Part shown: one piece after another, positions 1-64,000 of the stretch | Layout of the letters: every line of letters begins with the position of its first letter | Numbering within the stretch: position 1 is the first letter of the stretch | IMG/VR virus record: IMGVR_UViG_3300008117_000018 | Span: 1 to 64,000 of that record | Strand: one strand, 5' to 3' | Origin: a virus | DNA: 64,000 nucleotides | Position numbers and translations under genes: made by a program | The notes under the pieces: model-generated | What the model was told of the DNA's origin: nothing | The model's database searches: none | What the model saw: only the letters and a program-made list of their open reading frames with translations

Positions 1-5
1 GGGTA

Positions 6-705
6 ATGAAATTTTTTAAAAAATTGTATGATAATGGTAAAATTCTCATTAAGGATCCAAAAGAAGTGTATAGAACATTTTGGATTGGTCATGAATCAAA
101 AACAGGTGGAAAAACTGTTCCAGGAATAGGGAAAGAATTTAGAAATGATGTCTATGAGTTTCTTTTTAATAAACCATATGAAGATGTGACATGGAGTGAT
201 GTAAATATTAAAAATATCAAAAGAGTATATGAAAAAACAGGAGATTCGTTAAAAACTCTTTTTAATTTTGCTGATGACAAAGAAAAACTAAAATCAAAAG
301 AGGGTGTCGAAGATGCAAGTCTTAAATTAAAAACTTGGTTCAACAGAGTTCTTGGTTTTGGAGTCAATACGGCATTTTCAATTGCTATAGGAAATTTAAT
401 AGCTGGTGTGATTTTTACAACCGGAATAGGAGTTATTGGCTCCGTATTACTATCTATTTTAGTAACTATTTTGACTATTTTAATTATGGTTTTTGTGGCT
501 TTTATAAGTAGAAAAGTAAAAAATAAATTACAAGAAAAAGGCCTTTGGTTTAAACAAAGATAGAGTAGCAGGTAGTGAAAAATGGTCACCTAATGACAAA
601 CGAAACGTTAGTGATTACGTAATGAATCATTTGGATAATTTATTTGCAAATCAAGGTTGTAAAGAAATAGAAATGAACGGTTTTGAAATACCACTCGCAG
701 CTTAA
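6..705 (+). pseudogene. Membrane protein, possibly 5'-truncated, apparently split by a +1 frameshift near 520-540
   Basis: ORF 6..563 has two TM helices; the +1 frame is open 520..705 (AFGLNKDRV...EIPLAA*); removing one A from the run at 535-539 joins them. Confidence 0.5.
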
Positions 706-758
706 AAAAAGAAAATATAATTAAATATATAGATTAATAAAAAAAAATTAATAAAGAC

Positions 759-1717
759 ATGAAAAAAATTGTTAAAAATTTTAATGGATTCAAAAAAATC
801 TACGAAAATGAATTGAACTCTGAAGATAAATCAACTGGTAAAATTGAGACAAAACCAGAAGAAGCGAAAAAGGCAGCTGAATTGATTAATCAATCAATTC
901 AACAAGATTCACAAAATGCGCCAATTAAAAATCTTTTAGATAAAATCGAGACACAATCTCAAAAAGAAATTAGAGAGGCTATTGATCCAAAATCCTTTAC
1001 TAAAGCAATTTCAGCATCAGATCCACAAAGTGAAGCTGAGTTAAAATCAAAAGTAGAAGCACTATTGAAAAAAATGCACCAAAACATCCTACATTTGGAA
1101 AGTTACAATATATAGATGTCAACAGTCAAATTCTCCGTTATGAGACCGCAAAAGGTTACAATTGGAATGCTGAATCCGGCATCGTTAGATTTGAAGTGAC
1201 TGAAAGTGAAAGAAAACATATTGAAAATATACTTTCTGAATCTGTTGCAAAACAAAAAACCCTTAAGTGGTTATCAGCAGCGGCACAAGTTTTAGGAGGA
1301 TCAATGTTTTTATTAGGAATAGGTATGATACTATATGGTGTAGGTAAGAGGAGTGAAATATATGGACGTATTCATGACGAATTAAATAGAAAGTTTGGAT
1401 TTTTAGACACAGACTCTGGTGCTGATTTTGCACCAAAACACCATTATGATCCTCAAAATTACGAAGACATGGGTATTGATCCTACTCATGATAAACTTCT
1501 TGATGAGTTGGAAAGAAAAGGTATGATATCTAATGTCTGGGTAGGCGGAGATGACTCGATGGACACTTTTGGAAAAAAAGAATACGGATATGTTTATAAC
1601 TGGGATAAAATTTTGACATCAGATCAATCAGCAGAGCTTAGTAGCAATGCCTTAACATTCATATTAGGTGGAGCAGTCACAAGCGGTGTAGGACCGACAG
1701 CCAATCTTATATTTTGA
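759..1717 (+). pseudogene. Leader-bearing membrane protein split by a -1 frameshift at the A7 run 1068-1074
   Basis: Frame of ORF 1196..1717 is open back to 1040 and overlaps ORF 759..1115; N-terminus MKKIVKNFNGFKKIYEN; TAAATATATA at 722-731. Confidence 0.55.
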
Positions 1718-2052
1718 CAATCTAAAGACTCTGCTTTTAACCACCAGTGACCTTTTTTATTAGAGCGAACTATAGTAGGATCGTATTTAACTACGACTTC
1801 TTTTCCATCAAAAAGGTCTCTTGCTTGTAAATAAATTTCATCATCTACAATATCGTTAATAAAAGTTAAGTGAGTTCCTCTTAAAGGTTTGTTTAAGAAT
1901 AAATTGAATCTTTTTTTCAAAAACCAAGAGTAGTATTCATAAAGGTCACAATCAAATTTTACGATAGCGACTTTTTTCCACGCAGATTGAGCATTGTGCT
2001 TTTTAGTCACATTGATTGGATCAAATACTATTTTTCCCTTCATCTCAAACAT
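1624..2052 (-). CDS. 2H-phosphoesterase-like protein, probably 3'-truncated
   Basis: One HxT motif (THLTF), second HxT absent; tail overlaps the opposite gene by 94 nt. Confidence 0.4.
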   Translation of the reverse strand: MFEMKGKIVFDPINVTKKHNAQSAWKKVAIVKFDCDLYEYYSWFLKKRFNLFLNKPLRGTHLTFINDIVDDEIYLQARDLFDGKEVVVKYDPTIVRSNKKGHWWLKAESLDCQNIRLAVGPTPLVTAPPNMNVKALLLSSAD

Positions 2053-2056
2053 AGAA

Positions 2057-2064
2057 CAAATATA
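2057..2064 (-). promoter_or_regulatory. Bacteroidota-type sigmaA -7 box TATATTTG
   Basis: Matches TAnnTTTG just upstream of the 1624..2052 start. Confidence 0.55.
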
Positions 2065-2083
2065 GTAATTTTTTTTAATATAT

Positions 2084-2479
2084 ATGTTTAATATGATATT
2101 TTGGTCAATAACAATAGCTAATATAGTTTGGATACTCTACTCTATCTCAGAGGGTGTAAGAGAAGGTTTTTTTACACATTATAAAAATCAGTGTAAAAGA
2201 AATAGTGAATACAAATGCTCAAATATATTCTATTTACAAAGAATTATAGTTTTACTCACTACATCTTCTATTTTAATTAGTGGTTTAGGTTTATTATATT
2301 CAATACCATTTATTTTAGGTCAAATTTCAATGTTTAATTTTTTTCATAAAATATCTTTAAAACAAACCTATAAAAAGATAAATTCAGAAGATATAAAAGA
2401 CGATAAAGAAAAATTATACAAACCACTAGTAATTAGTGGCATCGCACTACAAGTTTTTGTATATATATTCATGTTATGA
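2084..2479 (+). CDS. Hypothetical membrane protein
   Basis: ORF with several hydrophobic segments. Confidence 0.7.
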   Translation: MFNMIFWSITIANIVWILYSISEGVREGFFTHYKNQCKRNSEYKCSNIFYLQRIIVLLTTSSILISGLGLLYSIPFILGQISMFNFFHKISLKQTYKKINSEDIKDDKEKLYKPLVISGIALQVFVYIFML

Positions 2480-2643
2480 AAAAATTGACAAAAAACGAAA
2501 TAAAATTACTAAGAGAAAAATTCTTAGTGAAATTCTGTAAAGAAAAAAAATGGAATCCAAATGAACTGACTACTGGACAAATGTTAATTATATCAAAACA
2601 TCCTGATTACCTGAACCCAAAAAAAGAATCAATTCAATTTTAA
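2476..2643 (+). CDS. Small hypothetical protein (55 aa, not in ORF track)
   Basis: ATGA overlap with upstream stop; MKKLTKNEIKLLREKFLVKFCKEKKWNPNELTTGQMLIISKHPDYLNPKKESIQF*. Confidence 0.7.
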   Translation: MKKLTKNEIKLLREKFLVKFCKEKKWNPNELTTGQMLIISKHPDYLNPKKESIQF

Positions 2644-3699
2644 TCTTACTTTTGATGCACTAACTTCAGAAAGTTCAGGTATCATTTCTAATAAATCCAT
2701 CCTATTTGCTAAAAACTCATAATTAGTATCAGTTTCAACATATAAAGAATTACCGTCCCAGGATAAATCAGTCAATCCTGGATAAATGTCATTTTGTAAA
2801 ATCCAATTCCGAATGTCCTGTTTTTCTTTTTCAATTTGCGACTTTGAGATATACATTTTTTTTGAATCATCAGCTTCTCCGATGCTAAAATAAGAATACA
2901 GATCAATAGACCATTCATCATCTTCATCATACTGCCATTGTTCGTCTTCTTGCTCTTCAAAATCATTTGAAACATTTCTGACAACAGGTAGTGTTTCCCA
3001 ATCAATCAAACAAACAGCCTTACAAAGTCTTTTGAGGAACTCTATATCTTGAACTTCTCTTGTAGTATGTTCATTATAATAACCAACTGAAATATTAGTA
3101 CACTCAGGAACAAGTGAGGTAAACTTAGCAGAATCAGTATAAATTCCAGTAGGATCTGGTTTGTATTCTAATTCAAGTTCTGTGTTGTTCAATCTATCAC
3201 ACAATTCTTTTGCAAATTCATCAGAACAACAAACACCAAAAAGTTGCTCTGTTATTACTGATGTAGTACCTCTTCTATCAAATGATACAACTTTTGTAAT
3301 ATATTTAGAGAAATCAGTAGAAAGCCAATTTCTTGATAACTTACCGGAACCAACACAGCCAACTTCCTCACCTACAAAGAAATAATAAAGTCCAGGAACT
3401 TGATTTTCTATCATATAAAGAAGAACAATCATTCCGGCTTTATCATCTGCGCCTAATATTGTTGAACCATCAGTCTTAATAAAATCACCTTCAATAACAT
3501 GATTTACTTTTTCCCTGGCACCACAACTAGTGTCTAAGTGACAAGTAAACATTGTGGTTGGATTTTCACCTATTTGTAGGTAGTAATTGTCAAATTCATC
3601 TTTGTGTATCTGTTGTGGTAAATAATTTTCAAGTAATTTTTCCGTACCGAAAGGATATGTAAAACTAGTAAGTTGTTTGAATTTTCTTGATATTCTCAT
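2629..3699 (-). CDS. M28/M20-like zinc metallohydrolase (peptidase)
   Basis: HLDT, LGADDKAG, GEEVG, FDRRG, YTDS, GYYNEHT motifs. Confidence 0.8.
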   Translation of the reverse strand: MRISRKFKQLTSFTYPFGTEKLLENYLPQQIHKDEFDNYYLQIGENPTTMFTCHLDTSCGAREKVNHVIEGDFIKTDGSTILGADDKAGMIVLLYMIENQVPGLYYFFVGEEVGCVGSGKLSRNWLSTDFSKYITKVVSFDRRGTTSVITEQLFGVCCSDEFAKELCDRLNNTELELEYKPDPTGIYTDSAKFTSLVPECTNISVGYYNEHTTREVQDIEFLKRLCKAVCLIDWETLPVVRNVSNDFEEQEDEQWQYDEDDEWSIDLYSYFSIGEADDSKKMYISKSQIEKEKQDIRNWILQNDIYPGLTDLSWDGNSLYVETDTNYEFLANRMDLLEMIPELSEVSASKVRLKLN

Positions 3700-3718
3700 G
3701 ATTATATTAAATTATTTA

Positions 3719-3726
3719 CAAATTTA
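3719..3726 (-). promoter_or_regulatory. Bacteroidota-type sigmaA -7 box TAAATTTG
   Basis: TAnnTTTG about 20 nt upstream of the peptidase start. Confidence 0.5.
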
Positions 3727-3732
3727 CAAAAT

Positions 3733-4269
3733 TTATTTCTTTTTTTCAAATAAATATTCTAATTTCTTATCTCTGATGTATGCTAATTTCAAAGATTCTG
3801 TAGTAGATGACGTATTGTTAATTTTATCATTTATCCAAACTTCACTTTTATACATTTCTTTATACTCAGTCCTTATGTGAAATTCATTTACATCATCATT
3901 TGATTTATAGTGAAATTCTTTAGCCACTATTATAATGGGTAAATTTAATTTTTCAATTTTTTCTAAATATTTCCAAATTAATGATTTATTGATAGACCAC
4001 ATATCGATAACTATTATATCGACTCTAAAAAAATTAGACGAATTTGTTATTTTATCAACAAAGTCATCAAAACTACTAATTATAAGCTTATTGTTTAAAT
4101 AATGAAAAAGACACAAATCGTGAATTTTATTAGAAGATTGTGGTTTTGGTGGCGTTATTAATATATAATTACTACCCGCTAAATCAAAAAAATTAACTAT
4201 ATCACTCACACCTCGAGCAACACAACTGATTTCACCAGTGAAATAATTATATTTTTTTAGGCTTACCAT
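3733..4269 (-). CDS. Hypothetical protein
   Basis: ORF; C-terminal IRDKKLEYLF motif. Confidence 0.7.
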   Translation of the reverse strand: MVSLKKYNYFTGEISCVARGVSDIVNFFDLAGSNYILITPPKPQSSNKIHDLCLFHYLNNKLIISSFDDFVDKITNSSNFFRVDIIVIDMWSINKSLIWKYLEKIEKLNLPIIIVAKEFHYKSNDDVNEFHIRTEYKEMYKSEVWINDKINNTSSTTESLKLAYIRDKKLEYLFEKKK

Positions 4270-4645
4270 GTATATTTTTTTTCTTTACATCAACTAAAAA
4301 ATTATTATTATGTAGAAATTTTCTACCTATTAATAACTGGTATTTCATATTTTTTCTATCAGTAAGAGTCACAAATATAGAATATTTTTTTTGACCTAGT
4401 ATCATTTTTAATTTTATACCAAATCTTTTCTGTACCTTACCATTTGAACTCTTTACATCTATTTCAGTCCATTCATGAAAGATATATGTATGATTTGTTA
4501 CTTTTACTTTTAAACCACTATCCTCAACTTTTACAAAATCTACATGCAAAGCAGCACTATAAGCACCAGTATCTATTTTACCAGTAATTACACTTCCATT
4601 TAATTTTGGAAAATAAATTTTTTCAGTTCTTCCTATTTTTTTCAT
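4247..4645 (-). CDS. RimK-associated retropepsin-like protease
   Basis: KIDTGA catalytic motif, VKSSNG, LTDR..M.Y.LLIGRKFL. Confidence 0.8.
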   Translation of the reverse strand: MKKIGRTEKIYFPKLNGSVITGKIDTGAYSAALHVDFVKVEDSGLKVKVTNHTYIFHEWTEIDVKSSNGKVQKRFGIKLKMILGQKKYSIFVTLTDRKNMKYQLLIGRKFLHNNNFLVDVKKKNIHGKPKKI

Positions 4646-4675
4646 TTAGAATAATGTTTTTATGATATATAGTAT

Positions 4676-6823
4676 ATGTTACTTATTACAAAAATCTCAT
4701 ATTTCGAATTATTAAATTATAAGAAAAATATATTTAATTGTTTAAACTTAAATTCTTCAAACTCTTTTATCAACAAGATTATTGTATTTTTGGATGCTCA
4801 TTTTGATGGACTTCCTAAAAATAATAAAATACAATACATCATCAAAAAAGACTTAGACTCTAAGTTGATAGAATACGCAATGAAACAATCTGAAGAAAAA
4901 AAATTAATATGGTCAAATCCAAATTATGTATTTACAGAGTATCATTTGAAAAATGCCTCAATTAATTCTGATTTATATGAAGAAAAAGATAAATATACTT
5001 TATTTGAAAGAGGTAAAGATAATTTCTTAGACAAATTAAGAAACAAAGAGGTTTTATTAGAAAAAAAATCAAAATTAGTCAATTTATTAGAATCAAATGA
5101 AGATATTCCAAAAATAACAAAATCAAATAAAACAACAATAAATAACAAAATAAACAGAAAATTAGATGTAATAATTATTTCTGTAAATTATAATGATTAT
5201 CTTATAGTAACACTAAAACATAATACTAAGATATTTGAAAATATAACAATAGTCACCAGTCCTGATGATTTTATGTGCCAAAAAATTTGCGAAGAATATA
5301 AAGTAAATTGTGTCGTAACAAATTCAATGTTTGAAAATGGTGATAAATTTAATAAAGGAAAAGCTTTAAATGTTGGTATAAATAGTTTAGAAAGTCCAGG
5401 TTTCATTTTAACATTAGACGCTGATATCATTGTCTCTGATGAAATTGATACAAGTATTTTAAATGAAAATGTATTATATACTTCAGACAGATGGATATGT
5501 CAATCCTATGATAAACTATTACAATCACAACAAGATAAAACAAATATTGGATTATATACAAAATTTGAAGAAGATAAAGGTTTAGGATTTTTTCACCTAT
5601 TTCATTACACTAAACAACAATCTTACCCAGAATACTCTAAAAACGCGGCCTTTGATGACTTATTGTTTCGAGATAAATTTACAGAGAGAGAAAAAATTGA
5701 AAATCAAATTATTCATTTAGGCAAAGCCTATAAAAATTGGGACGGTAGAATCACTGAAAGATTTATAACAGATATTGAATTTCAGTCTTTATTTGATGAT
5801 ATTGAAGAATACGTAACTATTCTATATCCACCCACAATAAATTGGCATTTATTATTCCAAAGACCTCAACAATTAATGAAAAATTTTGCTAATCAAAAAA
5901 ATGTGAGAAGTATATTCTGGAATTCAAGAGGTGAAGTAAGACAAAAAGAAAGAATACAAAAACTAAATAATAATTTATTTATAGTTGACCAATATCTGAA
6001 AATTGAAGAATTTCAACATCTATTCAAAGGAAAAAAAGTTTATTGGTTCTCACATCCATCACACCATTATATAAAAGAACTGACAGATTGGGACTTGGTA
6101 ATTTTTGACGCAATTGACAATCCGGTTGACGAGTTTGCTGAATGGTCAATTGAGCTTAAAACGGCTGTAGAAAAAGCAGATGTGATAATCGCATCAGCTA
6201 AAATAATGTACGATGAACACAAAAAATCCGGAAAACCAGTCTTTATGTTACCAAATGGTTCTGACTTTGAACTATTTGAAAAGTCCATCAATAAATTAGA
6301 AAAACCAAATGACTTTCCGGACTTGACAGGTCCGGTAGTTGGTTACTATGGCGCGATGGCGACTTGGCTCGATTGGGATATAGTCGAAAAAATTTCAACA
6401 AAATATCAAATTTTAATGATTGGTGGAAATAAATACTATAATGAGAAAATATCAAACGACAATATACACTATTTAGACCATAAAAAAATTGAAGAACTAC
6501 CAAATTACTTATCTCATATAGATGTACCAATAATTCCATTTAAATTAACAGAAATGATAAAAGGTTGTGACCCTATTAAATTTTATGAATACATATCATC
6601 TGGAAAACCACCAGTAGTAACACAAATGATAGAATTAGAAAGGTTTAAAGATATTTGCTACTTTATGAATATAGATAATTGTTTGGATATTATAGAAGAG
6701 GCAGCAAATGAAGACAATAAAGAATTAGTCAAAAAAAGAATAGAGATAGCAAAACTTAATTCTTGGAATGTGAGAGCCGAAACGGCTGTTAAAATAATAA
6801 GAAAATATCTAAATGCAAAATAA
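4676..6823 (+). CDS. Multidomain glycosyltransferase (GT-A/GT2-like plus GT-B/GT4-like)
   Basis: FNKGKALN and LDADII (GT-A); FQRPQQL, PNGSD, DPIKFYEY..SGKP (GT-B). Confidence 0.8.
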   Translation: MLLITKISYFELLNYKKNIFNCLNLNSSNSFINKIIVFLDAHFDGLPKNNKIQYIIKKDLDSKLIEYAMKQSEEKKLIWSNPNYVFTEYHLKNASINSDLYEEKDKYTLFERGKDNFLDKLRNKEVLLEKKSKLVNLLESNEDIPKITKSNKTTINNKINRKLDVIIISVNYNDYLIVTLKHNTKIFENITIVTSPDDFMCQKICEEYKVNCVVTNSMFENGDKFNKGKALNVGINSLESPGFILTLDADIIVSDEIDTSILNENVLYTSDRWICQSYDKLLQSQQDKTNIGLYTKFEEDKGLGFFHLFHYTKQQSYPEYSKNAAFDDLLFRDKFTEREKIENQIIHLGKAYKNWDGRITERFITDIEFQSLFDDIEEYVTILYPPTINWHLLFQRPQQLMKNFANQKNVRSIFWNSRGEVRQKERIQKLNNNLFIVDQYLKIEEFQHLFKGKKVYWFSHPSHHYIKELTDWDLVIFDAIDNPVDEFAEWSIELKTAVEKADVIIASAKIMYDEHKKSGKPVFMLPNGSDFELFEKSINKLEKPNDFPDLTGPVVGYYGAMATWLDWDIVEKISTKYQILMIGGNKYYNEKISNDNIHYLDHKKIEELPNYLSHIDVPIIPFKLTEMIKGCDPIKFYEYISSGKPPVVTQMIELERFKDICYFMNIDNCLDIIEEAANEDNKELVKKRIEIAKLNSWNVRAETAVKIIRKYLNAK

Positions 6824-8732
6824 CTACTGGAACAATTTTTATAAAACGAATCATAATTTCGAAAATAAGCCAAGTAATTTTTGTTTATTTGTTATGGATT
6901 ATCTTAAAGAATATCCAAATAATAAAAAAATGATAGATTTAGGCTGTGGTAACGGAAGAGATTTATTTCATTTTTTACAATCGGGCTATAATTGCACAGG
7001 CATCGATAATTCGACAGAAATATGCAAAATATTACAATCTCATAATAACGAAATTAATGTGATATGTGATTCATTTATCGATTATGATTATAATAATTTT
7101 GATATCTATTATTCTCGATTTACTTTGCATGCCTTATCTTATAATGATGTACTAAGATTCATAAACAACATTTCAGAAAATATGAATGAAAATTCATTAT
7201 TGTTTATCGAGACAAGATCTACTATTGGAACAGAATATGAAGAATTAGATTATATCGAGGCTAATTTCAAATCAGGAATAGGTGAAATACATAAAAGAAC
7301 ATTATTTAAAAAAGAGTGTTTAGTAAAACTATTTAATAAAAAGAGTATTTTTTGTGAATTTGAAATTGAAGATAAAGGTTTATCTCCTTATATGGGAGAA
7401 GATCCTTATTTAATAAGACTAGTTTTAAAAAAAATTAACAAAAAACTACAAATCAAAAAGCTTATCAGTGAAGTTGAAAAAAAACAATTTTATATTAAAA
7501 AAATAGTAGATGAGTATATTGAAATTTTGAATAGAAACGGTATAAATTATAGTATTTTTTTCGGAAATCTATTGGGACTTATAAGGCACGATTCTCTATT
7601 TATTCCTTGGGATGACGACATAGATATAGTAATAAATAAGGAAGACCTTAATAGAGTTCAAGAATCTATAAAAAAAGAAAGTTCTTATAAAATAAAAGAA
7701 ATAAAAATATCAGACACAACTTTAATTTTTATAATTGATGATATCTGGATTGACTTTTTTTACAACTTAAAGGAATTTCATGGACTTAATGAAGAATTAG
7801 AACTATCAAAAACGATACAGAAGGAAGGCTATAAGTATGCTTTACATTTTGAAAGTATTTTTGAAAAATTTTACAATCAAAAAATTGAAGAAATACTTAA
7901 AACATGTGTCATTTATAATCATTCATATAATAACAGATGGAATTCAAATAATTTTAATCAATTAAGAATTGAGATAGAAGAATGCAATAATTTAGTAAGA
8001 GAATCAAGAGCCGAATTAAATAATTTTCAAGTTGAACTTTTTAAAGAATACCATAACGAATCAGGAAATTTATATTATTTAGATACAAACTATTTCTATA
8101 CTATTGAAGAATTAAATAATTTTTTAATGAATATTGTTCAAATAAAAAATTATAAAAAGATTTATCTACTACTTGATGAATTTTTTGATTATAAATTCAA
8201 AGAATTAGAAATTGATTTTAAAAATTCAAATTTTCACGTTACTAAGCATGTTATGAGTGACAAAAAATTAATAGAACTTTTAGGAAATGACATAGAAAGT
8301 ATTTTCATCGATACTCTAAAATTAGATGAGTTAAACTACACCGATGATGTATTTGATACAATAAAAAAAATAAATCAGAAATTTGGTGTTGTATTTTTTG
8401 GATTAAGTCTTCTCTTACTTACACAAAATAAAAGAGAAATTAAAATTCTTCAGTTTATGGTAATTGATAAAAAAATAGAAGAACTTGGATTATCAAAAGA
8501 AAAAAATAAACACTGGACTTCTTTTCAGTTTGATAAATTTCAGATAGAAATTTTTGAATATACTAAAGTAGAAAATGAACTATTCGTAAATGAAGATGTC
8601 TATAAAAACACCTTTTTGTATGATAAATTGAAATACAATGTACAATATATTGATGGATTAGTTATCAATCCATATCTTCGATTACATAATCTAAAACTCA
8701 ATGAAGAAGAAATAAAATTTATGTTCTTTTAA
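6813..8732 (+). CDS. SAM methyltransferase fused to LicD-family phosphotransferase
   Basis: DLGCGNGRD, YSRFTLH; GNLLGLIRH..FIPWDDDID. Confidence 0.8.
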   Translation: MQNNYWNNFYKTNHNFENKPSNFCLFVMDYLKEYPNNKKMIDLGCGNGRDLFHFLQSGYNCTGIDNSTEICKILQSHNNEINVICDSFIDYDYNNFDIYYSRFTLHALSYNDVLRFINNISENMNENSLLFIETRSTIGTEYEELDYIEANFKSGIGEIHKRTLFKKECLVKLFNKKSIFCEFEIEDKGLSPYMGEDPYLIRLVLKKINKKLQIKKLISEVEKKQFYIKKIVDEYIEILNRNGINYSIFFGNLLGLIRHDSLFIPWDDDIDIVINKEDLNRVQESIKKESSYKIKEIKISDTTLIFIIDDIWIDFFYNLKEFHGLNEELELSKTIQKEGYKYALHFESIFEKFYNQKIEEILKTCVIYNHSYNNRWNSNNFNQLRIEIEECNNLVRESRAELNNFQVELFKEYHNESGNLYYLDTNYFYTIEELNNFLMNIVQIKNYKKIYLLLDEFFDYKFKELEIDFKNSNFHVTKHVMSDKKLIELLGNDIESIFIDTLKLDELNYTDDVFDTIKKINQKFGVVFFGLSLLLLTQNKREIKILQFMVIDKKIEELGLSKEKNKHWTSFQFDKFQIEIFEYTKVENELFVNEDVYKNTFLYDKLKYNVQYIDGLVINPYLRLHNLKLNEEEIKFMFF

Positions 8733-9711
8733 TTAATATCTCTTTTATTTTTTTCCAACTTAAACCATCTCCATAAGGACAATCAGCATCAACAACATAA
8801 TCATTTTTCATTAAATCAAATAGTTTAGATAATTTATCTGGAGATTCACATAAAAAACTATGAACACCAACACTCTCAGGTCTCTCTGTAGTTTTTCTAC
8901 AAACAATAATTTTCTTATTCAAAAAAGAACACTCTTCCTGAAGTCCACCACTATCACTTATAACAAATTTACATTTTTTTATGTAGTCAATTGTCTCTGG
9001 ATGAGATAAAGGACTTACAATTTTTACATTTTTTAGAATATCTCTGTGTTTTTGAACATCAGGATTAGGATGCAACGGGATAATAAACTCAATGTCTTTA
9101 TTTTCAGAAGCTAGTTTGTCTATTGACTCAAACCATTTGTCCATAATAGAAAGATTGTCTCTTCTATGTAGAGTAATTAATATTTTATCATCATAAATAC
9201 AATTAGATTTGTCTATATTATCAAGTCCAGTATTCCCTACAACAAATACATTATCTCTTATATTTTCATTCAATAAGTTTTTAGCATTAAATTCAGTTGG
9301 ACATAAGTGTATAGAAGATATTCTACTTATTAATTGCCTATTCATTTCTTCTGGAAATGGATTAGAAATATCACCAGACCTTAGTCCCGCTTCTAAATGT
9401 ATTATGTTTTTTTGACAATTAAAAGCTGATATAGATATTGCACAAGCAGTAGATGTGTCACCTTGAACTAAAACATAATCAACATCATCAAAAATATGTT
9501 CATTTCTAAGAATATTTGCTATAATATTATTTAATCTATTAGTTGATAATTCATCACTGATATTCAACTTGATATCAACTTTAACTTCACTTAGTAGATC
9601 TTTATGTTGACCAGTAAAACAAGTCTTAACCGGTAGGTTATCTATTATTGATTTCACCTTTATATATTCTGGTCTAGTACCAAAACAGACTAAAACTCTA
9701 GATAAGTCCAT
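8719..9711 (-). CDS. wecB: UDP-N-acetylglucosamine 2-epimerase (non-hydrolysing)
   Basis: FGTRPEYIK, TGQH, VQGDT, HLEAGLRS, PFPEEMNR, SDSGGLQEE, TERPE, PYGDG. Confidence 0.93.
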   Translation of the reverse strand: MDLSRVLVCFGTRPEYIKVKSIIDNLPVKTCFTGQHKDLLSEVKVDIKLNISDELSTNRLNNIIANILRNEHIFDDVDYVLVQGDTSTACAISISAFNCQKNIIHLEAGLRSGDISNPFPEEMNRQLISRISSIHLCPTEFNAKNLLNENIRDNVFVVGNTGLDNIDKSNCIYDDKILITLHRRDNLSIMDKWFESIDKLASENKDIEFIIPLHPNPDVQKHRDILKNVKIVSPLSHPETIDYIKKCKFVISDSGGLQEECSFLNKKIIVCRKTTERPESVGVHSFLCESPDKLSKLFDLMKNDYVVDADCPYGDGLSWKKIKEILIKRT

Positions 9712-9798
9712 AAATTTAAATTTTTATTATATATAAAAACATTACTTATTTAAACATTAGGTAATTTACAATCTATAATAAAAAAATAAAACCTATTA

Positions 9799-10557
9799 AT
9801 GGAAAAATACGCTTTCACCTATATCATAGGATATAGACACAGAGTAGATAGATTTATGAATCTAAAAAGAGTGTTAGACTGGATTAATGCATTTTCATCT
9901 GTTCAAGTAATATTAGTAGAACAAGATAAGTATTCTAAAATTTCACACTTGAATCTCAAAGCACAACACATCTTTTTAAAAACAGACAAACCATATAATA
10001 AATCTTGGTCTTTCAACGTGGCTCTTAAATACGTAAAATCAGATATAGTTGCATTTGCAGACTCAGATCTTATCATGAACCCAGACGCTCTAATAGAATC
10101 ACTAAAATTAATTAGTCAATATGAAATGGTGAATCCCTATAATTCTGTAATAGACTTGGACCCTCAAGAGACAGGACTACCTATAGACCAAATTGTTTCA
10201 ATTAATAGACCTGGTAGAGGCGAGACGGATCATCAAAAAGTGCCTCTATGTGGGGGAATTTGCATCTTTAGAAAAGATGCAATAAACAAGATAGGCGGTT
10301 GGAATGAAAACTTCATAGGCTGGGGAGCAGAAGACGATTTTCAATCAATTAAAGTTACTAATTTTTTATCGTGGACTGAACTACCACATAAATGTTATCA
10401 TCTTTATCATGTAAGAGAAGCACCTAACATGCCGCTTTATCAAAGAAATATTCAACTATTGAATCAATTAGCTACTCTCTCTAAAGAAGACTTAGTCAAA
10501 ACCATAAATAAAGACATTCCAAAAAATGGCATGAAAAATAAATATGACAATTTTTAA
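9799..10557 (+). CDS. GT2/GT7-like glycosyltransferase
   Basis: YNKSWSFN, FADSD, GGWNENFIGWGAEDD, HLYH. Confidence 0.85.
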   Translation: MEKYAFTYIIGYRHRVDRFMNLKRVLDWINAFSSVQVILVEQDKYSKISHLNLKAQHIFLKTDKPYNKSWSFNVALKYVKSDIVAFADSDLIMNPDALIESLKLISQYEMVNPYNSVIDLDPQETGLPIDQIVSINRPGRGETDHQKVPLCGGICIFRKDAINKIGGWNENFIGWGAEDDFQSIKVTNFLSWTELPHKCYHLYHVREAPNMPLYQRNIQLLNQLATLSKEDLVKTINKDIPKNGMKNKYDNF

Positions 10558-11320
10558 AGACCAATTAAAATCTATCTGCAACTATTCAGATAAGCAGATG
10601 ACTACACCAAAAGCTCAATTGATGTATGTTGATATGATATCATCAGATGATGAAGAATATAAAAGACAGATCAAACAAAAAAATAGAGAATTAGTAGTTG
10701 ATGCTATTTTAGATGATAAGATTGAAGAATTAAATACATTCAGAGAAAATAACATTGCATCACAAGTAGTTGATTTAAGCTCTCAATATAATCCGGCAGT
10801 TAGTAGTGCTGGACAACAAGTAATAAGTCCAAAAATTATGCAAATAAACTTAACTGCTAAAAAATTTGAGACTTATGAAAAATTATGGAATGAAGTAGTT
10901 GATTTTTTAAATCAAAATACACAAAATCCTAAATCTAAAGCAAATGGCCCATACACATCGTTAGATGTTACTCTAAATGGTGACTTTGAACAAGATTATA
11001 GAAGAGTAATTGCAAAATTGATGATGTCATCAAATATAATTGCAATGGATGGAAGAATTGGACCAGCAACATCACTAATTTATGGTAAAAAATCATTTCC
11101 TTATATAAATTATGCTAGAAATCAATTTGAATCAAATAATATAAATGGAATACAAACCTATTTCAGTGACTTAATTGATGATGATAAAATCATCGTATGT
11201 AGAGGAAGTAATATAGACCAACCAGGATTATTACTTATTGATAACTCTACAACAGGAAATTACTTTTTTGACAAAACACCAAACTGGCATAAACAATTTT
11301 GTTGGTTTAAAATTATTTAA
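10544..11320 (+). CDS. Truncated paralog of the major capsid protein
   Basis: Four collinear blocks match ORF 40885..42609 (see findings). Confidence 0.7.
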   Translation: MTIFKDQLKSICNYSDKQMTTPKAQLMYVDMISSDDEEYKRQIKQKNRELVVDAILDDKIEELNTFRENNIASQVVDLSSQYNPAVSSAGQQVISPKIMQINLTAKKFETYEKLWNEVVDFLNQNTQNPKSKANGPYTSLDVTLNGDFEQDYRRVIAKLMMSSNIIAMDGRIGPATSLIYGKKSFPYINYARNQFESNNINGIQTYFSDLIDDDKIIVCRGSNIDQPGLLLIDNSTTGNYFFDKTPNWHKQFCWFKII

Positions 11321-11323
11321 TAT

Positions 11324-11932
11324 ATGGAAATAATTGAACCAAATCCATTACTGATAAAATATGTCCAAAGATGTAATTCACTATTTACAGAATTTGATTC
11401 TTTAAAAAAAGATTTTGTTGATTCAAACGAGTGGCATTATATAATGTCTAATTTAGAACAAAATATTTTTCTTTTACAAAGATTAAAAGAAAAGAATCTT
11501 CTAAATAAGAATACAATTAACATATGTGATGCCGGTATAGGCTTAGGCGCTGCATTATTTGATATCTATTTACAATCACAAGAAATTACTGATAAAAAAT
11601 TTTATTTTACAGGTATAGAAAAATATGATTCGTATCTGAATTATCTAAATGAATACTTGATAGAAAATTGGAAAAACAAACTTACAATTATAAAAGGTGA
11701 CATAATGCAACAGGATTATTCAAAATATGATATAGTTTATTCATACTCACCTTTTAGAAGTCCAAGATTACTTGTAGACTTCTACACAAAAGTTAAAAAT
11801 GAGATATCCCCTGGTTCATTGATTATTGAAAATAGAAATAAAGGATATGGAATTGAATCAACTATGACTATGGTCGATGGATTAGAATGTATAGTATTGG
11901 ATGATATAGTTGTTTTTAAAAAAACTATTTAG
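11324..11932 (+). CDS. Class I SAM-dependent methyltransferase
   Basis: ICDAGIGLG, GIEK, GDI, YDIVYSYSPF. Confidence 0.75.
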   Translation: MEIIEPNPLLIKYVQRCNSLFTEFDSLKKDFVDSNEWHYIMSNLEQNIFLLQRLKEKNLLNKNTINICDAGIGLGAALFDIYLQSQEITDKKFYFTGIEKYDSYLNYLNEYLIENWKNKLTIIKGDIMQQDYSKYDIVYSYSPFRSPRLLVDFYTKVKNEISPGSLIIENRNKGYGIESTMTMVDGLECIVLDDIVVFKKTI

Positions 11933-12509
11933 CAGCTACTCTAATTTTATCGTACTTAATTAATAATTTATAAATATTTTCATATTCGTTTATTGGATCA
12001 GAAACTATTTGTTGATACCATTTGTTATTGTTAAGATACTCTACTAACATTCCTTTTTTGAAATCACCAATTTTAGTTGGTTTCCAATATCTTACTTGCT
12101 CTAAAAATGAAAAAGATAAACCATTGTATAAATAAGAAGTGTTATCTGAGTCAGTATTATATAAAACTATACTAAGTGGTTTTTCTTGACCATCTCTAAA
12201 TACTTTTTTAGCAATTGACTCATCTCTATATTTTATTATACCACACTCTTGATGAAAATGATTCAATAAAAATATTAAATCTTTTCTTAGTTCATCATTA
12301 TCTACACCAGAAAAAGCCAAAATAGAATTTTCATACTGACCTTTATAAAAACTCTGAATAGGAATTATTGTATAGTCTTTAGCATATAATATAGATGTCA
12401 TATCATCGAGCCTATCTGATGATAGCAATATAAATGATATTTTAGGGTTTTGTAAATCTAACACAAACTTATATATTAAATTAGAAGTCTTAGAAATTGA
12501 ATTGATCAA
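11925..12509 (-). CDS. Hypothetical protein
   Basis: ORF only. Confidence 0.65.
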   Translation of the reverse strand: MINSISKTSNLIYKFVLDLQNPKISFILLSSDRLDDMTSILYAKDYTIIPIQSFYKGQYENSILAFSGVDNDELRKDLIFLLNHFHQECGIIKYRDESIAKKVFRDGQEKPLSIVLYNTDSDNTSYLYNGLSFSFLEQVRYWKPTKIGDFKKGMLVEYLNNNKWYQQIVSDPINEYENIYKLLIKYDKIRVAAK

Positions 12510-13749
12510 ATAACTCTGTTTTAAATATAGCCTCTACTAAATTTTTATTCTTTTTTGCCATAATCAAACTGTCGTGTACGGTTATCAATTTTACCGAAGA
12601 ATCCTCTATCATTATTTTTTTTACAATTTTATTAAAGATTAAATTAGATTCCATTTTTTGCAAATCATAAGCTAAAATTTTATAATCACCCTTTTCCTTT
12701 TTATATAGAGTTATAAAATTGTGAATTGTCGGAAATACTGATTTAAATAACTTATCAGCTCTACTATTTGCTGCATTCCTACCGAATAAAACCTTATAAG
12801 TTAGTTCTTTTACTTCTTTTTTATCTTTTATATTTAGTTTCTGCATTAAAAATTGATAATAATTACCAGAGATAGTCAATTCTTTAAAAATTTCAAACTC
12901 TTCAGATTTAACCCAATTTGTTTTAGAATCTCTAATTAATTTTGTTAGAAAAAGTGGTTGTGAATTTGAAATATCTATTTCACAAGTTTCCTCACCATCT
13001 ATAAGAAGACAATTTTTTCTAATGAAACTTCTCAGGATAGTAAAATTAGTATGCATTCTACCATAAGAATCAAAATGAAAAAATATATGTTTTTCATTTA
13101 TTGAATCACAAGCATAAACATTTCTATTATAGATATCAAAGTCTTTTTCTTTTAATGAATCTAAAAAGAAAATCGATCTTGGTAAGTCGATCTGAACAGA
13201 AAATAAATCAGACACTAACTTCTCACGAACCGTATCTTCAATAAGTGTATAATTTGTTTTAGAATTATTAATTAATTCTAAAACCTTTTTTTTATATTTT
13301 TTTAATAAAACTTTATCGTAGTTTTTTATTCTTTTTTTCTTAGATTTTATGACTTTTGGATTTAGTGAGTAAATTCTAGACGTCACGCCCTTTTTATAAT
13401 TAGTAATTAGTTGAAGTATGTTTCTCTCTATCAGATAATCCATATAACTTTTATACAAATAGCCATATTTATCTTTTAAAACTTCAGCATTTATGACAAA
13501 TTTGTTTTCTTTTTTGAAATAGTATTTTAATAGTAAGTTATTGACTATATCAATAAGATAAGCTGGTTTAATTTTTTGATTTTTATATTCTATAGTTTTT
13601 AATTTAGAAATAGAATCCAGACACTCTGGAAGATAATGTAGGCAGTAATTTTTTTCTCTTAATCTTTTTAAAATATTATTTGAAATTTTTAAGTTACTTA
13701 CTTTGACTATATTCATATCAATCTTATTAAGATTTTCTAATAGATTCAT
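12490..13749 (-). CDS. Small family-A-polymerase-fold protein with N-terminal DNA-binding region
   Basis: YGRMH, EIDISNSQP (motif A), K..TYKVLFG (motif B), LQKMES, TVHDS (motif C). Confidence 0.6.
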   Translation of the reverse strand: MNLLENLNKIDMNIVKVSNLKISNNILKRLREKNYCLHYLPECLDSISKLKTIEYKNQKIKPAYLIDIVNNLLLKYYFKKENKFVINAEVLKDKYGYLYKSYMDYLIERNILQLITNYKKGVTSRIYSLNPKVIKSKKKRIKNYDKVLLKKYKKKVLELINNSKTNYTLIEDTVREKLVSDLFSVQIDLPRSIFFLDSLKEKDFDIYNRNVYACDSINEKHIFFHFDSYGRMHTNFTILRSFIRKNCLLIDGEETCEIDISNSQPLFLTKLIRDSKTNWVKSEEFEIFKELTISGNYYQFLMQKLNIKDKKEVKELTYKVLFGRNAANSRADKLFKSVFPTIHNFITLYKKEKGDYKILAYDLQKMESNLIFNKIVKKIMIEDSSVKLITVHDSLIMAKKNKNLVEAIFKTELFDQFNF

Positions 13750-13946
13750 TGTTTGAAAATTTTATTAATTTTTTGTTTTCTTTTACTCTTAATCATCTCA
13801 CTCATTAATTGACTGGCTAAATCGTCTATATTGATACCATGATAAGATTTTAAATCATGTGATAAATCTCGTGACCAAGTCGCTCTTAGAACTCTTGTAT
13901 CAGCTTTAACTTCAACAGAAGTCATACTAAGACCAATAGATTTCAT
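13746..13946 (-). CDS. Mini-protein resembling an internal segment of T4-type gp23
   Basis: SVEVKADTRVLRATWSRDLSHDLKSYHGINID resembles the gp23 V.A..R.L.A.W..ELAQDL..YHG.D segment. Confidence 0.55.
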   Translation of the reverse strand: MKSIGLSMTSVEVKADTRVLRATWSRDLSHDLKSYHGINIDDLASQLMSEMIKSKRKQKINKIFKQ

Positions 13947-15286
13947 TATTTTGTTGGTGTTTGTTCTTTACCAACTTCAGGAACTATAGGCATTTTACCA
14001 CCTTTACCCTTTTTCTTCTTTTGCTCACCAGATTCTTTATCAAATTCATCATATACATCTGGATAAACTTGACCCTCAGCATCAGTGTCATATTGTATAT
14101 CGAAGAAGTCTCCAAAGTCAAGAAGACCAGCTCTACCTAGCTCTATTTCTTGCATTTTATTTAAATATTTAGATATATAATCGTCAATATCTTGAACAAA
14201 ACCATTAAAAAGTTTCACGGTATTATCAGTAAATATACCAATTGCTTTTTTCTTTTTCTTATTAAGAGAACCCAATAAAACTTTGAAAATATATTCAAGT
14301 TTTGGACTTTCTTCAATATACTCTTTAGTCAATTTATTATTTATCAACTCAACATTAATTTTAAACTTTTGTTTATCAAAAAATTCAGGAACAATGAAGT
14401 CAAAGTTTAGTAAATCTTCTTTTACCTCAGAAACATAGAGGTTAAATAATTTGCTTACTAAATAAAGGTAACACTCATCTTTCTTTTCGCCTTTTAATTT
14501 TATATCTTCTATATTTAGAGATTGACAAAAATTTAAGAAATTTACAAGTATAAGTGTATAAATCTCAACAAAATCAGTATCATTTGTTTCACTTATTCGA
14601 GTATAAAGTGGATTCAATAATTCAAAAGAAAGGTCATCTTTTAAAGTTCTTATAATCAGCTTTTCTATGTTATTCTGAAAGTCTTCACTATTCATTAAGA
14701 AAGAGTTTTCAATGTTAGGATTTAAAATCTTATAAAAGAAATAAGAAAATGATTTTTCACCAAAAATATAATCTAAATCTTCTTCAGACGTATTTAGAAA
14801 ATATTTTATAGCTTCTTTCATTGTTTCAGTAAGTTTACCTTGAAAAACAATTGGAACCATATCAACATTTATTAATCTAGCATATTCGTCTAGTTCATCA
14901 ATATTAAAGCCATACTTTCCTGATTTATTTATAGCAGATAACACTAAATTATTTTTAGGAATTCTATCATATTGTATATTGGCGGGTTGATTATCTGGAA
15001 AATATTCAAAACAAAACCACCATTTCTTATTAAGAAGTGATTTTACACGATTATCTAATTGATTAAAGTAATTTATTGCAGGATTATAATAATTCTGCAT
15101 CGCTAAGTCAATTAAGTTTATTGGTTCGTTTGATATAGACTTAGGCTTTAGAATAAATTCAGTTCCATTCCAATTTACCCATATTTTACTACCTTGTATA
15201 TCTTCTATTACAATAATTTCATCACTTAATATACCATCAAGTAATTCTTTTTCATTTAAGCCGTTAAGCGTAACTAATTTTGCCAT
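13946..15286 (-). CDS. RNA-ligase/nucleotidyltransferase-fold protein with degenerate motif I
   Basis: VIEDIQGS (cf. TEKIDGS), FCFEYF, VPIVFQG. Confidence 0.45.
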   Translation of the reverse strand: MAKLVTLNGLNEKELLDGILSDEIIVIEDIQGSKIWVNWNGTEFILKPKSISNEPINLIDLAMQNYYNPAINYFNQLDNRVKSLLNKKWWFCFEYFPDNQPANIQYDRIPKNNLVLSAINKSGKYGFNIDELDEYARLINVDMVPIVFQGKLTETMKEAIKYFLNTSEEDLDYIFGEKSFSYFFYKILNPNIENSFLMNSEDFQNNIEKLIIRTLKDDLSFELLNPLYTRISETNDTDFVEIYTLILVNFLNFCQSLNIEDIKLKGEKKDECYLYLVSKLFNLYVSEVKEDLLNFDFIVPEFFDKQKFKINVELINNKLTKEYIEESPKLEYIFKVLLGSLNKKKKKAIGIFTDNTVKLFNGFVQDIDDYISKYLNKMQEIELGRAGLLDFGDFFDIQYDTDAEGQVYPDVYDEFDKESGEQKKKKGKGGKMPIVPEVGKEQTPTK

Positions 15287-15321
15287 TTTGATTTCTGTTT
15301 TTTATCAAATTTTTGTATATA

Positions 15322-15594
15322 TTAATTATTCAAAAACATTAATATCTCATCTAAATTCTCTTTATTGAATCCGTGTAATGGTTTTCCACCATTTTTGAGA
15401 TAATCATTATATAATTCATTATATTGATCCTCTGTATAAAAGTTATCATCTATTTCGGAAAATATAATATTTGTGTCGTGTGATGTAATGGTCTTATTTT
15501 GTAGACGTGTCTCACCATAAGCAGGACCAACCGGACCAACAAGTTCCGTTCCAGAGACTTCTTCTAAAATAAATTCTTTAAATTTCTTAATCAT
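15322..15594 (-). CDS. Small protein with capsid-targeting-like leader
   Basis: MIKKFKEFILEE. Confidence 0.7.
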   Translation of the reverse strand: MIKKFKEFILEEVSGTELVGPVGPAYGETRLQNKTITSHDTNIIFSEIDDNFYTEDQYNELYNDYLKNGGKPLHGFNKENLDEILMFLNN

Positions 15595-16045
15595 TATTTG
15601 CCTCTATTTTTTCAAAAAATTCATCTTGTTGTTGAAGCGAATATTGATTCTTTTTCACATTATAAATTATATTATATAAGAATCTGTCACTTAGAAAATG
15701 AGTATAATCTCCTTTTAATTTTATTATACATTCTTCTTTTTCAAAATCGTTCCCAACAGAAGTAATTTGTAATCCGATTTTACCATCTCTATCAATCAAA
15801 TCACAGATAACAATCTTGCTTTTGGATAACAAATCATTCAAACGGCTATAAGTTGTATTTTTACTTAATAACATGTAATCTTTAGTATCATCATCAGTGG
15901 TCTCATTATATAAATTTAGAAAACTTTTTTCTCTATCAGATAATTTTTTCTTTTTAGAAACTTTATCCAATATTCTATTCATCTCAATATCTTTAAGAGA
16001 TTCACCCAAAATGTAGTACTTAAATAGTCTTTTCACATCAGTCAT
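15587..16045 (-). CDS. Hypothetical protein
   Basis: ORF; NRILDKV....LSDREKSFL helical motif; late promoter 16068-16077. Confidence 0.7.
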   Translation of the reverse strand: MTDVKRLFKYYILGESLKDIEMNRILDKVSKKKKLSDREKSFLNLYNETTDDDTKDYMLLSKNTTYSRLNDLLSKSKIVICDLIDRDGKIGLQITSVGNDFEKEECIIKLKGDYTHFLSDRFLYNIIYNVKKNQYSLQQQDEFFEKIEANND

Positions 16046-16067
16046 AATTTATAATAACTTACTAATA

Positions 16068-16105
16068 TATATATTAACTAATGAATGCTTAGTTTTTAAT
16101 ATATA
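16068..16105. promoter_or_regulatory. Back-to-back TTAATATATA late-promoter boxes
   Basis: 16068-16077 (-) and 16096-16105 (+) face divergent genes. Confidence 0.65.
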
Positions 16106-16124
16106 CTTTGAAAATTATTTTTGT

Positions 16125-19100
16125 ATGGATCAGAAGTTACTCAAAGCATTAGAAGATATTGGTTATGGTTTAGAGGCATTGGTTGAAGCTTTAGAAAGTA
16201 AAGAAGAAGCAAAATCAGACTCAGGTAAAGCCATACAATCCGGTGATTTTGGAAAACAACTTGAAAGTATCTCAAACCAATTGGTATCAATTAAAGCAGA
16301 TACTGAAGAAATACTAAAACAACAAAAAACACTTTTAGGCATCTCTAAAGAGAAAGAGAAAGAGAAAGGAAAAGATACAAAAGAAATTGAAGGAGCGGGT
16401 GACGCTAAGAAGGAAAAAAGACTAAAAAGTGGAATAGGTACTATTTTATTAATAGCAGTAGCCGTACTTGCTATTGGAATGGCTTTTAAACTTGTAGGTA
16501 ACATAGATTTTCTTTCAGTCATTGCACTAGGTTTAGCGATTTATGTGGTCGCTCAAGCATTTGCAAAAGTTGCCGAATTGAAGCTTTCTTTAAAAGAAGC
16601 ATTTATCACATCATTGACTATGGTATTAATGTCAGTAGCGATTACAGCATCTTCTTATATTTTACAAGGAATAGTTCCAATTAGCATTATTCAATTAATG
16701 ACAGCAGTTGCAATTGCAGGTGTATTTGCAACAATTGGAATGTCTTTAGAAAAGTTAGGTATAGGTATAACAATTTTCCACAAAATGCTTGGAAATAAAG
16801 TCACTTGGGTTGTGCCGTTGGTAATGGTTGCAATAGCAACGGCGATTACAGCATCATCTTGGATTATGTCAGGTATTACTCCTATTGGAATTACACAAGC
16901 ACTTACAGCAATTGCCATAGCAGGTGTTTTTGCGATAATTGGATTTTCTTTACAAAAAATAGCCGTAGGTATAGTAATAGCCCACGAAGTATTAGGAAAA
17001 AGCGCAACCTGGAAAATGCCATTAATATTGGTAGCGATAGCAACAGCAATTACAATGTCTTCTTGGATAATGCAACTAATTGTACCAATTGGTTTTGCTC
17101 AAGTTTTAACAGCAATTGTTATTGCATTTGTATTCTGGATGATAGGTTATGCACTACCACATATAGCATTTGCTGTATTCTTAGTAGATAAAGCTATGAA
17201 TGCTAAAAAAGCAGCTTGGATAATGCCACTTATTTTAGTAGCCATAGCAACAGCAATTACAATGTCTTCTTGGATATTTTCGTTAGTAGTACCAATGGGT
17301 TGGAAAGAAGCATTAACAATCATCTTAATAACAATCGTATTTGCAGTTTTAGGATTTGTTTTACCGTTTATAGCACTTGGTGTTGTTATGGTTGATAAAA
17401 TTTTAGGAGCTAAAAAATTATTTGTATTACCTCTTGTATTTGTTTTTACAGCACTAGCCATAATGTTATCATCTCACATTTTTGCAGAAATGGCTGATAT
17501 TGAGATAGGTAAAATGTTCAAAATACTTCTGTATGGTGTAATCATGGCAATAGTTATAACTGCATTTTTACCAGCAGTAGTCATATCCGCAATAGCAGCA
17601 AAATTAGTTGGTATTGGAAACTTACTTGTAGGAGTTGTAGCTATAGTAGCGGTAGCCGCCGCAATAATGGCCAGCTCATTAATATTAGAAATAGGTAGCT
17701 ATGAATCATATCCTGGTTTAGGTTGGGTAATTGGTGTTGGATTAGCATTGACAGTATTCTCAGTAGCCGCGGCAGCACTTGGTCTATTAGTATTTGGCCC
17801 TCAGGCACTTATATTCTTGGCAGGACTTGCTGCTGTTTTAGGAGTGGCCGCAACAATTGTAGGTGTATCTCACATATTGAAAGATGGTGAATATAACTTA
17901 CCTGGATTTTTAAGTTGGGCTTTAGGAACTGCATTGTTATATGCAGCATTTACACCAATACTTATAACATTAGGCGCAGTTGGACTAGCATCAAGTGTTA
18001 TAAGTTTCTTTGGACCAAATCCTTGGGAGATGGCAAAAGAAATGATGCTTCAAATTGCAGAAACTATTGTTGCGGTTTCTTATGTATTAGCCGAAGGTTC
18101 GTATAAAAAAGGACCAACTAAAGAGTGGGCAGAGGGAATAGCAATTGCCTTAGGAGCATTTGCACCTGTATATAAAATGCTAGTAGATAATGCATTTTGG
18201 TCTGTATTCGGAATGGGCGGTATAGGTCCAGATGAGTTTGCGGATGGTATATTGACAGTAACAGCTGGTATCGTAGTTGCCGCCAACGAATTTGCTAACA
18301 ACGATGCCGTGTTTAAGAATGGACCACCAGTTGAGTGGGCCACTGGTGTTGGAAAAGCAATAAGTGCCTTCTCGCCAGTTTACGGTGTACTTTTAGGTCA
18401 AGGTAGAAGTTACTTTGATAAGATATTTGGTGGCCCTGGACCAACGGTTGAAGATATGAGAAAAGCCATCATAACAATATCACAAGGTATTGTTGAAGCG
18501 GCTAAATTCTTTGCTGAAAATACATCACCATTTACTGAAGGAAATTATCCAAGTAAAAGATGGGGAGAAGGTGTAGGTGGAGCAATTTCAGCTTTTGCGC
18601 CAGTATTTACTGCAATTTCAGCTACTCCGTGGTATAGTAGTCCAGGAGAAACAATTGCAGCATTAGCTTCAGGTATATCCTCGGTATCCTCAGCAATAGT
18701 AGAAGCAGGTTGGATTTTCGCAGGAACAGAAGCCGAAATGTGGAAATCAGATAAAGTACCAAATAAAGCTTGGGGAGAAGGTGTTGCAGCATCAATAAAA
18801 GCTTTTGGTTATGTATTTGATTATATGTCACAAGAATCCGGTTGGTTTACAAGCGGTGAAGAGGTAATAAGTGATATGTGCTATGCAGTGAGAAAAATAT
18901 CAGAAACAATCGCTTATGCCGGGCAACAATTTACTTATGTAAGTGATTGGAAAAAATATCCAACTTCAACTTGGGCAAACAATGTTAGTGATGTCTCAAA
19001 AACAATGACATATCTTTCAAAATTCTTAATAGACCAATATGGTGAAAGTGATTATGAAATTGCTTGGGGTCTCTATACTATGTCTTTGAAGATAAAAGAA

Positions 19101-19883
19101 ACTGCTCAACATCTCTCAGGTTCAAATAGTTGGAAAGCACCAAAACCTATGTGGGCAAAAGATGCTGGTTTTGCTATAAGAGAAATGGCATATACAGACT
19201 ATGAAATTTGGAGAGGTATAAAAGATACTTATCCTCTGGGTGATTCTGTATTAAGAATGGCAAAAAACATGTCAAAGGCAGCTAAGTATTTATTCTCAGC
19301 GTCAGACGCATTTGAATATAAAGTACCTGATGATTTTATACCATCACTTAGAAAAACAATGTTTGATTTTCAAGAACTTGTTTTTGAGATGGTTGAAAGA
19401 GAAGAGGATAACAAAAGTTTTGCTGATAAGTTCTTAGCAAGAATAGGTATAGGGGATGCTAAATCCAAAGATCCAATATTAGTAATGGCTAATAGATTAG
19501 TTAAACTAGCCAAAGGTTATGATGCACTAGCAAACTCTTTAACAAAACTTGGAGGAGCAATGAAGAGCTTAAATGTTAAAAGTTCTCAAGAACTCGGAAA
19601 TCTAACAGCAGGTCTACTTAAAGGAAAAGCACCTAGTGCAGTTAGTGTGAATAATAACATGACTCAAAATAGAGTTCAAATGGCTGAAATGAAAAGAGTT
19701 AAAAAAGAGGAACAAAAGAAAAAAGAAGATGAGGCAAAAAAACCAAGTGAATTACAGAAAGACATAAAACAAATAATAAAACTTTTGAAAAACATTGATA
19801 AATCTGTAAGTTCAGTAGACGAATATATAGCAGAGGTAAGCGGAATACAATCTTCTGGTGCCGGAGGTGGCCTATTCAAATAA
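16125..19883 (+). CDS. Tape-measure-like protein with many TM helices
   Basis: 1252 aa, Ala/Gly/Ile-rich, repeated LVAIATAITMSSWI and W..G...AI.AF.PV units, coiled-coil ends. Confidence 0.65.
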   Translation: MDQKLLKALEDIGYGLEALVEALESKEEAKSDSGKAIQSGDFGKQLESISNQLVSIKADTEEILKQQKTLLGISKEKEKEKGKDTKEIEGAGDAKKEKRLKSGIGTILLIAVAVLAIGMAFKLVGNIDFLSVIALGLAIYVVAQAFAKVAELKLSLKEAFITSLTMVLMSVAITASSYILQGIVPISIIQLMTAVAIAGVFATIGMSLEKLGIGITIFHKMLGNKVTWVVPLVMVAIATAITASSWIMSGITPIGITQALTAIAIAGVFAIIGFSLQKIAVGIVIAHEVLGKSATWKMPLILVAIATAITMSSWIMQLIVPIGFAQVLTAIVIAFVFWMIGYALPHIAFAVFLVDKAMNAKKAAWIMPLILVAIATAITMSSWIFSLVVPMGWKEALTIILITIVFAVLGFVLPFIALGVVMVDKILGAKKLFVLPLVFVFTALAIMLSSHIFAEMADIEIGKMFKILLYGVIMAIVITAFLPAVVISAIAAKLVGIGNLLVGVVAIVAVAAAIMASSLILEIGSYESYPGLGWVIGVGLALTVFSVAAAALGLLVFGPQALIFLAGLAAVLGVAATIVGVSHILKDGEYNLPGFLSWALGTALLYAAFTPILITLGAVGLASSVISFFGPNPWEMAKEMMLQIAETIVAVSYVLAEGSYKKGPTKEWAEGIAIALGAFAPVYKMLVDNAFWSVFGMGGIGPDEFADGILTVTAGIVVAANEFANNDAVFKNGPPVEWATGVGKAISAFSPVYGVLLGQGRSYFDKIFGGPGPTVEDMRKAIITISQGIVEAAKFFAENTSPFTEGNYPSKRWGEGVGGAISAFAPVFTAISATPWYSSPGETIAALASGISSVSSAIVEAGWIFAGTEAEMWKSDKVPNKAWGEGVAASIKAFGYVFDYMSQESGWFTSGEEVISDMCYAVRKISETIAYAGQQFTYVSDWKKYPTSTWANNVSDVSKTMTYLSKFLIDQYGESDYEIAWGLYTMSLKIKETAQHLSGSNSWKAPKPMWAKDAGFAIREMAYTDYEIWRGIKDTYPLGDSVLRMAKNMSKAAKYLFSASDAFEYKVPDDFIPSLRKTMFDFQELVFEMVEREEDNKSFADKFLARIGIGDAKSKDPILVMANRLVKLAKGYDALANSLTKLGGAMKSLNVKSSQELGNLTAGLLKGKAPSAVSVNNNMTQNRVQMAEMKRVKKEEQKKKEDEAKKPSELQKDIKQIIKLLKNIDKSVSSVDEYIAEVSGIQSSGAGGGLFK

Positions 19884-19916
19884 TTAAACTTTAATTTGAA
19901 ATAAAATATAACTACC

Positions 19917-20345
19917 ATGAAAAAAGTATCATTTTTTAAAAAATTACAACTACTTAGAACTTTTAACAAAGCGATAAAAGAAAATAAAGTAGAGTTACAA
20001 AATAAATTTAATATTAGAATTGATAGAGCAAAAAGATTATACACTGTTCTTAATATTCCTGAAGAACTTATAGGTGAAGCATATTCACTAAAAAAATCAG
20101 ATATAGATAGAATCTCGGAAACTTATATAAAAAGCTATGGTGAAGAACTAGCAACTTTTTTAAATTCAAAAGGTTTGAGTGAGCTATATCAATATTATCA
20201 AATTGAAAAAGTAGATAAATATGCTTATTTGCTTGTCTTTGGATTTAGACTAATCAAATCAGATAAATTTTATAAAAATGTTTATTATATAATTTTACCA
20301 GCATCTGTAATAGTTAGTTTAAGCCTTCTTTTTATATTTTTATAA
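19917..20345 (+). CDS. Hypothetical protein with C-terminal TM
   Basis: ORF. Confidence 0.7.
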   Translation: MKKVSFFKKLQLLRTFNKAIKENKVELQNKFNIRIDRAKRLYTVLNIPEELIGEAYSLKKSDIDRISETYIKSYGEELATFLNSKGLSELYQYYQIEKVDKYAYLLVFGFRLIKSDKFYKNVYYIILPASVIVSLSLLFIFL

Positions 20346-20392
20346 CAACTTTTTAATAATTTTTTTTTATAATTAAAAAAATAAATAATCAA

Positions 20393-20821
20393 ATGGATAG
20401 ATTCACAGAATTGTATCAAGACACTATTGACGACTTTAATAAAGTTTTTGATAAAAAGTCATTTCCGATACCAATCAAATTTCAATTTATTGGAGATTCC
20501 AAACAAAAAAATCTTATAAAGATTTCAAAATTAGCAGATGACATTGCTTTTATTCTCAAAAAGGAATTAAAAGTATCAATAAATGAATCATTACTAAATG
20601 CTTATGATGAGGAATCAATTACGATTTTATTTGAACAAGAAATTGATAAAGTAAATATAAATATTGACACTGGTAAAATTAAACTTGTTAAAACAGATTT
20701 AAATACATTCTCTTCTTTAGTAAATAAATATGGTGTAGAAAAAGTGGCCAGAGCAAATAAAGTAGAAGAATTATATCAGCAGCAAAGACAAGATGCAACT
20801 GACGAGGAATTTATAATTTAA
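20393..20821 (+). CDS. Hypothetical protein
   Basis: ORF. Confidence 0.7.
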   Translation: MDRFTELYQDTIDDFNKVFDKKSFPIPIKFQFIGDSKQKNLIKISKLADDIAFILKKELKVSINESLLNAYDEESITILFEQEIDKVNINIDTGKIKLVKTDLNTFSSLVNKYGVEKVARANKVEELYQQQRQDATDEEFII

Positions 20822-20822
20822 T

Positions 20823-21056
20823 ATGATAGAAACAACAAAATTAGGACAAAACTACGTATCAGCACTCAGAAAAAAGTATGAAGCTGAAATGGAAGAAGCT
20901 AAAGCAAATTTAGCACTTTATGTAACCAATCTTACAGCAATTGGTGAACACTCTGATTTATTGGAAGAGCATGATAAATGGATTGAAAAATATACAAATG
21001 CTAAAGATAAATTAGAATCTTTAAATCAATTATTTACACAACCAATTAATGGATAA
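20823..21056 (+). CDS. Small coiled-coil protein
   Basis: ORF, AIGEHSDL core. Confidence 0.7.
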   Translation: MIETTKLGQNYVSALRKKYEAEMEEAKANLALYVTNLTAIGEHSDLLEEHDKWIEKYTNAKDKLESLNQLFTQPING

Positions 21057-21071
21057 AAAAAATTAAATATT

Positions 21072-21728
21072 ATGAAATTAGAAACAAATGTAATCAAACC
21101 AGAAATAAGTTTCTTTGAAGAAGAAAATGAAAATGTAATCCTTACCACACAATGGGAGACAAGCTTAGATTCTAAATTAGATGAGATTTATGAATATATC
21201 AATAAAAATGATGGTAAAGATAAATCAGAGTCAGAAAAAGATGAGCTATACAAAAACGCTCAACTTTTGTGGAGAGAATTTGCTAATGTGTTAAAAGATA
21301 CAAAATACAATTTCTTTTTGAATAGACCACAATACAACTTTTTAACAGATTTGATTCTCAAAAAGATTGACTATGATGTTAACACAGTTTTCTTTGCAAT
21401 TGAATTGACTGACTTACTTGGCACAATGAAAGGTGTTAAGTTTAATAACGACCAAGAATTGACAGCATTTCCAGTAAATGCTACAGAAATTACTTATATT
21501 TATCACCTTATTGCTACTCACAAAGTAAAAGGATTAGGAAAAGACGCTTATACTTTTGCACAAGTATTAAGAAGAATTGGTGAAATCAGCAAAATATTCA
21601 ATTATTATGATACAGCAGCTAAAAACTCATCTACTGAAATTCAAAATTGGGTAACTTGTTTTGATTCATCAGTAGTAATGGAAAATAGAGAAGAATCCAT
21701 CAGCGCCGAAGTTTTAGATAATAACTAA
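21072..21728 (+). CDS. Hypothetical protein
   Basis: ORF. Confidence 0.75.
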   Translation: MKLETNVIKPEISFFEEENENVILTTQWETSLDSKLDEIYEYINKNDGKDKSESEKDELYKNAQLLWREFANVLKDTKYNFFLNRPQYNFLTDLILKKIDYDVNTVFFAIELTDLLGTMKGVKFNNDQELTAFPVNATEITYIYHLIATHKVKGLGKDAYTFAQVLRRIGEISKIFNYYDTAAKNSSTEIQNWVTCFDSSVVMENREESISAEVLDNN

Positions 21729-21746
21729 AATATTATATTCTAATTT

Positions 21747-21777
21747 AAAACCCATCAATTTTATTGATGGGTTTTTT
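21747..21777. terminator. Bidirectional intrinsic terminator
   Basis: AAAACCCATCAA-tttta-TTGATGGGTTTT between convergent genes. Confidence 0.85.
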
Positions 21778-21779
21778 AT

Positions 21780-24700
21780 TTAGTATACAGGTTTTATTGG
21801 ATTGAATGGACCTATTGGTTCAATATAACTATATGGCTCTTGTAAATCCTTAATTCCTCTTATTTCATAATTTTTTCTATCCGTATAAATTTGTCCATAT
21901 CCGTTATCAGAAGTTACCTCAATAACTAAATACGGATCTATATTTGAATCTATTGTAAAGTTAAAAGGTAAGATATCATCGCCCCTTCGCCATTCTGTTA
22001 TAGTTTGTACAGGCTCCAGGTCTATCAATTTCCATTCAGTAATGTTTAACCAATTTAGAGCATCTAAGTTTGGCGAAACCGGAACAGAACTTGCAGATAA
22101 ACCACTATAAACATAGATATTTCTTCTATATTCTACTAAACTAGTAGGTGAATAGGAAATATTTGGTGTCCAACCCGCAACATTTTCAAATCTTCTTGGA
22201 TTTTTTACACGATTATTATCTATTACAGACTCATATAATTTACCATAGTATGTGATTTTATCACCTTTCATATAAGTTAAAAAGGGTTTCCACTCTTTAT
22301 ATGTTTTATAAGTTCTAATTTTTATGTCAAAATAATCAGGTGTAATCAATTTAGCACCATTGTAAGGTTTATACAAGTAACCATTACCACGACGATCATA
22401 CTCAATTTCAGGAGGAGGACCAGGTTGACTTGAGGTAAATCCAATGTTAGGAACTATACTATAAAAATCCAAAACACAATTGTAAACTGTTGAACCACTA
22501 TTAACAGGCATCAAGTAAGCCTCATTCAATTTAAATGTCACAGGACACATCTCTTCTTTCATGTTTACAATTTTTGTATCTATGACTTGATGAGTAATAG
22601 CATAAGTATTTTTCTGATAAGCCTGTCCAGTAATATCTATAATTTTATGAGTCAATGGAATGACATTTCGCTTAAGCCAATATTTTAGACCCTGTAATTT
22701 TATTATAACTTCATCTAAACTATAATTCAATACATTATTTCCCTCTTCATCTGTAATTAGATATGATAGATTAAATGAATTTGTTTCTTCATATCTTTCA
22801 TTAGGAAAAGTATTTTTAATATACTCATTATCAGTCCAACCATCAATTGTGTTATCAAAAATATCAGGAATTTTTACTTTATAATTTTTATCATAGTTAG
22901 GAGATTTAGGATCTATATCTCTAAAATATTCATTTAATATTAAATCATTAAAACCAAAATAATTTATAGCATTGATTATAGCTTTATAGGAACCAATGTA
23001 AGGATAAATCAGATGTTTCATCATCAACATTTCCTTTCTTTTTCTATTTAGAATTGTCCAATCAATACCACCCTCTAATATATCATATTCTTTAAAAATG
23101 AAGACTTCATCTGGGTTAATTAATTTTCCTATATTACCCAACTCTATTTTAAATCTTTCATCTTCTTCTTCAGTTTGACCATAACAAAGAAATCTACCTA
23201 TTTCTCTGTCTAATACTTTGATTGTAAATTTCAAATACGTTTTACTATTATCAACTGGATAATTATTTACAATAGTAGATTCCGGTATAAGAACACCTAA
23301 ATCACTTAAGAAACTAACTACTATCTGTCTTGTATAAACTTCTCTTATAATAAATAAAGATGCGTGATTAGGTGAAGTATATTGATTTTTTGAATTACTG
23401 AGGTCTTTAAGATAAATAACTATTCTTTGGCCTGGCTTGAACCCCTTACCTGTAAAAATATCAGTAGATTGCTCGTTTAATTTTATTATACCATAAGTAT
23501 CATTTATATTAAAAATACTCTCAAATGTAACATAATTATTACTATTTGAATTGATTGTCAATTCCACATCTTCTTTTTTCCAAAGTAAAAGTTGTGAATA
23601 TTTAACACCCTCATCAGGACTATTAAATCCTAAAAACAATTGTAATGGTTCTATTTCTGTACTAAAATCATCCTCATCATCGATATAACTTAATTTATAA
23701 TTTACTGAATTAAAAATAGTTTGTTGATATTCTGGTAAATTTACCTTCACCACATCGACATTTGGTTTTTTATTTAAAACTATTGTATCTAATGGCTTAG
23801 GACCAGTGTAAGCATATGAGCCAGTTATAGGTAATTGGTCACCTGAGAAGTCATAGATAAAAAACTCATTGACGTCATCAGTTAACCACTTATAATAATA
23901 TTGAACACTAACATCACCTTCATAATTTTCTCTTGGTTTTCTAAAAAACTCTCTAGCCTTTAACCACATAGACGGTCTTGGTTTATAATTTGGATCTAAT
24001 GTTCCATATTGATTTTCAGTGATAGGCGTATATGTACCAGATATAATATTTATTGTAGATAATAATTCAACCTTTATCTCAACTAATGATTTATTTGATG
24101 GTTGAAGTGCCCATATTGACTCTCTATCCGGATTGTAAACAATCTTTGTAGTTTGAGCAGTCATTGGTTGAGATGAAAATGAATTTTTTTGAGTATTTAT
24201 AACTACTATTTTATTTGACACCTGAGATGACAAATAAACATCACCATCATACTGATTGATTTCTAAATAACCATAATCTGTAATGTTATCTTGATTATAA
24301 ATATTTGAACTTAGGTCTAATTCTGTAAAATTACCAGAAGAACCAGATATATTAATTTGACCAGTAAGATTATTAAATATAATATCATTAAATGAATCAG
24401 ATGCCAAAGTGATTGATTGAGTCAAACCATTATCAATTTTCCAAATACTAGTATTTGAAAATACATAGATAGATTCGTTTACAGGTTCATAAAATAATGA
24501 ATGTGTCAAACCAGGAATACCATAAGCTGTTTGTATTGTCCTGTTTGAATTTATTCTTAAAACCTGATTAGCATCTGTAGTGACATATAAATCATTCTCA
24601 AAATTATTGAAAACCATTTTCCCAGTTCTTGTTGCTAATAATGGGAAATTAGTATCTAAAGAATTTATTATATCAGTTGCTAAACTAGAAAGATTTGTAT

Positions 24701-27623
24701 AGGACCAAATATCTAGTCTCGGGCTATTTGAATAAGAAATATAAACATCTCCATTTACAGGATTTATTTGCATATCAAAAGCCAAACTACCAGGGTAAGA
24801 AGCAGTAAGTGATATATTAGAAACTAAAAGATTACTAGTAGGATCGATAACATTGATTTGTTGAGCAGATAAACAATAAATGTAATTATTTATTGGATTG
24901 AATTCCATCTCAATACTTTGAGTATTACCTGTAAACTCTATCGTAGCATAATGAAGACCAGTATTAGAATCGATGACATTAACACCATCTCCGAAAGCAT
25001 ATATTGAATTTGAAACCTGAACATACTTTATATCAACCAAATTACCCGAACCAACAAAACCAGATAAATCTAAATTGTTAATTTCATAATTATTTGGATT
25101 TACAGTTATACTAAAGCCTGGACTGAATGAGTCTATTGAAAAAGGCGCACCATTTCCAGTTCCACCAGTAGGAGCGACCGGTAAAGCACAAGCGGTCTGT
25201 CCAAAACCGGTATCAAAAGCAAGTGTCACATAAGCAGAAGAACTACAAATACTATCAGTTAATCCCCAAAATGGACCCTGATAACTTATATTCATGACGT
25301 GTGGATCTAAAAAAGTGACATTGTATTCTTGATTATTCCATGGGAAAACCGTATTATTAATTGAAATAACTCTACCAGTAGCAAATCCTTCTGACTCAAA
25401 TGAAGCAGTTGATGCCTCTGGTAACATTATTTGATTCGAAGCAATCAACATACCATGATTACCCTTTATTTTTTCGACTAAAGTATAATCTTGTAAGCCG
25501 GGTAAATTTACACGACCAGTGATAATACTAAGGTTCAATGGAACTTCCAATTGAGTCACATCAAATTTAAGAACATAATTTATATTAGTAATTAAATAAC
25601 CAATAAGTGCCAATTCTTCAGAATAAGCATTAACCCAATTCTGAAGTGTAGTCGGTATATCAACAACATTAGTCGAGGCGTAATAAACCGATTCTGTAAT
25701 ATACTCCTCACCATTTATTTTAACATTTACATATGGTATAGAATAACTTCCTGAGTTGAAAGTTACCTTAGAATGCTCAATATGAAATTTTGCAGCAGTT
25801 CCAACTTCAACTCTATCGATGACCATCGGTACGTTTGGATATTGAGTTTTTACGATAATTGCATTGTAAAATATTGAAGTATAATTACCAACATATTTTA
25901 ACTCAACTCTGATTCCAAGAACATAAAGTCTTAGATAATTTCTTACCAACCATCTTCTTAATGTTTTATCAATTGTTCTCTCCATATCAAGAGTCGCACC
26001 AGAATAAACATAAGCGATTTCTTCTTCATAAACCATTCCGTTTATGATTATTTTTAATCCGAATTCATCTAAATCAGTAAAAACTATATTATAACTAAAG
26101 TTTTCAGAAAAATTATAATTTAATTCATAATTTAATTGTTCTTTTGTTTGAATTAACTTTTCATACGCCCTATTAAATGAACCTATTGAATAAGTTGGTC
26201 CAACCGCAGTATGATAAAAATTGACTATAGCATAATTAGATGGATACATCAAGTCCGCTCTTAGTCTATTATTTTTATAATACAGGTCTATATTAAATAT
26301 CTTTAAATCCTCAGCATACTTTTCTACAGCAGAAGCCATTGTTACAGGCGCACTTTGTGTATAAGACATTTCATAATAATATTTATCCGTAGTGTAATAA
26401 ATTTGAGCAAATAAAATCGACTCTTGAACCGTAGTCTGTTCAACAGGTATATAAGTTGGTAATGACCAAAATTTATTATTTAATGGTGTAATAGATGAAG
26501 TTTGAGCTTGTCCAAAACTTTGAGTATATGCCTGTATACATTCGTATATTTTATTATTGAATATTACTTGAGATTGAGTTGCAAAAAAAGTTTCATTGAA
26601 TATACCATCCCAGCGAGGAATATTAGCAACTGTCAAAAAGTTCGAATTGTTTTGAGAATTTATGATTTTTATTTCTTTACCAGGTTTTATAGTTTGAGGA
26701 AATTTAGGAGTAAATGAAATGTTGATACGACCATCACCTGTGATTTCTATTCCACCTTCATATATCTTAGGAAGATCCATTCTTGTCAAAACCTCAATTA
26801 TAAGATTTGATTCTGGCGGTAAGCTAGTTTTACTAACAGAATATTCGAAATGAACTTGGTCAGCTAAATCAACACTTTTTATTGTTACAGGAACTGGTGA
26901 ATATAATGGCGGTCTACTTATTTCGTCACCAACTTGTTTCCCAGTATTTATTAAATTTAATTTTTTATTAACATAATACTTATCATAAAAAAAAGGTTCA
27001 CTCCAAGGTGATATTTTAGGTAGATACTGACTATTGACATAATCATAAACACCAATAGCATTTAGACCAGTAATGGTTTTACCAACATAAGGAGATGGAT
27101 TATCAAGTTCTGTTTGGTCACCACCATATGTTTCAAAATAAGTAGTTTCAAACGTATCATTATCCATCTGAGAAATAATCATTATAGCGCCTTTCTTGGA
27201 TGACACAACAGCATATGTTTGAGTCACGTCAGTAAATTCTAAAAAAGGAACATCAAATCTTATTAGAGTTCCAACAGGAAACTTTTTTTCAAAATTATCT
27301 CCATAAATCCATTTAGAATAAAAATTTGAATCATTGTTGATAGGTTCAATTTTTGTATAAGATTCACTTTCATATTTTGCACCATACATATGTAGACCAA
27401 GTTCATTAAATAATTGAAATTTATCAACAGTTAGCTCACCAGGTAGTTCATATTCAAAAGCCGGTAGCTTTTCTAACATGTATAAACCATAAGTCCTAAA
27501 TGTATCAGTAGAATTTTCATGGAATATGATATTACCTTCAAACCTCTCCGCAACATCATTATAATTAAAATTTAAATAATCCCCTTCTTTATTAAACCAG
27601 ACAAGATTTTTGTGATTTGACAT
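21780..27623 (-). CDS. Large virion structural protein (baseplate/tail) with beta-propeller region
   Basis: 1947 aa; repeated ..FNP.N..IY blades; W....Y..GD.ITY.GK.YE modules; late promoter 27643-27652. Confidence 0.6.
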   Translation of the reverse strand: MSNHKNLVWFNKEGDYLNFNYNDVAERFEGNIIFHENSTDTFRTYGLYMLEKLPAFEYELPGELTVDKFQLFNELGLHMYGAKYESESYTKIEPINNDSNFYSKWIYGDNFEKKFPVGTLIRFDVPFLEFTDVTQTYAVVSSKKGAIMIISQMDNDTFETTYFETYGGDQTELDNPSPYVGKTITGLNAIGVYDYVNSQYLPKISPWSEPFFYDKYYVNKKLNLINTGKQVGDEISRPPLYSPVPVTIKSVDLADQVHFEYSVSKTSLPPESNLIIEVLTRMDLPKIYEGGIEITGDGRINISFTPKFPQTIKPGKEIKIINSQNNSNFLTVANIPRWDGIFNETFFATQSQVIFNNKIYECIQAYTQSFGQAQTSSITPLNNKFWSLPTYIPVEQTTVQESILFAQIYYTTDKYYYEMSYTQSAPVTMASAVEKYAEDLKIFNIDLYYKNNRLRADLMYPSNYAIVNFYHTAVGPTYSIGSFNRAYEKLIQTKEQLNYELNYNFSENFSYNIVFTDLDEFGLKIIINGMVYEEEIAYVYSGATLDMERTIDKTLRRWLVRNYLRLYVLGIRVELKYVGNYTSIFYNAIIVKTQYPNVPMVIDRVEVGTAAKFHIEHSKVTFNSGSYSIPYVNVKINGEEYITESVYYASTNVVDIPTTLQNWVNAYSEELALIGYLITNINYVLKFDVTQLEVPLNLSIITGRVNLPGLQDYTLVEKIKGNHGMLIASNQIMLPEASTASFESEGFATGRVISINNTVFPWNNQEYNVTFLDPHVMNISYQGPFWGLTDSICSSSAYVTLAFDTGFGQTACALPVAPTGGTGNGAPFSIDSFSPGFSITVNPNNYEINNLDLSGFVGSGNLVDIKYVQVSNSIYAFGDGVNVIDSNTGLHYATIEFTGNTQSIEMEFNPINNYIYCLSAQQINVIDPTSNLLVSNISLTASYPGSLAFDMQINPVNGDVYISYSNSPRLDIWSYTNLSSLATDIINSLDTNFPLLATRTGKMVFNNFENDLYVTTDANQVLRINSNRTIQTAYGIPGLTHSLFYEPVNESIYVFSNTSIWKIDNGLTQSITLASDSFNDIIFNNLTGQINISGSSGNFTELDLSSNIYNQDNITDYGYLEINQYDGDVYLSSQVSNKIVVINTQKNSFSSQPMTAQTTKIVYNPDRESIWALQPSNKSLVEIKVELLSTINIISGTYTPITENQYGTLDPNYKPRPSMWLKAREFFRKPRENYEGDVSVQYYYKWLTDDVNEFFIYDFSGDQLPITGSYAYTGPKPLDTIVLNKKPNVDVVKVNLPEYQQTIFNSVNYKLSYIDDEDDFSTEIEPLQLFLGFNSPDEGVKYSQLLLWKKEDVELTINSNSNNYVTFESIFNINDTYGIIKLNEQSTDIFTGKGFKPGQRIVIYLKDLSNSKNQYTSPNHASLFIIREVYTRQIVVSFLSDLGVLIPESTIVNNYPVDNSKTYLKFTIKVLDREIGRFLCYGQTEEEDERFKIELGNIGKLINPDEVFIFKEYDILEGGIDWTILNRKRKEMLMMKHLIYPYIGSYKAIINAINYFGFNDLILNEYFRDIDPKSPNYDKNYKVKIPDIFDNTIDGWTDNEYIKNTFPNERYEETNSFNLSYLITDEEGNNVLNYSLDEVIIKLQGLKYWLKRNVIPLTHKIIDITGQAYQKNTYAITHQVIDTKIVNMKEEMCPVTFKLNEAYLMPVNSGSTVYNCVLDFYSIVPNIGFTSSQPGPPPEIEYDRRGNGYLYKPYNGAKLITPDYFDIKIRTYKTYKEWKPFLTYMKGDKITYYGKLYESVIDNNRVKNPRRFENVAGWTPNISYSPTSLVEYRRNIYVYSGLSASSVPVSPNLDALNWLNITEWKLIDLEPVQTITEWRRGDDILPFNFTIDSNIDPYLVIEVTSDNGYGQIYTDRKNYEIRGIKDLQEPYSYIEPIGPFNPIKPVY

Positions 27624-27642
27624 CTATTATAATAGTTTTGTT

Positions 27643-27686
27643 TATATATTAATTTTAGTTTTCTTGATAGAATAATTTAATATATA
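27643..27686. promoter_or_regulatory. Back-to-back TTAATATATA late-promoter boxes
   Basis: 27643-27652 (-), 27677-27686 (+). Confidence 0.65.
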
Positions 27687-27690
27687 ATAA

Positions 27691-28053
27691 ATGAAAAGGT
27701 TAAATACGTATATGAACTTTATTAATGAAGAATTTTTTAAAAAAATCAAAAAAAAATCTAAATCTAAATCAGATAGAGTACAAGACGCATTGACAAATAT
27801 TTTAAATTTTCTCAATGATAATCAAATTTATGACTGGTCAGATTTTGAAAAAATGTCACCATTTGACAGAGATATTGTGAATAAAATAATAGACCATACA
27901 GCAAAAGATATGAAAGACGTTGTTGACATAAGATTTAAATTAAAATTAGAGCTATGTGACAGAAATCAACTGAGAAACTATCTTAAAGAATTAGAATCAC
28001 AAGAAGAATTCGAAAAATGCGCAGAAGTGCTTAAAAAAATAAACGAAAAATGA
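27691..28053 (+). CDS. Hypothetical protein with capsid-targeting-like leader
   Basis: MKRLNTYMNFINEE; C-terminal EEFEKCAEV UVR-like motif. Confidence 0.7.
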   Translation: MKRLNTYMNFINEEFFKKIKKKSKSKSDRVQDALTNILNFLNDNQIYDWSDFEKMSPFDRDIVNKIIDHTAKDMKDVVDIRFKLKLELCDRNQLRNYLKELESQEEFEKCAEVLKKINEK

Positions 28054-28259
28054 AACATCTAAAAAAGTTTAACGAAGAATTTGACTGGGATGAAGTTCTA
28101 AAAAATAATAGAAAAACTGAAGAAAAAGACAAATGGTCTAGTTTAGAAAAAGATATGATGCAAATCGTAGATAAATATACAGGTCAATTTGGAATTGACT
28201 CTTATGGAGTAATAGACGCTATGTATCAAGTTTTAGATAATATGTTTCAAAAAAAATAA
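28050..28259 (+). CDS. Small protein with capsid-targeting-like leader
   Basis: MKHLKKFNEE. Confidence 0.7.
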   Translation: MKHLKKFNEEFDWDEVLKNNRKTEEKDKWSSLEKDMMQIVDKYTGQFGIDSYGVIDAMYQVLDNMFQKK

Positions 28260-28267
28260 TATTGATT

Positions 28268-29254
28268 ATGAAAGAAATAAAAAAATTCAAAGATGCTGCT
28301 AAAAATTTAAATATCTCGGATAATAAAGAGAAAAAATCTAAAAAAGAAAAAGATATTGAAATTAAATTTAAAGCTGATTCATTGAAGAGAGATGAAGAAA
28401 AACCAGGTTTCAAAAGTTCAGTTGAACAACAAGAGAAAGTTGAAAAGGAATTCAAAAAAAATAAAGATAAAATTGAAAAATTTGAGTCCTTCATCACAGT
28501 AAATATTGATCATGTTGATAATATTGAATGTGAAAATGACTATGACTTACAAGATGAATTAGAAATAGATTCGGATTATGAAGAAAGTGAAATAAATGGT
28601 TGTGGATGTTGTGATTCATGTACAGGTGAGGATAATTGTTATTGTGGTTGCGCAGATTGTAAATGTGATTCTGACGATAATATCAAAAAAGCATCAGAAT
28701 TTGTGAATATTCTTTTTTCTGAAAGTCTAAAATATCATTTAGAAAAAAATAAACCAATAACTGAAAATATTTTCAGACCTGGTTCAGAGGCATTCTTTAG
28801 TGTTATTAAAGAGGCTCGCCAATTATTCGATTCAGGTAAAGTTAAATTATGTGAAATAGACAAAGAAATCTATGAAAGTACAGAAATAGGTAAATTCGGT
28901 TGGTTTAACGGAGAGTTAGTTCCTCTAGATTTGCCTATGGAAAATGTTGAATTTTTATCAGAAGCTGAATATAAAGGAAAAGAAGTTAAGTTAAACTATC
29001 CAATGCGTGGCGGCACTAAAAAATACTATGTATATGTTAAAAATCCTAAAACAGGAAACGTGAAAAAGATTGCTTTTGGTGATGTACACGGTGGTTTAAC
29101 AGCTAAAGTAAGTAATCCCGAAGCGAGAAGAAACTTTGCAGCTCGTCATAAATGCTCAACTAAGAAAGATAAAACTAAAGCCGGATACTGGGCTTGTAGG
29201 GTAAATAAATATGGACATCTTTGGGGAGGTAAAACTTATCCTGGTTATTGGTAA
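28268..29254 (+). CDS. Protein with Cys cluster and basic C-terminal viral domain
   Basis: GCGCCDSCTGEDNCYCGCADCKCD; KKIAFGD..RRNFAARHKC..KAGYWAC. Confidence 0.7.
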   Translation: MKEIKKFKDAAKNLNISDNKEKKSKKEKDIEIKFKADSLKRDEEKPGFKSSVEQQEKVEKEFKKNKDKIEKFESFITVNIDHVDNIECENDYDLQDELEIDSDYEESEINGCGCCDSCTGEDNCYCGCADCKCDSDDNIKKASEFVNILFSESLKYHLEKNKPITENIFRPGSEAFFSVIKEARQLFDSGKVKLCEIDKEIYESTEIGKFGWFNGELVPLDLPMENVEFLSEAEYKGKEVKLNYPMRGGTKKYYVYVKNPKTGNVKKIAFGDVHGGLTAKVSNPEARRNFAARHKCSTKKDKTKAGYWACRVNKYGHLWGGKTYPGYW

Positions 29255-29258
29255 AATT

Positions 29259-29747
29259 ATGAAACATTTAAAAACATATACTGAATATAATTTTAATTTT
29301 CCAATAATAGAATCTAAAGATGTGGAAAATTTTAGTAGAGATTTACTAAAATTAGAATTAAAATCTAAAATAGATTCTTTACCTGATTCAAATCACTACC
29401 TAACACATGTAACTTCACCAGAATTTGCAAAAAGTATATTTGAAACACAGTTTAAATTCAATTTAGGCACTGGACTTAGTGGCACAACAGCCATAACTAA
29501 TAAATCAAATCTTTACACTCTACTTTCTAATATGATTGATGGTATCTCTCCACATAGAAATCAATTAGGATGTTTTTTATTAGCAATGCCTAAATCAGAA
29601 TTTGGTGAAATATCGTCCGAAAGAAGAGTTAGCATAGACACAATTGAAAATGATTTACTGGACAATTATCAAGAATTTTCTAATGGTAACATACCAGTAA
29701 AGTTTAATTACGGATATTTTGATGGTGAAAAATTAATAACAAAATAA
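29259..29747 (+). CDS. Leader-bearing protein, possible ADP-ribosyltransferase fold
   Basis: Start re-assigned to MKHLKTYTEY; LTHVTS....SI...F resembles the H-x-T strand of HYE-type ARTs. Confidence 0.45.
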   Translation: MKHLKTYTEYNFNFPIIESKDVENFSRDLLKLELKSKIDSLPDSNHYLTHVTSPEFAKSIFETQFKFNLGTGLSGTTAITNKSNLYTLLSNMIDGISPHRNQLGCFLLAMPKSEFGEISSERRVSIDTIENDLLDNYQEFSNGNIPVKFNYGYFDGEKLITK

Positions 29748-30010
29748 TGTTACCTTTCAAAGAAACTAAAATATCAGATAATACTTTTATCAGAGAATTT
29801 AATCAAGAAACAGATTCTGGAGAGTTCATGTGGCACAGAGATTACGAAAATCGTATAATTGAATCTATTAAAGATACAGATTGGATGATACAAATTGATA
29901 ATGAACTACCGAAAATAATTTCTGGGGAAATCACTATACCAAAAGGTGTATTTCATAGGTTGATAAAGGGTAGCGGTGATTTAAAAATTAAATTACAAAA
30001 ACTATTCTAA
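29747..30010 (+). CDS. Small cupin-fold protein
   Basis: WHRD.E.R, IPKGVFHRLIKG. Confidence 0.7.
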   Translation: MLPFKETKISDNTFIREFNQETDSGEFMWHRDYENRIIESIKDTDWMIQIDNELPKIISGEITIPKGVFHRLIKGSGDLKIKLQKLF

Positions 30011-30498
30011 GACCAAACTTCGTGTAGAAAAGATTTCTTAAACTTTGCACCGGATAAGTCACATCCAGTAAAATCTGTTAAAAAAGGAACCCAGTAAACT
30101 CTATCTAAATCTTCTTTATTTACAAATTTCCACTCAGAATTTTCACCGTCTGATGAGGTAGGTAAACTATCAACTTTGCCAGTAAAATAATAAATAAATC
30201 CACAAGCAGAATCTGGATGACCTTTTGTATCAATCACACCCCAATCTTGAACATTTGTTGGCGTTAACCCTGTTTCTTCTAAAACCTCTCTTAAAGCAGC
30301 TTCTTTTGGTTTTTCATCAAGATTATGGTCACCAACCACACCACCAGTAATATTCCAGTGTCCTGGTTTCCAAGGAGCAGTCATTCCTCTTTTAAGTGCT
30401 AATAATTGACCACTCTTATTGAAAAGAGCAATGACAGCAGTAACTGAATTACTCCAATCTTTAGATTCTTTAATAAATTGTGAAAATGTTTTAATCAT
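30007..30498 (-). CDS. Nudix hydrolase with capsid-targeting-like leader
   Basis: GGVV....E.PKEAALREVLEETGL; N-term MIKTFSQFIKES. Confidence 0.9.
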   Translation of the reverse strand: MIKTFSQFIKESKDWSNSVTAVIALFNKSGQLLALKRGMTAPWKPGHWNITGGVVGDHNLDEKPKEAALREVLEETGLTPTNVQDWGVIDTKGHPDSACGFIYYFTGKVDSLPTSSDGENSEWKFVNKEDLDRVYWVPFLTDFTGCDLSGAKFKKSFLHEVWS

Positions 30499-32972
30499 TA
30501 GAATTGATAATTGATTCCTTTTTCTTTTAATATGTTGTTCAATTTTTGTAAATCATCTTTACTGAGTTCGTCTTTAATCCAATAATCTAAATCATATTCT
30601 TTACCTATCATTCCCTTTCTTTTACCAAAGGCTAATTTTACTTTTTGCAAATCTTTATCGTTTCTTAATTCAGACATTTTATCAAATAATTCATCTTTTT
30701 TGTAACTTGGTCCATACATAGATTTAAATATTCTATCGGCTATGTAGTCGTAGTCCAAATCTGGTTCGAATTCTTCACCAAGCTTGACATATTTAGAGAA
30801 CTCACTATAAACTACTCCGAAGCCAAATCTCAATTGTTCCCCTGATATTTCCAATTTTTCTCCATTTTTTAACTTTAATAATTTTTCTTTAATTCTATCA
30901 AATATCTTATTTCCTTTTATTATATCAATAACAAAATTTTGACCCTTGATTGAACCTCGACCAATATGCTCCTCTTTCATTGCAATTAAATATAAAATTA
31001 TAGCATCAGCAATTATGTCCACGGATTCATCATTAAGCCTACTTGGATTAGATATAACTTTTATAATTAGATTATTTCCTGTGTAATCAGTAGGAGTTTG
31101 TTTAAAGCACTCTATCAAATTTAAAGAAGAGAAACTCGCTTTTTTATCAGCTCGATAGTCATACAGTCGATTAAATCCTTTATGAAATACAATTAATTTT
31201 TTTTGTAACAATTTACAAAAAACATCAATATATTTTTGAGCCAATCCATCAAAACTAAAAGTCATCAAATAGGTAAACCTTTTAAAAGGACTCAATTTGT
31301 AATCTACTAAATTGAATCTTTTCGCATTTGTAGTTGTACCTAAGAAATCTGGGTTCGAGTCCGTCAATTCTGTATTAATTAATAATTTTGATAATTTATC
31401 TAAGGAATCGTCAATTTTTTTATCAACAACTTCTTTTGGTAAAATTTTCATTTCATTTAACATTTTAACAAATACATCACCGTCATATTCAGAAGTCTCA
31501 GAATATAATTCATGAGATTTTAAAAAATTATTTTTTAATACTTCTCTGAATTTTTCAACACTTTCACTACCTCCTTCTATTTCAGAATAGATAGATGTTA
31601 TAACTGAGATTGGAAATGAAATGTCTTCACTATTTTTAGAAAAATACTCACATATTTGTTCAATTTTCTTTTTGAGCAAATCTGATTTTTGACCAGACAT
31701 TTTTACAAACTCTAATAAAAAAATAATCAGATTAGATAAATAATTTATAAATTCACTTTTTTCTAAATTTCTATCTGTTAAAGGTAAATCATAGAGTCTT
31801 TTTATAATATTATCTAATACCTGTGGTTTGCTCTTTGATAAATCCGAAATCAATTCAGTAAATATCTTCTTTGATCCAATACTTGAAATGTTTATACGTG
31901 AAAAAAGTTTGACCGTCTTTTCACTATCTTTGAGAATTGATGGAATATCCAAACTTTTTATCCATTGAACCGGTCTATTCGGGTCTATTTGTATCAACTC
32001 TTTATCATTGTCTATGATTTTACACTGAAGAATGTCTTTATTACCCACTCTTACTCTTTCGTATTGGTACTCTAACTTAGACATTGGATTCCAAGTTCTC
32101 CCATCATCTGATGTATATCTTGTCGGTTTAGCCAAGTCTGCATCATAAATGACCAATACTCTTCCATCATTACCACCTGTAAATGAAATACCATCAACTA
32201 ATGATATAAATCCATCCATTTTACACAATCTTAGAGCAATCGGACCAGTCAAAAATCTACCCTTTTTGTCCTTTTCTAACTCTTCAACAAAACCACCTGG
32301 AGTTGTTACTTTTGTCTTTACTAAGATTTCGTTAAAACCATTCAGTAGTTCTTTATTCTTATTATAGAAATTTAAAAACTTACCACCCATTATTTTTTTC
32401 AATTGGTCAATAAGTGTGTGATTAGCTCCCCAAACTTTTTTTGCTTGATTATTTCCTTCAGTCATATCAAGTATTAAAAATTTACCAGTGTTATCGACTC
32501 TAAATTCAACAATATTTTGTCCATATCCTCTCATATCAGGTTTACCATCACCATCAAAGTCTCTAATCTGATCATCAAACTCATAACAAGTATACAAACC
32601 AACACCATAAAAATCTCCTGCACCTGCTCTGAAACCTTGAGAAATTATTCTTGGATCCTGTGTTGTAATTTTATCACCTATTTTAACTATTGGAAAACCT
32701 CTATCATCCAATTTGATATCGGGATTCATATCACTTAGTAATTTAATATTGTTACTGATTGCTAATTGATACTCTTTTGTATTTTTAGTTAAACCAAAAA
32801 TCATAGACTCAGCAAATTGTTGATAAAAATTTACATTTGGATCAGGTTCTACATTGACTATATAACTTTGTTCGACTAATCTTGTTCTATGGTAAGCTAA
32901 AAACTGACCCGACTCTAAAGCCTCATTGATTCTTAATTCTCTAAATTTGGAAAAATCTCTTATAAATTTCAT
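30498..32972 (-). CDS. PARP/ART-like protein with C-terminal annexin-like repeat
   Basis: AYHRT, GFRAGAGDFYGVGLYT, YG..IVEF; C-term IADRIFKSMYG...DL..WIKDELS. Confidence 0.55.
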   Translation of the reverse strand: MKFIRDFSKFRELRINEALESGQFLAYHRTRLVEQSYIVNVEPDPNVNFYQQFAESMIFGLTKNTKEYQLAISNNIKLLSDMNPDIKLDDRGFPIVKIGDKITTQDPRIISQGFRAGAGDFYGVGLYTCYEFDDQIRDFDGDGKPDMRGYGQNIVEFRVDNTGKFLILDMTEGNNQAKKVWGANHTLIDQLKKIMGGKFLNFYNKNKELLNGFNEILVKTKVTTPGGFVEELEKDKKGRFLTGPIALRLCKMDGFISLVDGISFTGGNDGRVLVIYDADLAKPTRYTSDDGRTWNPMSKLEYQYERVRVGNKDILQCKIIDNDKELIQIDPNRPVQWIKSLDIPSILKDSEKTVKLFSRINISSIGSKKIFTELISDLSKSKPQVLDNIIKRLYDLPLTDRNLEKSEFINYLSNLIIFLLEFVKMSGQKSDLLKKKIEQICEYFSKNSEDISFPISVITSIYSEIEGGSESVEKFREVLKNNFLKSHELYSETSEYDGDVFVKMLNEMKILPKEVVDKKIDDSLDKLSKLLINTELTDSNPDFLGTTTNAKRFNLVDYKLSPFKRFTYLMTFSFDGLAQKYIDVFCKLLQKKLIVFHKGFNRLYDYRADKKASFSSLNLIECFKQTPTDYTGNNLIIKVISNPSRLNDESVDIIADAIILYLIAMKEEHIGRGSIKGQNFVIDIIKGNKIFDRIKEKLLKLKNGEKLEISGEQLRFGFGVVYSEFSKYVKLGEEFEPDLDYDYIADRIFKSMYGPSYKKDELFDKMSELRNDKDLQKVKLAFGKRKGMIGKEYDLDYWIKDELSKDDLQKLNNILKEKGINYQF

Positions 32973-33034
32973 AATCTATATATAAAAAATAAGATTTTAA
33001 TTTAATATATACTTTATAAAAAAAAAATGAAACT

Positions 33035-33436
33035 ATGAAACATTTAAAAAGATTTAATGAAAGTGAAGATACAACCAAACACTTCTACTCACCAGGATTT
33101 GGTAAAGGAACTGAGAGTAACAGAGAATCGGCTGATAAAATGTTTGCAGAAATTGATAGAATTGCAGATTCCGGATCTGATACAGCTCTACATGATCTTT
33201 TTTATACAATAGACCATATCGAAGAATTTATGCAACAATTCGGATATGTACCAGAAGGTGACCGAAATCAAGATGAGGTTTGGGATGACTTAAGTATGCA
33301 TATACATGACTCTATGAGACCACTTATTAGAAGAGCTATAGGAAGTCCTAACTATCCATCGCGTAAACACCAAAGACCAAATATCGCATACACTCGAAAA
33401 TACTCTGATAAGTTTGTTCCAAGTTGGAAAAAATAA
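33035..33436 (+). CDS. Hypothetical protein with capsid-targeting-like leader
   Basis: MKHLKRFNES; TTAATATATA at 33002-33011. Confidence 0.75.
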   Translation: MKHLKRFNESEDTTKHFYSPGFGKGTESNRESADKMFAEIDRIADSGSDTALHDLFYTIDHIEEFMQQFGYVPEGDRNQDEVWDDLSMHIHDSMRPLIRRAIGSPNYPSRKHQRPNIAYTRKYSDKFVPSWKK

Positions 33437-33440
33437 ATAA

Positions 33441-33470
33441 AAAAACCTTTGATTCAATTCAAAGGTTTTT
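33441..33470. terminator. Bidirectional intrinsic terminator
   Basis: AAAAACCTTTGA-ttcaat-TCAAAGGTTTTT. Confidence 0.8.
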
Positions 33471-34039
33471 TATTTTGAGTAAGTTACTAATCCACCTAAT
33501 TTTTTTTTCTCTAAAATTATTTCTTCAGTATTTATATTTGATTTTTGGAAATCTCTAATTAATTTATAAAGCCTTCTATTTACTAATCGCAATTGACCAG
33601 ATATATCTTGTGTAGTATAGATTTTAGTTGAATTTGAATTCAGCCTCTCAAATTTGGAATTTACAGGAACTAATATCATTTCACTTTTTTCTAAAAATTG
33701 ATAAGAACACTTATTTGATTTTAAAATATTTCTATTTTTAGAAAATAAATTTTGAGATATATCGAACTTGAAAAAAGGCAAATAACTTCTATAGAAAGTC
33801 CGACCAGCATTAATATTAATAAATTTATGATTGGATATATCAGATACACTTATGTCAAATAACTTACAACTTTCTTCATAAAACTCTCTGACACAAGTTT
33901 TTTCAATACTTTCCCCAAAGTCACATTTTCCACCAGCATCTGATAAAACTCCTCTTTTTGAACCAAATGTTAAAAAGTATAAGTCGTCATTTATCTTAAC
34001 AATTGGTAATATACCACCACCTGAGAATTTAGTATTCAT
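33470..34039 (-). CDS. Nudix hydrolase (second copy)
   Basis: GGGILP, DAGGK.D.GES...TCVREFYEES; TATATTTG at 34044-34051. Confidence 0.8.
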   Translation of the reverse strand: MNTKFSGGGILPIVKINDDLYFLTFGSKRGVLSDAGGKCDFGESIEKTCVREFYEESCKLFDISVSDISNHKFININAGRTFYRSYLPFFKFDISQNLFSKNRNILKSNKCSYQFLEKSEMILVPVNSKFERLNSNSTKIYTTQDISGQLRLVNRRLYKLIRDFQKSNINTEEIILEKKKLGGLVTYSK

Positions 34040-34076
34040 AATTCAAATATACAAAAAAATATTTAATATATATAAT

Positions 34077-35135
34077 ATGATTATAAAGAAATTTTCAGAA
34101 TTCAAATTAATATTAGAGAATACAGTAAGTCCTACTAGATTTAGAAACGCGAGTGTAGGTGATATAGTTGATTTTGTAGACCAATTTTTATACAATTCTA
34201 AAAATATAGATATAACCGAAAAAATAGCTGGACAACATCTTACCGTAACAATTAAAGATAATTTTGTCATGGTAAATACAAAAGACCAAATTTTATCAGG
34301 GCAATCTGGAAGAAATGCATCACACTCAAGATGGGGATCAGACATCACTAGACCACTCATAGACATAATTGCCAACCAAAAGTTACCAGATCAAACTTGG
34401 GGATTTGAGATACTAAATCCTCGTTCTAATCACGATTACATACAATATAAAAATGTAGATAAAATATACATTGAATACACTGGTAATCTATCTGAGGAGC
34501 TGGCAGAAGAAATAAGAAAAAAATTAAATACAGGAATAAAACTATTGACAAAAAAAGATATCAAAATTAATATCAATAAAAATCAAGCCTTTGAAGATTT
34601 CAAAAAAGTTTGGGAAGGTGGTTTAAGAAATGAATTCATATCAATGACTTTTAAAGACGATTATAAAGTAGGTAAACTAAAAGATATGATAGGTGATTTA
34701 CTAGATGAAGTAATTGTGTCTGTAGTTGATAAAGTATCACCAATTGAAGGAATTGTTATAGGAACTTCAACACCTATAAAACTACAAACTAATAAATTTT
34801 TAAAAATTCAACGAGTTCAAATGCCAATGTATTCAGTATTCAAAATTAGCAGACATGAAATTGACCAAGTAATGAATAACCCTACTACCTCTTTTGAACA
34901 ATTGAAAAATAAATTTGGCTTAAGATTAGACTCAATATATAGACAAAATCTGAGATATAGTTTATACGAAACTTTAAAATATTATCTTCAACAAAATGCT
35001 AAACTTGAAGGAACAGACACTTCTAAATACAAAAGATGGTTGTCAAGCGAAGAGTCAGAGAGTATGCTAAGAAAATTAACTCAACAAAATTGTAAAGAAA
35101 TATATTTAGAACTTTACAATAAAGTCAATTCTTAG
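34077..35135 (+). CDS. RNA-ligase-like nucleotidyltransferase with capsid-targeting-like leader
   Basis: ITEKIAG (motif I), WGFEI, PIEGIVI (motif IV), IKL (motif V); MIIKKFSEFKLILEN. Confidence 0.55.
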   Translation: MIIKKFSEFKLILENTVSPTRFRNASVGDIVDFVDQFLYNSKNIDITEKIAGQHLTVTIKDNFVMVNTKDQILSGQSGRNASHSRWGSDITRPLIDIIANQKLPDQTWGFEILNPRSNHDYIQYKNVDKIYIEYTGNLSEELAEEIRKKLNTGIKLLTKKDIKININKNQAFEDFKKVWEGGLRNEFISMTFKDDYKVGKLKDMIGDLLDEVIVSVVDKVSPIEGIVIGTSTPIKLQTNKFLKIQRVQMPMYSVFKISRHEIDQVMNNPTTSFEQLKNKFGLRLDSIYRQNLRYSLYETLKYYLQQNAKLEGTDTSKYKRWLSSEESESMLRKLTQQNCKEIYLELYNKVNS

Positions 35136-35464
35136 TCTAATAAATTATCTAAATTAAAATCTCTGTAGACTTGTTTAGTAATATCACCTAAACCAGTATC
35201 AATCAATTTATCAAAATTTGAGTCTGTTGTATCAAATTCGTAGTCTTTTAGAGTTTCTAAATTTTTATTATACCACATATAAAAGAAATCACAGGTAGTC
35301 TCAACTATATCTTCAAATGATGGTTCTAAAAACGAATCATATCCACAAAATAGAATTCTAAAATCCAATGGTCGTTCAGTGTCATAAATAATATCAATTG
35401 ATTTATTCCAATTTAAATTTATTGTAAAACCTAACTTTTCAATTCTATCTAAATGTTCAATCAT
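35132..35464 (-). CDS. Hypothetical protein
   Basis: ORF; ends YRDFNLDNLLD. Confidence 0.7.
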   Translation of the reverse strand: MIEHLDRIEKLGFTINLNWNKSIDIIYDTERPLDFRILFCGYDSFLEPSFEDIVETTCDFFYMWYNKNLETLKDYEFDTTDSNFDKLIDTGLGDITKQVYRDFNLDNLLD

Positions 35465-35687
35465 TTTTAAGTACTTTATTAAGTTTATATTCTCTTTTAT
35501 CTTCTAATTCAATCGGCTCAACTATTAATTCACCATTTGATATTTTTATTTCCCATTTATTACCGGTTACATCATCTAAGAGCGCTAATTTAGTTATGAC
35601 ACAATATCCATCTGGCTCTATTCTAAGAACAGAATCACCAGATGAACTATTCACATTAAATACATTAGGTTGAAGTTTAACAGCCAT
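35457..35687 (-). CDS. Hypothetical protein
   Basis: ORF; ends KREYKLNKVLKND. Confidence 0.7.
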   Translation of the reverse strand: MAVKLQPNVFNVNSSSGDSVLRIEPDGYCVITKLALLDDVTGNKWEIKISNGELIVEPIELEDKREYKLNKVLKND

Positions 35688-36628
35688 TATAGTTTAATAC
35701 CAGTTTTAGGATCATAATTCATAATCAACAACTCAACACCTTTAGCTTGTTCAGTTTTAAGTTCGGAATTATTTCCACCATGAGCAGAGCTTCTGAAAAC
35801 CTCTTTCTCAGTCCAAACGTATTTATCTTTAGGTAATAACTCTTCTAAAAGTGGAAAATAATAATAAGAAAGAGACCAACGACACTTTGTTTTTTTAAGT
35901 AATTCTAATAACCTTCTATGAGAAGCTGGACCAAATACACCTTCTTTGTCAGCTCCATACCAAAAAAGTCTTTTAGCATCGTCCTCTCCGTTCTCATCTG
36001 GTCTAAAATAAGGAGGATCTAAATAAAGATAAGTATCTTCCGCATCATATTTAGTAATCAACTCTTCAAAGTCAATATTTAAAAATTCAGTAATTGATTG
36101 TAATTTATGAGTATATTTATTTTTCTTCAATTTATCAATGAGAACTTCTAATTTAAGACGGTCTTTATCTTTTTTATAACCATTGAAACCAGCACCTCGT
36201 GGATAAACCGAATTATGAGCAGATGTAATAAGAAAAGCATAAATAGCCGCCTTTTCAAAATCTCCAATTTCAAAGTTCATATCATCCAAGAAATCATTCT
36301 TTTGGTAGTCCTTATAAATCTTTTTATAAAAGTCCCATTTTTTTAATGGTTCTGTTTCAGTTGTGTGTAATAAAGTATTTTTTAAATTTTCCAAATAAGG
36401 TAAAAACTCTTCAGGTTGTGATGAACACTTATATAAGTTCACCTGGTGTCGATTTTTATCATTATAGATAACTACATCAAATTTAAGTTGATCGTCGTCC
36501 ATATACGTTCCCATTGAACCAGAAAAAGGCTCTAAATATGTTTTTATTCCAGTTTTTGGAATTTTTGTATTGATTAACTCCTGAAATGCAGAGGAACTTT
36601 TACCTCCAAAATAACTTATTACTGCCAT
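35687..36628 (-). CDS. dam: DNA adenine methyltransferase (Dam/D12 class)
   Basis: SYFGGK, EPFSGS, YND, LYLDPPY, ELLIMNY. Confidence 0.85.
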   Translation of the reverse strand: MAVISYFGGKSSSAFQELINTKIPKTGIKTYLEPFSGSMGTYMDDDQLKFDVVIYNDKNRHQVNLYKCSSQPEEFLPYLENLKNTLLHTTETEPLKKWDFYKKIYKDYQKNDFLDDMNFEIGDFEKAAIYAFLITSAHNSVYPRGAGFNGYKKDKDRLKLEVLIDKLKKNKYTHKLQSITEFLNIDFEELITKYDAEDTYLYLDPPYFRPDENGEDDAKRLFWYGADKEGVFGPASHRRLLELLKKTKCRWSLSYYYFPLLEELLPKDKYVWTEKEVFRSSAHGGNNSELKTEQAKGVELLIMNYDPKTGIKL

Positions 36629-36637
36629 GTTTTATTT

Positions 36638-37123
36638 TTATTTTAATATTTGTTCTAATCCGGTTTTTTGTATGCCGTTGATTTCATCTCTTACTTTCAT
36701 TAATATTTTACCTAAATGATTTTCGCCTTTACCATTGAAGACGCCCCAAAAAGTATCTTTCCATAAATTGACCTCGACAATTTTAGCATCACCCGTCAAC
36801 TTTAGTAGTTCTGCGAGATTTTCGTCTTTGAATTTTTCTCTGATTGCAAAATTCATAATTTCAATTTTTTTTTCAGACCAATCTTTGCGAACTTTTATTT
36901 TTTGACCTATTTTTTTTACCACACCTGGTTCTTTTATTTTAGAAATCATTTCTCTAAAGTCAGCCGATGTATAATATTTTCCATTTAACATTTGATCCGA
37001 ATTAGATTTCATAGCAACATAAAAATGCTCAACTGTAGGATAGGTAATTCCCTGAAATTCAATTTTTGATTCATAAAAATTTGATAAAAAATAATATTTA
37101 CCTCTAAATTGCTCAATAGTCAT
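36638..37123 (-). CDS. NADAR family protein (YbiA-like)
   Basis: FLSNFY, YPTVEHFY.AMK, RKDW, W.DTFWG...G.GENHLGKILMKVR; start moved to MTIEQF because the longer start lies inside a terminator. Confidence 0.9.
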   Translation of the reverse strand: MTIEQFRGKYYFLSNFYESKIEFQGITYPTVEHFYVAMKSNSDQMLNGKYYTSADFREMISKIKEPGVVKKIGQKIKVRKDWSEKKIEIMNFAIREKFKDENLAELLKLTGDAKIVEVNLWKDTFWGVFNGKGENHLGKILMKVRDEINGIQKTGLEQILK

Positions 37124-37144
37124 ATTTATTATACTATATAAAAC

Positions 37145-37168
37145 AAAAAAGTCCACTTTTGTGGACTT
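37145..37168 (-). terminator. Intrinsic terminator after tmRNA
   Basis: AAGTCCAC-aaaa-GTGGACTT followed by a T run on the minus strand. Confidence 0.85.
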
Positions 37169-37176
37169 AATTTTAG

Positions 37177-37551
37177 TGGAGATGACGATGTACTGCCCAT
37201 CGTGTCTTCCCTAGTTAACAATAATTATTCATTCACAGGCTTAGAAAGTTTTTCGAAACTTACAAAATAGTTAGTTGAACAACCCATCACTCTAACAATT
37301 CTGGTTTCACATTTTTAACTGTGTGATTCAGCTGGAGAATTTTTTCGAAAGCTTAAAAGATTAAACTAAAGATAGCTCTTCTGCCTTAAGCATGTTGTTT
37401 TGTAACGCCGCTACTAAATCTTCACGGGATGCTACTTCATTTGTTTTGCCATTTACGACTTTTTGCCACCAAATTTATTAGTCGGTTACTTGACCATCCG
37501 ACACCTGCATAATCACCACTACTCTATGAATCTATACTAAAAAACATCCCC
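37177..37551 (-). ncRNA. ssrA: tmRNA (one-piece, about 375 nt)
   Basis: 5' GGGGATG pairs with 3' CATCTCC-A (G3.U70 Ala identity); T-arm ACGATG-GGCAGTA-CATCGT; resume context TAAAT|GGC; tag ORF 37450..37361; flanked by a promoter and a terminator. Confidence 0.92.
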
Positions 37552-37576
37552 ATAGTTTATATTGTAATTATTTCTA

Positions 37577-37584
37577 CAAATGTA
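37577..37584 (-). promoter_or_regulatory. Bacteroidota-type -7 box TACATTTG for tmRNA
   Basis: TAnnTTTG about 25 nt upstream of G1; a TATATA tract overlaps it. Confidence 0.55.
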
Positions 37585-37612
37585 TATATAATATTATAAA
37601 ATACAAAAAAGT

Positions 37613-38011
37613 TTAGATATTATCTTCATATTTAAAATATATGTCCATTCTACACTCACCAGCATTATATTGAGAGTTTGGCTTATCAAAGGCAACACCA
37701 GTTCCCCAATACTTCGTCTTCTCTGAACTATATAGAAACTTATTATCTTTTAAATAATCAGAAACGACACCTATAACATCACTAACTTCATTCCAAGTTA
37801 ATTCACGAGATTCTTTTTTAAGTTTAATTATTATATAATAACCATTAGGACCTTTTCTATTACCAACTTTTACAAATCGAGACTCACCTTCAATATTTTT
37901 AAAATTCAATTCTAATAAAATATCATTAACAATAGGAGTAATATCATTAATAATCTCACTAACATCAGAATCTATTGATTCAAAAAATTTAAAATCTGTT
38001 AAATATCTCAT
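37613..38011 (-). CDS. Hypothetical protein with leader
   Basis: MRYLTDFKFFES. Confidence 0.7.
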   Translation of the reverse strand: MRYLTDFKFFESIDSDVSEIINDITPIVNDILLELNFKNIEGESRFVKVGNRKGPNGYYIIIKLKKESRELTWNEVSDVIGVVSDYLKDNKFLYSSEKTKYWGTGVAFDKPNSQYNAGECRMDIYFKYEDNI

Positions 38012-38014
38012 TAT

Positions 38015-38290
38015 TTAATTAAATACATCAGGAGAATCACCTTCTTCAGGTTCATATTCATCAGAGTCTAAACTCTTTATAATGTTTTCAACTTCTTCAT
38101 AAGAGTCATAATTTGTCCAAAGAGAACCTTTGCCAAACAATTCTTCAGCGTCTTCAGCATCTTTATAAGTTAGACCATCAGCCATCATTTTTGGAGTGAG
38201 TGCGAATATTCTAAAGTGGCTACCAACTCTATTTACAAAATATTTAACTTTATCGTTGTTAAAACTTTCAAATAATTTAATGTATTTCAT
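38015..38290 (-). CDS. Hypothetical protein with leader
   Basis: MKYIKLFESFN. Confidence 0.7.
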   Translation of the reverse strand: MKYIKLFESFNNDKVKYFVNRVGSHFRIFALTPKMMADGLTYKDAEDAEELFGKGSLWTNYDSYEEVENIIKSLDSDEYEPEEGDSPDVFN

Positions 38291-38302
38291 ATTATTTATT
38301 TT

Positions 38303-38872
38303 TTAGAAAGGCATTGTATCATCATCTAAGCCTTCATCTAAAGTAAAACCAAATGAAAGTATCCCACCACCAGATTTTGATTGCCAAATGTCAAATTCAG
38401 CATCATATTGAGCTAAAATATCTCTTTTAAGTTTGTTAGCGACTTCGAAAACTTTGATAACATTTCTTAATGTTTCCTTTTTAGCCATATGAACCTCTAT
38501 TACAATGTCTTCATTTCTTTTAGCGGTAATTTGCACATTATCAACTCCTGAATTTCTAAACATTTGACGAAGTAAATAAGTTAAATGCTGAACATCATCA
38601 TCTTCATCATCTTCATCATATCCATAATCATCATCATCATCATCATCAAACTTCGGATTTGATGATTTTTTTCCAGAATAGTATTTATCGTCTTCATCAT
38701 CATACCAATCATCATACTCACCATAATCTTTAGTAGAATCATCATCATACTCATAATCATCTTCTGGCCAACGTGCTTCATTTTTTTTATTAGCAGAAAG
38801 ACCATTGTTTAGATGACTAAATTCATCTTCTCTGATATTTTCTAAATATTTTATAAATGTTTTTATTTTCAT
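38303..38872 (-). CDS. Highly acidic protein with leader
   Basis: MKIKTFIKYLEN; long Asp/Tyr-rich tract. Confidence 0.75.
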   Translation of the reverse strand: MKIKTFIKYLENIREDEFSHLNNGLSANKKNEARWPEDDYEYDDDSTKDYGEYDDWYDDEDDKYYSGKKSSNPKFDDDDDDDYGYDEDDEDDDVQHLTYLLRQMFRNSGVDNVQITAKRNEDIVIEVHMAKKETLRNVIKVFEVANKLKRDILAQYDAEFDIWQSKSGGGILSFGFTLDEGLDDDTMPF

Positions 38873-38873
38873 A

Positions 38874-40409
38874 TTATTTCAATTCTATTTTAAAATATGT
38901 CTCATCAAAGAATCCTAAATCCTCTATTTTATATTTGTTTAATATTGTTTGTACTCTAATTAGAGCATCATAAATTTCACCCATATCGGTTTCTTCTAAG
39001 TCTAAACTAACAAAGATTCTATCATCTTTACCAACAACTTTAACATCAATTCCAAAGACATTCTTTTTTATCTCATTAATCATGCTTTTATGCTTAGCAA
39101 ATAACTCTTCATTATAACCAACTTTTCTTTTAATTGGAAGTTTATTCCAATCAACTTTTACCGAAGCTTCAGCTAATCTTTTAAGGTAAGAAATATTTTG
39201 CATTTCTGTTCCTCTATGTTCATTATAATAACCAACTGATATATTTGTACATTCTGGTATGTCCTCCATTAATGACGCGGAATCTGTATAAACACCAGTT
39301 GGATCTAATGATAAATTTAATCCATTTTTATTATATTCATCACACAAAGCCTGACCAAATTCGTTAGAACAACATTGTCTACCTAATTGATGTGTTATAA
39401 CAGATGTTGTCCTTCTTCTATCAAAAGAAACACAAGCTTTTACATCAGTTAGATAATCACATCTATCATAAATAGATGAAAGAGCATTAGAACCAATACC
39501 ACCTCTCTCTTCACCAATAAAGAAGTAATAAATACCTGGAACATTATTAGCCATCATATATAACATAACAGCAGTACCAGCTTTATCATCAGCGCCTAAT
39601 ATTGAAGAGCCGTCGGTATAGATATGTTCATCACCAGTTCCACTTTTTATCAATCTAAATGAATAACCTTCTTCAACTACTCGACCATTGACTTGAAATA
39701 ATTTTGTCGTTTTTTGTTCTCTATCAGCCGTATCTAAATGACAAGTAAACATTATTGTTGGTTTTTCAGAACCAATTATTTTATAATAATTTCCAACTTG
39801 GTCTCTCTCAAGAGATGGTAAAAATTTTAAAACTTCCTTTTCATGTCTACAATCATCAAAATGTGGATATGTTTTTGTAGTTAATGAAAGAAAAGTTGCT
39901 TTAACATCTTTAGGATTATACGAAAACTCAGGAACCTTTATTCTTTGAGCTGAGGTAATTGATTCATCGCCAATATTATCAGATGTCATATCATTATATT
40001 GATATATGAATGACTTAATTTCATCTTCTGTTAATAATCCTGGCCAATAATATCTGAAAAATTTACCAATCTTCATATCAAATTTTTTACCACCAATAGT
40101 TACTTCAAAACAATAAGGTTTATTAGAAATAGTCACATCAGTTATACCTAAACCATTCTGGTACTTAGAATCAGACTCACCTAACCAAAGCATCTCAAAA
40201 GCAAGATAACTATCATTGTCTTCCATTTTTTTAAGAACTTTCTCTAATTCAGAAGATATTTTTATTCTAGCAGATCTATCAACATTTTTTGATTCATCAA
40301 AGACATCTTCTTTGCTTTTGTAACCACCACTTGGTTTGTAATCTTTAGCCTGGTCAACTACACTTTGTGTACCAGCTTCAAATATTTGACTATATTTTAA
40401 TAAATTCAT
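38874..40409 (-). CDS. M28/M20-like zinc metallohydrolase, paralog with leader and N-terminal extension
   Basis: HLDT, LGADDKAG, GEERG, FDRR, YTDS, GYYNEH; late promoter 40414-40423. Confidence 0.8.
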   Translation of the reverse strand: MNLLKYSQIFEAGTQSVVDQAKDYKPSGGYKSKEDVFDESKNVDRSARIKISSELEKVLKKMEDNDSYLAFEMLWLGESDSKYQNGLGITDVTISNKPYCFEVTIGGKKFDMKIGKFFRYYWPGLLTEDEIKSFIYQYNDMTSDNIGDESITSAQRIKVPEFSYNPKDVKATFLSLTTKTYPHFDDCRHEKEVLKFLPSLERDQVGNYYKIIGSEKPTIMFTCHLDTADREQKTTKLFQVNGRVVEEGYSFRLIKSGTGDEHIYTDGSSILGADDKAGTAVMLYMMANNVPGIYYFFIGEERGGIGSNALSSIYDRCDYLTDVKACVSFDRRRTTSVITHQLGRQCCSNEFGQALCDEYNKNGLNLSLDPTGVYTDSASLMEDIPECTNISVGYYNEHRGTEMQNISYLKRLAEASVKVDWNKLPIKRKVGYNEELFAKHKSMINEIKKNVFGIDVKVVGKDDRIFVSLDLEETDMGEIYDALIRVQTILNKYKIEDLGFFDETYFKIELK

Positions 40410-40425
40410 AATGTATATATTAAAT

Positions 40426-40809
40426 TCAAATTGTTATTTCTTCTGAATTTAGATAATCAACTTTTACTTGACCATCATTCATATTTGGCTCCTTCTTAAC
40501 AAACTTTCTTTGACAATATACAACTTTTACAGATGGCTCTTTAGCAGCTTTGCTATTTTTTTTAGCTAATTCCGCAGCATATTTCAATATCTCAGGTGTT
40601 GGTAAATTTTCTCTGACTCTAATTACAACATGGCTTCCAGGAACGCCTTTGACATGCATCCATATATCTTCATCTTCTGCTGTATTAAAGGTTAAAAAGT
40701 CATTAGATTTAGCGTCTCGACCAACCATTATTAAATAACCATCAACTTCTATTTTTTTGATGTCAGGAAATTTAACTTTTTTTGATTCAAAATATTTTAA
40801 ATATTTCAT
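40426..40809 (-). CDS. NFACT-R (RqcH/FbpA/NEMF RNA-binding) single-domain protein
   Basis: VGRDAKSNDFLT, DIWMHVKGVPGSHVVI, AAELAKKNS, V.Y.QRKFVKK; leader MKYLKYFES. Confidence 0.88.
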   Translation of the reverse strand: MKYLKYFESKKVKFPDIKKIEVDGYLIMVGRDAKSNDFLTFNTAEDEDIWMHVKGVPGSHVVIRVRENLPTPEILKYAAELAKKNSKAAKEPSVKVVYCQRKFVKKEPNMNDGQVKVDYLNSEEITI

Positions 40810-40836
40810 ATACTTATATATTAATTTATATAAAAC

Positions 40837-40865
40837 AAAAAAAGACCCATTAAGGGTCTTTTTTT
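40837..40865 (-). terminator. Intrinsic terminator after capsid gene
   Basis: A7-GACCC-attaa-GGGTC-T7. Confidence 0.85.
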
Positions 40866-40884
40866 GTTAATATTTAAACTATTT

Positions 40885-42609
40885 TTAGTTTAATAATCCA
40901 TAAGAATCAGAAACTTTAATAGTCATAAACTGTTTTTGTGGGAACCAACCAACTTCAGCAACAGCATATCTAGATCTCAACAACATTCTTGGAGCAAAAG
41001 TAGCCTCAGAAATCAAAGAGATTGATTGTGCCATTAAATAAGGTACGAAAATGATACCTGGTTGATCAGGATTGTTCTTTCTACCAAGAACGATTCTGTT
41101 ATCATTATATCTCATATATGGATCAACGTAGATAGAAATATCACCGATTGAACCAACAGGATATAATTGACCTTGTCCGTTTAACTTAGACTTAACTGGG
41201 TTAATAGTGTAACCAGAAATATCAGCTAAAGCAGCAGCAAGACCCCCGTTTGTGATAAGGTATTGAGCTGGACCTACACGACCTTCAGTTGCAATGTAGT
41301 TAGAAGCGTGAGCAATTTTAGTGATAAGTTTTCTTTGTACGGCGTGAGTAGTTTCACCACCAACTGTACTAGTTACATAAGTAGTATCTAAGTCAAAGAT
41401 TGTTTGGCTAGCAATATTAGTTGAGAAAGTTAATCCAGCTAAAGGCGCGCTAGTTCTGTTAAGATCACCCATTTCAAAAATCTTAGCAACGATTTGCTTA
41501 GAAATTGTTTGAGATAATTCATTAACAAGAATAGATTCCATTTTTTGAACGATATCCATACCTGTGTTAGCTTTGATATCTTCAATTTCAGTTCTTCTAA
41601 GAGCTGAAGATACTTCAATAGTACCAACTGCGATAGTTTTAGAAGAGATTTTTGGTCCGATAACTCCAGAATATCTTGAGTCATCTTGATCTCTATCCAT
41701 TGGATATTGTCCAGAGAATTGAGAAGTTGAACCAGAGTTCCAGTTTGCAGAAAAACCAGGGATATGATCTTCTAACGCAGAAACCAATTCGATTGCAGGC
41801 TCACCACCTAAAGCAGTACCACCTAAAGCAATGATTTGAGAAGCCATAGACGTTGTAGAATCAAATGTATTTCTTGTTGTATCAAAAGCCCAAGTTGTAG
41901 CTGCAGAACCAACCGCTGTATGAGACGTGTTGAATTGTCTGTAAGCTCTGAACATTGGATAACCATCAATTCTTGAGAATCCTAAAAATTCAACTTTATT
42001 TTCTTTATCAGATGGCTCTGAAGTAATTGCAGCACCTGTATCGATGTTATTCCAAATTCTACCATTTAAACCACCTGTAGTTTCGCTAATAACTGGAGAA
42101 GAAGCTGCTAACTGAGCTCTAAGACCAGCGATAACTGCTGTTAATTTAGTAGAAGTCAATCCTGCTGTTTTAGGAGCAATTTTGAAAACTTGTGGTCTTT
42201 CATCTTCATTTCCTAAACGAGTATCATCGTATTGGAAGTCGATGTAAAGAAGGTCGATTTTCGGACCTGGAGATGGTTTAACAGCAACAAGGTCAAGACC
42301 GATTGTTTGAGCAGCAATTTTCATAGCTACAGGAAGTAAGTTTTGACCTACATCTCCTGAACCATTTGAACCACCAAAACCAGCCCAATTGTTACCAATT
42401 GTTGAACCAGCTAAAGTTGAAGGTTGTGGAGCAACAACACCACCCATACCAGCAACGTTAGAAGCATTCACATAAGCGTTCTCGTTGATTGAGTGGAACT
42501 CAGCATATTCTGACATCCAATCAATTCTCTCACCAGTAACACCCATGTTCTCAAGAACTGGAGACCATTTCTTGATAGCTTTAGATTTGTCTATTCTAAT
42601 GTGTGACAT
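40885..42609 (-). CDS. Major capsid protein (T4 gp23-like)
   Basis: KKWSPVLE N-terminus, DLVAVKP, IYVDPY, GIIFVPY, TFAPRMLLRSRYA; follows the protease gene. Confidence 0.93.
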   Translation of the reverse strand: MSHIRIDKSKAIKKWSPVLENMGVTGERIDWMSEYAEFHSINENAYVNASNVAGMGGVVAPQPSTLAGSTIGNNWAGFGGSNGSGDVGQNLLPVAMKIAAQTIGLDLVAVKPSPGPKIDLLYIDFQYDDTRLGNEDERPQVFKIAPKTAGLTSTKLTAVIAGLRAQLAASSPVISETTGGLNGRIWNNIDTGAAITSEPSDKENKVEFLGFSRIDGYPMFRAYRQFNTSHTAVGSAATTWAFDTTRNTFDSTTSMASQIIALGGTALGGEPAIELVSALEDHIPGFSANWNSGSTSQFSGQYPMDRDQDDSRYSGVIGPKISSKTIAVGTIEVSSALRRTEIEDIKANTGMDIVQKMESILVNELSQTISKQIVAKIFEMGDLNRTSAPLAGLTFSTNIASQTIFDLDTTYVTSTVGGETTHAVQRKLITKIAHASNYIATEGRVGPAQYLITNGGLAAALADISGYTINPVKSKLNGQGQLYPVGSIGDISIYVDPYMRYNDNRIVLGRKNNPDQPGIIFVPYLMAQSISLISEATFAPRMLLRSRYAVAEVGWFPQKQFMTIKVSDSYGLLN

Positions 42610-42693
42610 AATTTTATTTATTTTTTTTTGTTTTATAATCTATATATTTCCTTTATTTTTCGATTTTTTCGAAGGTGGATTTTTTATAGATTA

Positions 42694-44784
42694 TTATAAA
42701 TTTTTGAATCTTTCTAAGATTGCTTGAGCTTCATTGTCTGAGATTTTATCTTCTTGGATAAGTGCCTCATGTGAAACTAATTTCTTAGTAACTGATTCAT
42801 TCTTTTTGAGATTTCTAGTCAACCAGAAATGCTCAACTTGTGCTTCAGTTTTTAATACATCTTCTGGATAAAGTCTTGCTTGAGAAAGCAATGATTTTTT
42901 AGAAGACTCATTTAACTGATTCCAGACTGGCTTAACGTTTTCAGGCATCAATCTGATAACTCTTTCTTCAAGAGTCTCGTTCTTAGTTGATAATGCTTCT
43001 GCGATCAGACCTAACACATCTTTCTGTGTGAAATAACTTCTTTCGTTTATGTGAAGTTTTACAGTTTCCTGTTCTTCGTCTGATAATGCATAAAAGCTAT
43101 CTACTTGTGACTTGTTTAAGAACTTTAAGAAATTCAAGTCAGTAGTTTCAGAAACTTTACGTTTTTTAGCTTCTTCAATAAGTTTATTAATAGATTCTGA
43201 TAATTCAGTATCGTCTTTTCCTGTTACTTCGTAAGAAGATGGACCACATTCTTCCTCTTCTTCCTCTTTATTATGAACGTGAGTCGCTTCAGCAGCTGGA
43301 ACACCATTCATGTTATATTCTGCTTCTTCATCATCTTCTTTATTCCAAGAATTTTCTTTTTCATCATCTTCAACCATTTCAAAACCAGCAGCGTTTAAAG
43401 AAGGAAATGCACCTTCTGATTCGAATAATTTACCACCATTTAATTTTTCAACGATTAATCCTTGATAAGAAATTGATTTATCTAAGCTTTCAGCGATGTA
43501 TTCAGAGTAAGCAATATTATCATCTAAATGTTCAGCGATGTATTCAGAGTAAGCAATATTACCTTCAACATGCTCTGCTAAATACTCAGAATAAGCAATA
43601 GAATTATCAACATGTTCAGCTATATACTCAGCATAAGCAATGTTTTTATCTAAGTTTTCAGCGATGTATTCAGAGTAAGCAATATTTTTGTCTAAGTTTT
43701 CAGCCAAATATTCAGAGTAAGCAATATTTTTGTCTAAGTTTTCAGCCAAATATTCAGAATAAGAAATGTTTTTGTCTAAGTTTTCAGCGATATATTCAGA
43801 ATAAGAAATATTCTTATCAAGATTCTCAGCTAAATACTCTGAGTACTCAATATTTTTATCTAAATTTTCAGCAACATACTCTGTGTAATTAATAGCCTTT
43901 TCTAAGTTTTCAGCTAAATAATCATTGTGTTTAACTAATTTTTCAGTCGTAGATTTAAGAGATTTGTTCTCATTTACAACAACTTGAATTTTCTCAGCTA
44001 AATAATCTAAGTATTTTACCACTTTAGAATTTGTCTCGTTTAACTCCTCATAATACTCAAGTAGTTGTTCTAATTTTTTAGGACTCATATTTCCTTTAGA
44101 AATTGCATTTTTGACTTCTTTCTTAGTAGAGGCAATCTCATTTACTAAGTATTGTGAATAATCAGTCAACTGTTTTTTTGTTACGAATTCGTTTTTGTTC
44201 ATGTTGAATAATTCATTTATTTTAGACTCGTCGGACATTTCATATATCCTAAAGTTAGATTGTGGATTGTATCCTAAGGACTCATTCAAAACTTTAACAC
44301 TCATTTTTGCAGAAGCAAAACCTGGGTCAGCTACTATATCATATGTGAAAAGTTTTTTCAAAGAAACAGAACCATCAGATTCAGTGATACCAGCTGCTCT
44401 TGATGATACAAATACTGGACAACCATCATCAACCAAAGCCTTTGCCTCTTTACCCCAATAAGTTGATAAAAGTTTAATTTCACCAGATACTAAGTTTTGT
44501 TCTTTAATGTATTGCGCTTTAGTGATTGTGTGAGATGCTCTTGCCAAAGATGTATCAAAAACATCTGGGTGGTCAAATTCACCATAAACAGCACCTAAAC
44601 TATTCATTCTTTCGTTTAATTCATCTAAGGCAGGAAGGAATTTATCTGCAGTATAGATTCTTTCGTTTCTATTCTTAACACCAAATTCCGTGAATGTACC
44701 TCCTAAGATATAATCCTTCTTACTAGAAGAATTTTCTCTAATAAGAGAATTAGTTGAGTTTTCTACTATTAAAACTGGTTTCAT
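42694..44784 (-). CDS. Prohead protease (gp21-like) fused to coiled-coil scaffold
   Basis: NRNERIY, GEFDHP, SHTI, VSSRAAG, TYDIVADPGF; C-terminal repeats. Confidence 0.9.
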   Translation of the reverse strand: MKPVLIVENSTNSLIRENSSSKKDYILGGTFTEFGVKNRNERIYTADKFLPALDELNERMNSLGAVYGEFDHPDVFDTSLARASHTITKAQYIKEQNLVSGEIKLLSTYWGKEAKALVDDGCPVFVSSRAAGITESDGSVSLKKLFTYDIVADPGFASAKMSVKVLNESLGYNPQSNFRIYEMSDESKINELFNMNKNEFVTKKQLTDYSQYLVNEIASTKKEVKNAISKGNMSPKKLEQLLEYYEELNETNSKVVKYLDYLAEKIQVVVNENKSLKSTTEKLVKHNDYLAENLEKAINYTEYVAENLDKNIEYSEYLAENLDKNISYSEYIAENLDKNISYSEYLAENLDKNIAYSEYLAENLDKNIAYSEYIAENLDKNIAYAEYIAEHVDNSIAYSEYLAEHVEGNIAYSEYIAEHLDDNIAYSEYIAESLDKSISYQGLIVEKLNGGKLFESEGAFPSLNAAGFEMVEDDEKENSWNKEDDEEAEYNMNGVPAAEATHVHNKEEEEEECGPSSYEVTGKDDTELSESINKLIEEAKKRKVSETTDLNFLKFLNKSQVDSFYALSDEEQETVKLHINERSYFTQKDVLGLIAEALSTKNETLEERVIRLMPENVKPVWNQLNESSKKSLLSQARLYPEDVLKTEAQVEHFWLTRNLKKNESVTKKLVSHEALIQEDKISDNEAQAILERFKNL
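43480..43925 (-). repeat. About 10 tandem 42-nt (14-aa) repeats AENLDKNIAYSEY(L/I)
   Basis: Visible in both DNA and protein. Confidence 0.9.
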
Positions 44785-44958
44785 TCGCGAATAATTATTT
44801 TTTTCAGTTCAAAGTATATATATGCTTTATAAAACCATACTTTTTAAAAGGTGGATTTTTTACAGAACTTCTAATTCTTTTGACAAACACTACGTTTCAA
44901 AGGACTAAAAAGGAAGAATTAACTTTTTAATAAATAATTAAATTTTTTGCGGTTTTTT

Positions 44959-45360
44959 ATGATTTTGACCAGAGAGATAGTAGTAAAAATAAATGAGGCC
45001 AATTTCTCATACTATGAGAATTTAGGCTATGAGGATATAATAATAGGCGAAGAACTCATGATACCCGTAGAATTATTATCAAAAGGTTCTCATCACAAAA
45101 TAAAGTGCAAATGTGATTCATGTGGTATTGAAAAAGATGTGATATTTAAAAATTATGTAAAGTACGATAATAAATTTGGAGAATATAGTTGTAGAAAATG
45201 CTCCGAAAAGAAAAGAAAAGAAACATTACAAAAAAACTACGGTGTGGATTATCCTATTCAAAATAAAAAAGTTATGAGTAAAATGAAGAAAACACTTGTA
45301 AAAAAATATGGTGTAGACAATATTTCGAAAAGAGAAACTAAACAAAAGAGTTCTAAATAA
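44959..45360 (+). CDS. Zn-ribbon protein resembling the DNA-binding part of homing endonucleases
   Basis: SKGSH.KIKCKCDSCG, CRKC, two K.YGVD repeats; no nuclease domain visible. Confidence 0.6.
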   Translation: MILTREIVVKINEANFSYYENLGYEDIIIGEELMIPVELLSKGSHHKIKCKCDSCGIEKDVIFKNYVKYDNKFGEYSCRKCSEKKRKETLQKNYGVDYPIQNKKVMSKMKKTLVKKYGVDNISKRETKQKSSK

Positions 45361-45370
45361 TAAAACTTCT

Positions 45371-47248
45371 ATGATAAATATAATAGAAGGTGACCGATAT
45401 GAAGGTCAAATAGAGTTTTCGAATAACGGAAATGCAACAACAACAATAGGTGAAAAATTAATATTCATACATAGAAAAAACACAAAAAATTCTTTACACT
45501 TAGATAATGTACGAATAGAAATATTCAAAGGTGAAAAAAAACTTGAAGGAAAAGTTATAGAAGTTATTTCAAGATTCAGAACAGAATTTGTAGGCAGAGT
45601 TCAAATAGGAAAAAAATCAACATTTGTAATTCCAGATAGTGATAAATTATCAGTCGATTTTTATATAAAAGGAGGTTTAGTAGCAAAGGATGGTCAAAAA
45701 GTAATTGTAGAACTTACAAAATGGGAAGATAGCAAATCACCACAGGGAAAAATAACAAAAATATTAGGAGATGCTGGTGATAACAACGCAGAGATGAATT
45801 CAATAATGTATGAATATAATCTACCAGTAGATTTTCCACAAGAAGTACTTAACGAGTCGGAATTAGTTCCAGAAGTTATATTTGATAAAGAAATATCTCT
45901 AAGAAGAGATATGAGAAACATAACTACATTAACAATTGATCCAGTAGATGCTAGAGACTTTGATGACGCTCTTTCAATTAATATAATAAATGAAAATAAT
46001 ATTGAAGTTGGGGTTCATATTGCAGATGTAGGTCATTATGTAAAACCAGGAACTAAATTAGACGATGAGGCATTTAAGAGAGCAACTTCTGTCTATCTTG
46101 TAGATAGATGTGTACCAATGATTCCCGAAAGACTAAGTAATGGAATATGCTCATTAAAACCAAATGAGGACAGATTAGCATTTTCAGTTGTTTTTAATAT
46201 TGACAAAGATGGAAAGATTATCAATGAGTGGCATGGAAAAACTGTCATTCACTCCGATAGAAGATTTACTTATGAAGAAGCTCAAGAAATAATTGAAGGA
46301 CAAGAAGGTGATTTCCAAAATGAAATAAGAGTTCTTAACGGACTAGCTCAAAAAATTAGAAAGAAAAGAATAAGTGATGGCTCCATTGAAATGGGTGGAA
46401 TTGAAGTCAGGTTTAAGTTAGCAGATGATAATAAAAAACCGATTGGTGTCTATTTCAAAGAACAAAAAGAAGCTAACAAACTTATTGAAGAATTTATGCT
46501 ACTTGCAAACAAGTCAGTAGCTAAGATACTTTCTAATAATCAATGGTTTAATGTCTATAGAATACACGATACACCAAATATGGAAAAACTTCAACAACTT
46601 GTAGGAGTTTGTCAAAATTTTGGACACGATGTTGCAATAGAAGGCGAGGGTGATGAGTTAAAAAAATCCATAAACAAATTACTAAAAGAAATAAAAGGAA
46701 CTCCTGAAGAAAACATGATTGAAACTTTAGTAACAAGATGTATGTCTAAAGCAAAATACACAATAAAAAACATTGGACACTACGGATTAGGTTTCACACA
46801 TTACTCACACTTTACCTCACCAATTAGGAGATATCCAGACTTAATAACACATAGAATTCTTTTTGATTTTTTAAATAAAGGAAAACAAGGAAATCCTAAT
46901 AAAATTGAAGAACAAGCCAGTTGGTGTTCAAGTAGAGAGCTAATTGCGGCAAAAGCTCAACGAGATTCAATTAAGTATAAACAAGCAGAATTCTTACAAG
47001 ATAAAATTGGTCAAGTTTTTGATGGAATAGTATCAGGAGTCACTGATTGGGGTATCTATGTAGAGCTTATAGATTCTAAATGCGAAGGAATGATTCGATA
47101 TAATAGTATTGGTAAAGTAAAAGTAGATTTAGACCACTATACCATCACTGATGAAATGGGAAATAAAATCAGACTAGGAGATCCTTTAAAAGTTATTGTT
47201 TCATCAGTTGATTTAGAAAAGAAACAAATTGATTTTAAATTATTCTGA
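45371..47248 (+). CDS. rnr: Ribonuclease R
   Basis: TIDP.DARDFDDALS, HIADV, RATSVYL, LIEEFMLLAN, HFTSPIRRYPD, C-terminal S1. Confidence 0.95.
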   Translation: MINIIEGDRYEGQIEFSNNGNATTTIGEKLIFIHRKNTKNSLHLDNVRIEIFKGEKKLEGKVIEVISRFRTEFVGRVQIGKKSTFVIPDSDKLSVDFYIKGGLVAKDGQKVIVELTKWEDSKSPQGKITKILGDAGDNNAEMNSIMYEYNLPVDFPQEVLNESELVPEVIFDKEISLRRDMRNITTLTIDPVDARDFDDALSINIINENNIEVGVHIADVGHYVKPGTKLDDEAFKRATSVYLVDRCVPMIPERLSNGICSLKPNEDRLAFSVVFNIDKDGKIINEWHGKTVIHSDRRFTYEEAQEIIEGQEGDFQNEIRVLNGLAQKIRKKRISDGSIEMGGIEVRFKLADDNKKPIGVYFKEQKEANKLIEEFMLLANKSVAKILSNNQWFNVYRIHDTPNMEKLQQLVGVCQNFGHDVAIEGEGDELKKSINKLLKEIKGTPEENMIETLVTRCMSKAKYTIKNIGHYGLGFTHYSHFTSPIRRYPDLITHRILFDFLNKGKQGNPNKIEEQASWCSSRELIAAKAQRDSIKYKQAEFLQDKIGQVFDGIVSGVTDWGIYVELIDSKCEGMIRYNSIGKVKVDLDHYTITDEMGNKIRLGDPLKVIVSSVDLEKKQIDFKLF

Positions 47249-47685
47249 TGACAAAAGAGTTTAGTGTTGAGTTAGATAATAATAAAATAACTGATTATGA
47301 ACATTTATTATCGAGATTTTCAAATTGGAAAAAATACAAAAGAGAAATAAATCTCAACCAATTATTAGAGAAAGGAAAAAAAATTCAATTTGATATAGAA
47401 ATCAAAAATAATCCAATGGTCTTTTATATCTCAGTAAGTGACCAAGAATATACATACACAACATCACTAACAAATGCATGTTCATCTTTGAAAAAATTAA
47501 CTTTTATAATTTTAGAAAATGAAATTTTGAAACTAGAAGCTGAATTAATTTTATTAAACACACGATGGGGTAAAGTAATTAAAAACTTAGTAGAGTCCGG
47601 CTTAGAATTAAAACTTAATCAACATATAAATATAGAAGGACAAATAGATAACTTTTATTTTGAATTACCAAAACAAGCAGCATGA
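47248..47685 (+). CDS. Hypothetical protein
   Basis: ORF. Confidence 0.65.
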   Translation: MTKEFSVELDNNKITDYEHLLSRFSNWKKYKREINLNQLLEKGKKIQFDIEIKNNPMVFYISVSDQEYTYTTSLTNACSSLKKLTFIILENEILKLEAELILLNTRWGKVIKNLVESGLELKLNQHINIEGQIDNFYFELPKQAA

Positions 47686-48116
47686 GGTTTTATAAGATAA
47701 CAACCACTAAACACCAAAGAGAGATTGATGAAATAATTATGTCTATGTCATCAACAGAGGTAGATTATGTATCAACATTATACAACAAGATATCAATGGT
47801 TGAGTTTACCGATGAAAAAGAATACGAATGTATGTTTGCCATTCTAGACAAATATCTATTAAATAAGATATCTGAACTATATCTAAAATACTCTATCGAT
47901 CATAAAATATTTGATTTGACAAAGGATATTATTTTTGATAATAATTTAAAATTATCATATAAAAACTATAGAAATCAACCAGTTAAGAATGAAGTTCTAA
48001 AACTTATTAAATTGTTCAAAAAAGACTGGACTACAAAAGATGATGTTTTGGATAAAATACTAGAAAAAGGAATCAATTCATTATCAGATTTTGATTTAGA
48101 AATTCTGAACTCTTAG
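47682..48116 (+). CDS. Hypothetical protein
   Basis: C-terminal DDVLDKILEKGINSLS motif. Confidence 0.7.
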   Translation: MRFYKITTTKHQREIDEIIMSMSSTEVDYVSTLYNKISMVEFTDEKEYECMFAILDKYLLNKISELYLKYSIDHKIFDLTKDIIFDNNLKLSYKNYRNQPVKNEVLKLIKLFKKDWTTKDDVLDKILEKGINSLSDFDLEILNS

Positions 48117-49834
48117 AATTCAAACTCTCCACCACCTTCTCCACCACCTTCAGCAGGAGCTTCTCCACCACCTTCAGCAGGAGCTTCACCTTCAGCAGGA
48201 GCCGCTTCACCACCTTCCGCAGGAGCTGCCTCACCGCCTTCAGCCGGAGCTGCCTCACCACCCTCTGCAGGAGCAGCACCAGCTGCACCAGCCGCGACAT
48301 TCGCCACATCTCTAGCCCAATATCTTTCATTTTCAGCCTTCTGTTCAGGTGTTAGTTTGAATACATTATCCATAATCCATTCAATATGGAAATAAGGTTT
48401 TTCACCATTCATAACTCCTAATAAAGTTCCAACAATCTCAGATCTTTTAGACAGATTATTGATTTTCTTCCAATCTTCAAATAGTTGATTAGAATAGAAT
48501 TGAATATCTACCTGATTTGTGAAAACTTCATCATCTTTCAGTTCAGGAAACTCTATCAACATCTGTAGTTTCAGAGGTTTCACTATCAATTCTTTAAAGT
48601 TAGCACGTAATCTTGAAATGAAATTGTGAAATTTAATTTCATCTCTAGTCATTTCTGATGAGTCTCCAAATAAATTTCCACCACCATTCTCAGCCTCAAA
48701 TCGTTGCATAGGTATCTTAGAGGCTCTTTTAAGAGCTTTATAAAACCAAGATAGCATAGTTTCATCATTCAAATCATGACCCTGTGGAGAAACTAATTCC
48801 ATATTCGGAGTTCCAGCATCACCTTCAGGAAACCATATTTGTTTATTATAAGGTAAATGCTTGGCGCCATTAATAGTCAAAGTTCCTAAAGAATCATCCC
48901 ATTCAACTTCTTCTGAATAATCATGAATAAGTTGACCTATTTGTTCCTCAGCTCTTTGTCTTGATAAACCTTTGATTGGAATCGTGAATTTTTGATATAC
49001 AGTCGCATTTACTATATTGAACATAATTCTTGTTTGTTCAAGTATTTTTAATTGATTATAAGGCTTTATTAAACCCTCAACATAAGATGTCTCTGAATAA
49101 TCATTTTGTGTAGAGTAGGAGACATAAATAATCTGAGAATCTAAAAATATTCTTCTTAATTGAGGATCTTCAGGAAACTGAATCCATAGATGTCCTATAG
49201 TTGGTTCATATGCCGGAACTAAAGTGTCAGGTCTCAATCTATTAAAACCAATAATGTTTTTCTTTTTATCATCAAAAATTATTTCTATTGCAATATGACC
49301 ATCAATTAGAAAATCTTTCATCATACTCCAAGCAGTTATATTATCAGAAAATCCAAATTTGTTATAAATTTTCTCAAAATATTCTTGATATTTGTCTCTT
49401 ACCTCTTGAGAATATTCATTTGAAATAGATTTAGGAGCACAAAAGTCACTATCATCATTGAAAACAATAGATTCATCACAAATTGTAGAAACAAAATCTC
49501 TTATTTCATCTTTGATTGAATATTCTCTTAATATTCTTCTTTTATCAGCATATGCTTTATCTAAATAAGGTATAGATTTTCTGTTCAAAACAGACGCAAC
49601 TGCTCTTTGAGAAAAGAAATCATACATCGAGTTACCTTTAGCCGCATATGGATCTTCATTTATACCAATACCAACTTGATTACGAATTATCATATCATCG
49701 TAATTCATTCCATAGTTAGAAAGTGTTCTGAGAATCCTAGAAAATAATCCTTTGTTTTCTACTGCAGAATTAGAAGCAAATGCAAAGTTTGAATTATTTT
49801 GTTGAGTGGAACCAAAATTGTTATAAGTTGCCAT
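48113..49834 (-). CDS. Portal protein (T4 gp20-like)
   Basis: FLIDG, IKPYNQLKILE, RASKIPMQRF, EMTRDEIKF.NFI.RLR..F. Confidence 0.93.
   Translation of the reverse strand: MATYNNFGSTQQNNSNFAFASNSAVENKGLFSRILRTLSNYGMNYDDMIIRNQVGIGINEDPYAAKGNSMYDFFSQRAVASVLNRKSIPYLDKAYADKRRILREYSIKDEIRDFVSTICDESIVFNDDSDFCAPKSISNEYSQEVRDKYQEYFEKIYNKFGFSDNITAWSMMKDFLIDGHIAIEIIFDDKKKNIIGFNRLRPDTLVPAYEPTIGHLWIQFPEDPQLRRIFLDSQIIYVSYSTQNDYSETSYVEGLIKPYNQLKILEQTRIMFNIVNATVYQKFTIPIKGLSRQRAEEQIGQLIHDYSEEVEWDDSLGTLTINGAKHLPYNKQIWFPEGDAGTPNMELVSPQGHDLNDETMLSWFYKALKRASKIPMQRFEAENGGGNLFGDSSEMTRDEIKFHNFISRLRANFKELIVKPLKLQMLIEFPELKDDEVFTNQVDIQFYSNQLFEDWKKINNLSKRSEIVGTLLGVMNGEKPYFHIEWIMDNVFKLTPEQKAENERYWARDVANVAAGAAGAAPAEGGEAAPAEGGEAAPAEGGEAAPAEGEAPAEGGGEAPAEGGGEGGGEFEF
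48130..48290 (-). repeat. PAEGGEAA x~6 low-complexity portal tail
   Basis: 21-24-nt imperfect tandem repeats. Confidence 0.85.
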
Positions 49835-49906
49835 CTATTATTTATATAAAAATTTACCATATATATTAAATTATGGTTATTCCTCCAAAACAAAAAAAAA
49901 TCGAGA

Positions 49907-50215
49907 CTATTTCTCGATTTTAAAAATATCATGACCTGTTCTACCAGCTCTTGGTTTGTATTTTGAATTTAATTCTTTTATAGCTTTTATATAATCTTCT
50001 GCCTCAGGACCAAACAATCTATCAGATATTTCTTGTAAGAAATATGGATCCATAGATTTTATCTTCTCTTTTTCTTTTTTTGTATCAGAGATTAATTTTT
50101 GTAACTCATCATCACTTAATCTGTTTACAGGTTGAAATGGTCTTTCTACCGTTTTCTTTACACCCATAGGTTTTAACTCTGACTCTTTTTTTGATTTAAA
50201 ATTGAAAATTTTCAT
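49907..50215 (-). CDS. Hypothetical protein
   Basis: ORF; weak leader MKIFNFKSKKES. Confidence 0.7.
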   Translation of the reverse strand: MKIFNFKSKKESELKPMGVKKTVERPFQPVNRLSDDELQKLISDTKKEKEKIKSMDPYFLQEISDRLFGPEAEDYIKAIKELNSKYKPRAGRTGHDIFKIEK

Positions 50216-50220
50216 ATGAT

Positions 50221-50922
50221 TTATTTTAACTTGTTTCCGTATTTTATTTGATTTGTTCTAATTCGATTTATATGGTTTTTTAACGTACTATATTTTTCAT
50301 CTATATCAAAAGCAACATCATAAAATTCACTTAATATTGAAGTTGTCATTTCTTTATGTCTGCTATCTCTTTTTTCTAATTTAACTTTCCAAATATCCAC
50401 TAACTTTTTAGGATCATATAAATTTTTAGGATGTTGATGATATAAAAATCTTGGCAATACATTTAATCCGATTCTATGAACTAATTGTATTCTAGAAGAA
50501 TCAAACTCCATAAGTGCATATTCAAATCCTATACTTCTTAATTCATTATACATACCATTAAAATCTACTTTTAAAAAATTATTTTTTTCAAAATCTTCAG
50601 GTTTTATAAACTTATCAAATAAAAAAACTCTGATTTCCAATGGTATTAAATTAAAGTTTACTGCAAATATAATAATTTTATTTGAAAACTTCCTAAAATC
50701 CGAAACAAAAACAGGAGACCATTTCATCCAGTTAGAATCATCTAAATAATGAAAGAAATAAAATCCACCAGGAAATATATCTTTTGTTTGAATATTTTTA
50801 ATCTCTTCAGAAGATTTTTGGTATTGTTCATAAAACCATAAAGAATTTTTTTTGAAATTATCAGCCAAACCATTACCATTAACTAACAAACTAAGCTTAG
50901 ACCTTTCGATTAATTCACCCAT
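50221..50922 (-). CDS. DNA end protector (T4 gp2-like)
   Basis: PGGFYFFHY, P.F, AVNFNLIP..IR; divergent from gp4-like gene. Confidence 0.55.
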   Translation of the reverse strand: MGELIERSKLSLLVNGNGLADNFKKNSLWFYEQYQKSSEEIKNIQTKDIFPGGFYFFHYLDDSNWMKWSPVFVSDFRKFSNKIIIFAVNFNLIPLEIRVFLFDKFIKPEDFEKNNFLKVDFNGMYNELRSIGFEYALMEFDSSRIQLVHRIGLNVLPRFLYHQHPKNLYDPKKLVDIWKVKLEKRDSRHKEMTTSILSEFYDVAFDIDEKYSTLKNHINRIRTNQIKYGNKLK

Positions 50923-50967
50923 AAAGAGTTTTTGTTTTTATATATAAAATAAAGAAAGTAGACAAAT

Positions 50968-51495
50968 ATGTTAAACTCTAAGCCAAATAATACTAATTAT
51001 TCTCAAGGTAATTATATTCCTAAAAACAAAGATAAAATAATAAAATTAAATACAATAGGTGGTGTTTACTACAGAAGTTCTTGGGAAAAAAAAATTATGA
51101 CTTGGTTAGATCATAATGAAAAAATAACTAAGTGGGGAGCAGAATGTATGAGAATACCTTATCAAATGACTCATTTTGATAATGGTGACATGAAAGTAAA
51201 AGAGCACTGCTACTATCCAGATTTTTATTATGAGATGAGAAACGAAAACGGTCAGTTAAGGCAAGTAGTTGTAGAAGTAAAACCTATGAAAGAATATAAA
51301 ATGGTCATTGCGTTAAACGAAGGTAAACTCCAAGTTCCAGAAAAGGGTACAAAAAAGTTAAAAAACTTTGAATATGATTTGAAAATGGCATATAAGAATA
51401 AAAACAAGTGGGAAACGATGATAAACTGGTGCAATAAAAAGGGTTATGAGTTTATAATAATTACTGAAGACCATCTAAAGAAATTTAATGTTTGA
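50968..51495 (+). CDS. Head completion nuclease (T4 gp4/TnsA-like)
   Basis: YRSSWE, IPY, YYPDF, VEVKP, N..KW, F.IITE. Confidence 0.9.
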   Translation: MLNSKPNNTNYSQGNYIPKNKDKIIKLNTIGGVYYRSSWEKKIMTWLDHNEKITKWGAECMRIPYQMTHFDNGDMKVKEHCYYPDFYYEMRNENGQLRQVVVEVKPMKEYKMVIALNEGKLQVPEKGTKKLKNFEYDLKMAYKNKNKWETMINWCNKKGYEFIIITEDHLKKFNV

Positions 51496-51832
51496 AAAAC
51501 AAATAAAACATTATAATTATCATTATTATTATAGAAAATATCGGAACCAAAACATTATATAATCTATATAATTTTTTAACTAAATGATAAATCGGAAACT
51601 TGGCTATATTTATTAAAATCATTGATAAGAAGAAAAAGTAGATTGATGTAAAAAAACCAATAAACAACCAAATCCAATAAGTTACTCTTAAAAAATAGTA
51701 AAAAAAATCACTCTTACTCATATTAGACAAATCTTTCTGGTAAAATCTAGCATCTAATTTAGTCAAATTAGCTAAATAGTATAGATTCATCCATATAAAG
51801 AATGGTATAAATATGTAAAAAATACTAGTCAT
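51485..51832 (-). CDS. Small multi-pass membrane protein
   Basis: 3-4 hydrophobic helices. Confidence 0.65.
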   Translation of the reverse strand: MTSIFYIFIPFFIWMNLYYLANLTKLDARFYQKDLSNMSKSDFFYYFLRVTYWIWLFIGFFTSIYFFFLSMILINIAKFPIYHLVKKLYRLYNVLVPIFSIIIMIIIMFYLFFKH

Positions 51833-52124
51833 TTGATATTTCGATTTCTCTTAGACCTAAAAGATTATTAAACTCATGTTCCTGTAGTCTAACGTTTTTA
51901 TCTCTTTGTAGAATTCCATATATTACATCATTCACAAAAACATAAACAGGATCACCAACAAAGTTTTCATATATAGCAGGAACAATTTCACTATTTCTAG
52001 AATTTACTATAAAATTAATATATTCTTTATGACTTGCATAATCCAAATGTAACGAACAACCATCCGGTCTTAATTGATTTCCTAACTCTGATTCCTCCCA
52101 AATCTGTAATAATATTTGATTCAT
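51825..52124 (-). CDS. Hypothetical protein
   Basis: WEESE....RPDGCSLH. Confidence 0.75.
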   Translation of the reverse strand: MNQILLQIWEESELGNQLRPDGCSLHLDYASHKEYINFIVNSRNSEIVPAIYENFVGDPVYVFVNDVIYGILQRDKNVRLQEHEFNNLLGLREIEISND

Positions 52125-52198
52125 AAAAACAATTTATGATTTTTGTATTTAAAAATTAAACAAAGTTTAAATATGAAATAAAATAAAAAAAACACTTT

Positions 52199-53272
52199 AT
52201 GAAAATTAAATTAGAGTATATTTGGTTAGATGGTTCTGAGCCACAACAACTCAGAAGTAAAACAAAAATTGTTGACAAAGCAGATACAAATAATCCAGAG
52301 GATTACGCAATGTGGTCTTTTGATGGAAGTTCAACTCTTCAAGCAGAGGCAGGAAAAGGGAAAAACACTGATTGTTTACTAAAACCAGTTTTTGTCTGTA
52401 AAGACCCATTTAGAGAGTATCCTAATAAATTGGTATTTTGTGAGGTACTTAGTCCAGATGGAACTCCTCATCCAACAAATAATAGAAGAAATTTATCTAA
52501 TGTTATAGATGAGTTAAATCTTACGAATTTAACTAAAGACGAGTCTCCATGGTTTGGTTGGGAGCAAGAGTATACACTTACTCATAAACCAGGATTGCCA
52601 TTTGGTGAGGGTGTTGGTCTTCCACTTGGATTTGAAATTGGTAAAACACCAAGAGCACAAGGTGATTATTATTGCGGAATCGGAGCTGACACTGTAATTG
52701 GAAGACAAATAGTTGAAGAGCACATGGATATGTGTTTAGAGATTGGTTTAGATATTTCTGGTATTAATGCTGAGGTTTTACTTGGTCAATGGGAATATCA
52801 AATTGGCCCCGTAACTGCTTTGAACGGTTCTGATCAATTATGGATATCAAGATATATTTTGGAAAGAGTTGCAGAAAAACATAATGTCAACGTATCTTTA
52901 CATCCGAAACCAATTAAAGGAGATTGGAATGGAACCGGTTGTCACGTCAATTTCTCTTCTAAAGAAATGAGAAAAGATGGTGGTATCGAATTGATTAAAG
53001 AAACAATGACAAAGCTTGAATCAACTCATATGGAACACATCCAGGTTTATGGTCTACATAATGAACAAAGACTTACTGGTGAACATGAGACATCAGGAAT
53101 TCATGAATTTAGTTATGGATATAGCACTAGAGATACTTCTATTAGAATTCCAGCACAATCTTTGGTTGAAGGTAGAGGTTATTTTGAAGACAGACGACCA
53201 GCCTCAAATTGTGACCCTTACTTAGTATCTGCTAAAATGTTAGAAACAGTTTATTCTGAAGTATTAGTATAA
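52199..53272 (+). CDS. glnII: Glutamine synthetase type II
   Basis: EYIWLDG, LRSKT, WSFDGSST, GWEQEY, YYCGIG, INAEV..GQWEYQ, DWNGTGCH, RLTG.HET, GYFEDRRPASN.DPY; 357 aa. Confidence 0.95.
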   Translation: MKIKLEYIWLDGSEPQQLRSKTKIVDKADTNNPEDYAMWSFDGSSTLQAEAGKGKNTDCLLKPVFVCKDPFREYPNKLVFCEVLSPDGTPHPTNNRRNLSNVIDELNLTNLTKDESPWFGWEQEYTLTHKPGLPFGEGVGLPLGFEIGKTPRAQGDYYCGIGADTVIGRQIVEEHMDMCLEIGLDISGINAEVLLGQWEYQIGPVTALNGSDQLWISRYILERVAEKHNVNVSLHPKPIKGDWNGTGCHVNFSSKEMRKDGGIELIKETMTKLESTHMEHIQVYGLHNEQRLTGEHETSGIHEFSYGYSTRDTSIRIPAQSLVEGRGYFEDRRPASNCDPYLVSAKMLETVYSEVLV

Positions 53273-53284
53273 ACATACTACTCA

Positions 53285-53318
53285 AAAAAAACCCACTCAA
53301 TTTGAGTGGGTTTTTTTT
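53285..53318. terminator. Bidirectional intrinsic terminator
   Basis: A7-CCCACTCAA-t-TTGAGTGGG-T8. Confidence 0.88.
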
Positions 53319-53333
53319 ATTTTGATAAACTAT

Positions 53334-53699
53334 TTAAATAGAATGTAGTCCTTGGCCATCATTACTACCTTCTATAGATATTAATTTTATTTGATTCTCA
53401 TTATCACCCTTTTTCTTATACAACTCATTAAAACCCTTAGCTATTCCTCTTTTAAAGACTTCTGTAAAATAAGCAAAAGCATTCACTGATTTATCTTCAT
53501 TAAAATTATACCAATTTTGATACATATCTAATAAACCCGATTGATAACAATCAAGTTTATCATCATTTGACCAATATCTCATTTTTTTGATTGTTTTCTT
53601 ACCAAGAAGTTCTAACATTTTTTCAGCATTTCTGGTCAGTTTACCTTGTGCTTTTGATACGATTATCTCAACATAGAGATCTTTATTATTTAAATACAT
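53334..53699 (-). CDS. Late-transcription sigma factor (T4 gp55-like, short)
   Basis: YLNNKDL, NWYNFN..KS.NAFAYFT. Confidence 0.8.
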   Translation of the reverse strand: MYLNNKDLYVEIIVSKAQGKLTRNAEKMLELLGKKTIKKMRYWSNDDKLDCYQSGLLDMYQNWYNFNEDKSVNAFAYFTEVFKRGIAKGFNELYKKKGDNENQIKLISIEGSNDGQGLHSI

Positions 53700-53787
53700 C
53701 CATTATAGCTTATTTTTTTAAGAGATTAACTCTTTGAAGCTATTTACTTCATGTTATATCTCTATAGTCTAAAAAGTTTAAAAAATA

Positions 53788-53813
53788 AAAAACCCTCAAA
53801 AAGAGGGTTTTTT
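53788..53813 (-). terminator. Intrinsic terminator
   Basis: AAAAACCCTC-aaaa-GAGGGTTTTT. Confidence 0.85.
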
Positions 53814-53830
53814 ATTTTTATTTATATAAA

Positions 53831-55111
53831 TTAAATTTTAACTCTTTCTTTATATTGTAATTCTTTAACACCTAACAATTCAGCATCTAAATTAGCTCTT
53901 CTTTTTTCAAGATTTTTAAGAGCAGTAGAAAGAATTTCAGACTCACCTAAAAGCTCCATAGAACCTTTAACCTTTTCAATGTTGAATTGAACATCTTCTA
54001 ATTTAAGAGTAACTTCTCTTTCTTTATCTTCAAGTTTTCTTTTAATAACTAATTCTTTATCTAATTTATTTTCATAAAAATAACTCAAATCATAATTTAA
54101 CTCATTCTTAACTTCATTAACTAATTCTATAGCAGATTCATATTTAAAGAATGAATTACCATATCTTTCATCACATCTATAAAGAAATGTATTATTTTTA
54201 TAATTAAAAGCAAAACACTCCAAATGTGGATTAATTAAATTATTAATTCTTTTAACAACATCTAATTCAACAAACTTATCCATATTTTGAGATACTTCTA
54301 ATAACACAGGATAAAAGTTTTTATTTACTATCGGAACAATAGGAGATGAGAAAAGAGACTCTAACGTAGTTTCGTCATTCAATTCATCTTCATTAATAAA
54401 AATTCCTTTTCCATTAACACCTAAACCAATTGTTAAGTACTCAGATACTCTAAAATTAACTCTATCCTCAGAAATTTGAGCATATTTTAAAGCAGATTCA
54501 ATAACTCTTAAAGTTTTCAACTCAGCTTCATCTTTAACATGATTTTCTAAAAGTGTTTTCTCAATTGAATTTTCAGTAAGTAAGAACCAAGAATCCTTAA
54601 CTAAAGCAATATGACCATCTTCAACTTGTTCTACAATAGTAAATACAGATTCACCCTTACCACCACTTAACAAGTTTGTTCTCTGTTCAGGTGATTTTGT
54701 CAAATTATGAACAAATAATTTAATCTCAGGAACCCAATCATAAATAGCCAATTCATTAAGAACTTTAGACATCCTATCTTGTTCTGACTCTACGTTAATA
54801 GCTTCTAAAAGAACATTGATAGGTTGTCTATACAATTCTCCTTGATTTTTAGAGTTCAATATGTTATATAGACTTTTAAGTTCATATAACAATTCATGAG
54901 CTTTAACATCATCATTCAAATTTTCTAAAAGAGATTTTACACTTTTATCATATGTATACGCTTTTAATTTTTCATTAAGAGAATTAATAATAGTCTTTTC
55001 TGAATGTTCATTGCATGCATTCATATGCCCTTCAATTATAACTGAAATCTCTTCTTGGTCAAGTGAAAGATTCTTTTTGAAGTTAAACAATTCTAGTTTA
55101 AGATTCTTCAT
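53831..55111 (-). CDS. Late coiled-coil protein (possible prohead core component)
   Basis: Late promoter 55141-55150; Glu/Leu-rich with many (I/L)xE sites. Confidence 0.5.
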   Translation of the reverse strand: MKNLKLELFNFKKNLSLDQEEISVIIEGHMNACNEHSEKTIINSLNEKLKAYTYDKSVKSLLENLNDDVKAHELLYELKSLYNILNSKNQGELYRQPINVLLEAINVESEQDRMSKVLNELAIYDWVPEIKLFVHNLTKSPEQRTNLLSGGKGESVFTIVEQVEDGHIALVKDSWFLLTENSIEKTLLENHVKDEAELKTLRVIESALKYAQISEDRVNFRVSEYLTIGLGVNGKGIFINEDELNDETTLESLFSSPIVPIVNKNFYPVLLEVSQNMDKFVELDVVKRINNLINPHLECFAFNYKNNTFLYRCDERYGNSFFKYESAIELVNEVKNELNYDLSYFYENKLDKELVIKRKLEDKEREVTLKLEDVQFNIEKVKGSMELLGESEILSTALKNLEKRRANLDAELLGVKELQYKERVKI

Positions 55112-55183
55112 ACTTATAAATATTATTTTTTTATATAATCTATATATTAAGACAAAAAACTCATTTTTTGCTATTTTTTATTT

Positions 55184-56320
55184 TTAAATTGGATTCGGAT
55201 TTATAGGTGGATTTTGAGTATCATTTCCATTTGCACCTTTACCAGCATTTGGATTTGAATTTATTGCATTCGCATTTTGTCTTGCTTTCAATATATTATT
55301 AAACCACCTAGTTCTTTTCGGAGCATATGAAAAATAATCAGAGTCAGACTTAGGAGTAGGAGCAGAACCAGCGGGCCATCCACCAAAACTACCAGTTTGT
55401 CCATATTGAGGAAGTTCACCAGGTATATCAAACGGAGTTTCGTTGTAAGGCCAAGGAAGCGAACCAGGGAAAGGTCTACCTGGTGGACCACCAGGTGGTA
55501 ATGAATCCGGATTTAAAGGTATAAAATCAGGTCCATTAGGATCACCAGTGACAGTAGGATTAGGCGCAGTACCATCACCACCAACATCAAAGGCATTACC
55601 TAAATCACTACCAGTGTTCCAATTATTCAAATCAGCACCATCTGACTGACCAGTACCATAAAGTGTAGGATAACCATCTAGATTTACTCTATCTCTTCTA
55701 AATGCAGGATAGTATGTTTGAACTTGAAATGATAATGTCAACTTTATCGTATTATCACTTGTTAAATTTTTTTCTCTGTTTATTTCAATTGAACTTGAAT
55801 CAGGCATTATTATCACAGCATCTATGTTCATGAAATTATGCTCAAAATACATGAATTTATAAATCCAAAGAGTATCCAAAATAGCTTGACTACATTTAAA
55901 TGTATCAATTTCATTTGACAGAAGTATAGATAGTTCATAATCAACCGTGATAGGAACTGCCCTAACCTTTGCTAATATTTTTCGTATCTCTACCTGGTTC
56001 TCTACAACCATTCTTAACCAAACATTTGGATTAGCAAATTCATCTGACATAATATTAAACGACTTAAGTGTTATATGTCCTCTCGGGATTATATCAGTGT
56101 TTAATTCTACAAATCTGTTTTCAGAAACTATATCATCCTGAAAAGTATCAAGCAAAAATCTTTCATCTCCAGAAAGTGAGTAATAAAAGGGAACCTGAAC
56201 ATATATATCACCTGATGAAAATCTGTTAACCCATTTTATTTGACCCTCTAATGTATCAAGTACACAGACTGTCAAATCTCGAAAGAACACATCTTCCATG
56301 TTAAACTTTCCTGCTATCAT
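55184..56320 (-). CDS. Tail completion/sheath terminator (T4 gp15-like) with Pro/Gly-rich tail
   Basis: VPFYYS, IPRG, VP....YEL.I, L.FQVQTY; start moved to MIAGK, 5 nt after promoter 56326-56335. Confidence 0.65.
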   Translation of the reverse strand: MIAGKFNMEDVFFRDLTVCVLDTLEGQIKWVNRFSSGDIYVQVPFYYSLSGDERFLLDTFQDDIVSENRFVELNTDIIPRGHITLKSFNIMSDEFANPNVWLRMVVENQVEIRKILAKVRAVPITVDYELSILLSNEIDTFKCSQAILDTLWIYKFMYFEHNFMNIDAVIIMPDSSSIEINREKNLTSDNTIKLTLSFQVQTYYPAFRRDRVNLDGYPTLYGTGQSDGADLNNWNTGSDLGNAFDVGGDGTAPNPTVTGDPNGPDFIPLNPDSLPPGGPPGRPFPGSLPWPYNETPFDIPGELPQYGQTGSFGGWPAGSAPTPKSDSDYFSYAPKRTRWFNNILKARQNANAINSNPNAGKGANGNDTQNPPINPNPI

Positions 56321-56382
56321 AAGCATATATATTAAATAGAGTTTGTCCCTAAACTTATTCAATATTTAAAAATATATTTTCT

Positions 56383-57348
56383 ATGAGCATAAATAAATTA
56401 TTACTTTGGGAAAAATGGAGACCAAAAAAAATTGATGACATTATATTACTACCAAGAATAAAAAAACATTTTGAAGATGGATTAAATGGTAACTATATAT
56501 TTTATGGTAATTATGGTACAGGTAAAACAAGTCTGGCTAGAATATTAATAGGTAAGTATTCAAAAGATAAACCAAATTTAGAGATAAATAGCTCACTTTC
56601 AACTTCAATAAATATTTTAAGAAGTGAAATTGAAGACTTTTGTAAATTTACACCTATGATGGAATCAGAATCAGACTTAAAATATGTATTTTTAGATGAA
56701 TTTGAAAGAACATCACCTGAATTTCAGGATGCATTCAAAGCATTCATCGAAACATACTCAAAAAGAGGCGTAAGGTTTATTATAACAACTAATCACATTA
56801 ATAAAATATCAGATGGAATAAAAAGTAGAATACCTCAAATAAATTTTGATTGCCAGAATATTGAAGAAGAAAAATATTTAAAACAAGAAATTTACAAAAG
56901 AATATCAAATACAATATTACCATCTGAAAATTTTGAAATTCCAAAAGAAGATTTAGTTACAATAATAACAAAAAAATTTCCAGACTTTAGATCCACATTA
57001 GTAGAAGTAGGTAACTATATCAACACAGGTTCTCTAACTTCTTCATCAAATACAATAAACACAAAGACTAAATTAGAACTATACAATTTAATTTATGATA
57101 AAAATATAGACTATATCTCAATATATAATTTTGTGATTTCAAATTTTGGACCCGAAAAAATAGATGTTTTAATTAATTTATTAGGCAAATATTTCATAGA
57201 TTGGTCATTAAATGAAAATAAAAATATAGAAAAACTATTTGAATGTAACTATATAATAGCTGATTACACATCAAAGTTAGAGACTAACACTGATCCTATA
57301 GTATTAGCATTAACAATAATAGGTAAATTCAGGGATATATTATTATAA
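56383..57348 (+). CDS. Clamp loader large subunit (gp44/RFC-like AAA+)
   Basis: WEKWRP, GNYGTGKTS, FLDEFE, RFIITTN, IKSR, FPDFR. Confidence 0.9.
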   Translation: MSINKLLLWEKWRPKKIDDIILLPRIKKHFEDGLNGNYIFYGNYGTGKTSLARILIGKYSKDKPNLEINSSLSTSINILRSEIEDFCKFTPMMESESDLKYVFLDEFERTSPEFQDAFKAFIETYSKRGVRFIITTNHINKISDGIKSRIPQINFDCQNIEEEKYLKQEIYKRISNTILPSENFEIPKEDLVTIITKKFPDFRSTLVEVGNYINTGSLTSSSNTINTKTKLELYNLIYDKNIDYISIYNFVISNFGPEKIDVLINLLGKYFIDWSLNENKNIEKLFECNYIIADYTSKLETNTDPIVLALTIIGKFRDILL

Positions 57349-57373
57349 GATAAAATATTTTAATATATAAAAT

Positions 57374-57748
57374 ATGCCAGTAAACTTTAAAGATTTCTAC
57401 ATAGGATATAAAGGTCATCCAAGATACGAATCTTCTAAATTTATAGAAGATGATGTAATTAGAGTAATCGTTCAAAAATATGAAATGATAATTTTCACTA
57501 ACAAAGGTGAGTTATTAGGTGATCCTAGTTTTGGTGCTGATTTACCGCTATTACTTCATGAGACAAGACTCTCAGAAGATAGTATACAAGGCGATATAAA
57601 CGCTCAAATATTTGAATATATACCTGAAATAAGTAATATACCCTATACTTTAGAGGTCAATATTTATGATGATCCAGAAAGACACCAAGAGTGGATGGAA
57701 ATTCTTTTTCAGATTAGAGACTTAGAAGTATACGCAACAGTAATCTAA
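57374..57748 (+). CDS. Baseplate wedge protein (gp25-like)
   Basis: FTNKGE..GDP.FGADL..LL, EYIPE. Confidence 0.8.
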   Translation: MPVNFKDFYIGYKGHPRYESSKFIEDDVIRVIVQKYEMIIFTNKGELLGDPSFGADLPLLLHETRLSEDSIQGDINAQIFEYIPEISNIPYTLEVNIYDDPERHQEWMEILFQIRDLEVYATVI

Positions 57749-58197
57749 TCTACTCTATAACTATTTCTTTGCCAATATCTTTTACCATAACCGACAAATA
57801 TTTCTTCACCGGAACGAATATCTCTATCAGCAACTAAAACAACTTCATCATCATCATTCATTGTTATGATAGAATTATTTTTGAAATTTGAAGAGATACC
57901 CTCCGCATCATTTGCAAATTTCGCAAAACAAAAAGTTTTCTTACAATCTAATGTTTCACCAGACGGCAACATCATAAAATAATCATCTTCTTTTGCATTT
58001 GCTCTTTTTGCGGCCTCTTCATTTGATATTACTTCACCCATAAATTTTGATATTACTTCACCACATTCTATATCTATAGATGTAAAGAGTCCATTTCCGG
58101 AATTTGGAATTTGAGAAGACTGTACATATAAAAAATCTTCTTCTGGTAAATCTATTGAGTCGTAATCGAAATTTTCAAAAAATTTAAGATATTTCAT
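57745..58197 (-). CDS. SET-domain lysine methyltransferase with leader
   Basis: SQIPNSGNGLF, GEVI, AKFAND, RDIRSGEEIFVGYG..YW; MKYLKFFENF. Confidence 0.88.
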   Translation of the reverse strand: MKYLKFFENFDYDSIDLPEEDFLYVQSSQIPNSGNGLFTSIDIECGEVISKFMGEVISNEEAAKRANAKEDDYFMMLPSGETLDCKKTFCFAKFANDAEGISSNFKNNSIITMNDDDEVVLVADRDIRSGEEIFVGYGKRYWQRNSYRVD

Positions 58198-58210
58198 ATA
58201 CACTTAGGCT

Positions 58211-58825
58211 TTATTTGATAGGACAACTTGTGGCTGTCCAGATATATTTATAGTCTCTTTTTATTTTAACTCCTAAACTTTCAGCGGTTGTTACAACATC
58301 CTCCAAACACTCACCATCAGCACCACCAACTATTACTACCTCTCTTCCTTTAAGATCGGTAAGTAATTCATAAAGTTTTTTAGGACAATGAAACCAAACG
58401 TGATTGTTGTTGATAAAAGTAATTATTGTACCTTCTTTTGTTGGAAATATATCACCTTTTTTTAAAGACTTATTTTCTTCCCTTTTGCTAATGTCTTCAT
58501 ATACATTTTTATCTAATATTTTCTTGTAAAAATCAGCATCAACATCGTAATTATATCTTTTTTCAATTAATTCTTTTTGATTAGGAAAATGGTACAAATC
58601 TTTGTGTATTGGAATTTCAGGTTCATCTTCATATAAATAATCTTTATCTACGTTTTTACCATCAGGATGATTATCCCAAATTTGATAAACATTATTAAAA
58701 TTTTTACAATATTTTTTAAGTTCATTTAGATACATTTCAGAAAAAAACTTTCTGAATGATTTTTGAACATCAACTATTATTAGCGTATCTTCATTATAAC
58801 TCTCAAAGGTTTTAAGAAATCTCAT
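58211..58825 (-). CDS. Isochorismatase/cysteine-hydrolase-like protein with leader
   Basis: LIIVDVQ, EK.Y, IVGGA..EC; MRFLKTFESYNE. Confidence 0.7.
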   Translation of the reverse strand: MRFLKTFESYNEDTLIIVDVQKSFRKFFSEMYLNELKKYCKNFNNVYQIWDNHPDGKNVDKDYLYEDEPEIPIHKDLYHFPNQKELIEKRYNYDVDADFYKKILDKNVYEDISKREENKSLKKGDIFPTKEGTIITFINNNHVWFHCPKKLYELLTDLKGREVVIVGGADGECLEDVVTTAESLGVKIKRDYKYIWTATSCPIK

Positions 58826-58841
58826 AAACTATATATTAAAT

Positions 58842-58867
58842 AAAAAACCCATCATTTCTGATGGGTT
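58842..58867 (-). terminator. Intrinsic terminator
   Basis: AACCCATCA-tttc-TGATGGGTT with a T run on the minus strand. Confidence 0.75.
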
Positions 58868-58887
58868 ACTTAAATATTTTAATTAGA

Positions 58888-59559
58888 TTAAGCCGGTAGT
58901 TCTTCCTCACCCTCTTCCTCTTCTTGTGCTTGACCCTGTCCTTGTGCTTGACCCTGTCCTTGTGCTTGACCCTGTCCTTGTGCTTGACCCTGTCCTTGTG
59001 CTTGACCCTGTCCTTGTGCTTGAGGTTCTTCAAATTCACCTTCTTGAGCTTGAGCTTGACCTTGTGCTTGACCTTGTCCTTGTGCTTGACCTTGTGGCTG
59101 TGCTTGACCTTGTCCTTGTGCTTGACCTTGTCCTTGTGCTTGACCTTGTCCTTGTGCTTGACCTTGTGGTTGTGCTTGACTTTGTGGCTGTGCTTGACCT
59201 TGTGGCTGTGCTTGCATTTGAGCCTCACCTTCTACTTCAACTTGCGGTTGAGATTGAGATGATTGTCCCTGAGCTTGACCACCCATAAGAGCATTACCTG
59301 GAAGCTTTTCAACGTCCAAATTATTCATATTAATATATTTAACAATTTCCTCGGCGATATCAACATCCCCAAAAAATTGGCGTAAATTCTTACCTGTTGT
59401 ATCTTTTACTTTTTTAACATAAGCATTGATTAATGACTGAGGAATGTCAATCATTGTCTTAACTTTATAGATATCGTTTACTTGTAAAACAGATTCTTTT
59501 ATAATCTCTTCTCTGTTTTTTCTAATACGATAACTTTCAAATGTTCTAATGTGCTTCAT
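58888..59559 (-). CDS. Leader-bearing protein with Gln/Gly/Ala low-complexity tail
   Basis: MKHIRTFESY; (QGQGQA)n; late promoter 59584-59593. Confidence 0.8.
   Translation of the reverse strand: MKHIRTFESYRIRKNREEIIKESVLQVNDIYKVKTMIDIPQSLINAYVKKVKDTTGKNLRQFFGDVDIAEEIVKYINMNNLDVEKLPGNALMGGQAQGQSSQSQPQVEVEGEAQMQAQPQGQAQPQSQAQPQGQAQGQGQAQGQGQAQGQGQAQPQGQAQGQGQAQGQAQAQEGEFEEPQAQGQGQAQGQGQAQGQGQAQGQGQAQGQGQAQEEEEGEEELPA
58924..59215 (-). repeat. 18-nt tandem repeats encoding QGQGQA/QPQGQA
   Basis: tgtgcttgacc(c/t)tgtcct units. Confidence 0.9.
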
Positions 59560-59616
59560 TTTTTAGCTATATTTTTTATAAATTATATATTAAGTAAAAA
59601 AAATCATTTTTTTCAC

Positions 59617-60108
59617 TTATTTTAGAATAGATAATAATATCAATCCTATTATTCCAGCAACGCCTATACCATAACCAACATTCTTTTTCACCTTTAATCT
59701 TGTTATCTCACCTTCCAAAGTCGTGACTTTAGTATTTAATTCAATTTTCTGATTCTCACACTCGACAGAGAGCCTATTTGCATTGTCTAATCTTTGTTGT
59801 AAATTTGAAATAAGTAAATCTTTATCAACTAATTGTTCTTTTAACAACTTTACATCTAATTCAAGAAAAGAAATTGTCTTTTTTTGCTCATCTATAACTT
59901 TTATATAAGAATTACTAAGATTATCACAATCCACTATTGCCTTTTCTAAAAGTGATAATATTTCCATATTGTTGTCTAATTTTTGAGCCTGTTCTATAGT
60001 CATCACTACAACTTTATTACCACTCGAATCAACTTCAATTTTAGGGTAGGTTTGTGAAAAACAAAGTAAGCTAGTAAATAAAACTAATATAGTAAGAACG
60101 TGTTTCAT
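59617..60108 (-). CDS. Exported coiled-coil protein with C-terminal TM (spanin-like candidate)
   Basis: Signal peptide ending CFS-Q, coiled coil, C-terminal TM. Confidence 0.5.
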   Translation of the reverse strand: MKHVLTILVLFTSLLCFSQTYPKIEVDSSGNKVVVMTIEQAQKLDNNMEILSLLEKAIVDCDNLSNSYIKVIDEQKKTISFLELDVKLLKEQLVDKDLLISNLQQRLDNANRLSVECENQKIELNTKVTTLEGEITRLKVKKNVGYGIGVAGIIGLILLSILK

Positions 60109-60112
60109 ATAT

Positions 60113-60529
60113 TCAATTATTTTTTAATTTGTCTTTTAAAGAATTTATTAAGTCATCACCTTCTCTTTTTAAAGGATTATCTTTAAGTTTCTGTATTCTT
60201 TTTTTTGACTCTTCAAGTATTTTTTTATTATCAGATAATTGATTGTTTGCAATTATCAAATTATTTTTTGCCACTCTTAAATCTTTTTCAATATTTTTTA
60301 TTTTTTCATCCCTATTAGAGATTATTTTCTGTATAGAAATATAATCTTTTTCCAATTTTTTATTTACTATTTTCAAAGAGTCTCTAATCTTTTCTATTTC
60401 TTGAATCTTTCTATCAGATTCTTTAATTTTCTTCTTATAATCACTACCTTGCATATACCACATTGTAGCAAAAATGATAGAACTAACAAGTAATGCTAAA
60501 GTTATTATTGAATTAACATTTAACTTCAT
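60113..60529 (-). CDS. N-terminal TM plus coiled coil (i-spanin-like candidate)
   Basis: Topology only. Confidence 0.5.
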   Translation of the reverse strand: MKLNVNSIITLALLVSSIIFATMWYMQGSDYKKKIKESDRKIQEIEKIRDSLKIVNKKLEKDYISIQKIISNRDEKIKNIEKDLRVAKNNLIIANNQLSDNKKILEESKKRIQKLKDNPLKREGDDLINSLKDKLKNN

Positions 60530-60631
60530 AAACTTTAATTTTTTTGATTATATATAATTATAGTTACCTTCAATTTTGATTTAAAAAACAAAATTTGTAT
60601 TTTTGTATCAAATTATTTTAATAAATAAGAA

Positions 60632-61213
60632 ATGTCTAAAACTTTATACTCATTCGATTTTGACGATACTCTTTGTCATACTATGTTACCAGAAAATGGT
60701 GAAAAAATCTGGTTTGAAAAAACTGGAACAAAGTGGCCTTATAGAGGATGGTGGTCAAAACCAGAAACAGTAGACCCTGAAATATTTTTTACTCCAAAGA
60801 ATGAATGGGTTTATTTAGAGTATTTAAAAGCCAAAAGAGATGAAGACTCTACAATTATTATGGCAACTGGTAGATTACAAATAGTTCCTAATATGAGAGA
60901 AAATATCATAAAAATCTTAAACCAACATAATTTATCTTTTGATGAAGTTTGGATTATAAATTCCACAGACGAACAACAAAGTGGAAATGGAAAAGATGGA
61001 ATTTATTTAAATTGGGGCGGTGATACATTTATGTTTAAAACTACACTTTTTGAAAAACTAATATCTATTACTCAATGCGAACACTTTGTAATGTATGACG
61101 ATAGACAAGAACACTTAGGTAGATTTGAAGAGTGGGCATCAACTCAAAATTGTAAAGTAACAATAGTAGACGTTGTAAATAAAAAATCAACAATTATAAA
61201 CGAAAATATATAA
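60632..61213 (+). CDS. HAD-family phosphatase (RNA-repair-type HAD-like)
   Basis: FDFDDTL, WWS.PE, MATGR, K, MYDDR..H; TATTTTTG at 60598-60605. Confidence 0.75.
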   Translation: MSKTLYSFDFDDTLCHTMLPENGEKIWFEKTGTKWPYRGWWSKPETVDPEIFFTPKNEWVYLEYLKAKRDEDSTIIMATGRLQIVPNMRENIIKILNQHNLSFDEVWIINSTDEQQSGNGKDGIYLNWGGDTFMFKTTLFEKLISITQCEHFVMYDDRQEHLGRFEEWASTQNCKVTIVDVVNKKSTIINENI

Positions 61214-61214
61214 G

Positions 61215-61505
61215 ATGAATATGGCAACAATTACAAAAAAGAAAACATCAACAAAAGTTGAAGAATTATTATCTAAACCATATCTTTTGGTTTTACACAA
61301 TGATGATTATAACACATTCGACCACGTAATAAATTGTCTGATGAAACACTGCGGTCATGAATTTGAACAAGCGAATCAGTGCGCACATATAGTTCATTTT
61401 AATGGTAAATGTGACGTCAAATATGGAGATTATGACACGATTTCAACTATGAAAGATAAATTGAAAAATGCGGGTCTTTCGGTAACAATGGAGGCTAATT
61501 CATAA
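61215..61505 (+). CDS. clpS: ATP-dependent Clp protease adaptor
   Basis: LHNDDYNTFDHVI.CL...C.H..EQA.QCA.IVH..GKC.VK.G. Confidence 0.92.
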   Translation: MNMATITKKKTSTKVEELLSKPYLLVLHNDDYNTFDHVINCLMKHCGHEFEQANQCAHIVHFNGKCDVKYGDYDTISTMKDKLKNAGLSVTMEANS

Positions 61506-63644
61506 TTATTTTAATCCAAACCAATTTCCATTATTTCCAACACTTCCTTTAGAACGATTTAAAAATTGTCTTCTAACCTTAAGAACTTGACCATAGTCAA
61601 CACCCTCGACATAGTCAACGTTCTTTAAACAATCATTAATATAGTTAGTCATTGATTTATCCATGTGCCTTGACATCCAGTCCTCACACATTTCCTTGAA
61701 CTCATTTTTACCAAAAAAAGATGTTGTGTTTACAATAGTCATAACTGTGTCATCATGACCGACATCGGCTGCATATTTTATATTACCAGCGTTTGTAGTA
61801 TGTTTAACAAAAGTAGTAATTTCTCTAATTGTATCTTCATTATTAATATAGAAAGATTTCGATGTCATCAAGTCTTGGTAATCTTTTACTAATAAATTTT
61901 TATTTTCTCCAACCTTTAATCCTATTTTTTCTTCGTTAGAGTCTGCTCTGTGTTTATATCTTACAAATACAGATGAGCCATAATTATTATTACCATCAAA
62001 AACTTGTGGCATCTCGGCTAATAATGTATTACCATAATTATTTAATTCTAATACAACTTTACAATTTTCCGGATTCAAATATTCAAAAACTAGAAGGTAT
62101 AATAACTCGGCTAATTGTTTTACAGAAACTAAATTACTTCTATATATTCCAACTTGTTCTAATCTAAAAAAATCAACTAAGGATTTATAAGAATTTTTTT
62201 GAGATTCTATTGTGTCTTTGGTTTTACTATTTAATTTAAAAATATTAATAACTGAATAATCTTGTCCCAGACCCTCTGAGATATCGACCGAGATTACAAA
62301 TCTATACTCCTTTCTTCTTAGTGGAATATAAACGTCATCGTCGTCTATCCAGATTAAATCTTTATAACTAAATTTTATCTTTCTTTCAAACTCAGACAAT
62401 TCTTCCCATTCATAATTTCTTTTATTATTAGTAAGATCATTAATTATAGCCTCATTTAATAATGATTTAGAAGCATTAATAAATCTAAGTCCATATTCCT
62501 GGTTAAAAGCATCCTCTCCACCAATATCCTTTATCGCCTCTTCTTTCCATGTAGTTATCTCAGCTAATGATAATAGAGGTATTTCATAATCTTTATCATT
62601 TTTCAACGTAAAAGTCTTAATTTCTTGATCTGAACAAGCATCATTATTATAAATGGATATAACATCTTTTTGTAAGTCAGTATTCCAATACATCTCTACT
62701 TTGGTGAGATGACCCCATTTAGATTTAATAATATCAAAAACATCTTCTTTTTTCAAACCATTATCAAATAACTGATGATTATTTAATCTTACATAAGTTA
62801 CAAATCTACCCGGCACTTGATACCAGTATACCCTCATTGGTTTATAGTTGTTTTTTAATGGATCACCCTGAGGTCTCTCAGCATCTGTAAGTAATTTATG
62901 AAACAAATTCATACCATTTGGAGTTGATGTAATTATAATTTTAGAATTTTGAACAGCGGCTGTTGTAGGAAATGCAGCGGTGTAATATGGCTCTATTATA
63001 TTAGATGGTATATGGGCAAACTCATCTAAGTAAAGCACATCTATTGTAAAACCAATAGCAGGTGTTTTAGTTCTAGCAGATGTTTTGATTCGACAACCAT
63101 TCTCAAATGTCAGCGATTTTTGATTCCAAGTTTTTATACCTGGTTTTAAAAAAAATGGTAGTAGTGAATAAATTGACTTTATCTTATCAACAATTTCAAC
63201 AGCAGTATCACCTTTATTAGCAACTATCATTATGTTTTTATCGTTATCAAATAAAATTTTATGCAACATGAAAATTGCAGAAGATATTGTTTTACCAACC
63301 TGCCTTGATGCCATTAATATATTAAATCTATTATTAATAAAATTATCAAGTATCTCTTTTTGATAATCTCTTAAAAGTATATTACCTATACTACCATCTT
63401 CTCTTTTTACTTTACAATATTTCTCAACAAAATAATGCACATCTAATGCACATCTAACATATTCCTGTTGCTCATCTGGTGTCATTCTGAAAGTCACACC
63501 TGATCTTCTTAATCCAACTTCACTTTTCAACCAAGGATTTTGATATCGCTTTACAACAATACCATCATTTATTTTATCTGTTGCCTCATCTACTAATTTA
63601 GTAGTAAATATCATTTGTTTTTCTTGAGCTTCATTAAAAGCCAT
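61506..63644 (-). CDS. Terminase large subunit (T4 gp17-like)
   Basis: LRDYQ, ASRQVGKT, YLDEFAH, ITSTPNG.N.F, SVDISEG.G.DYS, ELNN.G, GHDD.VM. Confidence 0.95.
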   Translation of the reverse strand: MAFNEAQEKQMIFTTKLVDEATDKINDGIVVKRYQNPWLKSEVGLRRSGVTFRMTPDEQQEYVRCALDVHYFVEKYCKVKREDGSIGNILLRDYQKEILDNFINNRFNILMASRQVGKTISSAIFMLHKILFDNDKNIMIVANKGDTAVEIVDKIKSIYSLLPFFLKPGIKTWNQKSLTFENGCRIKTSARTKTPAIGFTIDVLYLDEFAHIPSNIIEPYYTAAFPTTAAVQNSKIIITSTPNGMNLFHKLLTDAERPQGDPLKNNYKPMRVYWYQVPGRFVTYVRLNNHQLFDNGLKKEDVFDIIKSKWGHLTKVEMYWNTDLQKDVISIYNNDACSDQEIKTFTLKNDKDYEIPLLSLAEITTWKEEAIKDIGGEDAFNQEYGLRFINASKSLLNEAIINDLTNNKRNYEWEELSEFERKIKFSYKDLIWIDDDDVYIPLRRKEYRFVISVDISEGLGQDYSVINIFKLNSKTKDTIESQKNSYKSLVDFFRLEQVGIYRSNLVSVKQLAELLYLLVFEYLNPENCKVVLELNNYGNTLLAEMPQVFDGNNNYGSSVFVRYKHRADSNEEKIGLKVGENKNLLVKDYQDLMTSKSFYINNEDTIREITTFVKHTTNAGNIKYAADVGHDDTVMTIVNTTSFFGKNEFKEMCEDWMSRHMDKSMTNYINDCLKNVDYVEGVDYGQVLKVRRQFLNRSKGSVGNNGNWFGLK

Positions 63645-63688
63645 ACAGAGAAGTTATTTTTTATATATATTGCAAAAACCGAATCTCT

Positions 63689-64000
63689 ATGTCTAAATCA
63701 GAAAATGAAAGAAATAGAATTAAAGACGAATTTGACCAAATTCAATCAGAAGGTGGTGATTTTGATATATCAAAGCATTTAGCATCACCGGATGATTTAC
63801 CGGATCTAGGCGAAATTGAAATATATGACTACGATTCGGACTTAACAGCCTCTTCACATCAGTCAATGGATGTATTAGAATCTCTTGTAGATTTGTATCT
63901 CAGTGATGTACCTCAACTAAAAGAACATCCTTACATAAAAAATAAAATGAAAGAAGACGCAACAGTCTACGCTGAGGCTATTTTTTTATCTAAAATGACG
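63689..64000 (+). CDS. Partial acidic protein divergent from terminase (small terminase candidate)
   Basis: Open from ATG 63689 (MSKSENERNRIKDEF...) to the window end; TATATATA at ~63662. Confidence 0.5.
   Translation, partial: MSKSENERNRIKDEFDQIQSEGGDFDISKHLASPDDLPDLGEIEIYDYDSDLTASSHQSMDVLESLVDLYLSDVPQLKEHPYIKNKMKEDATVYAEAIFLSKMT

What the first reader, a model, noticed from the sequence alone, without database searches (positions are those of the whole stretch)
759..59559. About 20 unrelated proteins share a capsid-targeting-like N-terminal leader: a large packaged and injected cargo system
Seen: N-termini MKHLKKFNEE (28050), MKHLKRFNES (33035), MKHLKTYTEY (29259), MKHIRTFESY (59559), MKYLKYFES (40809), MKYLKFFENF (58197), MKYIKLFESF (38290), MRFLKTFESY (58825), MIKKFKEFILEE (15594), MIKTFSQFIKES (30498), MIIKKFSEFKLILEN (34077), MKRLNTYMNFINEE (27691), MKIKTFIKYLEN (38872), MRYLTDFKFFES (38011), MNLLKYSQIFEA (40409), MKFIRDFSKFRELRINEA (32972), MKKIVKNFNGFKKIYEN (759) and weaker ones, grafted onto otherwise unrelated domains. 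Almost all lie in TTAATATATA-driven units, and the genes with TAnnTTTG promoters lack the leader. Known: T4 internal proteins carry a 10-aa capsid-targeting sequence (MKTYQEFIAE type) that the gp21 protease cleaves after Glu, and a gp21-like protease is encoded here. Inference: the leader is a portable address tag that loads enzymes (SET methyltransferase, NFACT-R, Nudix, ART/PARP-like, RNA-ligase-like, M28 hydrolase, isochorismatase-like) into the head for delivery with the DNA before any phage gene expression.
Basis: partly seen in the sequence, partly recalled or inferred. Interest (0 to 1): 0.92.

Follow-up and report, generated by a model that had tools for sequence, protein, structure and literature searches.

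The report
Capsid-loading tag on many megaphage proteins
About one in five genes on this fragment of an uncultivated giant phage starts with a short tag that closely resembles the signal phage T4 uses to load proteins into its head, so the phage probably packs, and perhaps injects, an unusually large set of proteins; no experiment has tested this.

Summary
All 17 listed N-termini are at the stated coordinates. In the whole 111-kb contig, 19 N-termini cluster by similarity, against 0.2 to 0.9 in controls. The carrier proteins share nothing beyond the tag.

The tag has two interchangeable forms:
- Class I: MK[YH][LI][KR]x[FY][EN][ES].
- Class II: MIKK[FY]xxF[IL]xE, nearly the T4 capsid-targeting sequence MKTYQEFIAE.

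A scoring matrix trained on this contig finds 111 tagged ORFs of 937 in the complete 635-kb relative LR745206. Only 3 of 3,179 internal Met positions score as well. After trimming the tag, these proteins form 102 unrelated families.

Tagged genes sit in late-promoter units (79/111 vs 239/826, p=1e-17) and avoid host-type promoter units (4/111 vs 223/826).

The head module is T4-type: gp23-like capsid protein, gp20-like portal, gp55-like late sigma factor, and a gp21-like protease. The protease is fused to a repeat scaffold packed with [LI]-A-E cut motifs.

Most likely (about 0.6) the tag is a capsid-targeting propeptide. Packaging, cleavage and injection are untested. The ART assignment is only a lead; the isochorismatase and RNA-ligase assignments found no support.

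This scan noted the same tag earlier on other huge-phage DNA. No paper in the library I searched describes it.

The parts
28050..28259 (+). Class I tagged gene (MKHLKKFNE|E), 69 aa, no known domain
   Evidence: Orthologue in LR745206 keeps the tag.
29259..29747 (+). Class I tagged gene (MKHLKTYTE|Y), 162 aa. True start is the internal ATG of ORF 29211-29747.
33035..33436 (+). Class I tagged gene (MKHLKRFNE|S), 133 aa. Late motif 23 nt upstream.
38015..38290 (-). Class I tagged gene (MKYIKLFE|S), 91 aa
40426..40809 (-). Class I tagged NFACT-R protein (MKYLKYFE|S), 127 aa, directly downstream of the capsid gene. Late motif 5 nt before the ATG.
   Evidence: Pfam NFACT-R_1 1.5e-17, residues 21-117. 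Cellular homologues align only from about residue 17; phage-like homologues carry tags.
57745..58197 (-). Class I tagged SET-domain protein (MKYLKFFE|N), 150 aa
   Evidence: Pfam SET 1.2e-12, residues 34-138
58211..58825 (-). Class I tagged 204-aa protein (MRFLKTFESYNE|D), fold unconfirmed. Tag conserved across 120 metagenomic orthologues, followed by a variable linker.
   Evidence: AF2 puts the first strand at residue 15 and residues 1-8 at low confidence. No fold match.
58888..59559 (-). Class I tagged 223-aa protein (MKHIRTFES...IKE|S)
   Evidence: Orthologue keeps the tag.
37613..38011 (-). Class I variant (MRYLTDFKFFE|S), 132 aa
30498..32972 (-). Class I-like tag with a second Glu site (MKFIRDF...RINE|A) on an 824-aa protein. 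N-terminal domain is possibly of the ART superfamily.
   Evidence: Invariant Y27-H28-R29-T30, G123, E156 in 18 homologues. Atlas hits to RES and ART-PolyVal clusters at 0.90-0.91, a lead only. AF2 model poor.
15322..15594 (-). Class II tag (MIKKFKEFILE|E) on an acidic 90-aa protein in a late operon
   Evidence: Orthologue starts MIKKFYQFINE.
30007..30498 (-). Class II tagged Nudix hydrolase (MIKTFSQFIKE|S), 163 aa
   Evidence: Pfam NUDIX 6.7e-16, residues 19-132
34077..35135 (+). Class II-like tag (MIIKKFSEFKLILE|N), 352 aa, no domain found. Late motif 4 nt before the ATG.
38303..38872 (-). Class II-like tag (MKIKTFIKYLE|N), 189 aa, acidic
27691..28053 (+). Class II-like tag (MKRLNTYMNFINE|E), 120 aa
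759..1115 (+). Weak candidate (MKKIVKNFNGFKKIYE|N), 118 aa
   Evidence: Below the similarity threshold.
28268..29254 (+).
   Evidence: No hydrophobic-x-Glu site.
38874..40409 (-). Weak candidate (MNLLKYSQIFE|A) on a 511-aa metallopeptidase-like protein. The LR745206 orthologue lacks these first ~41 residues.
   Evidence: phrog_4191 peptidase 9e-66; PepT-like 6e-8
42694..44784 (-). Head maturation protease (residues 4-230) fused to a repeat scaffold-like C-terminal region, 696 aa. N-terminus has LIVE-8 and LIRE-17.
   Evidence: phrog_207 5.9e-30. BLASTP to T4 gp21 gives 27% identity, E=6e-5, with GEFDHP and VSSRAAG aligned to GELNHP and VSSRGLG.
43477..43914 (-). 42-bp x 10.4 tandem repeat encoding 14-aa units, most containing EY[LI]AE|N
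   Evidence: 15 [LI]xE motifs in 240 aa against 3.2 expected. Conserved in LR745206 and LR756501.
40885..42609 (-). T4 gp23-type major capsid protein, no tag. Its propeptide carries VLE-20, YAE-37 and INE-43.
   Evidence: Pfam Gp23 1.2e-27. KWSPVLE|N parallels T4 KWKPLLE|G.
48113..49834 (-). T4 gp20-type portal, no tag. Late motif 25 nt upstream.
   Evidence: Pfam Portal_T4 6.2e-58
53334..53699 (-). gp55-like late sigma factor
   Evidence: phrog_234 1.6e-6
40815..40824 (-). Example of the late-promoter motif T[TA]A[AT]TATATA, 5 nt before the NFACT-R ATG. There are 38 copies in the contig; 28 lie in the 4.5% that is intergenic, and 28 lie within 60 nt upstream of a same-strand start.

Best explanation
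The tag is a capsid-targeting propeptide of the T4 kind. Late in infection, tagged proteins are made together with the head proteins. The first roughly 7 residues (Lys2, Leu/Ile4, Phe/Tyr7 in class I; K-x-[FY]-x-x-F-[IL] in class II) dock them onto the protease-scaffold core while the gp23-type shell closes around it. The gp21-type protease then cuts after the Glu that ends the tag and chops the repeat scaffold at its many [LI]-A-E sites, leaving the cargo in the head. By analogy with T4 internal proteins and Alt, at least part of the cargo leaves with the DNA.

Shown here: the tag, its portability, its late-gene linkage, the T4-type head and late-transcription genes, and the cut-motif-rich scaffold.

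Inferred: docking, cleavage, retention and injection.
For: 1. Sequence match to the T4 signal.
- T4's capsid-targeting sequence is MKTYQEFIAE (PMC8442874). Residues 4 and 7 are needed for targeting and 8 and 10 for processing. The propeptides are 10-19 aa and the cut motif is L/I-x-E (PMC9026906).
- Here positions 4 (L/I, 96%) and 7 (F/Y, 97%) are the most conserved. The first Glu falls at 8, 9 or 11 and is followed by S, N, G, A or E.
- Class II (MIKK[YF]xQFIKE|S) shares K, Y/F, F, I and E with T4 at the same spacing.

2. Homologous machinery.
- gp23-type capsid protein and gp20-type portal.
- gp21-type protease with the T4 GELNHP and VSSRGLG motifs aligned.
- Scaffold-like repeats with 15 [LI]xE motifs against 3.2 expected.
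- gp55-like late sigma factor.
- The capsid propeptide site KWSPVLE|N parallels T4 KWKPLLE|G. T4 gp22 carries IFE|S, LFE|S and LAE|N motifs like the tag ends.

3. Cut-type motif at the tag end. A hydrophobic-x-Glu motif lies in residues 5-17 of 19/23 tagged vs 21/86 other proteins (p=5e-7). In LR745206 it is 90/111 vs 261/826 (p=1e-23).

4. Late co-expression. Strict motif 20/23 vs 36/86 here. In LR745206, 79/111 vs 239/826 (p=1.3e-17), with host-type promoter units at 4/111 vs 223/826 (p=5.6e-10).

5. Portability.
- Bodies are unrelated. The 111 tagged LR745206 proteins form 102 BLAST families.
- Orthologues swap tag class.
- Fusion proteins carry the tag at the new N-terminus, while RqcH-type cellular homologues align only from about residue 17.
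- The tag is conserved and followed by a variable linker in 120 orthologues.

6. Not a compositional effect. Class I is absent from the 735-kb LR756501 and from Lak-B6. Codon usage at tag positions matches the genome.
Against: - There are no virion, cleavage or ejection data; the phage is uncultivated.
- The scale has no precedent: 111 class I plus 22 regex-matching class II tagged proteins in LR745206, 12-17% of ORFs. SPN3US heads hold about 50 protein species (PMC7411985).
- Tagged proteins are not basic as T4 internal proteins are (median pI 5.5).
- The commonest short class I ending, x-F-E|S, has no Leu/Ile at P3. Strict [LI]xE is present in only 11/23 here and 41/111 in LR745206.
- A tagged ClpP is an odd item to send through a tail.
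- LR756501 has nearly the same scaffold repeat but no class I tags. The repeat therefore cannot be a class-I-specific receptor.
- Tagged genes are spread over the whole LR745206 genome.
Confidence: 0.6

Rival explanations
1. The tag is an address or recognition peptide for a different late process. Candidates are a phage-encoded chaperone, modifying enzyme or protease, timed degradation (the phage encodes ClpS-like and, in its relative, ClpP proteins), or attachment somewhere else on the virion.
For: - The number of carriers (12-17% of ORFs) is larger than any known head proteome.
- Carriers are acidic to neutral.
- A ClpS-like gene sits at 61215-61505, and a tagged ClpP exists in LR745206.
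- Earlier scan notes on other phage tags ended with an enzyme-recognition reading rather than capsid sorting (leads only).
- Class I is missing from LR756501 despite the same scaffold repeat.
Against: - No partner gene was identified that tracks the tag.
- The tag matches the T4 capsid-targeting sequence at the genetically mapped positions and ends in a head-protease-type motif.
- The only homologous, experimentally defined system with such a tag is the T4 prohead core, and its machinery is encoded here.
Confidence: 0.22
2. The conserved N-terminus is an expression element. It would be a nascent-peptide or 5'-coding feature that boosts translation of late, often leaderless, mRNAs in a host without Shine-Dalgarno use.
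For: - Many late motifs end only 4-5 nt before the ATG, so the 5' coding region could matter for initiation.
- The tag residues use A/T-rich codons.
Against: - Codon choice at tag positions mirrors genome-wide synonymous usage.
- Late structural genes with the same promoter and spacing (tail-fibre-like 87033, 88906, 90792; portal; capsid protein) lack the tag.
- Genes inside operons carry it.
- Conservation runs to residues 9-11 and ends in E-[SNAG].
- Two AT-rich huge phages, Lak-B6 of Prevotella and LR756501 (host not recorded), lack class I.
Confidence: 0.06
3. The similarity is due to chance in AT-rich N-termini or to common descent of whole genes (paralogue families).
For: - Some tagged genes lie in tandem arrays, and a few are paralogues (8 small BLAST clusters among 111).
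- K, N, F, I, Y and E are favoured by 28% GC.
Against: - Shuffle and internal-Met controls.
- 94 of 111 are singletons after trimming the tag.
- Different Pfam domains follow the tag.
- No similarity beyond the tag.
Confidence: 0.02

Closest known systems
[quoted passage not shown]
   Same: - A 10-19 aa N-terminal tag on otherwise unrelated proteins.
- Hydrophobic or aromatic residues at positions 4 and 7.
- Glu at the end, followed by a small residue.
- A gp21-family protease, a cleavable scaffold core, gp23 and gp20 homologues, and late expression.
- The tagged gene set is variable between relatives.
- Class II is nearly the T4 sequence.
   Different: - Scale: about 20 tagged genes on 111 kb, and 111 class I tags plus at least 22 class II tags in a 635-kb relative, against a handful in T4.
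- Two or more interchangeable tag classes.
- Carriers include enzymes (SET, Nudix, NFACT-R, peptidases) and are not basic.
- The protease and scaffold are one polypeptide with 14-aa repeats.
- The short class I ending lacks Leu/Ile at P3.
- Nothing has been shown experimentally.
Long N-terminal propeptides of head and ejection proteins in giant phages phiKZ, 201phi2-1 and SPN3US (PMC5694885, PMC7411985)
   Same: Giant phages with a diverged gp21-like protease that cuts after Glu, and many internal or ejected head proteins whose propeptides are thought to target them to the prohead.
   Different: Those propeptides are mostly 79-130 aa or more (one, gp45, is 20 aa), are not a shared short consensus tag, and have cut motifs of A/S/G-x-E. 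SPN3US heads hold about 50 protein species in total, 8 of them shown to be cleaved. They infect Pseudomonadota and have a different head lineage.
Cargo-loading peptides of encapsulins (HK97-fold shells). This comparison rests on my own background knowledge, not on a tool result.
   Same: A short portable peptide directs unrelated enzymes into an HK97-fold protein shell.
   Different: Encapsulin peptides are usually C-terminal, bind the shell protein directly, are not removed by a protease, and the cargo is not delivered to another cell.

Membership tests
T4-type capsid targeting sequence system | Short (10-19 aa) N-terminal peptide shared by otherwise unrelated proteins | tested here: met
   Replicated in LR745206.
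T4-type capsid targeting sequence system | Targeting determinants at residues 4 and 7 (hydrophobic or aromatic), as mapped in T4 IPIII (PMC9026906) | tested here: met
   L/I at position 4 in 96% and F/Y at position 7 in 97% of 105 tags. This is conservation only, not function.
T4-type capsid targeting sequence system | Tag ends in the prohead protease cut motif (L/I-x-E in T4) | tested here: inconclusive
   Hydrophobic-x-E is present in 19/23 and 90/111 tagged proteins. Strict [LI]xE is present in only 11/23 and 41/111. The short class I ending x-F-E|S does not fit the strict motif.
T4-type capsid targeting sequence system | gp21-family serine protease with catalytic His and Ser | tested here: met
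   phrog_207 5.9e-30. BLASTP to T4 gp21 E=6e-5, with GEFDHP/VSSRAAG aligned to T4 GELNHP/VSSRGLG, the blocks I recall holding the catalytic His and Ser. The Pfam S77 match alone is below cut-off.
T4-type capsid targeting sequence system | Cleavable scaffold core inside a gp23/gp20-type prohead | tested here: met
   Capsid protein and portal by Pfam. Repeat region with 15 [LI]xE against 3.2 expected, fused to the protease. The scaffold role itself is inferred.
T4-type capsid targeting sequence system | Co-expression with head genes from late promoters | tested here: met
   Promoter-motif association. gp55-like sigma factor. No transcript data.
T4-type capsid targeting sequence system | Tagged proteins are physically incorporated into proheads and the tag is removed | not testable with these tools
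   Needs virion proteomics and N-terminomics, or reconstitution.
T4-type capsid targeting sequence system | Cargo is ejected into the host with the DNA | not testable with these tools
   Needs infection experiments. No cultured member of the clade is known (PMC9723777).
ADP-ribosyltransferase (Alt-like packaged ART), for gene 30498-32972 | ART fold with catalytic H-Y-E or R-S-E residues | tested here: inconclusive
   No Pfam or NCBIfam hit. Invariant H28/R29, Y122-G123 and E156. Atlas neighbours are RES and ART-PolyVal clusters at 0.90-0.91. AF2 pLDDT 57.
Isochorismatase-like hydrolase, for gene 58211-58825 | Isochorismatase/nicotinamidase fold and family profile match | tested here: not met
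   No Pfam or NCBIfam match. Foldseek found no match at E<=0.001; a nicotinamidase appears only at rank 39. The model is of low confidence.

The most novel reading that the evidence does not exclude
This clade of uncultivated megaphages uses a T4-derived N-terminal address code, with interchangeable lineage-specific variants, to load more than a hundred different, mostly unknown proteins (12-17% of the proteome) into the head and deliver them with the DNA. If so, the injected 'first-minute' proteome of an uncultivated virus could be read directly from its sequence.
Probability: 0.35. Interest if true: 0.9.

Novelty: new variant of a known kind. Interest (0 to 1): 0.78.

Why it matters
If the tag works as in T4, it is a sequence-only marker for proteins that a phage carries in its head and probably injects. 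It would then point to hundreds of candidate host-takeover and anti-defence proteins in phages that cannot be grown. Only 6 of 111 tagged proteins in LR745206 have any Pfam domain.

It would also show that T4's small internal-protein system can be scaled up about 30-fold in megaphages. That may help explain what huge heads and huge genomes are used for.

The tag and its protease-scaffold partner also make a compact system that can be tested by reconstitution without culturing the phage. Such a system could be of use for loading proteins into capsids.

Tried and rejected
- **Chance or AT bias:** rejected by the internal-Met, shuffle and six-frame controls and by the absence of class I from LR756501 and Lak-B6.
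- **DNA-level repeat or promoter cassette:** rejected, because synonymous codons vary as in the rest of the genome.
- **Paralogy:** rejected.
- **Distant cellular homologues of the 204-aa protein:** the word-indexed search returned only orthologues of 78% identity or more. It was useful for tag conservation but not for showing that cellular homologues lack the tag. The representative search with NFACT-R did that job.
- **AF2 models of 58211-58825 and of residues 1-330 of 30498-32972:** both were poor (pLDDT 63.6 and 57.3). Foldseek on the first gave nothing significant. The second was not searched because the model is unreliable.
- **Sequence search of the protease against PDB:** found only designed coiled coils matching the repeat region. 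The direct comparison with T4 gp21 worked.
- **The genome search 'relatives':** not available for a virus record.
- **Co-variation of tag class with the scaffold repeat:** none seen, since LR756501 has the same repeat but no class I tags.
- **Library search** for 'capsid targeting' together with megaphage, huge-phage or jumbo-phage terms: none of the 15 top-ranked hits contains the phrase 'capsid targeting'.

Full report
**What the DNA is**

The window is the first 64 kb of a single 111,418-bp virus contig of about 28% GC. CheckV rates the contig about 44% complete. Its capsid and protease genes are 75-77% identical in DNA to the uncultivated 'megaphages' LR745206 (635 kb) and LR756502, and about 70% identical to LR756501 (735 kb). 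Gene order is shared with LR745206. None of these phages has been cultured, and their hosts are not firmly known (PMC9723777).

The head and late-transcription genes are of the T4 type:
- Major capsid protein at 40885-42609 (Pfam Gp23, 1e-27) and portal at 48113-49834 (Portal_T4, 6e-58).
- Head maturation protease at 42694-44784 (phrog_207, 6e-30).
- Late sigma factor like gp55 at 53334-53699, a clamp loader, a gp25-like baseplate protein and the large terminase.

**Check of the observation**

The similarity is far beyond chance:
- The simple pattern M[KR]x[LI][KR]x[FY] fits 10 of 109 ORF starts and 1 of 543 internal Met. That one is 29259, the probable true start.
- Without any prior motif, 19 N-termini have a mean top-5 similarity of 15 or more. 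Internal-Met windows give 0.2 on average and shuffled N-termini 0.9.
- A profile of 12 core tags, run over all six frames, scores above 9 bits only at those 12 seed ORF starts; the best other site, none an ORF start, scores 7.3.
- With the first 20 residues removed, no two of the 23 candidates are significantly alike.
- Different Pfam domains follow the tag: SET, NFACT-R and Nudix.

I grade the 23 candidates as 12 strong class I, 3 to 5 class II, and about 6 weak.

**Anatomy of the tag**

Class I reads M1-K2-[YH]3-[LI]4-[KR]5-x6-[FY]7-[EN]8-[ES]9. A longer form inserts K-[IL]-F before the Glu, as in MKHLKTYKIFE|S. Class II reads M-I-K-K-[FYW]-x-x-F-[IL]-x-E-[SEN].

The two classes are exchangeable on the same protein body:
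- The NFACT-R protein has class I here and MIKKYKLFKEG in LR745206.
- The Nudix protein has class II here, and its nearest LR745206 homologue has class I.

Further properties:
- Codon choice at the conserved positions matches genome-wide usage. K is AAA in 74% of tags and 74% of the genome, and Leu4 is spread over five codons. Selection therefore acts on the peptide.
- In 120 metagenomic orthologues of gene 58211-58825, the tag is conserved, a 3-5 residue linker varies, and the body then begins with its first strand.

**Independent replication in a complete genome**

I fetched all of LR745206 and called 937 ORFs.
- A scoring matrix trained only on this contig's 12 class I tags finds 99 first-ATG and 12 near-start hits. 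Internal Met positions give 3 hits in 3,179.
- A codon-level pattern gives 85 matches against 7 for its reversed control.
- After trimming 20 residues, the 111 proteins fall into 102 BLAST families, 94 of them singletons.
- Only 6 have a Pfam domain: Nudix (2), DUF6576 (2), ClpP and an M15 peptidase.
- Class II adds at least 22 more.

- 79 of 111 tagged genes lie in units headed by T[TA]A[AT]TATATA, against 239 of 826 other genes (p=1.3e-17).
- Only 4 of 111 lie in units headed by the host-type TAnnTTTG box, against 223 of 826 (p=5.6e-10).
- On this contig all 23 candidates are in late units, 20 of them with the strict motif against 36 of 86 other genes (p=9e-5).
- The same motif precedes the portal and tail-fibre-like genes, and 28 of its 38 copies sit in the 4.5% of the contig that is intergenic.

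**Is it a general Bacteroidota or AT-rich habit?**

No. The class I codon pattern occurs 8 times on this contig with 0 in the control. It occurs 0 times in the 735-kb LR756501 and once in the 547-kb Prevotella phage Lak-B6.

LR756501 instead carries class II-type tags such as MIKKYKIFE, MIKTFDEFINES and MIKRFNNFVKES. In its first 200 kb, about 40 of 248 ORFs carry them, where shuffles give at most 1 to 4. The tag system is therefore shared by the clade, with lineage-specific variants.

**Link to T4**

The T4 facts come from papers:
- The T4 capsid targeting sequence is MKTYQEFIAE (PMC8442874).
- Residues 4 and 7 are needed for targeting, and residues 8 and 10 for processing.
- Such propeptides are 10-19 residues, and gp21 cuts after L/I-x-E (PMC9026906).
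- T-even phages carry diverse internal proteins that share only this tag (PMC3012670).

The parallels here are:
- Positions 4 and 7 are the most conserved. The first Glu lies at 8, 9 or 11 and is followed by S, N, G, A or E.
- Class II shares K, Y/F, F, I and E with the T4 tag at identical spacing.
- The protease domain aligns with T4 gp21 at 27% identity (E=6e-5), with GEFDHP on GELNHP and VSSRAAG on VSSRGLG.
- The C-terminal 460 residues of the protease protein hold a 14-residue unit repeated about ten times (43477-43914). Most units contain EY[LI]AE|N, giving 15 [LI]xE motifs in 240 residues against 3.2 expected. I read this as a protease-scaffold fusion that is chopped up as T4 gp22 is.
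- The protease N-terminus has LIVE-8 and LIRE-17, like LIE-9 of gp21.
- The capsid propeptide has KWSPVLE|N where T4 gp23 has KWKPLLE|G.
- T4 gp22 contains IFE|S, LFE|S and LAE|N motifs, the same as many tag ends.
- A hydrophobic-x-Glu motif lies in residues 5-17 of 19/23 tagged against 21/86 other proteins here. In LR745206 the figures are 90/111 against 261/826.

**Do cellular homologues have the tag?**

I searched the NFACT-R protein against 1.8 billion representatives.
- The long bacterial RqcH-type proteins align only from about residue 17 of the query.
- Several short homologues start directly with the domain.
- Many short, phage-like homologues begin with class I or class II tags.
- Several two-domain fusions carry the tag at the new N-terminus rather than in front of the NFACT-R part.

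This is the behaviour expected of an address label that must sit at the extreme N-terminus.

**What remains uncertain**

- Nothing shows that the proteins are in virions, are cut, or are injected.
- The number of carriers (12-17% of ORFs) exceeds any known head proteome. SPN3US has about 50 head protein species (PMC7411985).
- The carriers are not basic.
- The commonest class I ending lacks Leu/Ile at P3.
- LR756501 has the same scaffold repeat without class I tags, so that repeat is not a class-I-specific receptor.
- The enzyme labels 'isochorismatase-like' and 'RNA-ligase-like' were not confirmed.
- 'ART/PARP-like' rests on conserved H/R, Y-G and E residues and on language-model neighbours only.

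**Verdict**

The best explanation, at about 0.6, is a T4-type capsid-targeting propeptide system expanded to megaphage scale, with two interchangeable tag classes and a protease-scaffold fusion. The main rival, at about 0.2, is an address tag for another late process.

In the library I searched, none of the 15 top-ranked hits links 'capsid targeting' with huge phages. Earlier notes of this scan report the same tag on other huge-phage DNA and on the second window of this genome. I treated those notes as leads, not as evidence.

Noticed in passing
window 42694-44784 (repeat at 43477-43914): The head protease is fused to a long C-terminal region with about ten 14-aa repeats (..YSEY[LI]AENLDKNI..). 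It looks like a protease-scaffold fusion and is conserved in LR745206 (707 aa) and LR756501 (807 aa).
   Followed up: partly
window 36900-37800: Other first-stage notes place a tmRNA at 37177-37450. ARAGORN finds no tRNA or tmRNA in the whole window, and Rfam finds nothing at E<=0.01 in 36900-37800. A roughly 490-nt stretch without an ORF (37124-37612) remains unexplained.
   Followed up: partly
whole contig, e.g. 27677-27686, 34063-34072, 40815-40824, 58830-58839: The late motif T[TA]A[AT]TATATA comes at two spacings from the ATG. One is 4-5 nt, suggesting leaderless mRNAs; the other is 19-29 nt.
   Followed up: partly
window 44959-47248: Between the protease and portal genes, on the opposite strand, sit a homing-endonuclease-like gene (133 aa; phrog_5104 and phrog_12131) and a 625-aa nuclease (phrog_13933, 5.6e-144). 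They interrupt the T4-like head gene order.
   Followed up: no
LR745206 (L005-L017): Among the class I tagged proteins of the complete relative are a full ClpP protease (Pfam 6.6e-54) and an M15 cell-wall peptidase. Runs of up to about a dozen consecutive tagged small genes occur, e.g. 450.9-458.3 kb.
   Followed up: no
LR756501 first 200 kb (L021-L024): The 735-kb phage lacks class I tags entirely, but about 15% of its ORFs start with class II-type tags. Several bodies share a DPYGEE motif soon after the tag.
   Followed up: no
window 30498-32972: The public protein collection holds this gene as an 809-aa product (P0272, 100% identical over the region compared), against 824 aa from the first ATG. 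This suggests automatic gene calls may sometimes clip the tag.
   Followed up: no
window 61215-61505: A ClpS-like adaptor gene (phrog_27368, 7.5e-8) lies next to the large terminase gene.
   Followed up: no

Follow-up and report, generated by a model that had tools for sequence, protein, structure and literature searches.

The initial annotation of a 64,000-nucleotide stretch of viral DNA (the whole stretch analysed here, referred to as the window) listed a tmRNA, a lone NFACT-R domain, RNase R and ClpS, and proposed that these form a phage-encoded ribosome-rescue and quality-control set. The question raised by this locus is whether the four genes act as one system or were gathered separately. 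The window comes from a huge freshwater phage of the Mahaphage clade, and its IMG/VR parent record is a 111-kb fragment of the phage genome. All four genes (tmRNA, NFACT-R, RNase R-type nuclease, ClpS) are present where they had been placed. They are separately organised and common to one phage clade, and their operation as one system is not demonstrable. They are best explained, with a probability of roughly 60% for this explanation as a whole, as genes added independently of one another to the phage's large toolkit for translation and proteostasis.

The tmRNA and its tag reading frame

A one-piece tmRNA gene of 375 nt, belonging to a divergent family, was identified on the minus strand (37177..37551) by homolog comparison, an RF00023 match to a homolog and contigs from RNA libraries. 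Read from 37551 to 37177, it opens with 5' GGGGAUG and closes with CAUCUCC-A 3', these being the acceptor ends and the discriminator A; CCA is not encoded. Among 28 distinct homologs the acceptor stem occurs in six variants, each of them pairing along its whole length, and G3.U and A73 never vary, giving the tRNA-Ala-like acceptor with G3.U70 and A73 expected of a tmRNA. The RNAalifold consensus of the homologs contains 54 pairs, 26 of them with double compensatory changes, the T stem and P2 included; such changes were seen in both the PK1 hairpin and the long P2 helix. The single-sequence fold was no more stable than those of shuffled sequences (z -0.38). An intrinsic terminator hairpin with a T-run (37149..37168, minus strand) is located 8 nt past the tmRNA 3' end.

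The tag reading frame (37361..37450, minus strand) begins at the resume codon GGC after UAAAU and consists of 29 codons, encoding GKTNEVASREDLVAALQNNMLKAEELSLV, followed by TAA. A start-less frame of 27-30 codons is present in all 28 homologs, with indels in multiples of three, UAAAY preceding the GGC resume codon and TAA serving as the stop in every case. Synonymous codon differences amount to 31% in the tag frame, the values for the shifted frames being 6% and 3%. The encoded tags possess an invariant internal EDLV[AF]AL core and have endings such as LV, TV and VA. An internal frame with resume context, stop and coding-type conservation is as expected of a tmRNA. A small ORF with TAG read as Gln (Lak-type recoding) was also considered for this region; it was dropped because the conserved frame is a different one, alternative frames hold one to eight stops in every homolog, and the genes of the window are intact under table 11.

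The T arm has a 6-bp covarying stem, with a loop that reads GGCAGUA in the window and GGCRGUR in the family, while the loops of homologs L026 and L027 contain TTCG. The canonical T-loop UUCRANY was not found in the phage tmRNA, U54, U55 and A58 being missing. These residues normally shape the elbow read by SmpB, and the case for tmRNA function therefore rests on comparative evidence. A reading of the string GGCRGUA as a signature of alpha-proteobacterial two-piece tmRNAs found no support: permuted Rfam models never matched the window or the homologs, and the string was not found in the papers searched.

ARAGORN with default settings called no tmRNA in the window, in 29 family homologs or for the tmRNA of LR756504, a more distant relative; its -ps80 and -ps70 calls had the ends of the tRNA domain wrong and served just to indicate where the tag frame lies. 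No Rfam tmRNA family matched the window at the gathering score or at E<=10, and RF00023 had no match in the whole 111-kb record. Homolog L027 gave an end-to-end RF00023 match (E 1.9e-9; 32.7 bits, below the gathering score) whose boundaries coincide exactly with the tmRNA coordinates defined by hand, and the tmRNA of LR756504 scored 65.2 bits, exceeding the gathering score. The loci returned by a 15-nt pattern scan were mostly chance matches.

Coverage of metatranscriptome contigs from three studies lies mainly or solely on the tmRNA. The contig from RNA library X5 covers the tmRNA alone, library X2 has a tmRNA depth of approximately 500 versus 27 for the flank, and library X1 holds just scattered low-depth pieces over the 4 kb, with the proviso that depth in such contigs cannot strictly rank genes, that RNA ends are not visible in them and that DNA carry-over is possible. 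On comparison with its homologs, the phage RNA is classed as a genuine member of a divergent tmRNA family, of the one-piece type.

SmpB and the predicted trans-translation pair

No smpB gene had been seen in the initial annotation, and none is encoded in the window or in its 111-kb record, itself a fragment. A search beyond the window showed SmpB to be encoded in all five near-complete relatives, full length and with the C-terminal tail kept in each, its gene always lying more than 100 kb from the tmRNA. In four of these five genomes the divergent-family tmRNA is the only tmRNA; as ARAGORN does not detect it, these genomes would look SmpB-only. The occurrence of tmRNA and SmpB in huge phages is already known from ARAGORN-based work (Al-Shayeb et al. 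2020; PMC7162821), a type of survey that would miss the present tmRNA, which is invisible to ARAGORN and falls below the Rfam threshold. A family model would correct both huge-phage annotation and tmRNA databases.

Like bacterial SsrA (RF00023) with its SmpB, the phage tmRNA combines a 7-bp acceptor, G3.U70, A73, a T arm, a long P2 and a PK1 hairpin with a start-less tag ending in hydrophobic or small residues, a length of about 375 nt and SmpB in related genomes. It differs from SsrA in its 6-bp T stem, in its loop (GGCRGUR rather than UUCRANY) and in not encoding CCA. Its tag of 27-30 codons also compares with a most frequent tmRNA tag length of 10 aa (PMC11915505). The family thus offers a natural experiment on which features may be dispensable: T-loop identity, encoded CCA and tag length.

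The tmRNA would undergo 5' processing and CCA addition, then be charged with alanine via the G3.U pair. Together with phage SmpB, encoded elsewhere in the relatives, the charged molecule would rescue non-stop ribosomes, adding a tag of 30 residues (alanine plus the 29 encoded). Features that could point instead to a decoy are the T-loop, which is non-canonical and has no U54/U55, the unencoded CCA and the failure of standard models (ARAGORN, Rfam) on the window tmRNA. A decoy role, in which the RNA would block trans-translation by the host, is nevertheless very unlikely: all 28 homologs keep the tag frame open and in frame, with coding-type constraint, neither the resume context nor G3.U varies, and the phages retain a full-length SmpB of their own. 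A working rescuer is preferred to a decoy; the tmRNA and the SmpB of the relatives are the sole pair for which a joint function can be supported, and the sequences support the view that the phage lineage owns its trans-translation pair.

The NFACT-R protein and the capsid-gene block

A standalone NFACT-R protein of 127 aa (40426..40809, minus strand) was identified, in which the leader MKYLKYFES(KK) is followed by an RqcH-type domain with DIWMH and KGVPGSH. NFACT-R_1/2 are its only domain matches (PF05670, E 1.5e-17), and it aligns with residues 449-550 of RqcH only (E 2e-14). In the AF2 model (pLDDT 86.6) residues 1-11 are disordered and a coiled-coil-M region is absent. The initial annotation was thus right in describing a lone 127-aa domain with a leader and not a full RqcH, NFACT-N, HhH and coiled-coil-M all being missing. 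NFACT-N and HhH are the parts of RqcH responsible for tRNA-Ala selection, while coiled-coil-M contacts the uL11 stalk base. Because these parts are missing, the phage protein cannot Ala-tail.

Compared with RqcH/NEMF/Rqc2 (PDB accession nos. 7AQC, 7AS8, 8S1U), the protein shows 35-36% identity to the B. subtilis RqcH chains and shares DWH and PGSH with them; it is without their tRNA-Ala recruitment and tailing machinery, carries at its N-terminus a leader specific to the phage and is encoded within a capsid-gene block. The DWH motif (D48/W50/H52) is invariant in the NFACT-R family, and identity is highest with bacterial RqcH domains (36-47%). RqcH with a mutated DWH no longer retains the 50S subunit, and the NFACT-R domain contacts H38 (bioRxiv 10.1101/2020.09.03.281279). 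Foldseek comparison of the model with RqcH gave a TM of 0.78 (rmsd 1.4 Å), and comparison with CCDC25-dsDNA complexes a TM of 0.75. Human CCDC25 (PDB accession nos. 7EOF, 8WOH) likewise has a standalone NFACT-R fold and binds dsDNA, but its identity to the phage protein is just 27-30% and it has an extra coiled coil. Judged by sequence, the phage protein is a captured RqcH domain, the module touching the A-site finger, with DWH intact. As this motif is kept, the earlier suggestion of a 50S-binding modulator or decoy stays reasonable, and the protein would make a minimal, easily expressed candidate binder of the 50S A-site finger. RqcH occurs in 404 of 1,956 FCB-group genomes (PMC11633108). Algal giant viruses also carry lone, uncharacterised NFACT-R genes (PMC11467894), and the protein is a starting point for asking why this domain is retained by large DNA viruses, those of algae as well as those of bacteria. 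A dependence of NFACT-R presence on the odd GGC T-loop of the tmRNA was ruled out, as contigs with the TTCG loop carry NFACT-R too.

The NFACT-R gene belongs to a leader-bearing late-gene block after the capsid gene. A T4 gp23-type major capsid protein (40885..42609, minus strand) is encoded directly upstream of it. A head maturation protease is encoded at 42694..44784 (minus strand; phrog_207, E 6e-30). A 511-aa peptidase with an M20/PepT-like region (38874..40409, minus strand; phrog_4191, E 9e-66) is conserved right after NFACT-R, and the gene for p189, a 189-aa protein of no known family (38303..38872, minus strand), keeps its place between the peptidase gene and that of the tmRNA. The order major capsid protein, NFACT-R, peptidase, p189, tmRNA is kept in about 30 loci. 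The late-promoter-like motif TTAATATATA (40815..40824, minus strand) is positioned 5 nt upstream of the NFACT-R ATG, and a second copy (40414-40423) precedes the peptidase gene; 18 copies occur in the window versus 1.8 expected.

The leader, MKYLKxFES, is conserved in NFACT-R homologs and shared with other ORFs (at least seven strict-match ORFs), a common N-terminus on unrelated proteins being typical of T4-type capsid-targeted cargo. In T4, the capsid-targeting sequence of internal proteins is MKTYQEFIAE, which is cut by the gp21 prohead protease. Like T4, the phage has T4-type portal, protease and capsid genes, and its unrelated proteins share the short N-terminus MK-x-[LI]-[KR]-x-F-[EN]-[ES]; this motif departs from the L/I-x-E rule of T4, with packaging and cleavage both putative. 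By analogy, the leader is possibly a capsid-targeting signal. NFACT-R would be a late protein, one possibly packaged in virions, and its ligands would be large ribosomal subunits or nucleic acid.

The protein could also be unrelated to ribosomes, acting as a basic nucleic-acid-binding internal head protein whose leader would direct it into the head along with the DNA, for injection in the manner of the internal proteins of T4. Its pI of 9.0, a CCDC25-dsDNA structural match nearly equal to that with RqcH, a gene fixed between the capsid gene and the peptidase under a late motif, and a disordered N-terminal leader common to many unrelated ORFs are all consistent with such a role, which is nevertheless considered unlikely: the family-invariant residues include DWH, which binds 50S in RqcH, and the closest sequences are bacterial RqcH domains.

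With the protein taken as a captured RqcH module, a joint reading with the tmRNA may be proposed, one that is speculative and decidedly improbable. The remodelled-elbow tmRNA and the phage's own SmpB would form an orthogonal trans-translation pair, whose long conserved tag would be a handle for phage factors and not a simple ClpXP degron. Separately, the lone 50S-binding module, delivered by the capsid, would sit on the A-site finger of free 50S subunits in the next host and so block or redirect that host's RQC or its reuse of subunits from the opening minutes of infection.

The nuclease, ClpS and the organisation of the four genes

The RNase R-type 3'-5' exoribonuclease (45371..47248, plus strand) consists of a CSD1-CSD2-RNB-S1 core (RNB, E 3e-111) without HTH and K-rich domains. 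This core scores above the equivalog cutoff of the RNase R model TIGR02063 (646.3 bits versus 597.85), and the domain layout, lacking HTH and K-rich domain, is that of RNase II. The N-terminal HTH is missing, the TIGR02063 match beginning at model position 68; so is the K-rich C-terminal domain, as S1 extends to residue 623 of the 625 and the protein finishes in ...EKKQIDFKLF.

A ClpS adaptor homolog of 96 aa (61215..61505, plus strand; PF02617, E 3.3e-19) retains the NDD pocket motif, which aligns with that of E. coli ClpS (HNDDYNTFDHV vs VNDDYTPMEFV; PDB accession nos. 3O2B/1MBU). It passes none of the NCBIfam ClpS equivalog cutoffs. ClpS is the adaptor for N-degrons and is not known as the one for ssrA tags. 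The phage gene differs from that of E. coli in its setting, being abutted by a HAD gene of the Swiss-Army-Knife RNA-repair type (60632..61213, plus strand) near the terminase; the HAD-ClpS pair, beside TerL, is conserved in four of five relatives. The five relatives encode no ClpA/ClpC N-domain protein, and two to three ClpP paralogs were found in relatives.

It is doubtful that the tmRNA (with SmpB), RNase R, NFACT-R and ClpS constitute one phage-run translation quality-control circuit, sustaining ribosome activity against the cleavage of mRNAs and tRNAs by host RNase toxins or abortive-infection nucleases. All five functions are found in the subclade, most loci have RNase R, NFACT-R and the tmRNA inside a span of about 10 kb, the ClpP paralogs are consistent with such a circuit, and an RNA-repair-type HAD abutting ClpS suits a theme of RNA damage. 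The four genes, however, are divided between the two strands and belong to different transcription units, which does not bear out their description as a unit. No operon is shared: strands and distances vary among the relatives, SmpB being distant from the tmRNA in all and the RNase R gene lying 160 kb from it in LR756502. NFACT-R is located in the capsid-gene block, ClpS is known as the adaptor for N-degrons rather than for ssrA tags, and no ClpA/ClpC partner for it was found in the five relatives. The nuclease is also without the K-rich tail by which RNase R is recruited to ribosomes rescued by tmRNA-SmpB (PMC3968760). Co-occurrence across jumbo phages, put forward as a check of the set, was found within the clade but nowhere else as close homologs among 50,697 catalogued phages, a survey in which many of the other matches are host-like fragments; with close homologs confined to one clade, co-occurrence is inseparable from common descent. 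Gene lists from genomes with very large translation toolkits do not prove functional systems.

Independent additions are accordingly preferred to one circuit, and the evidence bears out just a part of the claimed functional set: the tmRNA/SmpB pair is supported, and the nuclease and ClpS are clade-wide, but the four genes are not one cassette. The genes for the RNase R-type nuclease and ClpS, though real, lie in other transcription units and are without features linking them to trans-translation. The genes from RNase R to the tmRNA are kept together as a block in most loci, and this may leave room for some functional coupling.

Genomic setting and detection of the tmRNA

Spanning the opening 64 kb of a viral contig from IMG/VR that is 111 kb long, the window carries head genes of T4 type, namely those for the portal, the head maturation protease, the gp23-type capsid protein and the large terminase. 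Its nearest catalogued relatives at the DNA level are the uncultured phages LR745206, LR756502 and LR756504 (634–642 kb); these phages have the Mahaphage clade's largest genomes, and their predicted hosts are Bacteroidetes (Al-Shayeb et al. 2020, PMC7162821). A TnsA-like endonuclease (50968–51495) is located amid the structural genes, and a glutamine-synthetase-like gene (Gln-synt_C/N) was identified at 52199–53272 (+).

The tmRNA runs on the minus strand from 37551 to 37177 (5' GGGGAUG, 3' CAUCUCC-A), with an 8-bp terminator hairpin and T-run 8 nt past its 3' end. A NADAR-domain gene (36638–37156 (-); PF08719, E 3e-25) is located directly past this terminator, an adjacency kept in most homologous loci. 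Neither default ARAGORN nor Rfam at gathering score reported a tmRNA in the window, nor did Rfam at E≤10 over 1 kb, and a search of the whole 111-kb record with RF00023, the Rfam tmRNA model, gave no match. Homologues gathered from IMG/VR via conserved blocks, and from a phage collection, comprise 28 distinct sequences of 66–98% identity, and ARAGORN detected none of the members of this family that were tested; it was also the tool used for the tmRNA calls of Al-Shayeb et al. (PMC7162821). The two most divergent members possess a TTCG-containing T-loop, and one of them (locus L027) aligned to RF00023 positions 1–374 (E 1.9e-9; at 32.7 bits it falls short of the gathering score, 47), with boundaries exactly those defined by hand. 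A more distant tmRNA in LR756504 (280507–280863; L151:1501–1857 (-)) scored 65.2 bits, above the gathering score, despite which default ARAGORN missed it. It encodes CCA, shares the resume context UAAAU-GAC with the divergent family and specifies the 24-aa tag DNVNSFEQSILNELFAPVEMAVAA, ending MAVAA. The stems of the homologues, their tag frame and these RF00023-matched relatives bear out the tmRNA of the initial annotation, in divergent form: it is a novel variant within an already known tmRNA type.

Structure, tag and expression of the tmRNA

Six versions of the acceptor stem occur among the 28 homologues, each completely paired, with G3.U and the discriminator A invariant: GGGGAUG/CAUCUCC, GGGGAAG/CUUCUCC, GGGGCUG/CAGCUCC, GGGGGUG/CACCUCC and two wobble intermediates. 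The third of these is identical to that of E. coli tmRNA. The RNAalifold consensus predicts 54 pairs, with double compensatory changes in 26 of them, including pairs in the T stem, the long P2 helix (columns 22–50 with 342–375) and the PK1 hairpin. The T arm differs from the canonical one in its 6-bp stem and in its loop, GGCRGUR rather than UUCRANY; the loop consequently has none of the uridines that E. coli tmRNA carries in modified form (PMC3968760). No CCA is encoded.

A start-less tag frame of 27–30 codons is kept in all 28 homologues, opening with GGC, GGA or GAC after an invariant UAAAY and closing with TAA (consensus G[KN][TV]NEV..EDLV[AF]AL[QK]NN..[VA]). Within codons 1–17, synonymous changes make up 31% of pairwise codon differences, as opposed to 6% and 3% when the frame is shifted, and the non-tag frames contain one to eight stops. 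Most tmRNA tags are shorter, 10 aa being the most frequent length (PMC11915505); the present one is three times as long, and its internal core is invariant. In most members the codon following LVAA is CUA, and the extension is itself kept, either as QNNM... or as KAIGAKTPELV. The long tag is accordingly an old feature under selection, and its origin by a stop codon lost recently was rejected. The two C-terminal modules lie in columns 150–195 of the homologue alignment (..LQNNM[LI]..[LV][VA] and ..LKAIGAKTPELV), their exchange changing the length by 6 nt.

Contigs from lake and freshwater metatranscriptomes are concentrated on the tmRNA. Run X5 yielded a single mismatch-free contig of 309 nt (37207–37515) and no other part of the 4 kb compared; in X2, word depth was approximately 500–530 over 37176–37461 versus approximately 27 in the flanking contig; and X3 covered 37286–37486 at contig depths of 7–31. 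Such a pattern fits a stable RNA of high abundance, with the limit that contigs neither prove RNA ends nor exclude DNA.

SmpB, RNase R and ClpS

No SmpB is encoded in the window, as initially noted, nor in its whole 111-kb contig. All five near-complete relatives encode it (E about 1e-50), full length with its C-terminal tail; its distance from the tmRNA exceeds 100 kb in every case. The divergent RNA is the sole tmRNA in four of these five genomes, where the remaining RF00023 hits are short tRNA-like matches.

The RNase R-type nuclease (45371–47248 (+)) has the layout CSD1-CSD2-RNB-S1 and, at 646 bits, scores above the cutoff (598) of the RNase R equivalog model. Unlike RNase R, it lacks the N-terminal HTH and, at the C-terminus, the K-rich domain, by which RNase R is brought to tmRNA-rescued ribosomes (PMC3968760); the match starts at model position 68, and just two residues follow S1. 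Its gene is on the opposite strand to the tmRNA, and the two are 160 kb apart in LR756502. It follows a homing-endonuclease-like ORF (phrog_12131, DUF7487; 44947–45360 (+)) that separates it from the head protease gene.

ClpS (61215–61505 (+)) proved to be a genuine ClpS, present also in five of five relatives. A HAD gene (PF10307, 'Swiss Army Knife RNA repair' type) abuts it beside the large terminase (pair, 60632–61505 (+)), and this pair is conserved in four of the five. The relatives (n=5) encode two to three ClpP paralogues and no Clp_N-domain unfoldase. In two of them a third, shorter ClpP-like ORF is located 2–3 kb from SmpB (LR756502, 364599–365000; contig G001, 81468–81875).

The initial annotation had joined tmRNA, NFACT-R, RNase R and ClpS into one quality-control set. 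The observation is confirmed, and all components co-occur within the subclade; the interpretation as a functional set is partly supported. Among 50,697 catalogued phages, close homologues of ClpS and the lone NFACT-R are confined to genomes of the clade, so that co-occurrence equals common descent, and RNase R outside the clade is found mostly in host-like fragments. Judged from sequence features, tmRNA and SmpB appear to be the only pair whose mechanistic link survives; it is more apt to regard RNase R, ClpS and NFACT-R as separate parts of a very large toolkit for translation and proteostasis.

The lone NFACT-R protein and its capsid-gene block

Of the modules outside the tmRNA-SmpB pair, NFACT-R (127 aa; 40426–40809 (-)) is the most intriguing. 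It matches PF05670 (E 1.5e-17) and aligns to residues 449–550 of Bacillus subtilis RqcH (E 2e-14). Its AlphaFold model (pLDDT 86.6, disorder limited to residues 1–11) best matches the NFACT-R domain of RqcH on the 50S subunit (8S1U; TM 0.78, rmsd 1.4 Å), followed by dsDNA-bound CCDC25 (TM 0.75). In RqcH this domain touches the A-site finger H38, and mutation of the DWH motif abolishes 50S association (bioRxiv 10.1101/2020.09.03.281279); the motif (D48, W50, H52) is invariant across the phage family. The family comprises at least 495 near-length metagenome members and approximately 40 clusters at 50% identity, beyond which the next proteins are full-length RqcH (40–48% identity). The nearest cellular copies found were from Bacillota, in a scan biased by its pattern seeding, and the sole parallels found for a lone phage NFACT-R are in algal giant viruses.

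The order capsid gene, NFACT-R, peptidase (phrog_4191), p189 (a 189-aa protein, 38303–38872 (-)), tmRNA and NADAR was identified in approximately 30 loci. In LR756504, whose capsid protein is just 52% identical, the entire capsid-NFACT-R-tmRNA block is absent. A proposed tracking of tmRNA T-loop type by NFACT-R does not hold.

The motif TTAATATATA, a likely late promoter, occurs 18 times in the window versus 1.8 expected, mostly a few bases 5' of start codons (sites include 40815, 40414, 49860 and 58830); one copy is 5 nt ahead of the NFACT-R ATG and another precedes the peptidase gene. The NFACT-R leader, MK[YH][LI][KR]xF[EN][ES], is retained in its divergent homologues and is also found on unrelated ORFs (38015, 57745, 58211, 58888, 33035 and 28050). 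NFACT-R is a captured, predicted 50S-binding domain amid late, leader-bearing and possibly packaged proteins. The 511-aa peptidase (38874–40409 (-); phrog_4191, E 9e-66), whose place in the capsid-gene block is fixed, right behind NFACT-R, begins with a leader-like N-terminus and possesses a late motif of its own, and its homologues possess the M20/PepT-like motifs GADDK and GEERGG. The ORF at 57745–58203 (-) encodes a SET-domain protein (PF00856, E 1e-12) with the leader MKYLKFFEN, shared with NFACT-R.
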